This document shows, in pieces, positions 1 to 64,000 of a DNA stretch of 64,000 nt. The DNA is from Malacoraja senta (lineage: Eukaryota): assembly GCA_038087875.1 (NCBI GenBank), contig CM075978.1:186248001-186312000 (forward strand). Reading direction: 5' to 3'. Below the pieces are notes generated by a model. That model did not search any database. It was not told the origin of the DNA and saw nothing but the letters and a program-made list of their open reading frames with translations. Position numbers and translations under genes: made by a program. Numbering within the stretch: position 1 is the first letter of the stretch; every line of letters begins with the position of its first letter.

Positions 1-429
1 CAGTGGACAAATTAGCGGAAGATTTTCAAAGAAAGTACAAATTAATACTTAGCGAGGCACTGACTAATCATAAAAAGGGAGCATGAATTTGTGAAATGTA
101 GACGTGTTCATGGAGAGGGGCTAGGAATTTGTTTGGTACAGAGATAATTCAATACACTTCCAATAAATGAATGGAACAAATCATTATTTCTTTATGCAAA
201 AACTTTAAACCTTAATGCTTTCTATGTTCCTAATTGATGTGTCACATTCAAATATCATGACTGTGAATGCAGGCTTCTAGCAATTACTCTATTTCAAAAT
301 TTTGAAATATCGTACTTTGCCCTACCTCTGTAATCTTGTTCACACTTCCAACCCTCTGAAATGATTCCATGTTATAAAGTCCATCCCTGGCTTTAATCAC
401 TTTAGAGGTTGAACAAACGTCTATTAGGG

Positions 430-800
430 GTTGAGGGGAGACTAGATAGAAGTATATCAATTTATGAGAGGTAGAGATCGGTTACACAGTCAGAGTATTT
501 TTCCTCAAGGCGGAAATGTCAAAGACTAGAGGGCATTGCTTTAATGCAAGAGGGGCAAAATTTTGAGGAGATGTGAGTGCAAGTTTATTTTTAATTCAGA
601 GGGAGGTGGATGACTGGAACGTGCTGCTGGGAAAAGTGGTGGAGGCAGATACAATAGTGTGCTTAAGACGGTTTTAGATAGGCACATGGAAATGCAGGGA
701 ATAAATGGACATCTGGATTATGTGCAGGCAGGTATTATTTTTTTTGCATTATGATCGACACAGGGGGGGCCGAGGGGGCTGCTCCAGTGCTGGAGTTTTC
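430..800 (+). mobile_element. Degenerate CR1 LINE 3' fragment
   Basis: Resembles CR1 ORF2 C-terminus (RGRLDEVY..MRG.DR; KTRGH) and 3' UTR of other copies in the window. Confidence 0.65.
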
Positions 801-1029
801 TAAGTTTACAAATGGTGCCCATGCTCTAGACTCCAGAATTGCCTCATTCATTCGTAAACAAAAACAAATTATCTGGTCAACATTGCCTTGCTATTTGTGA
901 GAGCTACTGTACTACATTTCAAAAGTACATGAAAAATGTCCTGAAAAGCGCTGTATAAATGTAGATTGATTTAATCGAAACTGCAACTCTTGCAGCAAGC
1001 GGCCTCACGTTGACCTAAATCGTCTTTAG

Positions 1030-1195
1030 GTAGACACACAATGCTGGAGTAACTCAGACATCAGACTGAAGACGGGTCTCGACCCAATACGTCACCCATT
1101 CCTTCTCTCCAGAGATGCTGCCTATCCCGCTGAGTTACTCCAGCATTTTGTGTCCACCTTAGATTTAAACCAGCATCTGCAGTTCTTTCCTATAC
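1030..1195. mobile_element. Penelope-like terminal-repeat (pLTR) fragment, inverted arrangement
   Basis: GCTGGAGTAACTCAG...CTGAGTTACTCCAGC; degenerate CTGAAGA..GGGTCTCGACCC; same sequence as ends of the GIY-YIG elements at 46-48 kb. Confidence 0.75.
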
Positions 1196-1223
1196 ATAAG
1201 TAGTCTTTAATTTAGCTTAGAGA

Positions 1224-4200
1224 TGGTCTGCTTGGTGTGTAGGATAGTGACGGTGTGCAATCCCTGCACGCTAACACTATCCTACACACACTAGGGACAA
1301 TTTACAATTTTACCAAAACCAATTAACCTACAAACCTGTATGTCTTTGGAGTGTGAAAACCGGTAATCCCGGAGAAAACTCACGCGGTCACTGGGAGAAC
1401 GTACATGGGTGTGCTGCAATTGTGGACTCCCCAATTTTCATTCTTCATTTTTTAGCCACGCAAGCATTAATTTGGCAAACAGCTTAGAATATCTCAACAT
1501 ATCTGCAGACTCTGACGTTGTACCTAGTCTTGACTCAGCTTCACCTATCCCTAGGACATCTAGTCCGATAGTAGACCGTAATCAGACCGTCTGAAAAAAG
1601 CAACAATGGTGGTAATAAAACTTCGAGGCCAAGTCAAAGCCTAAGAGGATGAAGTTTGGTCATAGTAAACAAGAAACTTAAAAAATTCTTAATCTCAATT
1701 GCCAGAGCATTAGAGCAAAGAAAGCAGAATTCCAGGCTCTTATAGACCACGAAAACCCAGACATAATAATCGGTACAGAATCTTGGTTGAACAAAGGCAT
1801 TGCCGCAGGTGAAAATTTTCCAACATTCTACCAGGTGTTTAGAAAGGGGACTCTCATGGGGGTGTATTCATCGCTATTAGGAGCTTGTATATTGCTACTG
1901 AAGAAAAAGATCTTGATGCAAACTGCGAGGTGCTGTGGGTTAGCATTCACATAAAGGGGCTAAAGCCTACATACATCGGGGCATTTTACCGCCCTCCATC
2001 GTCAGGACAGGAACATTTAAGAGAGCTTGAAGCTTCTTTATTTAAGATTCCGAAGTCTGCTTCTGTATGGCTACTGGGTGATTTTAATCTCCCTGATATA
2101 AACTGGTCCAGCAATTCTCTTCGTACTGGGGGAAGAAATACCGCATGTAGCAAGATTATGTTGGATTTGGCCAATGATTTCAACCTCACCCAAATGGTTG
2201 ATAAGCCCCCTAGACAGAAATATACTTGACTTGTGTTTTGTCAGCCATCCCTCCTTTGTAGAAAGTTATGATGTGACATGAGGCATAAGCGACATGATGC
2301 TGTTATTGTCCAAGCCAAGATGACAGCTAAAGCAGTTAGACCACCGAGAAGGAAGATTTTCCTCTACAAAAAGGCAGATTTCTCTTCCATAGATGAACTC
2401 TGAATTTAATGAGAAATTAACAGGAGATTATGTGGCAGCAACAAACATTAAAACGCTGTGGTTAGATTTTAAACAAGTTCTTGTCGGGGCCATGGACCGT
2501 TTTATTCCATCAAACATGTGTTCCACCAGATATAATTTACCATGGGTAAATTCATCAATTAGGCGTGCAATTAAGAAAAAACAAAGGCTTTATAACAGAG
2601 CAAGAAAATCGGGGTCAACTTCCGCATGGACAGATTTCAAGAAATTTCAGCGTTCAATTGACAGACAAATCAGGAAAGCGCATCAAGAATACATCCATGA
2701 TGTGATAAGGGAAAGTTAAAAATCAGAAGACACAAAGCCTTTCTGGAATTACATCAAGAAAATATTTGGAATCTCAAGCCTTACATTGATGGGGCAGACA
2801 GTTTCTTTGGCAGCAGACAAGGCCGAAGTGTTAAATCAGCAGTTTTGTTTGTTTTTTACTGAAGAAAACCTAGATGAATTCCCGTCATTGAACTCACAAC
2901 AAACTCCAAAAATTGCAGATCTTAAGGTAACAACGAACGGGGTGCAGAAATTATTGGAAGAAATAAAACCAAAAAAGGCATGAGGGCCAGACCAGATATC
3001 AGCCAGAGTTTTAGAGAATTGCTCAGCAAGCTTAGCTCCAGTCTTCCAAAAGATTTTTCAGAAGTCTGTGGATAGTGGAGAACTCCAAGAAGATTGGCTG
3101 AATGCTAACATTGTTCCCGTCTATAAAAAAGGAGATAGGATAAATCCTGCAAATTATTGCCCAGTTTCACTGACCTCCATACCATGCATGATTCTCGAAC
3201 ATATAATCCACCGACATATTATGGACCATATTGACTTCCACAAGGTACTAACAAACCACCAACATGGCTTTAGACAGGGTCGATCATGTGAAACCCAACT
3301 GGCGGGACTCATCGATGATCTAGCCAGGTCACTCAATAACAAGGGTCAGACTGACCTGATTATATTAGACTTCAGTAAGGCTTTTGAAAAGGTTCCCCAT
3401 AAGCGGCTCCTGTACAAGCTCAACCATGTAGGAATAGACGGCAACCTCTTAAAAATGGATTGAGATATTTTTGACAAGGAGACACCAGCGAGTTCTCTTG
3501 GAGGGAGAGACGTCTATTGAAACTTCTGTAACATCAGGTGTACCACAGGGGACTGTCATGGGTCCATTGCTTTCCTACTGTATATCAATGACATTCCAAA
3601 TGCAGTTTCGTCCAGAGTTCGACTCTTCGCAGATGATGCCATAATTTATAGCGAGAGTAAAACACCAGAAGACAGCTTGTCCTTACAGAAGGATGCTGGA
3701 TGCTCTCTGTGATCATCATACAAGATCAAAACACTTTTATCGGAATACAAAATGGGTAGCCATACATTGCTTCCTGTCGACCATCACCCATATCTAGGAG
3801 TCGAATTAAGCAAAGATTTAAGTTGGGCGACGCATATTAATCAAGCGTCTAACAAGGCAAATAGAACTCTCGGCCTTCTCAAGAGAAATTTTCTCGCATG
3901 TAGTACATCCGTCAAAGTGAATGCCTACAAGTCCTTGGTCAGGCCCAAATTGGAGTATTGTGGAGCCGTATGGGATCCTTTCAACAACAACAACAAGATC
4001 ACCCTGGAGAAAGGTCCTCCCTCCACCACCTCCAGTTTAAATTCCATTTGGAATATTTTGGAGGACCAAGAAACCAAGAACCAAGAACGCCGAGCAGCCC
4101 ACTTTGTATGTAATGACTACAAGCGCAAATCAAGCGTGAATAATATGCTGACTTCTCTTGGATGGGATCCCCTAGAGCTCCGCAGAATTAGGCTAAGACT

Positions 4201-4643
4201 TATTGCAATTTACAAGGAGATTCACAAAATCACGCCATCAAATCTCCCGTCATCCCAGAGCACCAACTGTCATGAAACAAGACAAAATAACTGTCCCTAC
4301 ATCATTAACTTGCTAAATTTCAATAAACTTTGCTACCAATATTCTCTTTACCCAAGGACGATAAGGGAATGGAATATGTTACCACCCAACACACGCGCTG
4401 CTCCTGAAGCTGTCATTTAAAAAGGGGATTGAGCAACTAGATCTCCTCAACTTGGCCAAAAAGGCCCACTTCAAAATTTAATCGCTATTCTACTCACTCC
4501 GACCTGCGCGAGATAACCACTAATGAGGTGTTTGCGCAGTGATCAACCAGAACCAGAAAACTCCGCACAGACAGCACACGTTATCAGGATCGAACCCGGG
4601 TCTCTGGCGCTGTAAGGCAGCAACTCTACCGCTTCACCACCGT
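1224..4643 (-). mobile_element. tRNA-derived SINE (V-SINE/HE1-like), split by a LINE into 1224-1405 and ~4558-4643
   Basis: Minus strand has A box TGGTGAAGCGG and B box GGTTCGATCC (4587-4596); halves rejoin as GGGAGAACGTACA|AACTCCGCACAGAC, like the intact copy at ~8150-8430. Confidence 0.8.
1406..4557 (+). mobile_element. CR1-group LINE (APE endonuclease + RT), decayed, with PHD-like remnant and (AACCAG)n tail
   Basis: WVCCNCGLPNF; LNLNCQSIRAK..IIGTESW; FYRPP; LGDFN; NYCPVSLTS; QHGFRQGRSCETQL; LDFSKAF; SGVPQG; LFADD; LVRPKLEYC; LYPRTIREWN; multiple stops and frameshifts. Confidence 0.9.
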
Positions 4644-4670
4644 CTTGGTATTCCCTCGTGAAAGTCTTAC

Positions 4671-4720
4671 CCTGGGTTCAGAGCTTGTGTTTTCGGACGC
4701 CCCCCTGAAGGAGTAGACAT
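4671..4720 (-). CDS. Candidate first coding exon of a divergent gene (TSNAXIP1 expected by synteny; peptide not recognised)
   Basis: Minus ATG at 4720, MSTPSGGRPKTQALNP(G), strong donor AGG|GTAAGA at 4670; just downstream of the X-box. Confidence 0.35.
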
Positions 4721-4766
4721 AACTGAGATGAGAAAAGCTGGATCTCCCTCTTTTTGTGTACAGCCC

Positions 4767-4780
4767 GTTGCCATGGCGAT
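4767..4780. promoter_or_regulatory. RFX X-box-like motif
   Basis: GTTGCCATGGCGAT vs consensus GTTGCCATGGCAAC. Confidence 0.55.
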
Positions 4781-5275
4781 CCGTAAAGGCCCCCGACGCT
4801 TCGGACCCCACGTTACCTTTGATGCCTGTCACAGAGTAGCGAGAGCCACCTACGGCCGGCAGCAGCAACATTATATGTAATACAGCGAAAGCGTATATTT
4901 AATTGAGCGAGCATCGCGTGGGTTCTGTTAATTTATTTCATACCAAAGTAATCGTGAATTTGACCTCTAATTTTAAAAAAAACGACACGAAAGGCTGGAG
5001 TCGATGTTGACATTGCGATTAATGTCGCCGCTCGAAGTCGACCGACCCGCATTCCAGCTGTTTGTTTTCGCTCAGCATGTGCAGCCTTGTGGGTATTGTA
5101 GTGCCTATTGTCCGGAGCCTATGAAGAAGACGCTCACTTATATTATCCGTGAGCTTACCCTCCCATTGCGTCCTTATTTCAACTTTAAAAAACCCTTTTA
5201 AAGTGAACGTGGGGTAATTCCTCTTGATTTAATCGACCCCTGTTTTCAGAATCGTGATTTTGACAGTTTGGTAGG

Positions 5276-5444
5276 GACTACAACTCCCAGCATCCCCCGC
5301 GTGTATATTGCCCCGCCCTCCTCAATTCACCGACCCCCCCTCCGCTACCCGCGGCGTTCGGGTGCCCCCGACACCCAATCAGTTACCGAAGCGGCGGGTT
5401 GGTGCGTCGTGCTGGAACCGCGTTGCACCCCGGGAGTTGTAGTC
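5276..5444. promoter_or_regulatory. Inverted pair of ZNF143/THAP11-type motifs in a CpG-rich promoter
   Basis: GACTACAACTCCCAGCATCCC at 5276-5296 (+) and GGGAGTTGTAGTC at 5432-5444 (same 13-mer on minus). Confidence 0.75.
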
Positions 5445-5599
5445 GCAATTCCCTCCCACTGCGCTAACAGTCCGCGGATATTAACTTCAACCCCCGTCGG
5501 TCCTAGCGCGCAGCGCCCGGGCCCTGAACAGTACGGCCACCAATGAGGTGCCAGTACAATCCGTTCGTTATCCGGGATATACACACAATAGGATCCAAG

Positions 5600-5792
5600 A
5601 TGGCCGAGTTTGGAGCTTCAAACCACGGGGACTCTGCGCTGAATTATCAAGAAAAAGAGTTAAATGAAAGATTAAAGCGTCTCTATCCAGCTGTGAATGA
5701 AGATGAGACCCCACTGCCTCGATCGTGGAGCCCGAAGGACAAGTACAACTATATCGGACTGTCACAGAACAATCTCCGTGTACACTATAAAG
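5600..5792 (+). CDS. RANBP10: RAN-binding protein 10, coding exon 1
   Basis: AAGATGG start; [64 protein letters not shown](G), then donor AG|GTAATC at 5793. KDKYNYIG, and HGKNHKD in exon 2, are RANBP10-type rather than RANBP9-type (KDKFSYIG, HGKTPKD) as recalled. Confidence 0.92.
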
Positions 5793-6458
5793 GTAATCTC
5801 TGTGGAATAATCTAGTTTAATCCTGTAAAAAAGGGAACCTGGTGGGTGATCGTGTTGTGAATAGTGATTTTTTTTCTGTTCATTTAGAAGTATGATTGGC
5901 ACTGTGACAGGTAACGTTCTTAATGCTGATTGACGTCATTGAATTCTCTTGGTTGTAGTTCCAGTAAATATTTAATTTTATTTTTAAGATGTTGTTTCCA
6001 CAATTTATACAATCACTTCTCTACATATGTGATTTAAAATGTGCCCCATTCCTGGCGTTATGCCCGCTTGTTAAATGATTACCGAATGATTTCTGAGCAA
6101 CAAAGTGCCTGCTGATCGTCTCAATGGTGGCAGTGCAGTATCATATTTTGTTAGTTGCTTTAAATAAACATCTCCTTTTGGCTGAGCTTCTTATATTGTT
6201 CAAAATTGTAACAATATTCGTATGTAGTCCTTTGACAATGAAGGAAATCCTACAGACCCCAGTGAAGGATATTTATTTGATGGTTCGTCAGCAGTTAAGA
6301 TGGATTTACAAAAGAAAATATGATTTCATTTGTTTTCTTGAGGGTCATATTTGCTTTAACAGTGACATAATTCCATTGCGAAAACTGAGATTTGATTAAT
6401 TTAGATGCTAAAATCCCGTAAGGTGCTTCTGAAGGTGATTATTGTTTTCCTTCATCAG

Positions 6459-6570
6459 GACATGGAAAAAATCACAAAGATGCTGCATCCGTTCGTGCAA
6501 CGCACCCGATCCCCGCTGCTTGTGGCATTTATTACTTCGAGGTGAAAATCGTGAGCAAAGGCAGAGACGG
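6459..6570 (+). CDS. RANBP10: RANBP10 coding exon 2 (112 nt, SPRY domain)
   Basis: Acceptor TTTTCCTTCATCAG, donor GG|GTAAGT; encodes (G)[36 protein letters not shown](G); phase fits exon 1. Confidence 0.95.
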
Positions 6571-6657
6571 GTAAGTCTTTTCCTGCCGTCTCTGACATTA
6601 CGTGACTCTTTCATGGCGGTGGCTGGATTCCTTACTTGCATCTTTCATTGTTCGCAG

Positions 6658-6710
6658 GTACATGGGCATCGGACTGTCTGCTCAGGGTGTCAACATGAAT
6701 CGGCTCCCAG
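6658..6710 (+). CDS. RANBP10: RANBP10 coding exon 3 (53 nt)
   Basis: 87-nt intron 2 ends TTGTTCGCAG; exon encodes (G)YMGIGLSAQGVNMNRLP(G); donor CAG|GTAAGG. Confidence 0.95.
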
Positions 6711-6868
6711 GTAAGGCACTGTTGTGTAATTGCTGCTGATATTCGAAGTACATGACTTAGATTGGGGCGAAAAATCAAAACACATGTGGATTATTTTTGC
6801 TTGTTTAGTGGAAAGTCGAGTTAAAGGGAGGGGGACGGTGCAGGTCGTATTGATTGTCTGAAAATGCC

Positions 6869-6986
6869 GGTGACGTGCTTTGGTTTAAGTAGATCTTCCA
6901 TTTACCAAATCCAGTAAAACTAGGGAGCTGGTCACGTGCTCCCTTCTGGTACATTTGTTGACATTATTAGCATATGATCACGTGAC
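6869..6986. promoter_or_regulatory. Cluster of CRE/E-box (CLEAR-like) motifs at start of intron 3
   Basis: GGTGACGTG 6869, GTCACGTG 6931, TCACGTGAC 6978; a full TGACGTCA also lies at 5931 in intron 1. Confidence 0.35.
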
Positions 6987-7609
6987 GGCTGCGCGCAGTG
7001 CAGCAGAGAGACAAGGGATGGATTGTGTGTGTTTTTATGCTCATCAGTTTTTTTTCCATATAATACTTTTAAAAATATATATGCAGCTATTCACGCTGAG
7101 GCCGTGCAATTGTGCAGAATTATCCTTTCCCATGATGTACATGTTTCCATGTTGAAACGATGAGACTCTTTAAACAAAGCAACTTCAAAATTTCCTGTCT
7201 TCTCAACAGCATAATATTTTGGAAATGGTGTAAAAATGCATTAATACTTATTTGTTTTGACATTAGTATGAGTTTTATTTACAGCAGTTTTATTTATATT
7301 GTAATTTTGCCAATTGGTTATTGTGGTAGTACAGCACTAAAGTAATTCTTAACATGTTATCTTTACTCAAACTCTTAAAAAAAAAAAACCTGCTAGAATA
7401 TTTACGGCTGATTGCAAGAGGCTGTAGTTCTATTTAGAGACTGCAAGGAGTATATGTAGCTTATGTGAGTGGCTGGATTTGAGTCTGAAGAAGAGTCCCG
7501 ATCCGAATTATCATCTATCCAGGGATGCTGCGTGACCCACTGAGTTTTTCCAGCGCTTTGTGTCATTTTGTTTAAACCAGCATCAGCAGTTCCTTGTTTC
7601 TACTTCTCA

Positions 7610-8110
7610 GCAGAGATTTGATGGTGGATTATAATGTGGGAAAATGGGAAATTGTCCATTTAGGACAGTTTTTTTTTTAAGTTCAGCAAATAAAAATGGA
7701 AGGTACTTGCAGAACTCTGAGATGCAGAGCATTCTGGGTGTCCTGGTGAATTATTTTTAAATGGCGAGATTGCAGATACACCACTTAATTAGGAAAGCTT
7801 TTCGAATGTCACTTATTGCTCGGGGAATTGCATCGAAGAGTAAAGTGGTTTGCTTTAGTAATGTAGGGCATTAGTGAAACCATGTTTGGTGTCCTTATTT
7901 TAGGAAGGATGGAAATACTTTGGACTAATTCAAAGAAGGTTTCTTGGACTGGAACCAGTATTTTTGGGGTTGCTAATACAAGGACATTTTGGATGGGCTT
8001 AGCTTGTCTGCTGGAGTTTCAGTGACTTAATGGAAACATATAATATCATCAGAGGTCTTGACAAGATGGATATGGAAAGGCTATTACCTTAGGCAAATTT
8101 TGAACTAGCA
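7610..8110 (+). mobile_element. Highly degenerate CR1 RT C-terminal fragment
   Basis: Remnants of YNVGKWEIVH, LGVLV, ALVKP, YFRKD, YSLEF motifs. Confidence 0.55.
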
Positions 8111-8149
8111 GTCAGTATTTTTTTTTTAAAGCCGTAACCCAGTTAGTTT

Positions 8150-8432
8150 TGTTTGTAAATACAGCATGGAAATAGGCTCTTCGGCCCACTGAGTACACGT
8201 TAATCATCAATTACTCTTTCACACTAGTTCTATGTTATTCCACTTTTGCATCCACTTCCAACACACTAAGGGCAATTTTAGAGGCCAGCTAACCTACAGA
8301 TCCACACGACTTTGGGATGTAGGAGGAAACCCATGTGGTCACAGGGAGAACGTGTAGACTTCGCACAGCCAACACCCGAGGTCAGGATTGCATCCGGGTC
8401 TCTGGCGCAGTGAGGCAGCAGCTCTACCATCT
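8150..8432 (-). mobile_element. tRNA-derived SINE copy
   Basis: Homologous to the split SINE (AACCTACA..GGGAGAACGT..CAGGATTG..GGGTCTCTGGCGC). Confidence 0.75.
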
Positions 8433-8954
8433 GCGTATTTCATATTCATGTGATGCTCATTTAATATACATATGTCACAGCTCTTTGAAAGTTCCTCATG
8501 GACTGGCAAAAGCAATGTCTTTGAATATTTTATAGCATTGATAGGAAGATTCCCAATGAGCATGAGTGGTTTCCGGGGAGGTAGTTGATGTGATCAATTA
8601 CTCTATGATCTTATTAAATGGCAGTGAATGTTGAGGATCTTCACGTCCTAATTCTGATGTTTGTTATTTGCTAGTTCTTCACCTAATATTTGGTGTTCCA
8701 AAATTCCTTTATGTAATTATTAAATGTAATAAACTGTTGTGTAAAGCATTCTTTCCCCGAAAAAAGTTTGATTATTATACCAACGACACAGACTTTCATT
8801 GTCCATTTGGCTCTTGAAAGTATGTGAGTTTGGGGACTATCATGTCTGGCCTCATTGCTGCCTTTGCAATTATTACCATGTTTTGATGTCTTCAAACAGA
8901 TTTTGACTTGCATTCAGCATTTTTTTTTTGTTTAAGTACTATTGGGCTTGCAAA

Positions 8955-9188
8955 AAAAGGCTCAAATTGCTGGAATCACTCAGCGGGTCTGGCATCATTT
9001 CATGAGAACATGGATAGGTGACGTTTTAGGTCAAGTCCCTTTCTCCAACTGCCCTTCTTTAGGCTGATCAGTTTGAAGAAGTGTCCCAACCTTGCCTGTC
9101 CTTGTTCTCTAGAGATGCTGCCTGACCCATTGAGTTACTTCAGCACTTTGTCTTTTTCGTAAACCACCATCTGCAGTTCCTTGTATTT
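8955..9188. mobile_element. Inverted Penelope pLTR fragments
   Basis: GCTGGAATCACTCAGCGGG...TGAGTTACTTCAGC...ATCTGCAGTTCC. Confidence 0.65.
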
Positions 9189-9687
9189 CCTTACTCATGC
9201 GCATCTTTCATCTTCTCTCTGACACCCTCTTCTCATCTTGCTCCATAAGCTGAGGATAGGTGCTGTACGTGCACCATCATATCATTTCTCAGAAAAAAAT
9301 TAGATTGTGAAACTAAAACTTTGTGGCGCAGAAATATTGGCCCAAAGAAGTTGTCTAAATTATCTGACTTTCTTTTTTTTGCTCAATTGCTTTGCATGTT
9401 ATTTGTTTACATTTATTTATCCTGTACCCATTTAGAAACTTTGTATTAATATGCACCCACCATCCTTCAGGCAATGTATTCTGTAATAATCCATCACTCT
9501 AAAATAAACCCTAGTCTTCTGACTATTAGTGCCTAAGCCTGAAGTCCTTTGATGTGTGATTATTATGTAAGTTTCCTTTCATTCATTATGTTAACAAGTA
9601 TTATTACTTTGAACACCTGTTACGTCCTCCCATTTGTCTTATAATGCTTGGACTTTGTAATTTCAAAATGTGGTATTTTAGTTTAAT

Positions 9688-9965
9688 TTTGAGATACAGC
9701 ATGGAAACATGCCCTTTGGCCCACCGAGTCCATATCAACCATTGATCAACCGTTTGCACTGGTTCTGTGTTATCCCACTTACTCATCAACTCCCTACACA
9801 CTTGGGGCAATTGACAGAGGCTAATTAACCTACAACCTGCACGTCTTCGCATTTGGGAGGACACCAGAGCATCCGGTGGAAATGCACACAGTCATTCAAC
9901 GTGCAAACTAAAACACAGACAGACACTGAGGCAGCAGCTTTATAAGCTGCACCACTATGTTGCCC
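9688..9965 (-). mobile_element. Degenerate tRNA-derived SINE
   Basis: GATACAGCATGGAAACA..AATTAACCTACAAC..CAGACAG..GCAGCAGC. Confidence 0.65.
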
Positions 9966-12900
9966 AAATTGGTTATGGGATCATTCAGGGAGTGCCAAAA
10001 ATCTCATGTGGGATAAGGGTAGAATCTGTTTCAGTAACATTTTAATCTTGAAATCTTAACAATAGTATGCATATGCTTCCTCTTAGTGTGGAGAAAATTT
10101 CCTGAGTTTTCTACACAAAATAACAAACAGAACTGCAACAAAAAGATGCAAGCAGAAAGTTGCACAAATGATTTTAAAGCAAGAGTTGGAGAGCAGGGAA
10201 AGTACCTTAGTTTTGAAGGTCCAACGCACTAAAGCAAGAATCATGGTTGGATGTTTCAGCTCTACAAAGGAATACATCACGTGATGTGAAACACAGCTGT
10301 AGTAAGATCATGTAGCTTGGCAAGATGTGATCTGATGAGTGTGTAGAACGAGAGACATGAGGTGACATGGACCATAAATATTCTGAAATAATTGTTTTTT
10401 TATTAAAAACATGTGAGAGCTCATGAGCATTCCAAGGAGTAAACTCACGAGGTATTGAATCACACTTTGGTTCTGAGCAATATGGAGAGGAATGATAAAC
10501 TGGCAGTTTTGTGTAGTCACTGGAAGATTTCTGATTTCCCCCACATCCTGCAGAAGGACCATATCACTGTCCTAATTACAAATGTCCTTCGAGCTCAAGT
10601 CTCAGCACTTATTCCTCAAAACACAGCACTTTGAGCTCACATATAGCCACAATGGCTGCTCTGCAAAAGCCCAGCATCTGTTAAGCACTCAATCTGGGTT
10701 CGGTTGCTGGGCCTGAATCAGAAAGCAGCTAGGCGTTACCCTGCTCAGCATCTTTTAAACACTCAGTCTGGGTTTTGCTCAATTCATTCCTTAAAATTTA
10801 CAAAAGTGTATCTCTGTTGTTGGAGATAGCAGACAATGTGGGAAATACACTTGGGCACAATCTGGAAAGAAAATGAAAGTTAATGTTTGCATTCATAAAT
10901 TTATAGTCCTTGTCACATATTGGATGGATTTTAAATATTCTGTTCATTCCATTATATTTTTGCACCATTTATATCCCAAAGTGCAGGTGATTGAAATCCT
11001 CTGCTATATCAGATTTTTTTGGAAATATGCACACATGCTTATGCTTCTGTCTTCCTCTTCCTTTGATTATTTTGGGGTCTGTTTTGCACTCCAGCAGTGT
11101 ATTCACTTGCTTAACTTTGTACTTCACTTCAACTCTTTTGATGCTTCTTTTCCACATTGTCTCTCCTGGCTGCATTTGTTTATTTAACCATTATGGTCAT
11201 CACTAACACCCTCCCTCTCCAAGCTCAGTTGCAAATTCTCACTGGAGGAACTTTGAGCTGTCAAGCCTGCTCTTTTTGAGCTGTTTCATAATATCTTCCT
11301 TCAGTCAGTAATCGAGACACATCTGCCTTGTTCAAGCCCTGGTGCATTGACAAACACGCCATTAAGAATCTGCTTTTGTGCTTCATGTTGTTTTATCCGT
11401 AAATAATTATTTTATGTAATAACAAGGAACTACAGATGCTGGTTTATACCAAAGAAAGACACAAAATGCTGGAGTAACTCAGCGGATCAGGCAGCATCCT
11501 TGGAGAACATCGATCGGTGACATTTTGAGTGGGAATGTTGTTTGTGCTTTGTTCACATTTTCAGGAGTGTTATGTCTCTATTTATTTTGAACAAAACCAA
11601 GCAGAATTATATTGCATTGTAATTAATGCAAACAATTTGGGAAAAAATTGTTTGTTCTTAAAGTAAAGAACAGAGCAAGAGAAAGACTTCATTATATATC
11701 TGTATATCAAACTATTGTTAGAATTGATTTATACCTCAAAAATGTTTAATTGTATGATTGTGTACTTTTGCTCTTTGCCCAATTTGTTGACAGAAAAAGC
11801 AATGCAGGGAGGTGACATGCAATAAGATTAACTCTTGTGTTGAATCTCCTTCAAATGGGATTTTATTTTAAAAGATGTTTTGACCTGTAGAGTTGTGTTT
11901 GAGTAGTGGAGTAGGTGAGATTAAGTACTAAAACTAAGTAGTCCAGTTACTGCACAAATACACATAACTACTAACGTGCACCACTGCCTGTGTCCCATGG
12001 AAACTAAAGTACACAGTGCATTCCTGACAATGTAACAATGACCTTTCTCTCATTTCTTTCTTCCATCACTGTATTACACAGAAATGTGAATAATGTCTTG
12101 TAAGTTATTCTCGGTCCTTTCATTTTTCTTATCTATACACTGTTCAAGAACATTACCCTTGGGCATGATCAGCTTTCACATTTATGGCTATGATTTTGCA
12201 TGTACCTTATATGCACTGTCATAGCATTTTCTGGTGCACACCTGGGAATACAGTGACATAGAGATTGCTACATAGTCCTTGAAACGTAACAATTTTCATG
12301 TATTATGAAGTGCTGCAGATCCCAGTTTTAGCAAATGATGAAATGGTCACAACTTTCCATTTGGTATGTCAAGGCCATTCTTCCATGTGTGGCACTCTCC
12401 CAGAAGAGTGCCACACAGTCTGTTCATAGTCTGTTTGTCTTAAAATCAAACTTTAAATCTCTCACCATCTCCATTACTGAGAGCGATTTCCAGCTCCAGC
12501 GCTGATTGACCCAGTCTTCATTGCTAACACAATATATGCTTTTTCTAAACCTTTCTGACACCAATTTCCTTTGGTTCACACCAATACGTTCAACTATCCT
12601 ATTCAAGATGTATGTATACAATTTGAGAAGGAGAAGGTTAAATCGGAAGTGGCAGTGATGCAGCTGAACAAAGGTAATTATGAAGGCATGAGAGAGGGGC
12701 TGGCCGAGGTAGACTGGAAAGAGATACTAGCAGGAATGACGGTGGAACAGCAATGGCAAGAATTTCTGGGCATAATCAAGAAGACACAGGATCATTTCAT
12801 TCCAAAAAGGAAGAAAGATTCTAAGGGGAGTAGGAGGCAACCGTGGCTGACAAGAGAAGTTAGGGATAGAATAAAACAAAAAGAAAAGATGTATAACACA

Positions 12901-14458
12901 GCAAAGAGTAGCCGGAAGCCAGAGGATTGGGAAACTTTCATAGGACAACAGAAGGAAACAAAACAGGCAATACGGCTGAAAAGATGAAGTACGAAGGGAA
13001 GCTGGCCAGGAATATAAAGAAGGACAGTAAAAGCTTCTTTAGATATGTTAAGGGAAAAAGAGTAGCAAAGTTAAATGTGGGTCCCTTGAAGGCAGACACG
13101 GGTGAAATTATTATGGGGAACAAGGAAATGGCAGAAGAGTTGAACAGGCACTTCGGATCTGTCTTCACTAAGGAAGACACAAACAATCTCCCAGAAGTAC
13201 TGGAGGACAGAGGATCTAAGGGGGTCGAGGAACTGAAAGAAATTTTCAATAGGCGAGAAATGGTATTGGGTAGGCTAATGGGACTGAAGGATGATAAATC
13301 CCCAGGGCCTGATGGACTGCATCCCAGGTTCCTCAGGGAGGTGGCTCAAGAAATAGTGGACGCATTGGTGATCATTTTCCAATGTTCAATAGATTCAGGA
13401 TCAGTTCCTGTGGATTGGAGGATAGCTAATGTTATCCCACTTTTCAAGAAAGGAGCGAGAGAGAAAACGGGGAATTACAGACCAGTTAGCCTGACTTCGG
13501 TGGTGGGAAAGATGCTAGAGTCAATTATTAAAGAGGTAATAATGGGGCATTTGGATAGCAGTAAAATGATTAGTCCAAGTCAGCATGGATTTATGAAAGG
13601 AAAATCATGCTTGACTAATCTTCTGGAATTTTTTGAGGATGTGACAAGTAAAATGGATGAAGGGGAGCCAGTGGATGTAGTGTATCTAGCCTTTCAGAAG
13701 CCTTTGATAAGGTCCCGCACGGGAGACTGGTGACTAAAATTAGAGCACATGGTATTGGGGGTAAGGTGTTGACGTGGATAGAAATTTGGTTGGCAGACAG
13801 GAAGCAAAGAGTAGGAGTGAACGCGTCCTTTTCAGAATGGCAGGCAGTGGCGAGTGGAGTGCCGCAAGGCTCGGTGTTGGGGCCGCAACTGTTTACCATA
13901 TATATTAATGATTTGGAAGAGGGAATTAGGAGCAACACTAGCAAGTTTGCGGATGACTCAAAGCTGGGTGGCAGTGTGAACTGTGAAGAGGATGTTAGGA
14001 GGTTGCAGGGTGACCTGGACAGGTTGAGTGAGTGGGCAGATGCGTGGCAGATGCAGTATAATATAGATAAATGTGAGGTTATCCACTTTGGTGGCAAAAA
14101 CAAGGGGGCAGATTATTATCTCAATGGGGTTAGGTTAGGTAAGGGGGAGGTACAGTGAGACCTGGGTGTCCTTGTACATCGGTCACTGAAAGTTGGTGTG
14201 CAGGTACAGCAGGCAGTGAAGAAAGCTAATGGAATGTTGGCCTTCATGACAAGAGGATTTCAGTATAGGAGTAGAGATGTTCTGCATTTGTAATGGGCTC
14301 TGGTAAGACTACATCTGGAGTATTGCGTACAGTTTTGGTCTCCTAATTTGAGGAAGGACATCCTTGTGATTGAGGCAGTGCAGCTTAGGTTCACAAGATT
14401 GATCCCTGGGATGGCGGGACTGTCATATGAGGAAAGATTGAAAAGACTAGGCTTGTAT

Positions 14459-15960
14459 CAGGGCTGCCAACTCTCACGCATTGAGCGTGAGAATCACACA
14501 TTTCGACAAATCCTCACGCACTCACGCTGATCACAAATTTCTCACGCTCTGTTGTGAGAAATTCTGTGATCAACGAAAATTTCCAAATTCATCAACTGCA
14601 TGGGCCACGGGTAGTTGGAGAGCCGGGGCTGAGGGAGGGATGGAAGCAGAAGCAGCGGTGGGCGAGTGTTTGCGGGCTGGCGAGTCGCTCGCTGCATCTC
14701 CTGCCATGGAGCAGCCTCAGTTCAAGAGTCCCGGGCCGTCGGAAGCGTTGCGCCGCTGCCCTGAGAGTCTCTGTGCCGAATTCGCTCTGGTGACCGGCAT
14801 GGACCAGGCTGCGGCTCGGTGCATCCTGGAGGACCGGGCAGTGAATGAGTGTCACCCAGCGCAGCAAGTAAGGCCATGTCCTGCTCCCGGCGGCAGTCAG
14901 AATTTGAGGATTTGCGGGAAGCGACTGACATGAGTGAGGCCGGCGAACGGCAGGAGAGAGGTACATGGGCTACGGAACCGGGGGGACTGCAGCCCCCCGC
15001 CCCACTTTTTTGGCTGGACATGTTCCAATATCTCCGGCTTTGGACGAGGCGCCGCTGTGTTCTGAGCAACCTGGTCGTGGGTGTTGGAGGGAGGGATGGA
15101 AGCAGAGGCGGGGGCAGATGCTGATGGGGAGCCGGGGCTGGCGAGTGTTTGCAGGGCTGGCGAGTGTTTGCCGGGCTGGCGAGTCGCTCGCTGTAGCTCC
15201 GGCCATGGTGCAGCCTCAGTGCAAGAGTACCGGGCCGTCGGAGGCGTCAGAAGCGTTGCGCCGCTACCTGTGGACTTGAACGTAATATGTTAAGTCCAGG
15301 GGGTCAGATGTGGGGCTTTATGTGTGGGCCAGATATATTGTCAGTGCAGAGGGGCTGGGAGCAAGGCCAAGTGTGCATCCAGAGTCATGGTCTCGAATAG
15401 TACTAGGTGTGCAGTCAAAGCTGGGACAATGGGAGTGTTCAGCACTGGGAACCTAAGCAGGTAAGCAGCTATGATCAGGGTAGAATAGGGGGCCAGGTGC
15501 AAGGCTGGACTCGGGGTCAGGAATGAGAGAAGGTATGCAACTGGAGTCAAGGTCATGAGTAGTACCAGGTGTGCAGTGAGCCCCAGGTTGGTCAACATGG
15601 GCCAAGTGCTTGATTATAATCTGATTTCCATACATGAATACACTAAGATCATTCATGTGCTGCACCTGTTGATCAGAGCCTGGCTCTACTGTGGAATGTA
15701 ATTAGGAATGTAATTTAGCCTAACCTTATTCATAGCTAATCCAATTTGAAGCATAAATATTGCATTCAAGTGTAAGTTAAAAGACTCGCTACAGTATGCA
15801 CCAGATTGCACAATTTCAAGCTGAAAAATGCAAAAGCTCCGTACCAATGGGAGTGGTGCACCCCCCTCCCACACCCTCCCCCTCCAGGTTTCTACGCTCC
15901 CTCGGGCTTGGTCTCTCGTAATTTCTCACTCCCAACTCTCACCCAATGTTGGCAGCCCTG
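14459..15960. mobile_element. Non-autonomous hAT-like DNA transposon, 1502 bp, 7-bp TSD
   Basis: Perfect 13-bp TIRs CAGGGCTGCCAAC / GTTGGCAGCCCTG; TSD CTTGTAT at 14452-14458 and 15961-15967; removal restores CR1 RLGLYSLEF. Confidence 0.92.
14640..14840 (+). pseudogene. Captured TDP2-like N-terminal UBA-like fragment inside the transposon
   Basis: RRCPESLCAEFALVTGMDQAAARCILED aligns by eye to human TDP2 RRLLCVEFASVASCDAAVAQCFLAEND (recalled). Confidence 0.6.
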
Positions 15961-17071
15961 CTTGTATTCACTGGAGTTTAGAAGGATGAGGGGGGATCTT
16001 ATAGAAACATATAAAATTATAAACGGACTGGACAAGCTAGATGCAGGAAAAATGTTCCCAATATTGGGCGAGTCCAGAACCAGGGGCCACAGTCTTAGAA
16101 TAAAGGGGAGGCCATTTAAGACTGAGGTGAGAAAAAACTTTTTCACCCAGAGCGTTGTGAATTTGTGGAATTCCCTGCCACAGAGGGCAGTGGAGGCCAA
16201 ATCACTGGATGGATTTAAGAGAGAGTTAGATAGAGCTCTAGGGAATAGATGAATCAAGGGATATGGGGAGAAGGCAGGCACGGGTTATTGATTGGGGACG
16301 ATCAGCCATGATCACAATGAATGGCGGTGCTGGCTCGAAGGGCGAAATGGCCTCCTCCTGCACCTACTTTCTATGTATCTATGTTTATTATTCATACATT
16401 TTCCCTGCCCAATACAGATTACCTAAAGAAGACGTAAAATGCTGGAGTAACTCAGCGGGTCAGGCAGCACCTCTGGAGAAATTGATATGTGACCTTTCAA
16501 GGCAGGACTCTTCTTTAGACTCCATTTTGAGTCGGGACCCTTCTTCAGACTAGTTTTGGGTTGGGACCCTTCTTCAGGCTGGTCGTAGAGCAGGGGAAGA
16601 GCAGGAATCACAGAGGGGGAGCAGAGAGAGGAGGTCTCAGAACTCCTGTCAGGGGTGAGAATTTCTTCAAAGTAGGCCTACCTTGAGGACATTTTGCAGT
16701 GGAGCAGTAAAATATAAATACAAGAACATCAGATTCTGGTTCCATTTAAAAAAAAATGTATATACAGATTACCTCACCGTCTCAATTTAAAAAAAAACTT
16801 GCATCCTTCCTCTATACGTCCTTCATCTGTCTCTTTATTCTATACTAAATAAATCTTCTAAATCCAGCTGTCTCTGCAACTCTGTTCTTTGCCAGTTCAT
16901 TGTTGGCAGAGACTTCTGTGCTTACGTCATGCTGTTTGATATTCCCTCTTTCCATCTTTTGTACTTTTTAAAACTCTCCAATCATTTCAGCTTGTTGCAA
17001 CAATTTTTGCTTGTAACAGTATTTTATAGAGCATCTTTTATAAAGGTTCTCTCTAAATGTATGTATGTTTT

Positions 17072-17357
17072 AGGCATAAGGGGTAGGCCATTTAGGACTG
17101 AGATGAGGAAAAACTTTTTACCCAGAAAGTTGTGAATCTGGAATTTTCTGCCACAGAAGGCAGTGGAGGCCAATTCACTGGATGTTTTCAAGAGAGAGTT
17201 AGATTTAGCTCTTAGGGCTAACGGAATCAAGGGATATGTGGAAAAAGCAGGAACGGGGTACTGATTTTCGATGATCAGCCATGATCATATTGAATGGTAG
17301 TGCTGGCTCGAATAGCCGAATGACCTACTCCTGCACCTATTTTTCTATGTTTCTATG
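17072..17357 (+). mobile_element. CR1 3' end fragment
   Basis: IRGRPFRTEMRKNF; GATCAGCCATGATCATATTGAATGG; TTCTATG tail. Confidence 0.85.
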
Positions 17358-18704
17358 AATCCTGCCCTGTTTGGTATATTGTCTATAAATAGCTAATAAA
17401 TGTAGAGTCTGTTCAATATTGATTCAGAAATGTTGCACTGTCTCAGTACTCTGTGAGGTATGGCAAAAGGAACTTGCATTGGTTTAGCACATTTAATGTA
17501 TGAGAACATCTAAAAATATTTTACAAAGGTGGAATTGTTAAAAATTGATACCTAGCCAAAGGAGATGTTAGGAAAGGATGGGACCAAAACTTAGTTAAAT
17601 ATTTAGCTTTTAAGAAGGTTTACAAAAATGCAAAGATGATGGTTCAAAATTTATACTTTGTATAAATTGAGGGAACTCGTACCATGGCTGATACCAGTGG
17701 GATAAGGGAACAGGGTAAGAGGCCAATTATATTCACTTTAAATTCTGGAATGGATCATCTGTTTCTACAGCAGGAATTCTGCCAACCTGGGGCAAACTGA
17801 CACCTGGAATCTATTTTGTAAAGATAGCGTAAGAGCAGGGCCGAATTTATTCTGTTGGGGGCAGGGGTCTGCTCATAGCCAGTTTCAATTGTGAAATGCA
17901 GTGTTTGTGTGGCATGACACGAGTCAATAAAAAAGCCTTATAAAAAATAACTATTTGGGTACGGGTAAAATGTGGCATAAATTAAATATTTATGTTATGA
18001 AATATAACTAGATAAAAACGCATCTGGTAATTAACTAATCGGGGAAAAATAAGTTTGTAAGGAAGATTTTTATTGAATTCACTCTTCATTTTTGAGATCC
18101 TTCACTTACTGAAAGAAGTACAGTAGAGTTCCCATTATTTGCACTGGAATTATCTACCAGAGGTTTTGTGGGACAAGAGCTGTAGAAACTGCAAAGGATC
18201 TTTTGTATCCAATGTTTTAAAGATTATGTATTAAAAAAACATCTGTGCAGACTTTCTGGCAGCCTGCTCTATTTAAAAGTCTTATCTACCCACTGATAAG
18301 GGAAAAAGTCCCCATTATTCTGTCATGTTGTAAGATTGTAGGTTCTGCAATGTTATGGTAGTTGTATTGTCTGTTTGCATAAGTAGTTTAATTGTAGAAA
18401 TTTATTATGAAAATATAAGAATGAGCCGTGAATATTAAAATGGGGTTTAGAATAGCCTGTTTCTCCTCTTTAAATATTCATTGCTGTCTACCTTCACTTC
18501 ACCTGGAGATTACGAGATGTAAAATGTGAGAGGTTTACTGTTTAACTTTGTTTCTTTGTGGGATTTGTGCGCTATGTATGCAAGATCAAAATCTAGGGAC
18601 GTAAGCTTTCTGAATTTTCATTATGTATGTAGGTGAATGCTCTCTATTTAAAGCTACGAATATATTGTAAATATACCCTTTATTCTCTTGCTATACACTG
18701 TGGA

Positions 18705-18870
18705 CAATAGACAGTAGGTGCAGGAGTAGGCCATTCAGCCCTTCAAGTCAGCACCGCCATTCAATGTGATCATGGCTGATCATCCCCAATCAGTACCCCG
18801 TTCCTGCCTTCTCCCCATATCCCATAACTCCGCTATTTTTAAGAGCCCTATCTAGCTCTCTCTTGAAAGC
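18705..18870 (-). mobile_element. CR1 3' UTR fragment
   Basis: GGTGCAGGAGTAGGCCATTC...GATCATGGCTGATC...CTCTTGAA. Confidence 0.8.
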
Positions 18871-18969
18871 GGATTGATTGTAATCGTGTATTGTCTTTTC
18901 ATTGACTGGATAGCATGCAACAAAAAGTTTTTCACTGTACCTTAGTATACAATACAATAATACGAAACA

Positions 18970-20520
18970 TTAGTTATCCTCCAGTCTTCCAGTACCTCAC
19001 CCTTGGCTGAGAAGATACAAAAATCCCTGCCAAGGCCCCAGTAATTTCAGCAATGTTCTAGGAATGCATATGTCAGACCCCAGAGATTTATCCTTTATGT
19101 ACCTCGAGACTGTCCGCATCCCTTTTGTTATATCAATATGTTTAGGACATCATTGTGCACTGAATTCTTCAGCTTCCTTGACTTCCATAGTAATGGAAAT
19201 GAGAGGTATTCATTTAAGAATAAGTCCATCTCCTGGTAGCTCCAAACATGGACGACCATTCTGATCGTTAAGGGGACCTATTCTCTCCCTGATTGCTCTT
19301 GGCATAGTTGTAGAATCTCTTTGGATTCTCCATGACCTTATTTGCATTCCTGATTTCCTTCCAAAGTGTACTGCATCTCTTACACTCAATGGTTTTGCTT
19401 GTAGCCAGCAGAATAACCTGTCATACATCTCCTTTTTCCTAACTGGAGTCTTAATATTCCTTGTTAGCATGGTTCCCTACTACTGCCAGCCTTGCTCTTC
19501 ACTTTCACAGGAACATGTTGATCCTGAATTTTCTCTCATTTACTAAAACCTCCTACTTTCCAGAAGTCATTTTACCTACTAGGAGTCTCCCAGTCAGCTT
19601 TGGCAAGTTCCTGTCCAATGCAATCAAAATTAGCCTTGCCCCTATTTACAACTTATACTTGTGTATAAGTCCTAGCTTTTTCTTAAAATGAATACAATTA
19701 TAGTCACAGATCCCAAGGAGCTCCTCCACTGATTGTCCAGCCTCATTTCCTAAGGCAGATCAAGTGCAGTACCCTTTCTACTAGGATCAACTACATATTG
19801 TTTGAGAAAACTTTCCTGGACATAGTTTCCTGGACATAATTATGCCCAGACATAGCACTATGTCTGTTCCAGTCAATATTAGGGAAGTTAATATCATCTC
19901 CTATTATATCTCTATTGTTCCTAAAGCTATCTGTGAGCTCCCTACACATTGCTCCTTTAATTCGGATGGACTAGTGAAGAGCCTATGGTACGATATAATC
20001 ACAGAGTTTACCCCATTCTTATTTCACCCACGTAGCCTCACTGGTTATGAGTATCCTCTCTTAAGTACTGCCATGATGTTCTCCCTAATCAAAAATGTCT
20101 CTGACCTGCTTGTAGCATTTGTACTCTGGAACATTGAACTGCCACTCCTGTTCATCGCTCAACCACGTTTCTGTAATGACTATGATATCATAATCCCATA
20201 AGTTTAGCCATGCCCCGAGCTCATCTGTCTTGTCTGTCAGTTTTGCTTTTCAGACCTTCCTTGCTTTCTGTCATGCCCCTGCCTGTCCTGTCTTCTGGAC
20301 TTGCTCATTTTATTTTCTATAGTTACATTAACTTTTTTATCAGCCGTCCTACTACTTTGTGCAGCTCGAGCAAATCTCCCCTCTGGGATCTTGGTCCTTC
20401 TCTAGTTCAGGTGGAACCCATCTCTCTTGCACAGGTACCCTCTGCCCCAGAAGAGTTCTCAATGGTCCAAGAACCTGAATCCATTTCCCTTGCTCCAGCT
20501 CCTCAGCTACTTATCATCTC
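18970..20520 (-). mobile_element. Old, degenerate CR1-like LINE body
   Basis: Sequence resembles reverse-complement CR1 ORF2/ORF1 (CCTCCAGTC..GTACCTCACC; GCTCCAAACATGGACGACCATT); no intact ORF. Confidence 0.45.
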
Positions 20521-22374
20521 CTATTATATTAGACAAAATATCATAAAACTGTAAAAATACGTTTTCTTTGGGAATGTGAGACTATAACAAGCCTAATAAT
20601 AATCTGTTCCATGTGCATTATTAACGATGGTATTTTGCCCAGCTAATCATTCTTGTACATACGAATTCTGAACAATGAATGGTAATAAACTTTAATGTAT
20701 CCATAGCTTCCTTTATTCGTCTGGCACGTGTAATATGTTTACTTTCAAAATTCTCAACTTTTCAGTTTTCCCTACTGTTGGCAGAGAGAGCAAGACATTC
20801 TTCATTGTAAATGTTATAGCTTGTTCTTTAAAGTGTATACATGGATGATATGGCTTCTCTGTAAACTCTTTTGGTGTCGCATCATCATTTCCTAAATACA
20901 AGGTTTTTCACAGTTCACGATGCTGCAGAATCAGCTGTTTTTCATCTCCGTGCACTGAGTTCCCTGCATTTTTCTGGGTCGTATCATAGCCTTTCATAAT
21001 GGGTTTGTAAATGTGCTAAGTTTGTTGAATGTCAGCACTAGATTGACTTGGTATTTGTTTGTTGACCAATATCTGGATTGTTTTTTAAATTTGAAAAGTA
21101 TTAAAAGTATTCTAATCCATTTAAACTTTCCTCGAGCGGTTAAGATGGCAAATGGTATGCTGTTTCATAGCTAGAAGATTTGAGTACAGGAGCAAGAATG
21201 TCTTACTTCAGTTAGGCTGGACATTGGTTAGACTGCTTTTTCAGTACTGTGCCAATATGGTCTCCTTAACTTAAAAAAATATATATACTTGCCATAGAGG
21301 TAATGCAGTGCAGGTTCACCAGACTGATTCCAGGATGGCTGGACTGCCATGTCAGGAGAGATTATCAACTAAGTTTATAGTCTTGAGAATTTAGAACAAT
21401 GAAAGGTGATTTCACTGATGTTTACACAATTCACTTGAACAATACATTAAGATCACCAACTGATGGTTTTTGATATGCTTCTTTGAAGAGTAAATTGAGT
21501 AACATAGTATTAGATTTGGATGTTTGAAGTAGAGGAATCACTCAACAAATGTATTTATATGGTAGGTGTTAATTGTATAAGATAACACGGACATTTTGCC
21601 ATTAATCTTCACCAATATTATTCAGTGTTTGGCTGAGTTGTGCTTGGCCACTTTGTACTCTATTCTGGACATTCCGTATTTCCACATTATGCTGTGCAGC
21701 CACTTCCCACAGCATAAAATCTGACTCATTTAAAATTCATCGCTTTTGATTTCAGAATGCTCCTGAAGTTTCAGCGATGACACAGTTAGTTGCATTCTGG
21801 CTTTCAGTTCGGATTGCAGATTCAAATCCCAATCAAGTCTAGTGCACAAACACCCTGGCTTGTTAAACAAATGCATTGAACATTTTAGCAGGTATTGGAA
21901 TCAGTGAAACTATTTTTTTTTTTAAAGCTGTGAATAGTTTACAAAATGCAATACTTAAAAATGTAATTATAATTTAAAACCTTCAACAGTTTATTTCAGA
22001 ACTAAAATTGCAAATTTTCCAATACATATCCTTGTCCTTTTGTCTATTCTTCTCCATTGAAATGAATGGGTTTATTGCAAGTACACTGGGTCTATTATAA
22101 CACTAATTTAGCGAGTAGATTGTTGGGGGATTGCAGCAAGTTTACAAGGTTCCACCAGACTACATCATGAGTCCAGTAATTAAGCTGGAAACCTCAGTGT
22201 AGATTGCCAGGAAGTTTAGAACGCCTGTGTTTGTGTGTGAGCCTTGAACTTTTTGACATTTGCAGGTGTAATTGCCGGACATCTAGTAGGACACGGCCAA
22301 TATTTCCTGGCACACTTTCATCCATCTGAAAAATGGGACTGAAATGTAACTCGCTTGAACTGAAACTTAACCTA

Positions 22375-22970
22375 TAGAAACATAGAAAAATAAGTGCATG
22401 AGTAGGCTATTCAGTCCTTCGAGCCAGCATCGCCATTCAATATGATCATGGCTAATCATCTGAATGTGGACCTGTGGAAAAGAACAAGCCAGGAGCCCAT
22501 TGACAAATTAGAAGGAGTAAATGGAGTTGGATTGAACACCCTCAGGAAACCTGCCACAAACATCATCCAGCAAGCCCTGAAATGGAACCTGCAAAGAAAA
22601 AGGAAATGAGGTCGCCCCAGGAACAGCTGGAGAAGAGGTGTCCAGACAGAAAAGTCTGAGAGTGGGCTCAACTGGGGAGATCTCGAAAGAACTGCCAACA
22701 ACTGATTGAGGTGGAGGACATTTGTCAATGGCCAATGCTCCCTGGAGGAGCAAAGGGCTGAAGAAGAAGAAGTAGGCCATTCAGCCCTTCGAGCCTGCAT
22801 CGCCATTCAATATGATCATGGCTGATCATCTGAAATCGGTGCCCTGTACCTGCTTTTTCCCCCCCATATTCCTTTTAGCCCTAAGAGCTAAATCTAACTC
22901 TCTCTGGAAAACATCCAATGCATTGGCCACCACTGCCTTCTGTGGCAGAGAAATGCACATTCACAACTAC
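22375..22970 (-). mobile_element. CR1 3' fragment hosting an RTE insertion
   Basis: CATAGAAA tail, GATCATGGCT, TAAGAGCTAAATCTAACTC. Confidence 0.8.
22465..22770 (+). mobile_element. 5'-truncated RTE-clade LINE 3' end with (GAA)n tail
   Basis: Decayed DLWKRTSQEPI..RRSKWSWI..TLRKPATNIIQQALKWN..GRPRNSWRR; 64-bp flanking duplication. Confidence 0.75.
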
Positions 22971-23190
22971 CTGAAATTTGACCATGAGTACTTGCTTTCT
23001 CCCTCCTTCCCCTCCCCTTCCCAGCTCTCCCACAAGCCTACTGTCTCCGCCTCTTCCTCTTCTTTATCCCGCGCCTAGCCCCCCCCCGACATCAGTCTGA
23101 AGAAGGGTCTCGACCCAAAATGTCACCTATTCCTTCTCTCCATAGATGCTGCCTCACCCGCTGAGTTTCTCCAGCATTTTTGTCTACCTT
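22970..23190 (+). mobile_element. Penelope-like 3' end / pLTR
   Basis: CT-rich tract, then CAGTCTGAAGAAGGGTCTCGACCC..GATGCTGCCTCACCCGCTGAG. Confidence 0.8.
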
Positions 23191-24094
23191 TAATGTCTGA
23201 ATGATATCATTTTGTTAACCTGTTTTTCTGCATTTAATCCATTGATTCTGGAAGGCCGAGGGTCTTTATGGTTAATTAAGTAGTTATTCCTAATCAGTCA
23301 TGGATAGCTAATAATCAAAAATAAACTGCTGATGCTAGAAATCTGAGAAACAAGTTAGTTTCGGTAGTAGAGAAGGTGGGGAAGAAGAATGGGTGGTACA
23401 AACAGAGTTTCTCAGATCGGGAGAGACTGAACGAGCTAATGTGGCCATTAACAATAATGGGTCGTTTGTGTTAGTGGAATGATTAATGCCTGTAAATGTG
23501 ATGAACTAGATCTTGAAACTACTGAGATCATGTAAATTTTGCTTATACTCTTAAATTGATCTGAAAAAGCCAAATGGTTTAATACAAAATAAATGTAAAC
23601 ACAGTATTGAATAAAAATTGATTCTATCAACTCAAACATTCTGAGGAATGATCTAAATTAGCATAATTCAATGAGCTATAGAATTTAAATAGCATTACAG
23701 TGGGCAGGGAACCAGGTAATTAGTCGGCACAGAAACAAGCCCTTCGACCCAACTCGTCCATGCTGATCAGGATGCCCATATCTAAGCTAGTTTCATTTGC
23801 CATTGTTTGTCTCATATGCCTCTAAACCTTCCCTATCCATATAATGCCCAAATGCCTTTTAAATATCATTATTGTACCTTCCTAACAACTTTCTCTAGCA
23901 CCTCCTTCCATATACCCACCATTGTCTGTGAAAAGATTCTTATTAAATCTTTCCCCTCTCACCTAAACCGACGCTCTATAGTTCTTGATTCCGCTCCACT
24001 GGCGGGAAAAGACTCTCTTTTGCATTCACCCTATCTATTCCTCTCATGATTTTATACACCTCTATAAGATCAGCCCTCAACGTCCTGCACGTCA

Positions 24095-24710
24095 CGGAAT
24101 ATAGGAGCAGGGAGGTTCTACTGCAGTTGTACAGGGCCTTGGTGAGACCACACCTGGAGTATTGCGTACAGTTTTGGTCTCCAAATCTGAGGAAGGACAT
24201 TATAGCCATAGAGGGAGTGCAGAGAAGGTTCACCAGACTGATTCCTGGGATGTCAGGACTTTCATATGAAGAAAGACTGGATAGACTCGGCTTATACTCG
24301 CTAGAATTTAGGAGATTGAGAGGGGATCTTATAGAAGCTTACAAAATTCTTATGGGGTTGGACAGGCTAGATGCAGGAAGATTGTTCCCGATGTTGGGGA
24401 AGTCCAGGACAAGGGGTCACAGCTTAAGGATAAGGGGGAAATCCTTTAAGACCGAGATGAGAACATTTTTCACACAGAGAGTGGTGAATCTCTGGAACTC
24501 TCTGCCACAGAGGGTAGTTGAGGCCAGTTCATTGGCTATATTTAAGAGGGAGTTAGATGTGGCCCTTGTGGCTAAAGGGATCAGGGGGTATGGAGAGAAG
24601 GCAGGTACGGGATACTGAGTTGGATGATCAGCCATGATCATATTGAATGGTGGTGCAGGCTCGAAGGGCCGAATGGCCTACTCCTGCACCTATTTTCTAT
24701 GTATCTATGT
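24095..24710 (+). mobile_element. Young CR1 3' fragment inserted into an older minus-strand CR1 (~23720-25700)
   Basis: Open [32 protein letters not shown]...GYGEKAGTGY; near-identical to copies at 38.8 and 63.3 kb. Confidence 0.92.
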
Positions 24711-26449
24711 AATAAAGTCATAGCTGCCCAATCTCATTCTATAGCTCGGGTCGTAGAGTCCTGGCAACATTCTCGTAAACCTACCATTCACTCTGAGGTT
24801 AATGCCCTGGTTTTACTTACAATACCTCATACTTACCTAAATTCAACTCCATTTGCCATTCCTCGGCCAACTTTTCTATAATTCTTGTTAACCATCTACA
24901 TTGTCCACAATACCACCTATTTTAGTGTCATCTGCAAACTTACTAATTGTGGCATTCAAATTGTTAATATAAATGACAAAGAGCCCCAGTGCTTGAGGCA
25001 CACCACTTCAGTCTTCAGTCACAGGCCTTCAGTCCAAAAAACATATTTCCACCACCAACCCCTACTTCCTGAGAGGAAGCCAATTTTGTATGTTAACTAG
25101 TTCTCCCTGGATCCCATGCGATCTAACCTTCCAGAGCAGTCTTATCAAAGACCTTACAGAATTTTGTGTAGATTATGTTCATAGCCTTACCAGATCAACT
25201 TTCTTAGTCACATTTTCACAAAACTCAAATCAAATTTATGAGAAACCATCTCAGCTGAAGCAAACCATGCTGATGATCCCCAATCAATCAATTTCCAAAT
25301 GCATATTTTCCCTCAGAATTTTCTCTAGTAACTTTTCTACCCAAGATGTTAAGCTTACAGTTCCCAGTTAATTTCCTTGCAACCCCTCCTTAAATTGAGG
25401 CATGACATTAGGCCCCTCTAGTGTTCTGGTACCTCGCCATGGCTAACAATCCTTCATAAAACTCAGCCAGAACTCCTGCATTTTCTTCGCTAGTTTTCCA
25501 GTGTCCTTGGATCTATGGACCAGGAGATGTATCTACTTTCATACATCTTAAAACATTCAGCATATCCTCCACTGTAATAAAGATTGTTCCCATGACATTG
25601 CCATTACGTTTCCCAAATTCCCTCGTCTTCATTTCTTTCTCCACTGTTAAGGAGAAATTAAGGATCTTGCTGTTCCACACCTAGATGACAACTTTGTTTT
25701 TTCCCTCAAGTTGCCCTTTTTCCCTTAATATGCAAACAAAGTCCCTTTCTGTTGTCCTTTATCTATCTGCCAGAACTTTCTCATTCCTCCCCCCCCCCCC
25801 CCTTTTTGGACTCCATTTATGCGATTGGCACATAGAACATGCACAGGAACAGGCTCACCATGCCTGCACTGAATATGGTGTCAGTTTATCTATAGTCTAA
25901 CCTGTAGTCCCTATCGCTCTATTGATGTGTCTGTCACAATGCCTCTTAAATGTTGCTATCGCTTCTGTGCACCCATTTTCTCTGGTACCACATTCCATGC
26001 TCCTATTAATCTATAATTTTTAAAAAACTTGCTTCACTAATCTCCTTTAAGCTGTTCCCCTTTCACCTTAAACCTGTGCTCTCTGGTATTTAACATTTTG
26101 ACTCTTTCAAAAAGACTCTAGTATCTATCCTTTCTGTGCCCCTCGTCATTTTATAAACCTCTACAAGTTGCCTCATATTCCGACAGTCAAGAGAAAATAA
26201 TCCAAGTTTGAACAACTTCTCTTTATAGCTAATACATTCTAATCCATGAAACATTCTGGCGAACCACTTCTACATCCCTTCCAAAGCCTCCATTTCCTAC
26301 CTATAATGTTGCACAGTTAAATTTGGGTCAGTGGTGATTCCTCGTAAGTTGATGGTGAGGATTTGATGATGGTAATGCCAATGAATGTGTGTGATAGACA
26401 AGTGAGTAAGTTACTGGACTTGCAGTCATAAAGTCAAGTAGTGTCGTCA

Positions 26450-27225
26450 AGTTAGATAGAGCTCTTAAAGGTAGCGGAGTCAGGGGATATGGGGAGAAGG
26501 CAGTAAAGGGGTACAGATTGTGAATGATCAGCCATGATCACAGTGAATGGCGGTGCTAGCTCGAAGGGCCGAATGGTCTACTCCTGCACCTATTGTCTAT
26601 AGCACAGAAACGGGCCTTTTGACCCATCATAACTGCTTTGACAGTCAAGCATCCATTCATACAAATTCTACACTAATCCCATTTGATTCTCTCTGCATTC
26701 TAATCAACCAGTCTACCTGTCACCCTTATTCTTTGGCCACGTGCAGTGGCCAATTAACCTTTCAAACACACATCTTTAGGTAGTTTCCACGCACATTCCA
26801 CGCAGACATCAGAAGTCAGGATTGGACCTGGATCACTGGAGCTGTGAGATTAGCAGCTGCTCTGGGCCCTAAACTAATAATCTGGTGATTTGGATTTAAC
26901 CGCTATTAAACTATTCCTTGGAGCGCAGGAGGATAAGGGGTGATCTTATGGAGGTGTACAAAATCATGAGAGGAATAGATCGGGTAGATGCACAGAGTCT
27001 CTTGTCCAGAGTAGGGGAATCAAGGACCAAAGGACATTGGTTCAGAATAAGGGGAAAAGATTTAATAGGAATCCGAGGGGTAACTTTTTCACACAAAGAG
27101 TGGTGGGTCAGGTTTAGAGGAATAGGAACCAAGCGCAGGCAGGTGGCACTAGTGTACCTGGGACGTGTTGGCCGGTGTGGGCAAGTTGGGCCGAAGAGCC
27201 AGTTTCCACACTATCACTCTATGAC
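26450..27225. mobile_element. CR1 3' fragments and SINE remnant
   Basis: ERRRIRGDLMEVYKIMRGIDRVD (26918+); CR1 3' UTR at 26450-26600; SINE remnant ~26600-26860. Confidence 0.7.
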
Positions 27226-28175
27226 TAGCTTCTTTTGTACAGGGTAAGGCAGTGACAAGTTTTCTTTGATTCCCATTGACTTCAATTTCACAAGACCTTC
27301 TCATCTTATGGTGACTCATCTTATATGGCCCTCTCTTGAATTCCGACAACAGTGTCTTCTGAAAATCAGACAACGATTTCACATAATTGTTTTTGTTGCG
27401 TGAGCCCCATTTTAGCGTTTTAGTTTCGAAATATGATATTTTTGAAAGATATATTGAAATCATATGAAAAATCGAGCCAATGTTTTGTGTGTTTTGAATG
27501 GTTGTTATTTAGAAACAGCCATATGCAGGGAGCATGATTTCTCAATATCTATAGCCCAGCCTTGTCTGAGTGTTCCTTTGTGGATTATTTTTGTTGGAAT
27601 AAATAATATATTTAATTATTCATAACTGTCTTTTCAAGCTGTTTTTATTAATTGAAAGAAAGTAATGAGCTTAGTATTCTTGATAAAATATATGCATCCA
27701 TTTAATTTTCCAAAAATCCCAGGCAGAATGCCAGAGTGTATATTTACCCATATGATGTAAGTGAATAGGTTAATTGATTGAATAAAAACCAAGACACGTG
27801 ATCTTGATTTTTAAGGGAGATGTCAGCAGTTGGATGTACACCAGTTTTGGGAATTTTAGAGATCTGTGTAAAAGCCAGAAAGCTCAATCATGCTGGTAAC
27901 CGTTGGCCAGGATTTTTGAACTTCAGGCCCGTGAACTCCAATGGTGGACTGAAGTTTACAGAAGTTACAATCGTTTTTTGTGACTACCTTGCACCATTAT
28001 AGTTCTGCAACAAGACTATTAAGTCAAATAAATTGATTTAAACACTTATTTAGCATTTTTCTCTTATTTGATACACAATTAAATAATTTCTTCTGCAATT
28101 TTAATCAATAAGGGTCAAAATTCAGCTTGGTTAAATGGGTCTTTATCTTGGCATGACAGGGTAATAGATTTGTGT

Positions 28176-28885
28176 AAACACAAAATGCTGGAGTAACTCA
28201 GCTGGACAGGTAGCATCTCTGGAGAGAAGGAATGGGTGGCGTTTCGGGCCGAGACCCTTCTTCAGACTGATGTCGGGGAGCGGGCGGGACAGAGATAGAA
28301 TGTCGTCGGAAACAGTAAGACTGGTGGGAGAAGGGGAGGGGATGGAGAGAGAGGGAAAGCAAAGGCTATTTGTCGTTTGAGTAGTCAATGTTCATACTGC
28401 TGGGGTGTAAGCTACCCAAGCGAAGTATGAGGTGCTGTTCCTCCAATTTGTGCTGGGCCTCACTCTGACAATGGAGGAGGCCCAGGACAGAAAGGTCAGA
28501 TTGGGAGGGGGAGTTAGTGCTGAGCAACCGGGAGATCAGGTAGGTTAAGACTGACTGAGCAGAGGTATTCAGTGCAACGATTGTCAAGCCTGTGCTTGGT
28601 CTCGCGGATGTACAGGAGTTGACACCTGGAACAGCGGATATAGTAGATGAGGTTAGATGAGGTGCAAGTGAACCTCTGCCTCACCTGGAAAGACTGTCTG
28701 GGTTCTTCGATGGAGTCGAGGGGGTATAGGGACAGGTGTTGCATCTCCTGCGGTTGCAGGGGAAAGTACCTGGAGATGGGGTGGTTTAGGTGGGAAGGGA
28801 CGAGTTGACTAGGGAGTTGCGGAGGGAACGGACTCTGCGGAAAGAAGAGATGGGAAGATGTGGACAGTAGTCGGATCACATTGGA
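28176..28885 (-). mobile_element. Penelope-like element, GIY-YIG end plus pLTR
   Basis: FTCTSSNLIYYIRCSRCQLLYIRETK; LEEQHLILRLGSLHP. Confidence 0.9.
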
Positions 28886-29169
28886 TAATAGATTTGTGTA
28901 CTCAATTTGAATTGTGAAAGAACAAAATCAATTGCAGTGAAGGTTTCTGTTGGGAGAATGTGTATGTGGATTAGGATCTGTTTGGATTGTCATGTCTCTT
29001 GATTTTTACTTGTACTGAAGTATGATCACTTGTTTGAAGTTGTATATATTACTTTATTTCAGTCCCAAGTCTAGCAAGCTGTTTGGTTCGTCTGATAATC
29101 AAAGGTGGATAACCACTGTTATTGTCATCCACCCATACATGTGAAGCAAGAATAGGCTAGTTTATTTTT

Positions 29170-29820
29170 TTCAAGAATCAAGAGCTTTTAATTGTCATAT
29201 GCACTAGAAAGAAGCAATGAATCTTTACTTGCTTCAACTTTTTACAAGCGCGTTAATGCACCAATACAACAAATAAATATATAATCAACGACGCAATGAA
29301 TTATCGATTGTACTGGTAACCAGACTCGCATAGTGCAAGCTGATGTATGTAGTACAGGCCTTATATACCAAGTCTGTAGTAGTTTGGTGCTGAGATAGGA
29401 TTGTGGTTAGGGTTGTACAGAGTCTGATGGTTGACGGGAATAAGCTGTTCATGAACCTAGCGATAATGGTTCTCAGACTCCTGTATCTTTCTGATGATAG
29501 CAACAAGATGAGAGTGTGGCCAGAGTGGTGCGAGTCTTTGATATTAGCTGCCACCTTGAGGCAGTGCTCCAACTGGTGCGGAGGTTAACATCCATGATGG
29601 ACCGAGCAATATCTGCTACTGTCTGCAGCTTCCTATATTCTTTGGCATTAAAGTGATGTAACCTGTCAGTATGCTCTCCAACATTTACCTGTAGAGGTTT
29701 GAGAGTGTATTTGGCGACATGTCTCATCTCCTCAAACTTTTAAGGAAGTAGAGACATTGATGAGCTTTCTTTGTGCTGGGTCCTGGACTCATCATCGGAA
29801 ATGTGCATGCCCAAGAACTC
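29170..29820 (-). mobile_element. Degenerate Rex1/Babar LINE 3' fragment
   Basis: IKDSHHSGHTLI..RYRSLRTIIARFMNSLFPSTIRL; KLQTVADIARSI. Confidence 0.75.
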
Positions 29821-30264
29821 ACATTTACTTGTATACAGCAAAAGGGTTTATTGAATGTCAATGTATGACTAGTTGTTGTTGCCTTCTTTAATTCATGTCC
29901 ATACCAGTGTCTGAGTCTAGATTAGTTTTCAGCTTGGAGATCAACGATCAGGCCTGGACTTAATGTAAATTTATTACATCCTCTGAGAATCTTGCATTCC
30001 TTGTGAATTTATTTGCTCTGAGCAGCAAACTTTTATATTGAGAGTTAATAACAGTTACATACCCAAGCAATATAGAATTGAGAGAGGCAGCACATGAAGC
30101 AAAGTGGAAATGAATGCATGACACAACTCTTTTGGTATGGCGTGCTGAAGGACCTCATATCTTCCTTCATTTAATAGGTCTCAAGTCTTAAAAAAATATT
30201 ACTTATTAAAAATAATATTTAAAAATATTTATAATTGAGTCAGATGAAATAAAGGAGTTTTATC

Positions 30265-30835
30265 ATAATCGTAATTCATCATAATTGTAATTTATTAGCC
30301 AAGTATGTTTTGCAACATACGAGGAATTTGGTTTGCCATACAGTCATACCAAAAAAGCAACAAAATGCACAACTACATAAATTGACATAAACATCCACCA
30401 CAGTGGCACCTCCCCATTCCACACTGTGATGGAAGGCAATAAAGTCTTATCTTCTTTCCTCCTTTCGCCCGCGGTCGGGGGAATCGAACCATCCGCAATC
30501 GGGGCGATTGAAGCTCCTGCAGCCAGCGATCGAAGCTCCCGCGTTGGGGCGATCGAAGCCCCCTCATCGAGGCGATCGAAACTCCCGTGATCGGGGCTGT
30601 TGAAGCTTCCGGAAGTTGGAGCTCCCGAAGTCTGTCGCTAACCAGGGACTGCACGCTCCCCATTGTTAAAAGTCCGCAGGCTCCCGTGGTTGAAGCTCCG
30701 AGGTCGATCCCTGGCAAAGGGATTGCAAGCTCCACGATGTTAAGTCCGCAGGCTCCCGTGGTTGTAGCTCCCAAGGTCTCAGCAAGAGGCCACCAGCTCC
30801 ACGATGTTAGGCCACAGTGCAGACGGAGATACAAC
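30265..30835 (-). mobile_element. Non-autonomous retroelement with GC-rich internal repeats (relative of 51275-52059)
   Basis: Shares CAGTCATA, CACTGTGATGGAAGG and GCTCC.CGATGTTAGGCC..GCAGACG with the 51.3-kb copy; GATCGAAGCTCC repeats. Confidence 0.6.
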
Positions 30836-31299
30836 ATGGATCTATTGTATATAAGTCAAAGGATACCTCCGACGGGGGGTGAATGCCAGTCCCAGAGTGG
30901 GACAGAAGATTTGGCTAAGATCTCGAAAGAGGTTTTGGCCAGAAGTTCCAGCCGAGGAACTGAAGACAATAAATCTAGGCCAGAGATGGCCTTGAGGTTT
31001 ATCGACAGCGACACAACCTATCTGAAGAATCTGAAGACATTATCACAGAAATTGTGAGTAGATATCGATTATTACTTCTTTGAATTTTGAAGCTGAAAAG
31101 CTTTAATTTTAAACGGCTTATGTAAGAAGAGCCAGAAAGCCAGCCAAGGAAGTGTTTTGCCATTAAATTAATCATTATTAATTTAATAGATGTTAGGTAT
31201 GTTGTCGGGATATTCAGATTGTTATGGTTCCTGAGAAAGATGTTTACACAAAGTTAAAGGCACAGAATTGAGAAGACTTTGTTCGTTCAATTTAAAGAC

Positions 31300-32105
31300 T
31301 TGGCAATCTGCCAAGACCTCTTTAAAATCATGGAGCCAGAAGATGAAGAAAGCCACGCCAGAGGAACAACAAGTTAACGAGTCAATTGAAAGCTACAGAA
31401 AACTCATGTATCGAGAAGAAACAGATAATACACAAGCCATCTACCTGAAAGAAACCTGGAAGGAGAGAAACAAATTATAGAAACAGGTTACCAGATTAAT
31501 TGAGAAACAGAAGAAACTAATGGAATCAGTACAGAACGCGATCAAAGTGAAATCTAATATGAGCCAACTATGGAACTTCTGCCAAGAGGTTGCAAAGATA
31601 CAAAATGTGCTGCTGTGTTCACAGTTGCCTCGAGAGGAACGCATAAGACGCACCCAGTGGTGGGAGGACAAGATGAAGATATTAAATGCTTTCATGGATA
31701 AGGCAGAGGAGTGGTTATCTGAAATTATACCACAACTTACGAGCTTAACAGCTGGAGGTGCGAGACAACAAGATGCCAGAATGGAAGATGAAATTACACC
31801 ACGAGATAATATCTTGAAAGTATCTACACAAAGGTCAGGACATAAATCTGGTTCTACAGCCAGTTCAGTATCAAGGGTTTGTGATTGGGAGTTGAAGCTG
31901 ATCTAGCCGCTCTCTCAATAGAAGCAGATGCCTTGAAGACGAAATATGAGATTGAGCAAGAAGAAGAAGAGATGAGACGAGAAGAGGAAGAGATGACTTG
32001 ACAACAGGAGCAGCTGATGAGATGAAAGGAACAACTGGAACTAGACAAAAAGATGGCGGTGACCAAATCAAAGAAAGAGATATTGGAATGTAAGGGTTCA
32101 AGATG
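31300..32105 (+). mobile_element. Decayed BEL/Pao-like LTR retrotransposon gag N-terminal fragment
   Basis: Coiled-coil ORF pieces EDEITPRDNI..SGSTASSVS..EADLAALSIEADALKTKYEIEQEEE, typical of fish BEL/Pao gag; no LTR or pol seen. Confidence 0.55.
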
Positions 32106-32519
32106 TAACTGCCGGCAACTTGACAGTCACCGGCAGTTCCTGAAAAACCGCCTAAGTGGAATAGCCCATTACTTTGGTAAACTTGGGGAACTTTCCTGTT
32201 TTATATCTTGTATTGTACTCCAATCCACTGTGATGAGAGTTGGAGAATTTTTCATGGGCCACATTTTTTCTTTCCTTCCTCCATTTTGTTCTGCACTGCA
32301 ATTCATTCCTTGGTTGATTTTAAACTGGCAATACTTAATCAAAACCATTGCAACATCAACTGCAGGAATTCATTCAGATGTGATCACCTCCACACTTCCA
32401 CACTCCATCACCTGTTAATTCTCACTTTATGTGTGTGAAGAATGACTATTTTAGCTACTCTGTACCATCACATCACCTAAAACAGGTATATGTAGAAATT
32501 ATCAATTGAGACTGAAAGT

Positions 32520-33090
32520 TCTTCAAGTTCTCTATAAGGTGCTGGTCAGGCTGCATTTGGAGTACTGTGAGCAAATTTGGAACCCATTTCTGAGGAAGGA
32601 TGTGCTGGCTCTGGAGAGGGTCCAGAGGAGGTTTACAAGAATTAATCCAAGAAAGAGAGGGTTAGCATATGATGAGCATTTGACAGCGCTGGGCCTGTAC
32701 TCGCTGGAGTTTAGAAGGTTGAGGGGAGACCTCATTAAAACTTACAGAATAATGAAAGGCATAGATAGAGTGGATGTGGAAAGGATGTTTCCACTGATGG
32801 GAGGTCATGGCCTCAGAATTAAAGGGCGCTCTTTTAAAAAGGGAGTGAGGAGGAACTTCTTTAGTCAGAGGGTAGTTAATCTGTGGAACTCATTGTCACA
32901 GAGGGCTGTGGTGGCCAAGTCAGTAGATATTTTTAAGACGGAGATAGACAAGTTCTTGATTAGAACGGGTGTCAAGGGTTATGGGGAGAAGGCAGGAAAA
33001 TGGGATTAGATGGCAGAGATCAGCCATGATTGAGTGCGGAGTAGACTCGATGGGCCGTATGGCCTAATTCTACTCTTATAACTCGTGAAG
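32520..33090 (+). mobile_element. CR1 3' fragment (different subfamily)
   Basis: [38 protein letters not shown]. Confidence 0.9.
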
Positions 33091-35109
33091 TTATTTCAGT
33101 TAGATCCAAATTCTCTGCTTCATATTTTGTTTTCTTTTTCAAAGTATCTCTTAATTGTTGAAAACTTTTCAATTATGTCATTGGATTCTTTTGTATGTTT
33201 TATTATTTGACTAAATCCAAATGGAAAAAGCTGGAGTGTTGAATAACAAACATCAATGAGTTTTAGTCTTTGAAAATCTCATAGGGGATTGGAAGGAGGA
33301 AATAGTTTGTTTTTTGTTTGGTCGCTTACCAAGGAAAGGCACCAATCCAAGGTTTCACTAGAATGTAGTTGTTACATGATTTGGTTTGATGTGTGTGGAC
33401 TAACTGAACTATTGGGGAATGAATCGGGTCTGTCAAAGAATCCTAATTTTTAGAGTTCATATTTCAGATAATTAAACAAAAATTAATTTGCAATATTACC
33501 TTCTCAATACAGTTTTATTCTCAGGATAAAATTGGATTTCAATTTTGTTTTAGGTCTACAGTGGAACTCATGAGTGGAGGCTAGGCATTCACCACAAGAA
33601 ATAATAAAATTGTAGCATCTGTTTACTAAAATGCATCGGCTAGTTCAGGGATGGGTGTGTCATTTATAACAAACCCAAAGAAAGGAGCTTATGAAAACTG
33701 AATGGTTTTACTTATTTTTATAATTTACTGAGTTGATGTGCACGATGTAATATTTTAGGATTTGGGCAAGAGTAACATGAATATGACTTTGGCAAAATAC
33801 TTTGGTCTTAAAATTCTTCCAACAACAGCCATGGAATTTTAAGTGGGCACTGATGGTGAGCCAATTATCTCTGTGTTTGAATGGCTTAGCATTGCAAAAT
33901 TATCTTGCATGGAATCGCCATGACTTGAGTTTTGATTGGGAGAACTAGTTCAGCTCATCTGGATAATGCAAAAGAAGAGTTTTATTTTGGACGGTATAGG
34001 GGTTTTCATTGCGGTGATCAAATGGCAAAGATAGAGAAGCAGTCATTTTTCTTAATCTCATGGAACCTCTGCCTGCGGTTGATTCTCAGCGATAGAACCC
34101 ACTCGCTGTAAAACAGATGTTTTTAAAGATTGCAAAAGCAGGCTTCTAGTTCTAGGGGAGGCCTACTTCTGGATAAATTGTTTACATAGTCCACTTGCTG
34201 ACCATGTCAGTGGATGCACTGGGCTTCGTGAATTAATTTATTCCATGAATGGAGGATCTGGAATCAATTTTGTGAATTTTATAATTACCCAATCACTTTC
34301 AATGATAGCAATTGATTTGAAAATTACTTGTGTGGTGCACATTAACCGTGGTGCAGTGCAGTAGAATTTCTAAGCCCTTATCTCGTTTGGAATACACAGA
34401 CGTGGCATTAATCACTATCTTGGTTGCCATCTGAAACCAGGTCAACACCACCATCAAGCAACACCATGTTATATCAACACACTTCAAAAAACGGACGAGG
34501 TTTCGATGAAATAACCAGTTCAGCGTCAATTGTTGGGATTGGTCTGTTTTTCGATTTCAAGCAATGCAGTAACTACCCTCCGATGGTAATCGCCTAATCA
34601 CTAATCGATGATTACAAATTGTATGTTATTGCTCCTGGACGTGTTCTTGAATGATTTTGGAAACCTACAGGGTTAATAATGTTAGACAGCTGGTTATAAC
34701 ATCTAAGAGGCTTGAGGAAGTGGGCACACAAGTAATAAAAAGCTGATAAAATAGAACATATTCTTGGGAGAATGAAGCTGTAGGATGCAGTTGTTTGAGG
34801 AATGTTAAGTTGTTCAATCAATCGAGTGAATTTCTGTTTGCATAAGTAAATTCTCTAGGAGCATAAATGCACATTACTAATGTCTCGCCATTCTGCTTTT
34901 TATTCAGCTTTTTATTTTAACATAATTACGTCGTTTGAAGAGACAAGTCAAGGCTCTTTTATTTTTCTTATGAAAAGGAGTATTACGTTTGATTTTAAAT
35001 GCTATCTGTCTTCTACTCAGATGGAGAAGATTTAAGAAAGATGTTCATTTAGAATGTTATTTAAAGTTTTGTGTCATATTTCCAGTAAATTGGTTTTCAG
35101 GTTTTGTCA

Positions 35110-35910
35110 GTATATCATATTTAACAATTTGGATGTGCGTATCGGTGGTATGATTAGCAAGTATACAAATGTCCACAGAATTGCTATAGTGGGCAGTGAA
35201 GAAGGTTGTCTAAGGTTATTGATCAACTGGGAGAGTGGCAAAGGAATGGTGGATGGAATTGAACCCAGACTGGTGTGAAGTGAAGTCTTTTGGGAAAATT
35301 AAACCAGGACCGGACATACACAATGGTACTTTTGTGTGGAGTGTTATTGAAAAAGGCGACTTAGGGGTACGAGTATGGAGTTCCCTGAAAGTGGCAACAC
35401 TGGTTGACAGGGTGGTGAAGAAGGCAATGGCATTCTTGCCCTCATTGACAGAGGCATTATATACAAGAGTTGGGGTGTCATGTTACATTCATGCAATACA
35501 TTGCTTAGGCTGCACTTGGAGTATTGTGTGCAGATCTGGTTGCTATGCTATAGGAAGGATGTCATTAAACTGGGGAGAACAAAGAAAAGATTCACAATGA
35601 CCTTGCATTTCATTGAGACCTTGCATTATTTTCAGGAGAGATTGCATAGAATGGTACTTTTTCTCTGGAGCAATCAAGGATGATCTCAGAAGTGAAAAAA
35701 ATGATTAGGGGAATAGATATGGTGGATGTACTGAGGCTTTTTCTCAGGGTTGGGTAATCTAGAACTAGAGGGCATGGATATAAGGTGAGAGGGGAAAGAT
35801 TTAAAGGGGATATGAGGGCAACAGAGGTTGGTGGGTATGTGGAATATACTGCCAGATAAGTTGATAAAAGCCGGCACAATTATAACAGTTAAAAAATATT
35901 TAGATTGGAT
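35110..35910 (+). mobile_element. Degenerate CR1 RT C-terminal fragment
   Basis: GMISKY, WWMELNPDWCEV, DRVVKKA, LEYCVQIW. Confidence 0.75.
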
Positions 35911-36003
35911 ACAAAGGACATTTATTATCACATACACCAATTGGTGTAGTGAAATTTGACTTGCCATGCAGCACACAAATAAAGATAAGACTCAACATTA
36001 AAG

Positions 36004-37199
36004 AATCAAGTCAAGTGAGTTTATTGTCATGTGTCCCTGATAGGACAATTAAATTCTTGCTTTGCTTCAGCACAACAGAACATAATAGGCATTGACTACA
36101 AGGTATTCTATAAATATATACACACATGAATCAATATACTGATAAAGTGCAAATAACAGTTAATTGGCTAATAAAGTTCAGTGTTTTGTCCGAGCCAGGT
36201 ATAATAGCCTGATGGCTGTGGGGAAGTAGCTATTCCTGAACCTGGTCGTTGCAGTCTTCAGGCTCTTGTACCTTCTACCTGAAGGTAGTAGGGAGATGAG
36301 TGTGTGGCCAGGATGGTGTGGGTCCTTGATGATACTGCCAGCCTTTTTGAGGCAGCGACTGTGATAGATCCCCTCGATGGAAGGGAGGTCAGAGCCGATG
36401 ATGGACTGGGCAGTGTTTACTACTTTTTGTAGTCTTTCCCTCTCCAGGGCGCTCAAGTTGCCAAACCAAGCCACGATGCAACCGGTCAGCATGCTCTCTA
36501 CTGTGCACCTGTAGAAGTTAGAGAGAGTCCTCCTTGACAAACCGACTCTCCGTAATCTTCTCAGGAAGTAGAGGCGCTGATGTGCTTTCTTAATAATTGC
36601 ATCAGTGTTCTCGGACCAGGAAAGATCTTCAGAGATGTGCACGCCCAGGAATTTGAAGCTCTTGACCCTTTCAACCATCGACCTGTTGATATAAACGGGA
36701 CTGTGGGTCCCCATCCTACTCCTTCCAAAGTCCACAATCAGTTCCTTGGTTTTGCTGGTGTTGAGGGCCAGGTTATTGTGCTGGCACCATATGGACAGTT
36801 GCTCGATCTCTCTTCTATACTCTGACTCATCCCCATCAGTGATACGTCCCACAACAGTGGTGTCGTCAGCGAACTTGATGATGGAGTTCGCACTATGTCT
36901 GGCTACGCAGTCATGAGTATAGAGTGAGTACAGCCGGGGGCTGAGCACGCAGCCTTGAGGTGCTCCCATGCTGATTGTTATCGAGTCTGACACATTTCCA
37001 CCAATACGAACAGACTGTGGTCTGAGAGTGAGGAAGTCGAGGATCCAATTGCAGAGGGATGCGCAGAGACCCAGTTCTGCGAGTTTGGTAACCAGCTTGG
37101 AGGGGATGATTGTATTAAATGCCGAGCTGTAATCGATGAATAACAGCCTGACATGAGTTTTTGTTGTCCAAGTGGTCCAGAGCGGAGTGGAGGGCCAGC
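36004..37199 (-). mobile_element. Rex1/Babar-clade LINE RT, young, truncated by assembly gap
   Basis: Open ORF: [65 protein letters not shown]; (TTGAC)n tail on minus. Confidence 0.9.
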
Positions 37200-37399
37200 N
37201 NNNNNNNNNNNNNNNNNNNNNNNNNNNNNNNNNNNNNNNNNNNNNNNNNNNNNNNNNNNNNNNNNNNNNNNNNNNNNNNNNNNNNNNNNNNNNNNNNNNN
37301 NNNNNNNNNNNNNNNNNNNNNNNNNNNNNNNNNNNNNNNNNNNNNNNNNNNNNNNNNNNNNNNNNNNNNNNNNNNNNNNNNNNNNNNNNNNNNNNNNNN
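37200..37399. other. Assembly gap (200 N)
   Basis: Run of N; flanks are unrelated sequences. Confidence 1.
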
Positions 37400-37708
37400 A
37401 ACGCCCGTCGGAACGATTTTTCAGCAAACGCTGGCACTCCAACGAAATATAATACAGGACAAGGTAGGAGAAACCCGCGTTTTAACCCCGCCCCCCCCTC
37501 AAAGGCGCCAAAATCGCGCACACGGCCAGTGGCAGAATTGCAGCGCCGCTGATGGTAAGTATTGTAACATACCTATATCTCACCCCTGCCATCGGGATGA
37601 AGGTACAGGAGCCTGAAAATTGTAACGTCCAGGCGCAGGAACAGCTTCCTCCCTACTATTAAACAATACAACCTCAAATAAACTCAGAACTTCAATATTA
37701 TTATTATT

Positions 37709-38165
37709 ACTAGACTAAGTGGGACCCGTTGGGTCCCTGTCACATGGGAGGCCTAGTCCCCCAACGCAATCCGTTCCCCAATGCAATATTCCACCACTCA
37801 CCCATAGCCCCCAACTACACAGACGCGGCTCATTCCCCCTCATCCCCCAGCTCTCCCTCTTCTTTCCCCTCTCCTCCTCCCCTCCCCAATCCCCCTCTCA
37901 CCGCCCTTCCCCTACCCTGTCACTCCTCTCCCATCCCTACCCTCCTCCTATCCCTCTATCCCCCACCTCTCCCACTCACCTCCCCCTATCCCTCCTGACC
38001 TCCCCCACTGTCCTCCCCACTCCCCATCTCCCCCCCTCCTCTCCCTCTATTCCCCCATCTCCCCCACTCTTCCCTCCTCATCTTCACCCCACTTTCCCCC
38101 CTCTCCCTCCCTACCCCTCCGCTCGCTCAATCCCCCCACTCTCCCTCCTCACCTCCCCTGGATCT
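37709..38165 (-). mobile_element. Helitron-like 3' end with CT-rich low-complexity interior
   Basis: Minus strand ends GGGACCC-AAC-GGGTCCC hairpin, ACTTAGT, CTAG-T; shares GGTGGAATATTGC with 51218-51231. Confidence 0.7.
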
Positions 38166-38509
38166 CTACAACCAAGAACATAGGGAACAGGCACAAGTGA
38201 CCACCACCACCTCCAAGTTTCCCTTCAAGTTGCATGCCTTCCTGATGTGAAAATATATTGCCATTGTTGCTGGCTTTAAATTTAGCAACTCTCTCTCCAT
38301 TCCCCTGGTCCCACCCACCCTTTCTACAACAGTACCACTATCAGAAGGAGTGCAGCTGTTCAAGTCAGTGTCTCAGCTCAAACCTCTCAATGTAATTAAT
38401 GTGCAGGAATTGCTCGTGACATTCAGGTCCCAGAAAATGACAACATTAAAAAAAGTACATTCTGTGCTAATGCAACTCTCAGTGTTCTTGTGTATTTTTT
38501 ATTTTTATT

Positions 38510-40135
38510 CGATCGACAATGTCAGCGCTGGGGTTATTTTAAAATCAGCTTCAAAAGCCGACAACGGGGACGGATTTCACGCACAGGACAGGTAAACGAA
38601 AGCAGTTTATTTTTTTGTATAAAAGTGCTTCTTAAGAGGTCTATAATTCACATTTTTTAATGCGAAACGGTGATTCTTTTCCCCGAACTAACGGCAGAAT
38701 TTTTCATGCCGATACGAGGTTAAATTCACCGCAAATCAACGTTCCAAATGATCGCGTTCCAGAAAACCCCACTCGCAAGATAGAAAACATAGAAAATAAG
38801 TGCAGGAATAGGCCATTCGGCCCTTCGAGTCTGCACCGCCATTCAGTATGATCATGGCTGATCATCCAACTCAGTATCCTGAACCTGCCTTCTCTCCATA
38901 CCCCCGGATCCCTTTAGCCTCAAGGGTCACATCTAACTCCCTCTTAAATATAGCCAATGAACTGGCCTCAACTACCTTCTGTGGCAGAGAGTTCCAGAGA
39001 TTCACCACTCTCTGTGTGAAAAATGTTTTTCTCATCTCGGTCCTAAAGGATTTCCCCTTAATCCTTAAACTGTGACCCCTTGTCCTGGACTTCCCCAACA
39101 TCGGGAACAATCTTCCTGCATCTAGCCTGTCCAACCCCTTAAGAATTTTGTACGTTTCTATAAGATCCCCCCTCAATCTTCTAAATTCTAGCGAGTACAA
39201 GCCGAGTCTATCCAGTCTTTCTTCATATGAAAGTCCTGACATCCCAGGAATCAATCTGGTGAACCTTCTCTGTACTCCCTCTATGGCAAGAATGTCTTTC
39301 CTCAGATTTGGAGACCAAAACTGTACGCAATACTCCAGGTGTGGTCTCACCAAGACCCTGTACAACTGCAGTAGAACCTCCCTGCTCCTATACTCAAATC
39401 CTTTTGCTATGAATGCTAACATACCATTCGCTTTCTTCACTGCCTGCTGCACCTGCATGCCTACTTTCAATGACTGGTGTACCATGACACCCAGGTCTCG
39501 TTGCATCTCCCCTTTTCCTAATCGGCCACCATTTAGATAATAGTCTACTTTCATGTTTTTGCCACCAAAGTGGATAAATGCCCATTAATTTACAGGTATT
39601 AAACATTAAATTCCTTCCATTTGGCCTGTAAATCCATGACAATGAGATTTAAAAATTATGTTATATTGTGAATTCTTGTGTGAATGTTATTTGGACACTT
39701 AGGCTATTTAAAAATGTTAATCTATTCTTAAGAAATTGATAGATGTTTAGATCTAGTAATTGAATTTTGTAATTAGCTACAATTAGGTAACTAACTAATT
39801 ATATGCTTTAATTTCATGTCATCTAAGTAAGATTGTTTCATATTTGTTTCAGAATGCTTCAATCTATAATAACTGAAAATTTCTTTCAGTTCTCTTAATT
39901 TTTAAGAAAGTTATGGGCTTTTGACTGTCCTCGATCACAGCTTTTGTGTTAAGTCAATGGAAAAGCAATATGGAACAAGATGCTAATTTCCGAGTATGAA
40001 AATGGCCATAACTTTTTTAATACTGAAGATATGAAAGTGAATTAGGTGTCAAATTAAACTTCTTTTTATGCTTTATCTGATGGGATAAATTACAGACTTT
40101 ATTTTTAAAATCTCAAAATGTTGTAACATTGCTAT
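38510..40135. mobile_element. Probable DNA-transposon remnant split by a CR1
   Basis: CpG-containing part 38510-38778 and AT-rich part 39576-40135 flank the CR1; end TTGTAACATTGCTA resembles TTGTAACATACCTA at 37562. Confidence 0.4.
38779..39575 (-). mobile_element. Young CR1 3' fragment
   Basis: Open 227-aa ORF ..[36 protein letters not shown]. Confidence 0.95.
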
Positions 40136-40139
40136 GAGA

Positions 40140-40470
40140 TAAGTGATGGTATGTGTCTCTGATAATGCTGGCAGCCATTTTGAGGCAGCGACTCCGATAA
40201 AACCCTCCGATGGTGGGGAGGTCAGAGCCGGTGATGGACTGGGTAGTGTTCACAACTGTTTGCAGTCTTTTTCTGCTCCTGGGTGTTCAAGTTGCCGAAC
40301 CAGGCCGTGTTGCAACCAGTCAATGTGCTCTCTACTGTACACCTGTAGAAGTTCAAGAGAATCCTCTCTGAAATACCGAATCTCTGTAATTGTGGGTCCT
40401 CATCTTTCCTCTTCCAAAGTCCACAATCAGTTCATTGGTTCAATCGGTCAATCTCACTTCTATACTCTGA
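40140..40470 (-). mobile_element. Deleted Rex1/Babar fragment
   Basis: Colinear pieces of 36300-36820 (GAGGTCAGAGCCG.TGATGGACTGGG; CCAAAGTCCACAATCAGTTC). Confidence 0.75.
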
Positions 40471-41475
40471 TGGTGTGCTTTCTCTCCACGGGCACTCTTG
40501 CATGAATGTAACTTCAGAAGAGGAATAAGCAGTTGGCACAGATGGACCATCCATGGTCCGTTGCCTGGACATATGAACAACCACGAGGCAAGACCCAGAA
40601 GCATCCTGACAAGGATGACCCCCTCAAAACTGGGTACTCAAAGATTGGAAGCTTGGGGCTGAAGTGCAACCAGTGTCTGAGGAGCAGCCCCTTCAACTCC
40701 ATGGAGGGGAAGCTGCATTGTTATACATCACCCTAGTGAAGAGATTAATTAAAGTTTTATCTGATGCAGCTAGAGAAGGAAACACATTGTCTTGTCCAGC
40801 TGAGTTTTTAATTGAAAATATTTAAAGATAATATTATCGGCTACCTGTTTACCACTACCTGATACCAATTTTATTCAAATTGCTTCCGTTTGCTGTTGAT
40901 TTTAAGCAGTTGTTCAGTAAGACATGTAAGTAAGCCTGTGACTCTTCACATTATGAACTTGTTGTATTTTGTCCCATTATAACTCAAATAGGTTAAGGCA
41001 AAAAAAAACTCAAAGTAACACCAAGCAATCTTCAGGTTTTTGTAAAATCTGTCAGTGTCTAACATCTTGCAAAGCTGGTCATTGTGTACAGGTTCTTTAA
41101 TTGGCTATTACCTCCCATTCATTTTGTTGTTCAAACTGGATTCCTAAAAACTATTGTACTGTATAAATAGCCTAATGTGCTTGCTATTAATTAGTTTGCT
41201 ATGTTCCATCCAATCCTAGCCAGCTATTTTTCTTTTTTCCCCTCTCTTTTTGGGAATATCGCATCCTCATTAAGCATGTTTTAACTAAACTAAAATTTAA
41301 CTAAAGCCAGATTGTTTGTCTACTGCTTTGAAAAGAACAGTGCCTAATATGGAGCTTCAATGGAGTATATCATTTGCTTTTCATGATGCTAGAGTCTAAA
41401 ACTTTGATCAATATTTGCTATTCTAATAACGACAGTATAACAACTAATATTGACCTATCCTTTTCTCTATGTAGG

Positions 41476-41692
41476 GAGGAACTGCAGATGCTGGTTTAAA
41501 CCAAAGATAGACACAAAAAGCTGAAGTAACTCAGTGGGACAGGCCGCATCTCTGGAGAGAAGGAATGGGTGACGTTCCGGGCCGAGATATGAAATGGGGT
41601 CTGAAGAAGGGTCTCAACCCGAAAATCACCCATTCCTTCTCTCCAGAGATGCTATCTGTCCTGCTGAGTGAATCCAGCTTTTTGTGTCTATT
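41476..41692. mobile_element. Inverted (foldback) Penelope pLTR pair
   Basis: TAGACACAAAAAGCTG..TCTGGAGAGAAGGAATGGGTGA / TCACCCATTCCTTCTCTCCAGA..CAGCTTTTTGTGTCTA. Confidence 0.8.
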
Positions 41693-42817
41693 CTTTTCTC
41701 TGCATAAGCTTTGAGGCATCATGTCCCAGTGAATATTCATGGTTTCCCTCTCCACTCTTCCAACATCACAGTGGGGCAGACATCATGAAGAAGAGGACTG
41801 GAGTGGGAACAGAAATGGGGTAGGGAGTTCAGAAGGTTATTGTGTACATGGTTGGTGATGGGTGTTTGGACATTTGAATGATAAGAATTGTAAGTAAAGC
41901 CTGCTCCTTAGACTGTAAACAAGCATCCGGTTAACTGCTACAGAAGACAGAGGAGGCCAATTCACTGGATGTTTTCATAAGAGAGTTAGATATAGTTCTT
42001 AAGGGATATGGGGAGAAAGCAGGAATGTGGTACTGGTTATGGATGATCAGCCATGATCATATTCAATGACTGTGCTGGCTCGAAGGACCAAATGGCGTAC
42101 TCAACCTATTTTCTATGTTTAACTGCCCATATATTTGCAAGAAAATCTTGCAAAAGTGAGGATAAATGAGCATTGTATACTGTTTCGTTTCATTGCATGC
42201 CTAACACCTTCGCAGGCGGGATCACCATATGCACAAAATATCAACCCACAGTTTTCTGCTCAATCATTTGAGCTCCCTTAATGTAGAAATATATCCTTTG
42301 TTGTCCAAAATTCAAACAGCTGGAGAAACTCAACAGGCCAGGTAGCAGCTGTGGAGGAAGAGAAACTATAAATGTTTCTGGTCAGGACCCTTCATCTGGA
42401 CTGAAAGAATAAAGGGGAGACGGCCTGTATAAAGAGGTAATGGGGAGGAATGGGCCAAGAACTGGCTTGTGTCTCCTTTATTTTGCGTAATATTTACTTT
42501 GCAGTAAAGGAAGAAAATAGAATACGAAACATACAAGTAAGACTAAAGCATGGAGGAACAAATTAAATCCAATATCCATTAAAAAAAAATTGGTATAACT
42601 AATGGGATTAAGGTCAGAAAATTTCTAGGACCTTTTCCAGAAGTTGCTCTCCAAATTGGGTACTAAAGCTTGAGCAAATTGTTGATTTGTTGGTCATGCT
42701 TTTCGAAAGGGAATTATCACCATGGAATGGATAACTAATGTCACTTTGTCCTTTAAATAGTGGAGAAGTTGGAAGTGTTTTGTGTAATGTGGAGAAACTC
42801 TGGATCATATTTAACTA

Positions 42818-43097
42818 TAGGCAGACCCCAAGTTACAAAAGAGTTCTGTTCCTGCGAACTGTTCGTCACCAGATTTTTTTGTAAGTTGGAAATAAACTGA
42901 AAGCATGCGTTGAGACAGTTGTTTCAGGAGAGTAAGCATGCGCGGGATTGCGTGAGAGCATGCGTGGGATTGCGTGAGGGCAACTCGCCAGCCGGCCTCA
43001 CTGACCCAGTGAATGAGTAAGTGATTCTGCTCAGCCTCCCAGCTCTGATTGTTGTGGCTGGCTCATAAGTCAGGCGTTCGTAACCCAGAAGGGCCTG
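42818..43097. mobile_element. Degenerate Tigger/pogo-like MITE
   Basis: AGGCAGACCCCAAGTTACAA...TTCGTAACCCAGAAGGGCCTG imperfect TIRs. Confidence 0.5.
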
Positions 43098-43639
43098 TGC
43101 CTTTACAATGAGGCGATGGTATAGGAATTAGAAAGATGGCTGATAACACTTTTTTAATGCCTTTGTGTACATTTTTTTTTAGGTAGTTATCATCCTGTCA
43201 TTCTTGGTCTAGTGATGTTTGAAATGGCAGGAAAGGAAATGCAGCTATATAGTCTTCAAGTAAATCTGTGTAATTCATTTTGCTGAAAAGCAAAAACGAT
43301 GAAAGCTGTTTGGCCACTTTTGTTGCACAATGCCCAAGATTAGATAACTTATTTTGTTGTTATGTATCTGGGTTACTAACAAATACTTAGAAGTGACTCA
43401 AGCTCCAATGCTCGGCTGTTTCTGCGGCATAATCAAAAAAACGTACATTGGAGATTCCTTATCAAGACAATGTCATAGTATAGATGTCATCTCTGCTGAT
43501 GCTAAGCTGCTTCAGAATGGAGTAGAATCAGAAATGTGATTGTGTTAATGTGACAGTAAATCATTGGAAAGTACACAGTTCTCACTGGTTGAATGTTTAC
43601 TATTGTTTAAACATGAGAAGCATGTTCATAATAAGTTCA

Positions 43640-44082
43640 TGTCATAGGTGCAGAATGAGGCCATTTGGCCCATTGATTTTACTCTGCCATTCAATCATTT
43701 TGCATTGTTGCATGTTCTGTCTTTCCCTCTCAATTCTATTCTCCTGGCTTTTCCCCATAACCTTTGACGCCTTACTAATCAAGAACCTGTCAATCTCAGC
43801 TTTAAAAATACACAAAAAGATTGGCCTGCACAGCTGTCTGGTAATGAATACCAGTGATTCATCGCCCGCTAGCTAAAAGAAAATTCCTCCTCATCTCCTT
43901 TCTAAAGGTACATCTTTTTATTCTGAGGATGTACCCTCTGGTCCTAGACTCTCCCACTAGTGGAAACATCCTCTCCACATCCACTTTATCCAAGCCTTTC
44001 ATTATCCTGTATGTTTCAGAGATCCCCTCATCCTTCCAAACTCCAGCGAGTACAGGCGCAGAGCTGTCAAACTCTCATCATA
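43640..44082 (-). mobile_element. Degenerate CR1 3' fragment
   Basis: CTGGTCCTAGACTCTCCCACTAGTGGAAACATCC and related CR1 sequence. Confidence 0.7.
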
Positions 44083-45764
44083 CATTAGCATGTTGGCAAG
44101 TTGCAACCAACTAACAAGTTGCTTAGCTTGGCTTTAAAATGGGCTTTCTGGTCATTCTGAGCTTTGCATTGTTGCAGTTCTTGTTAATCTGATGAAAATT
44201 ACTTTACGGCTAGGACTCTTAAATTAAGCATTGATATGATTCAAACTGAACTGGAATTTGCAATAGAGACGATTCTATAACGTCTAAATCAGCAGCACTT
44301 TGTGGAGTCTGCAAGTGCACATTTGAATACATACATCCTATGGTATCTGTTGTTGATACCCTGCTGCTGTACATGTGTACAAGAGAATCACTGATTTGAA
44401 ATAGCCTTAGCCCTCTTATTATCCATGTCATTAAACTATCAGAATTGTTTTACCTTGTGTGGCGTGATGTAACAGAATTTGTCATCATACGTTGTTGAAT
44501 CGCTGAACAACCTCAATGGCATATTTCTACTAGATTGTAAAGTCTGAAGCATCATTTCTTCTCTATCATGATTTAAAAATTCTGTATATTTATCTAAAAA
44601 AAATTAAATTAAATGTAATATTTTAGCTCGACCTTAATCCCAAATATGCAACCTAATATGTTTTTCTTCTGGAAAATGTTTCAAAATTAAAATAAAATAA
44701 CGTATATCAGTGATAATTCTTTATCAGCCTACTTTAAAAAAATCTTTTTCACCTGGATGTCATGTAGTTAGGGTCTGGTTTAAGCTTTGATCAAAAAAGT
44801 GACAGACATCACAAATACTGTTTAACATTATCGACAGAAGGCTTTGAGGCTGGAGCAGGTGCTATCTCATTACCAGTGACCAGATTATCCAGGCCTATGC
44901 GTTTGACTTACGATAAAACCCCTATTAATGATAATTTTCATAACAGCAATGTTGGAAATGATCCATTTTGGTTTGAATACCCAGTAGTATCGGCTGACAA
45001 ACACAGCTCAGCAATAATAATCCTGTGATGAATAATGTGATGACAGTCCTGTGATGTCCAATAAGTAACCGTGTTCTGTTTCTTTCAAAAACTTCAACTG
45101 AGCCTACAGTCACTTTGTTACAAAGTGAACATATGGGAAATAATTTATGGACTTTTTTTTCTTATGTGCTTTTACCTCGATTCTTTTGATCCTTGGATAC
45201 TTCACAAACATCACCGCTAATTTTCCTGACTTGAATATTGTTTTTATTCCCACTAACTTCATTTATTCCTAGTATTAATAAGAGTTACACAATTATTTCT
45301 CAATTACACAACAATTTTAACATTGTTTATTGACTTGGACTAATATCATTGTTGCTTTTGTCTGAACTGTTTTGATTTCCACTGAAGTTTTTTAAATAAG
45401 CTTTTGGAAGAAACCATAAATGTGGATTTCACAACATTTTACTGATTTGTGCTGCATTTCTCTTTAATTTAGAATTGCTGCTATTGATACAATATTTTAT
45501 TTTCTCTTGAATTTAAGTCTCCCGTTTGCTGTACGTTGTTTAAATTAGCATTTTTTTCAGTGCAGTCATAATTGCTATTTTCAGTTCTGACACACAGTTT
45601 CCTTAATTGTTTGCATTCCTCTCTACTTTGGTAAGTGTCTATCTTTAAATTGTTCTTGCCTAGAAATTCCTTCACTACTTTTCAAAGGTGTTAAAATGGC
45701 ATTGCATATAATGCTAATGCTTTTAAAGGTCTCAAAGATTTGCAGAGGTTCTCTGAACAACTTT

Positions 45765-45792
45765 CTGAAGAAGGGTCTCGACCCGAAACGTC
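45765..45792 (+). ncRNA. Minimal hammerhead ribozyme core in a pLTR fragment (45760-45897)
   Basis: CTGAAGA-A-GGGTC-TC-GACCC-GAAAC-GTC: CUGANGA box, stem II, GAAA box, NUH triplet. Confidence 0.7.
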
Positions 45793-46063
45793 ACCCATTC
45801 CTTCTCTCCAGCGATGCTGCCTGTCCCCGCTGAGTTACTCCAGCTTTTTGTGTCTATCTTCGGTTTAAACCAGCATCTGCAGTTCCTTTCATACACACTA
45901 AACAGCTTTATTGGATTTCACACTGTAAAGTTGCCCTATGTCAATTTCAGCACATTGATCTGTTGTAGGATCTCACAGCTGTAGGGACTTAGCCTCACAG
46001 TTGCTGTCTCAGGAGCCAGCCTTTAAAGGGATATATATGTACAAGAAAGAGTACTTATCTAGC

Positions 46064-48479
46064 GAGACAAAAATGCTGGAGAAACTCAGCGGGTGAGGCA
46101 GCATCTATGGAGCGAAGGAAATAGGCAACGTTTCGGGTCGAAACCCTTCTTCGGACTGATGTGAGGGTGGGGGGGGGGGCGGGAGGAAGAAAGGAAGAGG
46201 TGGAGCCAGAGGGCTGAGGGAAAGCTGAGAAGGGGAGGAGAAAGTTAGGACTACCTGGAATTAGAGAAGTCAATGTTCATACCGCTGAGGTGCAAACTGC
46301 CCAAGCGAAATATGAGGTGCTGCTCCTCCAATTTATGGTGGTCCTCTAGCCATGGAGGAGGCCTACGACAGAAAGGTCGGATTCGGAATGGGAGGGGGAG
46401 TTGAAGTGCTGAGCCACCGGGAGATCAGGTTGGTTATTGCGAACCGAGCTGAGGTGTTCGGCGAAGCGACCGGCAAGCCTACGCTTGGCCTCACCAATGT
46501 AGAGCAACTAACATCTAGAGCAGCGGATGCAATAGATGAGGTTGGATGAGGTGCAGATGAACCTCTGCCGCACCTGGAAAGACTGCTTGGGTCCTTGAAT
46601 GGAGTCAAGGGGGGAGGCAAAGCGACAAGTGTAGCATTTCTTGCGGTTGCAAGGGAAAGTGCCCAGAGAGGGGGTGGTTCGGGTGGGAAGGGACGAATTG
46701 ACCAGGGAGTTACAGAGGGAGCTGTCTCTGCGGAAAGCAGACAGGGAAGGAGATGGGAAGATGTGGCAAGTGGTGGGATCACGTTGAGGGTGGCGAAAAT
46801 GTCGGAGGATTATTTGTTGTATGTGACGTCTGGTAGGGTGGAAAGTGAGGATAAGGGGGACTCTGCCCTTGTTGAGAGTGGTGGGGATGGGGAGTGAGAG
46901 CAGAGTCACGGGATATAGAAGAGACGCTGGTGAGAGCCTCATCTATGGTAGAAGAGGGGAACCCCCGTTCCCTGAAGAATGAGGTCATCTCCGATGCCCT
47001 GGTGTGGAACACCTCATCCTGGGTGCAGATGCTGCGTAGATGGAGGGATTGGGAGTAGGGAATGGAGTCCTTGCAGGAAGCAGGGTAGGAAGAAGTGTAG
47101 TCCAGATAGCCTTGGAAGTCAGTGGGTTTATAGTGGATGTCGGTCAGTGGTCTATCACCTGCGATGGAGATAATATAAGATCAAGAAATGGCAGGAAAAT
47201 ATCGGAAATGGTCCAGGTGTATTTGAGTGCCGGATGGAAGTTAGTGGTGAAATGGATGAAGTCAGTGAGTTGTGTGTGGGTGCAGCAGGTAGCACCAATG
47301 CAGTTGTCGATGTAGTGGAGGTAGAGTTCGGGGCTAGGGCCACCGTACGTCTCGAACAAGGAATGTTCGACGTACCCTACAAAGAGGCAGGCATAGCTAG
47401 GGCCCATGCGCGTGCCCATAGCTACTCCTTATATTTGGAGGAAATGGGAGGAGTCAATCAAAATGTTATTAAGGGTAAGGACCATCCCCCACTCCCAATT
47501 CCTCCTTCTACGCAGCATCTGCACCCAGGATGAGGTGTTCCATACCAGGGCATCGGAGATGTCCTCATTCTTCAGGGAACGGGGGTTCCCCTTTTCTACC
47601 ATAGATGACCCCGCGACTGCTCTCACTCCCCATCCCTCCCACTCGTAACAAGGGCAGGGTCCCCCTTGTCCTTACCTTCCACCCTACCAGCCGTCACATA
47701 CAACAAATAATCCTCCGACATTTTCGCCACCTCCAATGTGATCCCACCACTTGCCACATCTTCCCATCTCCTCCCCTGTCTGCTTACCGCAGAAACCGCT
47801 CCCTCCGTAACTCCCTGGTTAATTCGTCCCTTCCCACCCGAACCACCCCCTCTCCGGGCACTTTCCCTTGTAACCGCAATAAATTCTACACTTGTAGCTT
47901 TACCTTCCCCCTTGACTCCATTCAAGGACCCAAGCAGTCTTTCCAGGTGCGGCAGAAGTTCACCTGCACCTCCTCCAACCTCACCTATTGCATCCGCTGC
48001 TCTAGATGTCAGTTGCTCTACATCGGTGAGACCAAGTGTAGGCTTGGCAATCGCTTCGCCGAACACCTCCGCTCGGTTCGCAATAACCAACCTGATCTCC
48101 TGGTGGCTCAGCACTTCAACTCCCCCTCCCATTCCGAATCGAACCTTTCTGTCCTGGGCCTCCTCCATGGCCAGTGAGGACCACTGTAAATTGGAGGAGC
48201 AGCACCTCATATTTCGCTTGGGCAGTTTGCACCCCAGCGATATGAACATTGACTTCTCTAATTTCAGGTAGTCCTTACTTTCTCCTCCCCTTCTCAGTTC
48301 TCCCTCAGCCCTCTGGCTCCACCTCTTCCTTTCTTCTCCCCACCCTCATATCTGAAGAAGGGTTTCGACCCGAAACGTTGCCTATTTCCGTCGCTCCATA
48401 GATGCTGCCTAACCCACTGAGTTTCTCCAGCATTTTTGCCAACCTTCGATTTTCCAGCATCTGCAGTTCCTTCTTAAAC
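46064..48479. mobile_element. Head-to-head inverted Penelope-like insertion (minus ~46064-47455, plus ~47480-48479)
   Basis: RT remnant MGTRMGPSYACLFVGYVE..YID; GIY-YIG CTSSNL(I/T)YCIRCSRC..YIGETK; 13-bp TSD GTACTTATCTAGC at 46051-46063 and 48480-48492. Confidence 0.92.
48352..48379 (+). ncRNA. Minimal hammerhead ribozyme core
   Basis: CTGAAGAAGGGTTTCGACCCGAAACGTT in Penelope 3' pLTR. Confidence 0.65.
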
Positions 48480-50206
48480 GTACTTATCTAGCTATTGGGA
48501 TGTGATTTCGCTTCAAGAGTAGATGTAAACACAATGGGAGAAAGAGGAGGAGGCCTTCCAAAGTCTCTGAGCAGACTAGTCAAGAACATTATGCATTGGA
48601 GACATGAACTTCATGATGACCCTCCAGAGCTACAAACAGGCACTTTTAGGAGGAATGAATCTCTAGGGTAAAACATATGTCAAAAAAACTTGTAGAGATG
48701 GGAGTGATTTGTTAGTCTGCAAGATTAACAAATCATCCTGTCCAGACTGCCCACACCTGGGAACTGAATGAATCTCTGTGTTCATTTTACCTTCTCCTGC
48801 TTTCTGAAGAACAAAGTAGATTAATTCTTATCCCCTTGAAAATGTAATTTTGGGGAATCTCCATAATGGAGCATTGAGCAGCAAATTTGTTACGTGGCAA
48901 AGCCACGTTAATGGCAAAGGCTTGGAATAACACTGAAGCTAGGATGTTCATTTCTTTTTTTTATGACTCAGAAGGAGACCATTCAGCCTAATGAATTTCT
49001 GCTAGCTCTTGGTGAGATTCCATGAATCCCATAGCCTCCATTATTTCCCTGCAACTTTTTATCTCGATATCCATCAACCCATCCTTCTACACCAGGGTTA
49101 ATTTACAATCGTCAATTAACCTAAAAACTAACATATCCACATATGTACAAGTTATCTGACGTGCCTGTGAGAAACCGACATGGCCAAATATTAGGTCAGC
49201 ACCAAATATTAGGATTGAAGGTAGGTTGTTGCACCAGAGAGGCAACATTACTATGTACTGTGCCATCAGCAATATGACTGTCACAGTCTTGCAGGAAAAG
49301 CAGCCAAGACACGAGTGCCTGTGAGATTGTAGAGCATCACAGATGTAATAGACATTGCTCCTCAAAGTCTAACTATAAGCATAGGTCACTGGGTGCATAA
49401 GATCTAGGGTGATGAGTGTTCCATACTAATTCTGATATTGCCTGCAATCTCCCTGTCACTTGTGATCCATCTACAGCTAGAGAAGTTTCACATGCAAGCA
49501 AAGTCTCATTGTAAGTTATTTTTGCTTGTGGAAAAGTCATTGAAGCCCCAGTGAAGGTTGATTTATGCGTGAGCAGTGTGTAGAATAAACATCAAGGCTC
49601 TACTCCGTAGTGAGCCTATTTTCAACTGCACAAAACATTTTTATGACATTATGAAAATAAATCAAGCCGCTTTCTCTTAAGTATAAACACTTCACTAACG
49701 CTATTGAATAGAGATATTGAAAAGTAACGAATATTGTGAATAAGTAAGATCCTCTGCTGTTAGCCTGAAATTCCATTTAGCTGTACATGTTTTTCCACCA
49801 CCTATCCTTCCTTATCTATATTACTAAAAGTCTGATCTTGACCACTTCCTGTTGTTCTGTATATTGATTTTAGAAAAAACGTTGCCACTTACGGCTGTGA
49901 TTTTTGGCCATCTTACTCAGAGCCCCCCTCCGCTGCACAGGACAAGAGGATTTTTCCCCATCGATGAAAAATAAAAGTGTTATTAGTGTTTTAAAAATGT
50001 TGAGATTCTCTCTCCTGAAGGCCACGCCCCTTCCGGAGGGACTATAAAACCTGGAAGTGTTGAGTGCCTCAGTCAATCTCTGCAAGATGGGGCAGCGAGA
50101 GGGTCACGTCTCTCAGTCTGAGCTGTGAATAACACTGAACACATGTCTACTAAACTGAGTGGTTTTACTGACCTGTCAGTGCCCTTAATGTGGTTTGAAA
50201 ATATAG

Positions 50207-50325
50207 TTTGGAAATGCTAAAGCTGTGTTGCCTTTGGTTTGGAAATGCTAAAGCTGTGTTGCCTTTGGTTTGGAAATGCGAAAGCTGTGTTGCCTTTGGT
50301 TTGGAAATGCTAAAGCTGTGTTGCC
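50207..50325. repeat. 31-bp minisatellite, ~3.8 copies
   Basis: Unit TTTGGAAATGCTAAAGCTGTGTTGCCTTTGG. Confidence 0.9.
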
Positions 50326-50553
50326 TAATTAAAGTTTCCTTGCCTAATTAAAGTTGCCTTGCCTAATTAAAGTTGCCTTGCCTAATTGAAGTTGCCTTGC
50401 CTAATTGAAGTTGCCTTGCCTAATTGAAGTTGCCTTGCCTAATTAAAGTTGCCTTGCCTAATTAAAGTTGCCTTGCCTAATTAAAGTTGCCTTGCCTAAT
50501 TAAAGTTGCCTTGCCTAAATAAAGTTGCCTTGCCTAATTAAAGTTGCCTTGCC
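50322..50553. repeat. 19-bp minisatellite, ~12 copies
   Basis: Unit TGCCTAATTRAAGTTGCCT. Confidence 0.92.
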
Positions 50554-51274
50554 TTTCATCTAATCTTGACAACTTCCTGTTTGCGTTTTATAGTGATTTT
50601 AGAAGAAATGCTACCACGACTGCTGTGATTTTTGGCCATCTTACTCAGAGTCCCCCTCCCCTCATCAGGTGCAGAGGAATTTTCCCATCAATGAAAATTA
50701 TAAGAGTTATTAGTGTTTTAAAAATGTTGAGATTCTCTCCTGTCAATCACGCCATGAAGGCCACGCCCCTTCTGGTGGGAGGGGGGGGGGACTATAAAAC
50801 CCAGAAGTGTGGGCGTGGTTCAGTCTCTGCAAGATGGAGGAGGGAGAGGTCATGACTCGCTGTCTTTAGTGGCTTTGCACCCTGCTTGAAATGGTATGAA
50901 ACTGCAATTGAATTTGGTGGCCTTGCACCCTGCTTGAAGTAGTAAGAAACTGCACTTGAATTTGGTGGCCTTGCACCCTGCTTGAAATGGAATTTCAAGG
51001 AATAGCCGTGAGTCAACTGCCAGCCCACCAGCCGTGAGTGAGTGAGCTGCCAGCACAACAGGCTTGAATGACTGAGCCGCCAGCCCAAGAATCCATTTGG
51101 CCCACAATGTTCATACTAGCCCTCTGGAAACCAGTCCCTTCAGCCCACAACACCCATACTAGCGCTCCAGAAAGCCCCCCCCCCCCCCACTGGCCACCAA
51201 TATTGGAATTGGTGGAGAGGTGGAATATTGCGTTGGGGGACCAGCCCTCCCGTGTGATGCTGGTCCCACTTAGT

Positions 51275-52059
51275 AAAGTATAAAGTGTAAAGTATCCTTT
51301 ATTGTCATTCAAACTGTCTCCAGTTTGATCGAAATTGCATACCTTGCAGTCATAACAACAACAAAAAAATAACAGAACACACAATGAACACGGTAACATC
51401 CATCACAGTGAGTGTACCAGGTACCTCCTCACTGTGATGGAAGGTAAAAGTCTTTGTCTCTCCTTCCTTGTTCTCCCTCTGCGTTGAGGCGATGTTGGGC
51501 CCCCCGCCGGGTGATGGTAAGTTCCGCGGTCGAATCCGAGCTCCGCGAACGGGCCGGTTCAAACTCCGCGGCCCGGGGCAGACTAAGCTGCCACCTTCCA
51601 GTCCAGCGGACGAAGCTGTTGTTGCGGGAGTTCCGGAGAATCGGACACCAACCTGGGACCTGCGAGCTCCCGACGTTGTCGTCCACTGGGCCCACGGCCG
51701 AAGCCTCCGAGGCCCCGAAGTCGGGCCGTCGCCGCAGGGCCACCACAGCCCCGAAGTCGGCCAGCTTCGCGATGGTGAGTCCTGGCTCTGCCTCTGGAGA
51801 CTCGAGGTCGGTCCCAGTTGGAGGCCGCCAGCTCCGCGATTAGGCCTCAGCGCAGACGCAGACGGGGATACGACAGAGAAAAGGTCGCATCCCCCCCAAG
51901 GAAGAGCATAAAAACAAGTTTCTCCCACCCCCCACACATACACAACTAAAAATAAACTAAACATACATCTAACAAGACAAAAGAAAACAAAAAAAAAAGG
52001 AAAAAACAGAAGGACTGCAGGCGAGCCGCAGCTGCTTGGGCAGCGCCGCAACTTCCGGA
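51275..52059 (-). mobile_element. Non-autonomous retroelement with (TACTT)-like tail inserted in the Helitron 3' terminus
   Basis: Minus 5' CCGGAAGTTGCGGCGCTG; GC-rich body; tail AAAGTATAAAGTGTAAAGTA on plus; related to 30265-30835. Confidence 0.6.
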
Positions 52060-52074
52060 CTAGTATAACTGTAG

Positions 52075-52825
52075 TCTAGTATAACTATAAAACTCTGATC
52101 TTGTATGTGGATGTGCGTGTGTATATTTATTTGTTTGTGTGTTGTCACATCTTCTTGAAAAAACGACGCCCTAACGGTAAAACTTTTACACCCTGGAGTC
52201 CGAAATCGCCTTATCTGAAGAATTCATGAAATGTTCATAAATCCGATAAAACGTTGAAAATATACGAGATGGTCTCGATGATGACGTCAAAATCGGTCTG
52301 CTGCGTGCAGCCTGCTCTGTGTTCCGCGCGAGGCGTGCTCTATGTTCCAAGTGCTGCGAGCCCTCCCCGCTCCCCTCCTCCCCCCTCCTTCTCTCCCCAT
52401 CCTCCTCTCCCCCTCCTCCTCCTCCTCTCCCCCTCGTCCTCCTCCTCCTCTCCCCTCCTCCGCCTCTCCTGCCCCTCTCCCACTCCTCCTCTCCCCCCTT
52501 TCTCTGCCCCCCCTCTTCCCCCCCCATCTCTCTCCCTCCTCTCCACTCCCCTGGCCTCTCTTCTCCCCCCTCTCTTCTGCCCCCCCTCGCCCCTCATGCA
52601 TTATTTCTCAAGTCATTTCAGAATCTGCGTCTGCTGCCGCGAGCTCTGCCCGTCCCGCTCCCCTCCTCCTTTTCCCCCCTCCTCTCCCTATAAAAAGGTT
52701 AAAGGAAATGTGGCGAAACAGATGTTGAATGGTTTCAATAATATGAAAATAGAATAAACTAGACCAAATGAGACACCGCAGCCCCCCCCCACCCCCGCAC
52801 CGTGCGTTGTCCTATTTGGTCCAGT
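52075..52825 (+). mobile_element. Second Helitron-like element
   Basis: 5' TCTAGTATAACTATAAAACTCTGATCTTG resembles 49815 start; CT-rich interior; 3' ..TTTGGTC(C/T)AGT. Confidence 0.5.
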
Positions 52826-52894
52826 TTATTCTATTTTTATATTGTTGAAACCATTCAACATATGTTTAGCCACATTTCCTTTAACCTTTTTATA
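52689..52894. repeat. Inverted repeat, 81-bp arms, 44-bp spacer
   Basis: 52689-52769 vs 52814-52894, 5 mismatches by manual comparison. Confidence 0.92.
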
Positions 52895-53847
52895 AAATTT
52901 AAGTGTCCACCAGTGCTGTATTTCCTACTTTTATGATTACAGTTTTGACAAATGATCTAAGAATGGAAGGTGATTACAAAAATATGTTCCGATTTGTTCC
53001 TTTGGAATGAGGAGGGGAATGCAAACTAAGGTTTAAGTGATAGTTGACTCAAATTGGAATGTTTTTAAGTTGAATAAGTTTAAGCAGTGACGTGAGAGAA
53101 TGGTACTCCTGTACGGTGTAGTTGTTGCTTAAGGGGAGAGCACTTGAAGGTAAATTAGGATAAAGTGAGCAATATTACACCGTAGATTTTTATCTTGCCT
53201 TGGTACTGTATTCATCTCAGTTGAACAAATAATCGTAAAAGTCTATTGATTTCAAAGACTAATAAGAAATTTATTTTGCATAACTTCATGATTGATTTAC
53301 TAGCCTAGACGAATTAAAATAAAGGGTGCATATTTGAAAAAAATTGCACAATGGTCACTAGTTTCTGGCTTGTGATTATTGTACGGGTGATTATTCAGTG
53401 TAACTACTTCTTTCCTGAAGAAGCAAATTCTGTATGGTACTGTTGTCAACTAAAGAATCTGAAGTTAACCATTATTTTGGGTAAAATTGGCTTTCTCTGC
53501 AATGACTGGAATTTTAAAAATCCGTTTTATATCAAGGGTGAAGGATTCAAAGGAAACTGATTTTAAAATCTTCATCTTTTTATAATTTTATACACCTTGT
53601 TCTTTAATGACTTTTAAAAATAGATTCTACTCCCTTTATATTAGTCGGAAAATAAATGTCAATAGTGAAGAGAAGATTGTCATGGAAGCCTCTTGTTTCA
53701 ACCGCTAGAATTTGCAATGCCATATAAAGTCTTTAAATTTTGTTTTAATTTGTTCATACAATGTGAACGTCACTGTCAATGTCAGCATTCATTATTCATC
53801 CCTATTTGCCCTTGAACTTTAATTAGGCAAAGACCTCTAAATCTAAG

Positions 53848-54040
53848 GTTGACACAAAATGCTGGATTAACTCAGCGGATCAGGCAGCATCTCTGAAGAA
53901 AAGGAATAGGTGACGTTTTGCGTCGAGACCCTTCTCGTCACCTATTCCTTTTCTCCAGAGATGCTGCCTACCCCGCTGAGTTACTCCAGCATTTTGTCTA
54001 TCTTCAGTGTAAACCAGCAGCTGCAGTTCCTTCCTGCACA
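53848..54040. mobile_element. Inverted Penelope pLTR pair
   Basis: AAAATGCTGGA..GAAAAGGAATAGGTGACG / CGTCACCTATTCCTTTTC..CCAGCATTTT. Confidence 0.8.
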
Positions 54041-56725
54041 GAAGCTAAGGTCGGTCTCCTTGGATCAGGGTCTGCAGTTATGAGGACAGCACATTGGGTA
54101 GAGTTGGCCAATTTCCTTTTCTGAAGGACATAGGTGTACCAGATAGAATTTTTGCAACAATCTAGTTTTATTTTTCTTAATTACCCGTATCAAGATTTTT
54201 AAAAAAAATGTAAATCTGCCATTGTGGATTTGATCTCTTACCTCTAGCTGTTATTCTAGTAATTCAAACACAATGCTGCCATACCCATCTATTTACATTG
54301 TAAGTATGTCACCATGAAAAGGATTATTCCTTTCAGGTTTTCAGCATGCAGTGAATTTTTTTTTTTTTAAACTGCAGATACTGGAGATCTGAAATGAAAA
54401 CAGAAAATGATGGAAACATTCATCAGGTCAGGCAGTTCTGATGAGAGGTCCGACTTGAAACATTAACTCTCTTTCTCTTTCCACAGATTCTTCCTGATCT
54501 GCTGAGTGTTTCCAGTATTTTCTGTGGGGGGATGATTTGGGGCTTCCAGCATAAACCCGCTAAACCTTTGAAAGGCCCATTTATGAATTTAGGATAGAAT
54601 CGCACAAAGATTATATTGTCGAGGGAGGCTATTTCAGAGGTCATGGAGTTCATGTCGACTCTCGCAAAAGCAATTCAGCTAGTTCCGCAGCTTCCCTTAA
54701 CCCATCGCCCTGCAAACTATTTATTTTAATGTACTTATTCTGTTTTCTGTTGAATGCCACGTATGAATCACGCAGTACATCTCCTGACTGTGTCCAGATT
54801 TAAAACAACTTGCTACGTAGTTTTTCCTTTTTCTCACTTTTTTTGGTTGTTTTATTATTCACCTTCACACTAGACTTTTCTCCATTTTTCCATCAGATCC
54901 CTCATCAACCATCCCTGATCCAAAGGGAATGACCCCAGTTTCTTCAGTCATTCTGTGTAATTAAAGTTCTTTATCTCTGGAATCATTCAGGTAAATTCTC
55001 CCCTATCCCCTCAAGGCTTTCAAAGCTCTACTAAAGAATGATGCCCATAACTGGGCACACAGCTCCAGTTGTGGCTGAACTGGCATTTTGTAATGGTTCA
55101 TCAAGACAACCTAATGTTCATCAAGCCATCCTTGCTCTTGTATTTTATCCTCTCTTTATAAAGTAAAGTATCCAGTTTGCATTTTAAACTATTTTCTTTG
55201 TCCATCTCTGCCACTCATCAATTTGTGCACATTTGCCCTCGGATTTTTTTTCCCGGATCCAGTTTTAGAAGCATGTCTTCTGTTTGTATTCACATTTATT
55301 CTTCTTCTTACTGAAATCTAGAATTTAACTTTTTTTTCCATTAAACATCACCTGACACGTGTTCACCCATTTCATCAGCCTTTTTTTATTCTCTTAAAGT
55401 TTATTACTATTCTTTCACAGTTCACTGCATCAACATGTTTTGGTGCTGAAAGAAAAGTTGTTGTTTGGCTTGATATTTGTTTAATGGGATTTTATTATGA
55501 AATACATGGAAACATATACGAGTTGTGCATTACTTAGCAGTTCTTTGGCAGGAGTGGGAAGTGAACTGCGTAATGATGTTAGGCATCATTAGGCGGTTTA
55601 TAAATAAAGGAACTGGGTGCAGTGGTGGTTGTTGTATTGACAACAGAAGCATAATTCATCATCCAGAAAATAATTCTCCAGTTTGGCAAGATGAATCTAC
55701 ATTGTGAATGAATCTTTGGATTTGTCATGCTGGCATTGTAATATGGGATTGAACAGTAGGCTTCTGTGTATCTGTTCCTATCTCTGTTTCGCTTTTTTTT
55801 TAAAGCTAAAACCGTGCTTCTGTTTAATTGAATGTTCACAAAGATGTAATGGTACATGAAGGTAAATTGTTGACGGGTGACAAATAAAGCAAGAAACAGC
55901 GTGCATCTGCAGTAGTATCAGTGACTGCATGCAAGGTTATGTGATAATTAGAAAGAAGTGTTTTTTTGGTTTGAAAATGCAGCTAGACCGAGTTTCATTT
56001 CAGCATAAAATCGTACTAAATTGTAAGGATAACATGCACATGTTGCAGACTTTTAAAATATTCATGTAGAAAAATCCCATGTAAAGAAAAGAGAATACTA
56101 AGTTACATGAAATATTTAACTGACAACTTCCAGTAGGGATATCTGGATTATGATCTGAGGATTCATGTGCCACTTCAAATAATGTAAGCAGAATAGAAAT
56201 TAAACTTTGGACATTTTTCACAAATATTATTGTACATTTATAGATTCATTTTCTGGTGGATGCATGTATTAATAGACATTTTCAATGCTGTATTGATAGT
56301 AATCTGCTATTTCTAAAGATAGAGTAGTCTTTAGTTTGCCAAATTTATGACAATTTTTCTACATTAGTGTGATTTTTGCTATAAATCATGAACCTTTGTT
56401 TTAATTGCATTTATTTGTTGAACAAATGGCACTTTACATGCAAATCAAAATTTGCCAAACATCTTCATATTGGGTTTTCTTGAATTTAATTTTCCTTGGA
56501 ATGCACAGTATTTTTCACTGCCTTGGCTATTAGCATCTTATTCTTAATCTAGCTTCAGCTGGTTTTCATTTTCTCAGCTCAATGATTGCAGTTATGTTCA
56601 TGGGTCAGAAGATGAGGCAAGTTCCTCTGCAGGGACTTGAATAATAAATTAAGACTGGAACTCCTAAAAAAGACACAAAATGCTGCAGTAAGTCAGTGGA
56701 TCAAGCAGCATCTCTGGAGAACGTG

Positions 56726-57390
56726 CAGGGCTTGAAATGAATGGTTGCCCGGGTGCCAATGACCACCCAAAGTGCCGCCGGGCAACCTAAACGCTGAGTC
56801 ATTTTGCCCGGCTTGGCACTGCAGATACTGGTTTATACCGAAGATAGACACAAAAAATTGGAGTAACTCAGCGGGTCAGGCAGCATCTCTGGAGAAAAGG
56901 AACGTGACGTTTCGTGCTGGCGATGGCCGTATTGCAAAGATATTAGGTGCGTGGTGACGAAGGGTCGGAGCGAATGACGGGCCCCGCATAGCGGCAGCAG
57001 CGTCTGTGACAGCGGCTCCATCTCCTCCTCCTCCCGCACCCCGCCCGCCCTGATAGCGTCCGCTGCCGGCCGCTCTCTGCCAACGGCGCTTTCAAAACAA
57101 ACCATCTCGCACGCCGGGAGGGAGGGGGAGGCTTCCTTCCGCCGTCTGAAGCAGCTGCACCAAAGATCCTATAGCTATAGGATCCTTGAGCTGCACCACT
57201 CGGCCCCGCACCTTCCTGTTGGTTGGCGGAGATGGGGAAATGGTGGCGATGAGATCCCAACCGCCTCCCCCTTTGGCGGCGGCACTTGGCGGTGGACAGG
57301 GACGGCTAAGGCAGCGGGGCGATGTTGTCCGAGGAGCGCTGACCTTCCTTCCCCCCCACCTCCCCTCTATCTCTCTCTCTCCCTCTCCCT

Positions 57391-57422
<32 letters not shown>

Positions 57423-58760
57423 TGTACGCCCCCCTCCACCTTCCTCCCCTATCCTGAGACCTCTCCTCTCCATCCCGTACTGATTCCCATTCAAGATGAA
57501 TGGGGGGAACATTCTGAAGAAGGGTCTCGACCCGAAACGTTGTCTTTTTCCTTCGCTCCATAGATGCTGCCTCACCCGCTGAGTTTCTCCAGCATTTTTG
57601 TCCACCCCCATTCATCCTGTACTGATCCCCCCCCCATTCATCCTGTACTGATCCCTCCCATCCATCCCGTACTGATCCCGCCATTCAACAACACTGACAT
57701 CCCCCGTGCTCTCCCCTCACAATTTTACATACTCCAACCAACACATACTAATTACAGAATTCATTTTAACGGTAAATCAATGCTCTTAATATGGAGTATC
57801 AGTACTGTAGTTATTTAATGAGCAACATTCACAACTATACGTTGGATTTATCCAGGTTTTATTTATACAGTCGGTCATATACATCACAAATTTGGTCAGG
57901 AGATATGTCCTTTGAAATGTTAATGTTAATTCTGAAGTGGGAATGATAGAAACAGCGTTTATCAATAATTTATTTTAAATCTGATGCGTACAAACTGGGT
58001 ATCTTCATTGCTGTTCACAACACGTACATCTAATCTGAATGTCCGGTAATGTGGCGTTTTGACACCTTTAAACATATTACCAAAAGAACATTTGCTGCAG
58101 TGATGTCCTTTGGCCATCTCTTGTCAGTTAATGTAATGTTTAACTTGTCAGATGGGTATAGTCGGTTTTAACAGCTATTATCATAAAATACCTTTAGAAA
58201 TGTCCTTGCAACCTGTATATTTTGTTATGGATAAATGATGTGGGAAGCGAGAGTGTTTCTGTACCAATAGCAATAACGACCCATGCTATGGCCATGTCAT
58301 GGTAATTTTCGGTCCTTCACAGAAAACATACTTGCATCAATCTGTAGTGTGCATGCATATATGTTACCATGGTCCAGGATTTATTGACACAGGTTGATCA
58401 TACGCTGAATAAACCAACCACATTTTTGTTTGGAAGTGGAAAGAACTAATAGAAATTGCATTAATTGCAATGTGTAAAAAGAGTTGAGATACTGTATTAT
58501 AATTTTGCTGCATGTCATTGTGGTATATATCATGTCTTGATTGGTGAATATGTTGTGACTTTATTGGAAGCAGAAATAATATGTGAATGCTTCATTGAGC
58601 ATAATTCCAACTGGTCCGAGCACATTATCGCACGCGTCATGCAAACCATCTAAAATGACCACCTAAACTGCCATTTGGCAACCTAAAAAGCTGCCAAGGT
58701 TGCCCGGCTGGCAACAGGGAAAAAAGGAGAGGAAACAGGAGAGGAAACAGGAGAGCCCTG
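56726..58760. mobile_element. Non-autonomous hAT-like transposon, 2035 bp, 5-bp TSD
   Basis: Termini CAGGGCT / AGCCCTG; TSD ACGTG at 56721-56725 and 58761-58765; subterminal GGCAAC/GTTGCC repeats at both ends; removal restores pLTR CTGGAGAACGTGGATAGGTGA. Confidence 0.82.
57514..57541 (+). ncRNA. Minimal hammerhead ribozyme core
   Basis: CTGAAGAAGGGTCTCGACCCGAAACGTT. Confidence 0.65.
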
Positions 58761-59791
58761 ACGTGGATAGGTGATGTTTTGGATCGGTACCCTTCTTCTG
58801 ACTGATAGTGTGATGGGTGGGGAGAGAAAGCTGGAAGAGAGGAGTGACAGGACAAAGCCTCGCAAATAATAGTTTGATATAGGTGAGAAGGGGTTGATAG
58901 GCATGTGGTTGGACAAAGGCTACAGATGAAAAGATAGACGTGGGACTAAAAGATTGAAGTCTGGAATTGTGAAGCTAGAGGAAGGCATGTAGGTGGAAGG
59001 GGAAGGGAGAAAGGTGCGAGTCCAGATGTGGCTTAGGGAAAGTGGGGGGGGGGGGGGAGAAAGGGTGAGGAGGAAGAGGGGACAGCGGGTGAGGTTTATT
59101 CTAACCTAAAATTGCAGAATTCAATGTTTATAGCATTGGATTGTAAGTTACCCAAGCGGATTATGAGGTGCTGTTCCTGCAGCTTGCATGTGACCTAAGT
59201 ATGGGAATGGAAAGAGGAGTTAAAATGGTTCGCATTTGGGAGATACAGTAGGCCTTGGCGGATCGAGCGCAAGTGTGCGGTGAAACGGTCAACAAATCTA
59301 TGCTTGGTCTTGCTGATATACAGGAGGCCACAACGGGAACTCCAGATGCAGTAGAGGAGGTGCATGTGAACCTCTGTCTCACGTGGAAGGACTATTGTGA
59401 TCCTTGGATGGAGGTAAGGGAGGAAGTGTAGGGATAGGTGTTACATCTGCAATTTCAAGGGAAAGTATCTGGGGATGGGGTGGGTTTGATGGGAAAGGAT
59501 GAATGAACCAAGGTGTTGCAGAGGGAGCGATCTCTGCTGAAGGCGAAGAGGGGTGGAGATGGGAAGATGTGACCTGTGGTGATGGAAATGTTGCTGAATG
59601 GTGTGTTGAATCCAGACGCTGGTGGGGTGAAAGGTGAGACCAGGGGAACTCTATCCTTGTTCTGTCTGGGGGCAAGAATAGTGAGAGCATAACTATAGCA
59701 CACAGAGGAGACACCGGTGAGGAATCCATCTTTGACAGCAGGGGGAACCACAGTTACTCAAGAAAGAGGACCTCATCCGGGGAGCATCATG

Positions 59792-59826
<35 letters not shown>

Positions 59827-60127
59827 CATTCCTCTCCTGCACAACCTGAACCGCTTCCTCTTGCTTCACAATTCGCAACTCTTCAGTCTTTTTGTCTATC
59901 ACTTTCTGCCTTTTCATCTCTGGTCATTGTCCAACCATCTATCAAAACCCCCTTTCATCTGTATCCACTTGCCAGGCTTTGTTCTGCCGATCCTCTTCCA
60001 GCATTCTTCCCGCCCACAATCATTCCGAACAAAGTCATCCATCCATGTTCTCCAGTGATGCTGCCCGGTTACTCCAGCACTTTGTGTCCTTTTTTGTCAA
60101 CCAGCATCTGCAGTTCCTTGTTTCTAC
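58761..60127. mobile_element. Degenerate inverted Penelope-like element (continues from 56665-56725)
   Basis: Minus RQRFTCTSS, KDRVPLV..FSRDRSLCNTLVHS; poly-C junction 59793-59824; plus-strand pLTR to 60127. Confidence 0.75.
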
Positions 60128-60883
60128 AAGAGTGAAACTCAGTTCCGTTTCAGTCTTGAGGGAGAACTAGACTGGGGAAAAGGACAGAAATTGTTATGTT
60201 GGGAGTTGGCATAGACCCAGTGAACCAGATGGCCCCTTCTTGGTTGTTATAAGATGTAAGCTTAAGTTAAGATTGTTGTTGAGTCTTAGATGGCTCCTGC
60301 AGAGCAGCATGGTAGATATATGTTCACGATAAAGACTGTTTTGGTTCAAGGAGGAAGTTCAGCCCCACTTTTTTTAGGGAATTTGCAAAGAGCATTATCT
60401 GGTACATTTCCACATCATTCCATAAATTATTTTATTTAGTAATCGGAGAACAGGGAAAAGTGGTTCCAGGGGGAAATCTTTTTTCCTGGGAGTTGGTTGA
60501 TGTAACATTTATTGCTCAGCCTGGATGGTCCTCAGATAATATTGATAGGAGGCTCTCTTGAATCAACAACAGCAGTCCTATGGTGATGGCATTCAATCAG
60601 GATTGCATTGATGTTGACCCAGCACAAACATGAGTGTGGAACTCTTTGTACAAATTGTTCTGGTCATGACTTGGACATGAATTGGAGGTGAGAGTGACAT
60701 AATTTTGCTGCATGTCTGTGATTTTTACCAGTTAAATGCGGTTGAACTATTTCACTGCCTGTGGTGCGTGTCCTGCATTATGTGAAGGAAGGGTCTATAT
60801 TGAATCACGTGTTGCTGCATTCATCAAGTGGCTCACTTGTGCTGTTTTCTTGATTGTTGCAGCTGTACTCAACAAAGCAAATT

Positions 60884-60911
60884 CTGAAGAAGGGTCGCGA
60901 CCCGAAACGTC
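60884..60911 (+). ncRNA. Minimal hammerhead ribozyme core in pLTR fragment
   Basis: CTGAAGAAGGGTCGCGACCCGAAACGTC. Confidence 0.68.
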
Positions 60912-61226
60912 ACTCATTCCTTCTCTCCAGAGATACTGCCTGTCCCGCTGAGTTACTCCAGCATTTTGTGTCTAAATTCTTTTGGAACCTTGGTTGTAGA
61001 TGGTTAGTACATTTTGACTGATTCTTTAGGAGGCCAGGAAAATGTATTCTGACCTAATCTTTGATTTGACTTTTTGTAGACGGATGGTGTGTCTATTCCA
61101 GTGACTCCTACCCTGCCCGCCCTCCCATCAGCCCACCCGAACGATTTGAAATACAGATGGGAACTTAAGACCAATTGATATTTGACTCAAAAATCACTTT
61201 AGAAGCAACTGAATTGAACAGACCAG

Positions 61227-61913
61227 CAGGGACGGAAAACACGGGGGAGGGGGGGGGGGCAGAGGGGACATCCCCCCCTCCCATGTTTTGAGAGGTGGGG
61301 GACATCCCCCCCCCCCCCAGTTTTTGTCATCCGGATTTTAAAATCTCCGCTTTCCGCGAGACAGTGGGGGTGGGACTGCTGATCGAGGGCGCCGATTGGA
61401 CGAGAGAGACGTCGGTAAGCAGGCAATGGGGGCGGGACTGAGGATAGAGTGCGGTGATTGGAGGAGGAAGACGTGGCACAGACCTGCGCCTCATCCACAG
61501 CCAGGATCGATCCCTGCCGGGTCTCCGACGCTGTCCCGTCCCCACCCGAGTCCCCCCCCCCCCCATGGGTGGCCAGAGAGGTCGGGAGTCAGACGGGAGC
61601 GGTACCCCCAGGCCCACAGCCAGCGCAGAGAAGCAGCGCTAAACCCAGCTCAACTCTGCCTGTCCGGCCAGGTTAACGTGCCTGGGCTTGCGGGAAATAT
61701 GGCCAGCGCGGAGAAGCGCCGCTGGTATCCCGTCAGTCCAGTCAGGGCTTGTAGGTTAACCCGGCGAGACAGGCAGAGTTGAGCTGCATTTAGTGCTGGA
61801 TTGAGCCTCCGAAGCCTCGCGCATGTGTGTGTGAGTGTGCGCATGCACGCACGGCCGCCAAAAAATTGTGTCCCCCGGTCCCCTCCATATTTTGATACCG
61901 AGATCCGTGCCTG
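61227..61913. mobile_element. Non-autonomous hAT transposon, 687 bp, 8-bp TSD
   Basis: TIRs CAGGGACGGA / TCCGTGCCTG; TSD CAGACCAG at 61219-61226 and 61914-61921. Confidence 0.88.
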
Positions 61914-62767
61914 CAGACCAGTATCCCAATGAAGCATTGTTCAAGATCTGTGATTTAATTCTCTCACTCTGGATCTACAACCTGAAATGGATGTGTATCA
62001 GGGTTGGAGGACACAGGACAGAAAGAGTGACAAGTGTGGTGTAACTTAAAATTGGAGAATTCAATGTTTATATCCCTCTCTCTTTCCAGTGCTACCCCCC
62101 CTCCCCCACCCCAAAGCACACTGATTTCTCTCACTATCCCGCCCCACTTTTCCCTCCCTCTTCCATGTAATTTTCCTCCTATGTCTTTCCCTCTGGCTTT
62201 ACCTTTCACTCCTCATCACTCCTTACCTGACATCCTATTGTCTCCTTTTCATTTTGAGTCTTTGTCCATTCATCTGCAAATCAAACCTCCCTCATCAGTA
62301 TACATCACTTGCCAGACTTTACCCTGCTCCTATCTCTTTTTCCAGCTTTCTCCCCACATCTGTTCCTGACCAGAAACATCGCCTATCCAATCGCTCTACA
62401 GATGCTGCCTGTCCCGCTGAGTTACAACAGCACTTTGTGCTTTCCTCAAGATTTGAACATCTGTATTTCCTTGAGTTAATGTAGTTTTATTTAGCAATCT
62501 TATAATTGGTGGGGTTGGCAAGGACAGCAAAGACACAGGATCATAGATTTTAAACTATTGTGCACGTTTGAAAATAGTTTAAAGTTTATTGTCATGTGCA
62601 GATGTATGGTGAAGCGCAGGTACAATAAAAAATCTAGAATGTATTGGAAAAGCTATCAAGAATGTTGACTCGTCATATACACCAAATCTGATTTGGAATG
62701 ATGAAATTCCTGCTGCAGCTTTACAGGTACATTAAATACAACAACAATAAATATACAATAAATGTGT

Positions 62768-62897
62768 AAGAAGGAACTGCAGATGCTGGTTTAAACTGAA
62801 GATAGACAACATAAAAAGCTGGAATAACTCAGCGGGACACACAGCATCTCTGGAGAGATTGAATGGGTGACGTTTTGGGTCGAGACCCTTCTTCAGT
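62768..62897 (-). mobile_element. Penelope pLTR fragment within a Rex1 3' remnant (~62580-63200)
   Basis: AAGGAACTGCAGATGCTGG..GGGTCGAGACCCTTCTTCAG; flanked by repeated AATATACAATAAAT. Confidence 0.75.
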
Positions 62898-63261
62898 TAA
62901 TATACAATAAATTATCAGTTATTAAGTAGTAATCAGACCATGATAGTGCAAAAACCAAAGTACGTAGAATAACCATAGTAGTGCAGTTTGTGGTGGTTCA
63001 GTGATAAGGTGTGGGTTGGTGTTGTGCACGGTGGTTCAGGAAACTGATGTTTGATGAAGAAACTGTACTTGAAACTGGAGGCCACTTTCTTCCCAAAGAT
63101 AGCAGCAAATAGACGGCATGGCCAGCATGGTGTGGGTCATTGTAGGCGGTACTTCCTGTGGATCCTTCCTGCGGTGGGGAGACCAGGACTCATGATGGAC
63201 CAAGCCATGATAGTTTTAACGTGTAGTCATCCAGCAGTTTGTGCTAAAGAAGAGAAAATAT

Positions 63262-64000
63262 ACATAGATACATAGATACATAGAAAAGAGGTGCAGGAGT
63301 AGACCATTCGGCCCTTCGAGCCTGCACCGCCATTCAATATGATCATGGCTGATCATCCAACTCAGTATCCCGTACCTGCCATCTCTCCATACCCCCTGAT
63401 CCCTTTAGCCACAAGGGCCACATCTAACTCCCTCTTAAATATAGCCAATGAACTGGCTTCAACTACCCTCTGTGGCAGAGAGTTCCAGAGATTCACCACT
63501 CTCTGTGTGAAAAAGTTTTTTCTCATCTCGGTCTTAAAGGATTTCCCCCTTATCCTTAAGCTGTGACCCCGTGTTCTGGACTTCCCCAACATCGGGAACA
63601 ATCTTCCTGCATCTAGCCTGTCCAACCCCATAAGAATTTTGTACGTTTCTATAAGATCCCCGCTCAATCTCCTAAATTCTAGCGAGTATAAGCCGAGTCT
63701 ATCCAGTCTTTCTTCATATGAAAGTCCTGACATCCCAGGAATCAGTCTGGTGAACCTTCTCTGCACTCCCTCTATGGCTATAATGTCCTTCCTCAGATTT
63801 GGAGACCAAAACTGTACGCAATACTCCAGGTGTGGTCTCACCAAGACCCTGTACAACTGCAGTAGAACCTCCCTGCTCCTATACTCAAATCCTTTTGCTA
63901 TGAAAGCTAACATACCATTCGCTTTCTTCACTGCCTGCTGCACCTGCATGCCTACTTTCAATGACTGGTGTACCATGACACCCAGGTCTCGCTGCATCTC
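63262..64000 (-). mobile_element. Young CR1 LINE 3' end (continues beyond window)
   Basis: Open ORF MQRDLGVMVHQSLKV..GYGEMAGTGY; (CATAGATA)n tail. Confidence 0.95.

What the first reader, a model, noticed from the sequence alone, without database searches (positions are those of the whole stretch)
14640..14840. DNA transposon carrying a captured TDP2-like UBA exon fragment
Seen: inside a TIR/TSD-bounded element, a GC-rich ORF reads EGGMEAEAAVGE...SEALRRCPESLCAEFALVTGMDQAAARCILEDR. Known (recalled): human TDP2 starts ..EGGREAAEEEGEPEVKKRRLLCVEFASVASCDAAVAQCFLAENDW, a UBA-like domain, and the LC.EFA.V...D.A.A.C.L pattern is kept. Inference: Pack-type capture of TDP2 exon 1, cut off before the W..ERAL helix. 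Gene capture by cut-and-paste transposons is well known in plants and rarely described in vertebrates. The element sits in a CR1 copy with mostly intact ORF blocks, so it moved relatively recently and may be multicopy.
Basis: partly seen in the sequence, partly recalled or inferred. Interest (0 to 1): 0.85.

Follow-up and report, generated by a model that had tools for sequence, protein, structure and literature searches.

The report
hAT transposon carrying TDP2-like first exon
A 1.5-kb non-autonomous hAT-type DNA transposon sitting in a LINE copy carries a decaying copy of the CpG-rich 5' end and first coding exon of a TDP2-like DNA-repair gene; this cargo belongs to a whole multicopy element family found in several related genomes, so it is a real but old case of a known process, gene-fragment capture.

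Summary
Window 14459-15960 is a 1.5-kb element with perfect 13-nt terminal inverted repeats (TIRs) and a 7-8 bp target-site duplication (TSD).

This copy alone matches UBA_4 and TDP2 only weakly (E 0.1-0.35). Better-preserved copies from other public contigs (L001, L002) make the case:
- They have the same hAT left end, then a full exon ending ...EDNQWLLE, a GTAAGT splice donor and at least 120 bp of intron-like DNA.
- One copy passes Pfam's UBA_4 threshold.
- A profile of the copies hits human TDP2 UBA at E 7e-5.
- A Foldseek search of Swiss-Prot models ranks six TDP2 orthologues first, N-terminus to N-terminus.

The cargo is CpG-island-like, evolves neutrally, and is covered by more than 100 distinct contigs per genome run in several organisms. 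The window copy is a rearranged derivative: a partial tandem duplication joined at the microhomology GGAC, about 4-5% from the family majority. It is therefore not recent.

The parental TDP2 locus could not be retrieved, so the source gene is inferred from protein similarity only. Two other first-stage notes of this scan report the same exon elsewhere in this genome.

Verdict: a new member of the known Pack-TIR kind, unusual for its copy number.

The parts
12927..14458 (+). Host LINE (CR1-like) copy, left part: reverse-transcriptase region broken by stops and frameshifts
   Evidence: ORFs 12927-13733 and 13730-14158 hit Pfam RVT_1 at E 2e-7 and 2e-13. The region is very highly repeated in all runs laid.
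14451..14458 (.). Left copy of the target-site duplication, GCTTGTAT
   Evidence: Read from the sequence. Empty-site joints 14450->15960 share 8 letters.
14459..14471 (+). Left terminal inverted repeat, CAGGGCTGCCAAC (begins with the hAT-type CAGGG)
   Evidence: Inverted repeat I2, 13 nt, 100% complementary. These are the only two matches in the window. The same end is present in L001 and L002.
14472..14613 (+). Left subterminal region with the repeated motif CTCACGC (four direct copies, one inverted) and a short palindrome
   Evidence: Read from the sequence; inverted repeats I3 and I6. The region is conserved in L001, L002 and L004.
14614..14834 (+). Cargo unit A: 5'UTR-like GC-rich leader (14614-14705), then the first coding exon from ATG 14706, truncated at ...CILED (14834). 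It lacks the last 18 nt of the exon and the splice donor.
   Evidence: Aligned to L001, L002 and L003. UBA_4 and TDP2 matches. At 14834, other copies run on with AACCAGTGGCTGCTGGAA then GTAAGTACCAAG.
14831..15265 (+). Cargo unit B: a second, longer partial copy of the same source. It holds upstream promoter-like DNA (14831 to about 15087), the 5'UTR-like leader, and the exon start from ATG 15205, cut at about 15265. It joins unit A at the microhomology GGAC (14831-14834).
   Evidence: Direct repeats D1, D5 and D7. L004 carries 14831-15065 as one contiguous block at 85%. L003 links the 15000-15087-like upstream DNA to the full exon. Loose ends mark the break before 15266.
15266..15947 (+). Unit Y and the right subterminal region: AT-richer, CpG-poor multicopy backbone of the element family. 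No coding signal was found.
   Evidence: CpG o/e 0.17. Depth is similar to the rest of the element in DNA runs. No similarity to L001-L003.
15948..15960 (-). Right terminal inverted repeat
15960..15967 (.). Right copy of the target-site duplication, GCTTGTAT (its first base is shared with the TIR)
15968..16252 (+). Host LINE copy, right part; the reading frame continues with SLEFRRMRGDLIETYK...
   Evidence: ORF 15806-16252. Very high repeat depth.

Best explanation
The element is a non-autonomous hAT-superfamily DNA transposon of the Pack-TIR type.

Inferred history: an ancestor of the family picked up a piece of host genomic DNA. The piece comprised a few hundred bases of CpG-island promoter and 5'UTR, the first coding exon, and the start of intron 1 of a TDP2 (tyrosyl-DNA phosphodiesterase 2) orthologue. 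The exon encodes the N-terminus and helices 1-2 of the UBA-like domain. The capture most likely happened by template switching during double-strand-gap repair or replication. A hAT transposase supplied in trans then amplified the chimera to at least hundreds of copies, now shared by several related genomes.

Shown: the copies decay neutrally.

The window copy inserted into a LINE, making a 7-8 bp TSD. It carries a later internal rearrangement: a partial tandem duplication of the cargo joined at a 4-nt microhomology. This removed the end of the exon and its splice donor. This copy is therefore an inert relic. Less damaged copies still hold a promoter-like CpG island, a start codon and a consensus splice donor.
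For: Transposon:
- Perfect 13-nt TIRs beginning CAGGG, subterminal repeats and a 7-8 bp TSD.
- Empty sites in other LINE copies.
- At 1.5 kb it is too short to encode a transposase, and its ORFs hit no transposase family.

Family:
- L001 and L002 have the same left end and cargo but different flanks, so they are independent insertions.
- More than 100 distinct contigs per run cover the exon in organisms A and B (113 and 115 contigs at position 14761, counted up to 128). Runs of organisms C-G also hold 41-45% of the element's sampled words, and RNA or RNA-like runs of B, H and I cover the cargo.

Genomic origin of the cargo:
- The exon is followed by GTAAGT or GTAGGT and at least 120 bp of non-coding DNA.
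- The cargo has 64.6% GC and CpG o/e 0.79, against 0.45 for the window.

TDP2 identity:
- P0003 scores 26.5 bits on Pfam UBA_4, above the 21.8 cut-off, E 5e-6.
- A profile of four copies against all PDB sequences hits human TDP2 UBA at E 6.9e-5. C. elegans TDP2 also appears, and no other UBA protein does.
- The AlphaFold model has pLDDT 83.7.
- Foldseek against 550,129 Swiss-Prot models ranks TDP2 of human, cow, two Xenopus species, rat and chicken at 1-6. Query residues 1-49 align to TDP2 residues about 1-52. Zebrafish and C. elegans TDP2 are also in the top 30, and no p47, FAF or UBXN protein is.
- In the PDB Foldseek search human TDP2 UBA is first: 47% identity, rmsd 1.3.

Neutral decay:
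- Differences between copies fall as often on codon position 2 as on position 3. L003 has a stop in the exon.

Rearrangement in this copy:
- L004 shows 14831-15065 as one contiguous block.
- Depth dips at 14830-14853, and reads run on past 14834 into the missing exon end.

Precedent:
- 370 Pack-TIRs were found in 100 animal genomes; 208 were hAT, and the multicopy ones tended to capture GC-rich regions (PMC8277862).
Against: - The parental single-copy TDP2 locus of this genome or a relative was not retrieved. No DNA-level collinearity between source and cargo is shown, and the claim rests on about 30-50 residues of protein similarity.
- Each Foldseek E-value is weak on its own (0.1-0.4). The strength lies in the consistent ranking.
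- p47 UBA is the second PDB structural hit, at 39% identity over 28 columns.
- In poly(A) RNA of organism I, 22 reads crossing the exon end all continue unspliced (agreement 0.95). No spliced TDP2 mRNA at 82% likeness or more was seen.
- The TSD is ambiguous between 7 and 8 bp.
- No autonomous partner was identified.
- Whether the exon boundary after W-x-x-E matches the TDP2 intron position in other vertebrates could not be checked.
Confidence: 0.75

Rival explanations
1. The cargo is a captured first exon of another gene with an N-terminal UBA_4 domain, not of TDP2. Candidates are a p47/NSFL1C-, UBXN7-, FAF- or DCN1-like gene, or a lineage-specific TDP2 paralogue.
For: Only helices 1-2 of a short, widespread domain are present. 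Pfam assigns only the generic UBA_4 and UBA_8 families. p47 UBA is hit at E 1.2 by sequence and ranks second by structure. The parent gene was not found.
Against: A profile search of the PDB finds only TDP2 proteins among UBA-like domains: 26 bits for human TDP2, with no other UBA protein reported at E 10 or below. The six best of 550,129 Swiss-Prot models are all TDP2 orthologues, aligned from the N-terminal residue. p47, UBXN7, FAF1 and FAF2 are absent from the top 30.
Confidence: 0.12
2. The exon belongs to the family's autonomous hAT master element. It would be the first exon of its own gene, perhaps an old transposase-TDP2 fusion. The short elements then merely retain the master's 5' end, and no separate capture into a non-autonomous element took place.
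For: In L001 and L002 the leader and exon start only about 150 bp from the left end, where a hAT transposase gene would begin. A consensus splice donor follows. All parts of the 1.5-kb element have similar abundance.
Against: The same leader and exon also occur behind a different, promoter-like upstream sequence (L003 and window unit B). The intron-like DNA runs into a LINE fragment after about 120 bp in both L001 and L003. Copies show no coding constraint. No hAT transposase with a UBA_4 N-terminus is known to me (background knowledge). Even under this reading the exon would be of TDP2 origin by homology.
Confidence: 0.08
3. The similarity to TDP2 arose by chance in a GC-rich, stop-poor element interior, with no host gene source.
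For: The window copy alone gives only E 0.11 and 0.35. GC-rich DNA keeps long open frames by chance.
Against: A less decayed copy passes Pfam's curated threshold. The family profile reaches E 6.9e-5 against the PDB. Eight TDP2 orthologues are in the top 30 of 550,129 models. The ATG, the consensus donor at the end of the open frame and the CpG-island composition all fit a real first exon.
Confidence: 0.05

Closest known systems
Pack-TIR elements of animals, e.g. Pack-hAT-N8_XT of Xenopus tropicalis carrying 291 bp of the CAPSL 5'UTR (Tan et al. 2021, PMC8277862)
   Same: A non-autonomous hAT element with TIRs and a TSD, whose interior is a fragment of a host gene's GC-rich 5' end and which was moved to several loci. 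That paper reports that multicopy Pack-TIRs tend to capture GC-rich regions, and it explains capture by template switching.
   Different: In that survey only 4 of 370 Pack-TIRs were multicopy, and the frog example has three copies. Here more than 100 distinct contigs per genome run cover the cargo, in several organisms. The cargo includes a coding exon, a splice donor and intron DNA rather than UTR only. The parental locus is not identified here, although that survey required one.
Pack-MULEs and other Pack-TYPE transposons of plants
   Same: A cut-and-paste element carries gene fragments between its TIRs. The fragments are often GC-rich gene 5' ends, and several or duplicated fragments can sit in one element (background knowledge).
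   Different: The superfamily is hAT rather than Mutator or CACTA, and the host is an animal. Only one source gene was recognised here, present twice because of an internal duplication.
TDP2 (TTRAP/EAPII) N-terminal UBA-like domain, Pfam UBA_4; structure 6q00
   Same: The LC.(E/K)FA.V...D.A.A.C.L..N.W..E pattern is kept. Identity is 45-47% over about 30 residues, rmsd 1.3 A, and the domain sits at the protein's N-terminus.
   Different: Only helices 1-2 are encoded. Helix 3 and the whole EEP phosphodiesterase domain are absent. The copies are pseudo-exons under no constraint, and the window copy also lacks the N.W..E end.

Membership tests
hAT superfamily (non-autonomous member) | 8-bp target-site duplication | tested here: inconclusive
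   GCTTGTAT is present on both sides, but its first base on the right is also the last base of the 13-nt TIR, so the TSD is 7 or 8 bp. Empty-site joints share 8 letters. No second complete copy was available to settle it.
hAT superfamily (non-autonomous member) | Short TIRs (about 10-25 nt) beginning 5'-YARNG | tested here: met
   CAGGGCTGCCAAC, 13 nt, perfect. L002 has the same sequence and L001 has CAGAGCTGCCAAC.
hAT superfamily (non-autonomous member) | Mobilised by a transposase with BED/RNase-H-like/hAT dimerisation domains (an autonomous partner with the same ends) | not tested
   No partner was found in the window or in the fetched loci, and no eukaryotic genome collection could be searched.
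Pack-TIR / Pack-type transposon | TIR- and TSD-bounded element without a transposase gene | tested here: met
   The element is 1502 bp, and its ORFs hit no transposase family in Pfam.
Pack-TIR / Pack-type transposon | The interior derives from a host gene whose parental copy can be identified | tested here: inconclusive
   Protein-level homology to the TDP2 N-terminus, together with exon, donor and intron anatomy, is shown. The parental locus in this genome was not retrievable, and no spliced parent mRNA was seen.
Pack-TIR / Pack-type transposon | Transposition of the chimera: copies at different loci with different flanks | tested here: met
   The window copy, L001 and L002 share the left end and cargo but have unrelated left flanks. 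More than 100 contigs per run cover the cargo.
UBA_4 (PF14555) / TDP2 UBA-like domain | Score above Pfam's gathering threshold | tested here: met
   Family member P0003 scores 26.5 bits against the 21.8 cut-off. The window copy itself scores only 12.7 bits, which is not met.
UBA_4 (PF14555) / TDP2 UBA-like domain | Complete three-helix bundle | tested here: not met
   The match covers profile positions 2-31 of 43. The open frame ends at the splice donor after W-L-L-E, so helix 3 is not encoded.
TDP2 orthologue (as source gene) | Closest to TDP2 among all UBA-like proteins | tested here: met
   Profile search of the PDB. Swiss-Prot model search with the top 6 hits all TDP2. PDB Foldseek top hit 6q00.
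TDP2 orthologue (as source gene) | Intron position after the W-x-x-E codon shared with TDP2 genes; DNA collinearity with the host TDP2 locus | not testable with these tools
   No vertebrate genome or gene-structure resource was reachable. The paper that might give the human exon 1 boundary (PMC5836098) is not held.

The most novel reading that the evidence does not exclude
The family is an unusually successful vertebrate Pack-hAT, with thousands of copies across several related genomes. Each intact copy would carry a CpG-island promoter, a start codon and a consensus 5' splice site. The family would then act as a dispersed source of portable first exons that start or splice into host transcripts. 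Its CpG content (o/e about 0.8 after roughly 10% divergence) would be kept because the copies stay unmethylated.
Probability: 0.15. Interest if true: 0.7.

Novelty: new member of a known kind. Interest (0 to 1): 0.45.

Why it matters
Gene-fragment capture by cut-and-paste transposons is well documented in plants. In animals it has been surveyed, but multicopy cases are very rare there (4 of 370, about three copies each; PMC8277862).

A hAT family that amplified a promoter-plus-first-exon module of a DNA-repair gene to hundreds or more copies, and persists across several genomes, would be one of the most amplified animal examples. It would give a natural system for three questions: whether dispersed CpG islands and splice donors seed chimeric transcripts, how capture happens (the nested variants and microhomology junctions are preserved), and how fast such modules decay.

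For annotation it is a practical warning. These copies will produce spurious 'TDP2-like' or 'UBA-like' gene models.

Tried and rejected
1. A phmmer search of the 82-aa window translation against 1.84 billion representatives found only another element copy (P0001) and a spurious repeat protein. No TDP2 appeared, as expected for a match of about 30 residues at that database size.
2. The search for homologous proteins with P0001 and with the unit-X ORF returned only other element copies (P0003, P0004, P0005). Its length filter (0.55-1.75 times the query) excludes full-length TDP2, so the host protein could not be fetched.
3. Two exact-pattern scans of metagenome contigs, one with the exon core and one with the TIR plus subterminal motif, found nothing.
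4. I looked in RNA data for the spliced parent mRNA. In poly(A) reads of organism I, all 22 reads running past 14834 continue into GTAAGT..., so they are unspliced. This is negative but weak: only about 6% of the run was read, and the threshold was 82% likeness.
5. I tested whether unit X (14831-14962) is the divergent neighbour gene's first exon (ACOT13 lies next to TDP2 in human; background knowledge). Neither strand's translation resembles it, and Pfam finds nothing, so I dropped the idea.
6. A literature search for the human TDP2 exon 1 boundary failed. Reviews give isoform lengths only, and the primary paper is not held.
7. A bacterial promoter and terminator scan is irrelevant for this eukaryotic sequence and was ignored.
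8. The ESM Atlas feature search gave UBA_4 clusters at scores of 0.87-0.89. These are leads only.

Full report
**What is in the window**

The stretch 14459-15960 (1502 bp) is bounded by perfect 13-nt inverted repeats, CAGGGCTGCCAAC and GTTGGCAGCCCTG (pair I2). These are the only two matches in 64 kb. The octamer GCTTGTAT stands on both sides, at 14451-14458 and 15960-15967. On the right, its first base is also the last base of the repeat, so the target-site duplication is 7 or 8 bp.

The element interrupts a LINE reading frame...RLGLY | SLEFRRMRGDLIETYK.... The LINE ORFs to its left hit Pfam RVT_1. Contigs of four public runs laid on 13900-16500 include many that join 14450 directly to 15960, skipping 1509 bases with 8 letters fitting either side. 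These are other LINE copies without the insertion, that is, empty sites.

The left 150 bp carry four direct copies and one inverted copy of CTCACGC, plus a short palindrome. A CAGGG start, short TIRs, subterminal repeats and a 7-8 bp TSD together point to a non-autonomous hAT element. At 1.5 kb it is too short for a transposase, and its ORFs hit no transposase family.

Frame +3 is open from 14481 to 14933 and reads as quoted. Taken alone the match is weak. Pfam UBA_4 gives E 0.11 (12.7 bits, cut-off 21.8). The only PDB hit is human TDP2 UBA at E 0.35.

**Relatives**

A phmmer search of 1.84 billion representatives found one true relative, P0001 (E 5e-20, 73% identity). Further searches gave P0003, P0004 and P0005. 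Their contigs L001-L004 come from two ENA assemblies and two Logan assemblies.

L001 and L002 have the same hAT left end and subterminal region as the window but unrelated left flanks. They are therefore independent insertions. Behind the left end they carry a GC-rich leader and an exon reading MEQPQ(C/F)KSPG...LCA(E/K)FA(Q/L)VTGMDQA(A/V)ARCILEDN(Q/K)WLLE. The exon is followed at once by GTAAGT (GTAGGT in L001) and at least 120 bp of non-coding sequence. In L001 and L003 that sequence runs into a LINE fragment. The cargo is thus genomic DNA: leader, first coding exon, splice donor and intron start.

**Is it TDP2?**

- P0003 passes Pfam's curated UBA_4 threshold: 26.5 bits, E 5e-6.
- A profile of four copies (A2), searched against all PDB sequences, hits human TDP2 UBA at E 6.9e-5. 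C. elegans TDP2 also appears. No p47, FAF, UBXN, DCN1 or NXF1 protein does.
- An AlphaFold model of the exon peptide is confident (pLDDT 83.7) and shows the helices expected for the first two-thirds of a UBA.
- Foldseek against 550,129 Swiss-Prot models puts TDP2 of human, cow, Xenopus laevis, X. tropicalis, rat and chicken at ranks 1-6. Query residues 1-49 align to TDP2 residues about 1-52. Zebrafish TDP2 is rank 13 (48% identity over 33 residues) and C. elegans TDP2 is rank 27. NXF1 and DCN1 come lower, and p47, FAF and UBXN proteins are not in the top 30.
- Against solved structures the first hit is 6q00 (TDP2 UBA, 47% identity, rmsd 1.3 A), followed by p47 UBA.

Each E-value is modest because only about 30-50 residues are compared. 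The consistent, orthologue-wide, N-terminus-to-N-terminus ranking is hard to get by chance or from a different UBA_4 gene.

The cargo's composition also fits a housekeeping-gene 5' end. Positions 14614-15265 have 64.6% GC and CpG o/e 0.79, against 0.45 for the window and 0.17 for the element's unit Y.

**What I could not do**

I could not fetch a TDP2 gene or protein of this organism or its relatives. The protein search's length filter excludes full-length TDP2 for so short a query. The one exhaustive search was already spent. No eukaryotic genome collection is reachable.

Poly(A) RNA reads of organism I that cross the exon end are all unspliced: 22 reads, agreement 0.95. No parental spliced mRNA was seen at 82% likeness or more. 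The TDP2 source is therefore an inference from protein similarity and gene-like anatomy, not a demonstrated donor locus.

**Family size and age**

In two DNA-type runs of different organisms, 113 and 115 distinct contigs (counted up to 128) cover position 14761 with the majority base. Similar numbers cover the rest of the cargo. Runs of organisms C-G also hold 41-45% of the element's sampled 31-mers, and RNA or RNA-like runs of organisms B, H and I cover the cargo too.

Summed word depth over the exon is roughly 1/20 to 1/40 of that over the flanking LINE. It is some four orders of magnitude above the depth of about 20 seen for single divergent contigs. As a rough inference only, this suggests thousands of copies. 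The tool warns that depth is not a copy number.

The window copy differs from the majority base at about 12-14 of about 280 positions, for example 14697, 14702, 14722, 14761, 14786, 14870, 14899, 14906, 14924 and 14947. It is 81-83% identical to L001 and L002 overall. Differences between copies fall on codon position 2 at least as often as on position 3, and L003 has a stop in the exon. So the exon copies decay neutrally and the family is old.

**Structure of this copy**

Unit A (14614-14834) is the leader plus exon. It carries an internal deletion in the leader and a cut at ...CILED, 18 nt short of the exon end.

From 14831 a second block starts. L004 shows that 14831-15065 is one contiguous sequence elsewhere (85% identity). 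L003 links the 15000-15087-like sequence to the leader and full exon. Unit B (14831-15265) is therefore upstream promoter-like DNA, the leader and the exon start, cut again at about 15265. From there the CpG-poor backbone (unit Y) begins; loose ends mark the break before 15266.

The A|B junction shares GGAC, and depth dips there in all runs. The window element is thus a partial tandem duplication of the cargo made by a microhomology-mediated switch. This is the same kind of event thought to create Pack-TIRs (PMC8277862). Neither unit keeps the original splice donor.

The upstream part (14944-15117) is about ten times rarer than the exon in DNA runs. Most family members therefore carry the shorter cargo seen in L001 and L002.

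**Comparison with what is known**

Tan et al. 2021 (PMC8277862) scanned 100 animal genomes and found 370 Pack-TIRs, of which 208 were hAT. Only four were multicopy; one example is a 291-bp CAPSL 5'UTR fragment in hAT-N8_XT at three loci. The multicopy ones tended to capture GC-rich DNA.

The present family is the same kind of thing: hAT, a GC-rich gene 5' end, and transposed copies. It differs in copy number, in its spread over several genomes, and in carrying a coding exon with its donor and intron DNA. It is a new member of a known kind.

Two other first-stage notes of this scan (s1-203280, s1-141237) describe the same TDP2-like exon elsewhere in this genome. This agrees with a dispersed family but is not independent proof.

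**Verdict**

It is wrong on recency and on where the capture ended, and it is unproven as to the donor locus. Interest is moderate.

Noticed in passing
window 14831-14962: This block upstream of unit B is as abundant as the exon. In most other copies and transcripts it continues after 14962 with GTTCAGACGGAGAGCACTGCC... instead of the window's sequence. The break lies exactly before a GT (GAGAG|GTACAT). RNA-type contigs of 2579 and 2552 nt in two organisms end in this block, and poly(A) reads on it are strand-biased. It could be an exon or 5' end of another transcript, or another family variant. This is unresolved.
   Followed up: partly
window 14614-15265: The cargo keeps CpG o/e 0.79 at 64.6% GC even though this copy is about 4-5% from the family majority. 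The adjacent element backbone has 0.17 and the window 0.45. This may indicate that such copies escape methylation.
   Followed up: no
window 36178-37521 (-): A 447-aa ORF has RVT_1 and an ALKBH8_N (PF09004) match, E 1e-12. It belongs to another LINE copy. The window's only N run (37200-37399) lies within its coordinates and was left untouched.
   Followed up: no
L001 4370-4644 and L003 474-702: In two diverged copies (89.5% identity) the intron-like DNA behind the exon runs into the same LINE 3' fragment at the same point. That LINE piece was probably already in the source intron when it was captured, or else it is part of a longer family variant.
   Followed up: partly
same genome, other windows (notes s1-140141, s1-140137): First-stage notes report other Pack-type elements in this genome: a hAT with a copper amine oxidase exon 6.4 Mb upstream, and a Harbinger-like element with a pentraxin exon. 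If real, gene-fragment capture may be frequent in this genome. These notes are unchecked.
   Followed up: no

What the first reader, a model, noticed from the sequence alone, without database searches (positions are those of the whole stretch)
14459..61913. Three CAGGG-ended hAT-like elements all carry GC-rich host-like cargo: candidate vertebrate Pack-hAT system
Seen: elements 14459-15960, 56726-58760 and 61227-61913 have no transposase. Each holds a CpG-rich block within AT-rich DNA: a TDP2-like exon, an ATG-containing 5'-exon-like block, and a CCAAT/GC-box promoter-like block. Inference: systematic capture of gene 5' ends or CpG islands, as in Pack-MULEs, by several hAT lineages, which could seed promoters or antisense RNAs.
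Basis: inference. Interest (0 to 1): 0.75.

Follow-up and report, generated by a model that had tools for sequence, protein, structure and literature searches.

The report
One gene-carrying transposon, two unproven
Three small cut-and-paste transposons lacking their own enzyme sit in a long intron of a skate-like RANBP9 gene; one carries a copied start of the DNA-repair gene TDP2, but nothing shows that the GC-rich insides of the other two came from genes.

Summary
All three elements are real insertions at the stated coordinates, and none encodes a transposase.

- **E1 (14459-15960):** 13-base inverted ends and an 8-base target duplication. Removing it restores three paralogous host repeats without a gap. 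About 250 bases inside its left end lies a first exon whose two best PDB matches are both TDP2. Two other public contigs show the same end and the same exon at different sites, so the cargo belongs to the family. This copy is truncated after codon 44 and partly duplicated.
- **E2 (56726-58760):** a precise insertion with a 5-base duplication, which fits the hAT5 type rather than the usual 8. Its GC block is bracketed by inverted Penelope-like fragments and has no protein match. It is 10-110 times single-copy depth, against 1,400-3,300 for the backbone. Its origin is unknown.
- **E3 (61227-61913):** a perfect 8-base duplication. Its whole interior is about 1,300-20,000 times single-copy depth in three species. 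Its promoter motifs are no more frequent than chance.

One of three cargoes is shown to be host-derived, so this window does not establish a system. This scan has already reported the TDP2-carrying family several times elsewhere in this genome. The assembly gap at 37200-37399 touches none of the elements.

The parts
14459..15960 (+). E1: non-autonomous hAT-type element of 1,502 bases. Inverted ends at 14459-14471 and 15948-15960; 8-base target duplication GCTTGTAT at 14451-14458 and 15960-15967.
   Evidence: Gapless paralogous empty sites.
14600..14834 (+). E1 cargo: CpG-rich leader plus a TDP2-like first coding exon (ATG at 14706). It is shared with other family copies only up to 14834, which is codon 44. 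This copy's own GTAAGG at about 14868 lies in unshared sequence.
15087..15268 (+). Second, partial direct copy of the same leader and exon start inside E1. It is 84.5% like 14661-14760 and keeps a 29-base stretch that copy 1 lost.
56726..58760 (.). E2: non-autonomous element of 2,035 bases. 7-base ends CAGGGCT/AGCCCTG, subterminal TTGCCCGG/CCGGGCAA motifs, and a 5-base target duplication ACGTG at 56721-56725 and 58761-58765 (hAT5 type).
56818..56917 (+). Internal fragment of the very abundant Penelope-like repeat, nested in E2.
   Evidence: loose ends and depth.
56918..57507 (.). E2 GC-rich block. No coding match. Contains a CT-rich microsatellite and a 28-base palindrome. Depth is 10-110 times single copy.
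57508..57606 (-). Second fragment of the same part of the Penelope-like repeat, inverted relative to the first (51 nt, 84% complementary).
57650..58760 (.). E2 AT-rich backbone and right end. Depth is about 800-47,000 times single copy at the sampled positions, in three species. A family variant lacks 57843-58354.
61227..61913 (.). E3: 687-base MITE-like hAT-type element. Ends CAGGGACGGA/CAGGCACGGA (9/10); perfect 8-base duplication CAGACCAG at 61219-61226 and 61914-61921.
   Evidence: Another copy with a different flank ends at 61914 (record 16).
61359..61474 (.). Two tandem units spaced 62 bases apart (78% alike) that hold the GC-box-like and ATTGG motifs. This is the most highly repeated part of E3.
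61634..61798 (.). Internal hairpin of E3 (44-nt arms, 86% complementary). It gives only sub-threshold Rfam miRNA-like hits.

Best explanation
These are three independent insertions of three different non-autonomous hAT-superfamily families, all in a long intron of a RANBP9-like gene. Each must be moved in trans by a transposase encoded elsewhere; that step is inferred.

Only E1 demonstrably carries host-gene DNA. An ancestor of its family picked up the leader, first coding exon (the start of the UBA-like domain) and intron start of a TDP2-like gene. The likely route is template switching during repair or replication at the element, as proposed for animal Pack-TIRs (inferred). The loaded element then transposed. 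The window's copy is a decayed, rearranged passenger.

E2's GC block is a sub-family-specific insert of undetermined origin. It could be filler DNA copied from a repeat-rich locus, or a nested Penelope-type derivative.

E3's GC-rich interior is simply the backbone of a very abundant MITE-like family.
For: E1:
- Ends, duplication and gapless empty sites.
- The same left end at three different flanks, with the same exon about 250 bases inside: window, L001 and L002, at 83% and 81.5% identity over 14459-14834.
- The less-decayed copies read on through ...EDN(K/Q)WLLE followed by GTAAGT or GTAGGT.
- The best PDB match is the human TDP2 UBA domain (E=7e-5). With a three-copy profile, the top two hits are human and C. 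elegans TDP2.
- Pfam UBA_4 is on record for P0003.
- CpG sites are lost by transition in 14-32% of cases per copy, against roughly 4-7% overall divergence per copy. That is what methylated, decaying DNA shows.

E2:
- Gapless empty sites with a 5-base duplication; hAT families with 5-base duplications are the hAT5 group (PMC12730594).
- Single-copy depth is 21/79/26 in runs X1/X2/X6.
- The GC block reads 1,158/1,326/619 at 56928 and 2,372/818/641 at 57073.
- The backbone reads 47,025/114,103/86,246 at 57862.

E3: depth is 38,669-424,537 in X1, and similar in X2 and X6, across the interior.

No Pfam or protein homolog was found for E2 or E3 ORFs. Promoter motifs are at chance level. Two copies of an unrelated repeat also score as CpG islands.
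Against: - The species' own TDP2 locus could not be fetched, so DNA-level parentage of E1's cargo is not shown. The protein match covers only about 30 residues.
- A copy number for the E1 family was not measured here. I saw three copies; the figure of more than 1,000 comes from earlier unchecked notes of this scan.
- High copy number does not exclude an old capture that was then amplified, so a host origin for the E2 or E3 interiors is not refuted, only unsupported.
- Depths are summed contig word depths, which the tool warns are not copy numbers.
- Bin means for the E2 GC block are far higher than the two point values, probably because of low-complexity stretches.
- No autonomous partner was found for any of the three.
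Confidence: 0.7

Rival explanations
1. One reading: several hAT lineages in this genome systematically capture gene 5' ends or CpG islands, and all three interiors here are such cargo that could seed promoters or antisense RNAs.
For: - E1 fits this reading.
- E2's GC block is 20-100 times rarer than its backbone, as a sub-family-specific cargo would be.
- All three blocks meet CpG-island composition.
- Earlier unchecked notes of this scan list other first-exon captures in this genome, from CYB561D2 and ING1, besides TDP2.
Against: - No parental gene or coding similarity was found for E2 or E3.
- E3's interior is at thousands of times single-copy depth throughout. Its 'promoter' units are the most repeated part, about 5-10 times more than the rest of the interior.
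- Motif counts are at chance level.
- Other TE families in the window are equally CpG-rich.
- CpG decay in the E1 family argues against maintained islands.
- There are no RNA data.
Confidence: 0.15
2. E2's GC block is the interior of a nested non-autonomous Penelope-type element with inverted terminal repeats. It would then be another TE, not host DNA.
For: - The block is bracketed by two ~100-base fragments of the same part of the Penelope-like repeat in inverted orientation.
- It is itself moderately repeated in three species.
Against: - No target duplication is visible at 56818 and 57606.
- Both flanking pieces are internal fragments of the repeat, not its ends (loose ends).
- No copy of the unit outside E2 was seen.
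Confidence: 0.3
3. E1's exon is not from TDP2. It comes from another UBA_4-domain gene, or the resemblance is chance.
For: - The window copy alone scores only E=0.16 against PDB and E=0.055 against Pfam UBA_4.
- UBA_4 also occurs in p47, UBX, FAF1 and DCN1 proteins.
Against: - Less-decayed copies reach E=7e-5.
- The two best PDB hits are TDP2 from human and from nematode, ahead of p47.
- As in TDP2, the UBA-like domain is N-terminal, close behind the start codon.
Confidence: 0.1

Closest known systems
Animal Pack-TIRs, in particular Pack-hAT (Tan et al. 2021, PMC8277862; for example hAT-N8_XT carrying a 291-bp CAPSL 5'UTR piece in Xenopus tropicalis)
   Same: E1 is a non-autonomous hAT element whose interior is a host-gene 5' fragment. 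It occurs at several sites with different flanks.
   Different: That survey found 370 Pack-TIRs in 100 animals (208 of them hAT), only 4 multicopy, the example shown having 3 copies. No cartilaginous fish is mentioned in its text. The E1 family is said by earlier notes of this scan to have over 1,000 copies, which I did not measure. The parental locus required by their definition was not located here.
Rice Pack-MULEs
   Same: These are transposase-less TIR elements carrying GC-rich gene fragments, and they raise local GC content (PMC5861414).
   Different: They belong to a different superfamily (Mutator, 8-11 bp duplications) and occur in plants. A bias toward GC-rich sequence has been reported for Pack-MULEs (PMC5861414 citing earlier work), whereas no bias is shown here.
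hAT5 group of hAT transposons (Kapitonov and Jurka 2007, cited in PMC12730594)
   Same: E2 has hAT-like CAG... ends and an exact 5-base target duplication.
   Different: No transposase is available to place E2 in that clade. The assignment rests on duplication length alone.
Ordinary hAT-derived MITEs
   Same: E3, and the E2 backbone, are short, lack an ORF, have short inverted ends plus subterminal repeats, and occur in thousands of copies with internal hairpins and tandem units.
   Different: They are unusually GC- and CpG-rich compared with the AT-rich MITEs usually described.

Membership tests
hAT superfamily (non-autonomous member) | Short terminal inverted repeats that begin YARNG | tested here: met
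   E1 CAGGGCTGCCAAC 13/13; E2 CAGGGCT 7/7; E3 CAGGG/CAGGC, 9/10.
hAT superfamily (non-autonomous member) | 8-base target site duplication | tested here: met
   Met for E1 (GCTTGTAT, gapless empty sites) and E3 (CAGACCAG, 8/8). Not met for E2, which has exactly 5 bases and so fits only the hAT5 subgroup.
hAT superfamily (non-autonomous member) | Relationship to an autonomous element that encodes a hAT transposase (BED finger, DDE core, hAT dimerisation domain) | not testable with these tools
   None of the three has a transposase ORF. The genome beyond the window cannot be searched by DNA.
Pack-TIR / Pack-hAT | TIR-element ends enclosing sequence that is not TE sequence but host-gene sequence | tested here: met
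   Met for E1 only, at the protein level (TDP2 UBA). Inconclusive for E2 and E3: no host match was found and the interiors are repeated.
Pack-TIR / Pack-hAT | An identifiable parental copy of the captured sequence elsewhere in the genome | not testable with these tools
   The real TDP2 protein or locus of the species could not be retrieved: length filter, and only TE copies returned.
Pack-TIR / Pack-hAT | Transposition after capture (the same cargo at sites with different flanks or duplications) | tested here: met
   For E1, the same end plus cargo has three different left flanks in the window, L001 and L002.
TDP2 first exon | N-terminal UBA-like domain closest to TDP2, with a start codon and a downstream splice donor | tested here: met
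   Human TDP2 at E=7e-5 and C. elegans TDP2 second. ATG sits in GCCATGG context. GTAAGT or GTAGGT follows ...WLLE in L001 and L002. In E1 itself the exon is cut off after codon 44.
CpG island / promoter | Composition (GC at least 0.55, CpG observed/expected at least 0.65, 200 bases or more) | tested here: met
   Met by all three blocks, but also by two copies of another TE at 30381-30880 and 51371-51960.
CpG island / promoter | Promoter motifs above chance; unmethylated state; transcription start activity | tested here: not met
   Motif counts equal shuffled expectation. CpG decay in the E1 family looks like methylated DNA. Methylation and transcription themselves could not be tested, because run X15 is probably DNA.

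The most novel reading that the evidence does not exclude
Skate hAT families, of both the 8-base and the 5-base duplication type, recurrently pick up CpG-rich gene starts and amplify them to tens, hundreds or thousands of copies. E2's 10-110-copy GC block would be another such cargo whose parent gene has no coding part. This would be a vertebrate counterpart of rice Pack-MULEs, far above the copy numbers reported so far for animal Pack-TIRs.
Probability: 0.2. Interest if true: 0.7.

Novelty: new member of a known kind. Interest (0 to 1): 0.35.

Why it matters
Gene-fragment capture by cut-and-paste transposons is well studied in plants. In animals it is known mostly as single-copy events. A family that spreads a gene's promoter-proximal region and first exon could scatter alternative first exons and splice donors through introns; here one lies in the sense direction inside RANBP9. 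For this window, however, the main result is cautionary. GC- and CpG-richness inside a transposon is not evidence of host origin in this repeat-dense genome, and only one of the three claimed cargoes passes a test.

Tried and rejected
- **Real TDP2 for E1:** the exhaustive representative search with the 55-aa exon returned only another TE copy and one spurious bacterial repeat protein. The word-indexed search returned two TE copies, and its length filter bars full-length TDP2.
- **Homologs of E2 and E3 ORFs**: none.
- **Pfam on 18 ORFs**: the only family matches were sub-threshold (UBA_4 for the exon, plus three chance-level hits) and none was a transposase domain.
- **Rfam:** nothing at gathering thresholds in the whole window. 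In 56600-62000 there were only far sub-threshold miRNA-like hairpin hits in E3.
- **Other copies in the window**: none for any of the three elements.
- **Strict and relaxed TIR+TSD scans**: no further hAT-like elements, so there is no 'empty' control element in the window.
- **Joints at 56894-56902 to 57513**: ignored. Their sides are under 30 letters and the site is palindromic.
- **Nested hAT in E3's hairpin:** considered and rejected, because it has no duplication.
- **E1 as the genuine TDP2 gene start:** rejected. It has TIRs and a duplication inside a repeat, the exon is truncated, and the same arrangement occurs at other flanks.
- **Expression:** the run labelled RNA (X15) behaved as DNA, so nothing can be said.
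Full report
**Scope and the gap.** The finding brackets 47 kb, but it concerns three separate loci. The assembly gap at 37200-37399 lies about 21 kb after E1 and 19 kb before E2, and none of the elements spans it. Its two flanks share no repeat copy, so continuity across it can be neither shown nor excluded, and no reading frame depends on it. I did not try to fill it.

**Context.**
- The window is 42% GC with CpG observed/expected 0.45, and it is dense in repeats.
- In the 5.4 kb on which contigs were laid, only about 60220-60762 is at single-copy depth.
- At 5201-5794 there is a genuine CpG-island promoter and first coding exon of a RANBP9-like gene on the + strand (PDB RANBP9, E=1e-29). Two more exons lie near 6.5-6.7 kb.
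- The three elements therefore lie downstream, most likely in a long intron of that gene.

**E1 (14459-15960): the insertion.**
- The ends are a perfect 13-base inverted repeat flanked by the 8-base duplication GCTTGTAT. The last G can be assigned to either.
- Deleting the element and one duplication gives a sequence that aligns without gaps over 290 bases to three other copies of the host repeat in the window. This is a precise insertion.
- Both ends carry GTGAGA/TCTCAC-type subterminal motifs.
- There is no transposase: the longest ORF is 150 aa, and Pfam finds nothing of that kind.

**E1: the cargo.**
- From 14706 an ORF in a good start context encodes 44 residues shared with other copies.
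- The exhaustive protein search and the indexed search each found predicted proteins from other assemblies (P0001 at 84% identity, and P0003).
- Their contigs L001 and L002 begin the match exactly at the same inverted end, CAG(G/A)GCTGCCAAC. Their left flanks differ, and the same leader and exon lie about 250 bases inside, at 83% and 81.5% identity over 14459-14834. The exon is therefore cargo of the whole family, not an accident of this locus.
- In those copies the exon runs on through ...EDN(K/Q)WLLE to a GTAAGT or GTAGGT donor. In E1 the similarity stops at 14834, and a second partial copy of the leader and exon start follows at 15087-15268.

**E1: which gene.**
- The window copy alone gives only the human TDP2 UBA domain, at E=0.16.
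- The better-preserved P0003 gives TDP2 at E=7e-5, with p47 next at E=0.44.
- A profile of the three copies ranks human TDP2 first and C. elegans TDP2 second.
- Feature and fold look-alikes are UBA_4 domains.
- The species' own TDP2 could not be retrieved, so DNA-level parentage is inferred, not shown.
- CpG sites are lost by transition in 14-32% of cases per copy, against roughly 4-7% overall divergence per copy. These copies decay like methylated DNA.

**E2 (56726-58760).**
- Ends: the terminal inverted repeat is only 7 bases, but both ends are rich in TTGCCCGG/CCGGGCAA motifs in both orientations.
- Duplication: an 8-base duplication is absent. The host is a Penelope-like repeat, and removing E2 plus exactly 5 bases (ACGTG) restores gapless alignment to many paralogs. 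hAT families with 5-base duplications are known as hAT5 (PMC12730594). E2 is therefore a real insertion of a different lineage.
- Layout: a 92-base left arm; a 100-base internal fragment of the Penelope-like repeat; the 590-base GC block; the same repeat segment inverted; short tandem units; then about 1.1 kb of AT-rich DNA and the right arm.
- Depth: single-copy depth is 21, 79 and 26 in the three DNA runs (three species). The GC block is at 619-2,372 at the two positions reported. The AT-rich backbone is at 38,724-114,103 at 57862 and 57984, and at up to about 1 million further right.
- A family variant lacking 57843-58354 is present in all three species.
- The block is therefore 20-100 times rarer than the backbone, which makes it a sub-family-specific insert.
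- Coding: nothing in it encodes a recognisable protein. The ATG at about 57233 opens a 7-codon frame.
- Origin: whether it is filler DNA copied from a repeat-rich locus, or the interior of a nested Penelope-type derivative, cannot be decided here.

**E3 (61227-61913).**
- The ends match 9/10, and the 8-base duplication CAGACCAG is perfect.
- A contig of another species carries a diverged copy that ends at 61914 and continues into different DNA (record 16).
- A contig of run X1 crosses the left junction of this very copy without a mismatch (record 7).
- The interior has two tandem units spaced 62 bases apart, a 44-nt-arm hairpin and G/C homopolymer runs.
- Its depth is 38,669-424,537 in X1 and similar in the other two species, which is roughly 1,300-20,000 times single copy. 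The 'GC-box/CCAAT' units are the most repeated part.
- GC-box, CCAAT and CRE/E-box counts equal the expectation from shuffled sequence of the same composition.
- No ORF has a homolog.
- E3 looks like the backbone of an abundant MITE-like family.

**Control for the inference.** Blocks with CpG-island composition are common in this window. Besides the true RANBP9 promoter and the three elements, two diverged copies of another repeat (30381-30880 and 51371-51960) qualify. GC- or CpG-richness inside a TE is therefore weak evidence of host origin in this genome.

**Mechanism.**
- Shown: three precise insertions, no transposase, family-wide cargo in E1, and the repeated nature of the E2 and E3 interiors.
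- Inferred: mobilisation in trans by hAT transposases, and capture by template switching during gap repair or replication followed by transposition. That is the model proposed for multicopy animal Pack-TIRs (PMC8277862).
- Not tested: any promoter, antisense or splicing effect.

**Comparison and novelty.**
- Pack-TIRs, mostly Pack-hAT, are already described in animals: 370 in 100 genomes, 208 of them hAT, and only 4 multicopy (PMC8277862).
- E1 is a new member of that kind.
- This scan has already reported the TDP2-carrying family several times elsewhere in this genome, along with other first-exon captures. I used those notes as leads only. My own data confirm the arrangement of end and exon at three sites, but not the copy number.
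- No paper in the searched library links TDP2, transposons and skates.

**Verdict.** A 'system' biased toward 5' ends remains an open, genome-wide question that this window cannot answer.

Noticed in passing
window 5201-5794, and exons near 6460-6570 and 6650-6720 (+ strand): Genuine CpG-island promoter and first coding exons of a RANBP9-like gene (PDB RANBP9, E=1e-29). The three elements lie downstream, probably in a long intron. E1's exon and GT donor are in the sense orientation.
   Followed up: partly
window 30381-30880 and 51371-51960: Two diverged copies (73% column identity) of another repeat with CpG-rich tandem units (GATCGAAGCTCC-like). They meet CpG-island criteria and show that such blocks are often TE-borne in this genome.
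   Followed up: partly
window 56815-56917, 57508-57606 and about 20 other places (for example 45759-45886, 60881-60974): An extremely abundant Penelope-like repeat, at summed depth in the millions. It is the host of E2 and is also nested inside E2 as an inverted pair.
   Followed up: no
window 57843-58354: Some E2-family copies in all three species lack this 512-base stretch (joint 57842 to 58355; 10, 3 and 4 contigs). This is an internal-deletion subfamily.
   Followed up: no
window 61135 and 61967 (flanks of E3), run X2: Single contigs of another species with the identical depth value 78.9 cover both flanks of E3. This might be one contig that skips E3 (an orthologous empty site), but the joint was not among the rows shown.
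   Followed up: no
L001 (ENA assembly ERZ25070917, 4,646 bases): A contig filed in a metagenome assembly is clearly skate-like host DNA. It shares several repeat families with the window, including an uninterrupted copy of E1's host repeat at L001:1-287.
   Followed up: partly
run X15: A run guessed to be RNA behaves like DNA, as the tool itself remarks. No expression evidence could be drawn for any element.
   Followed up: no
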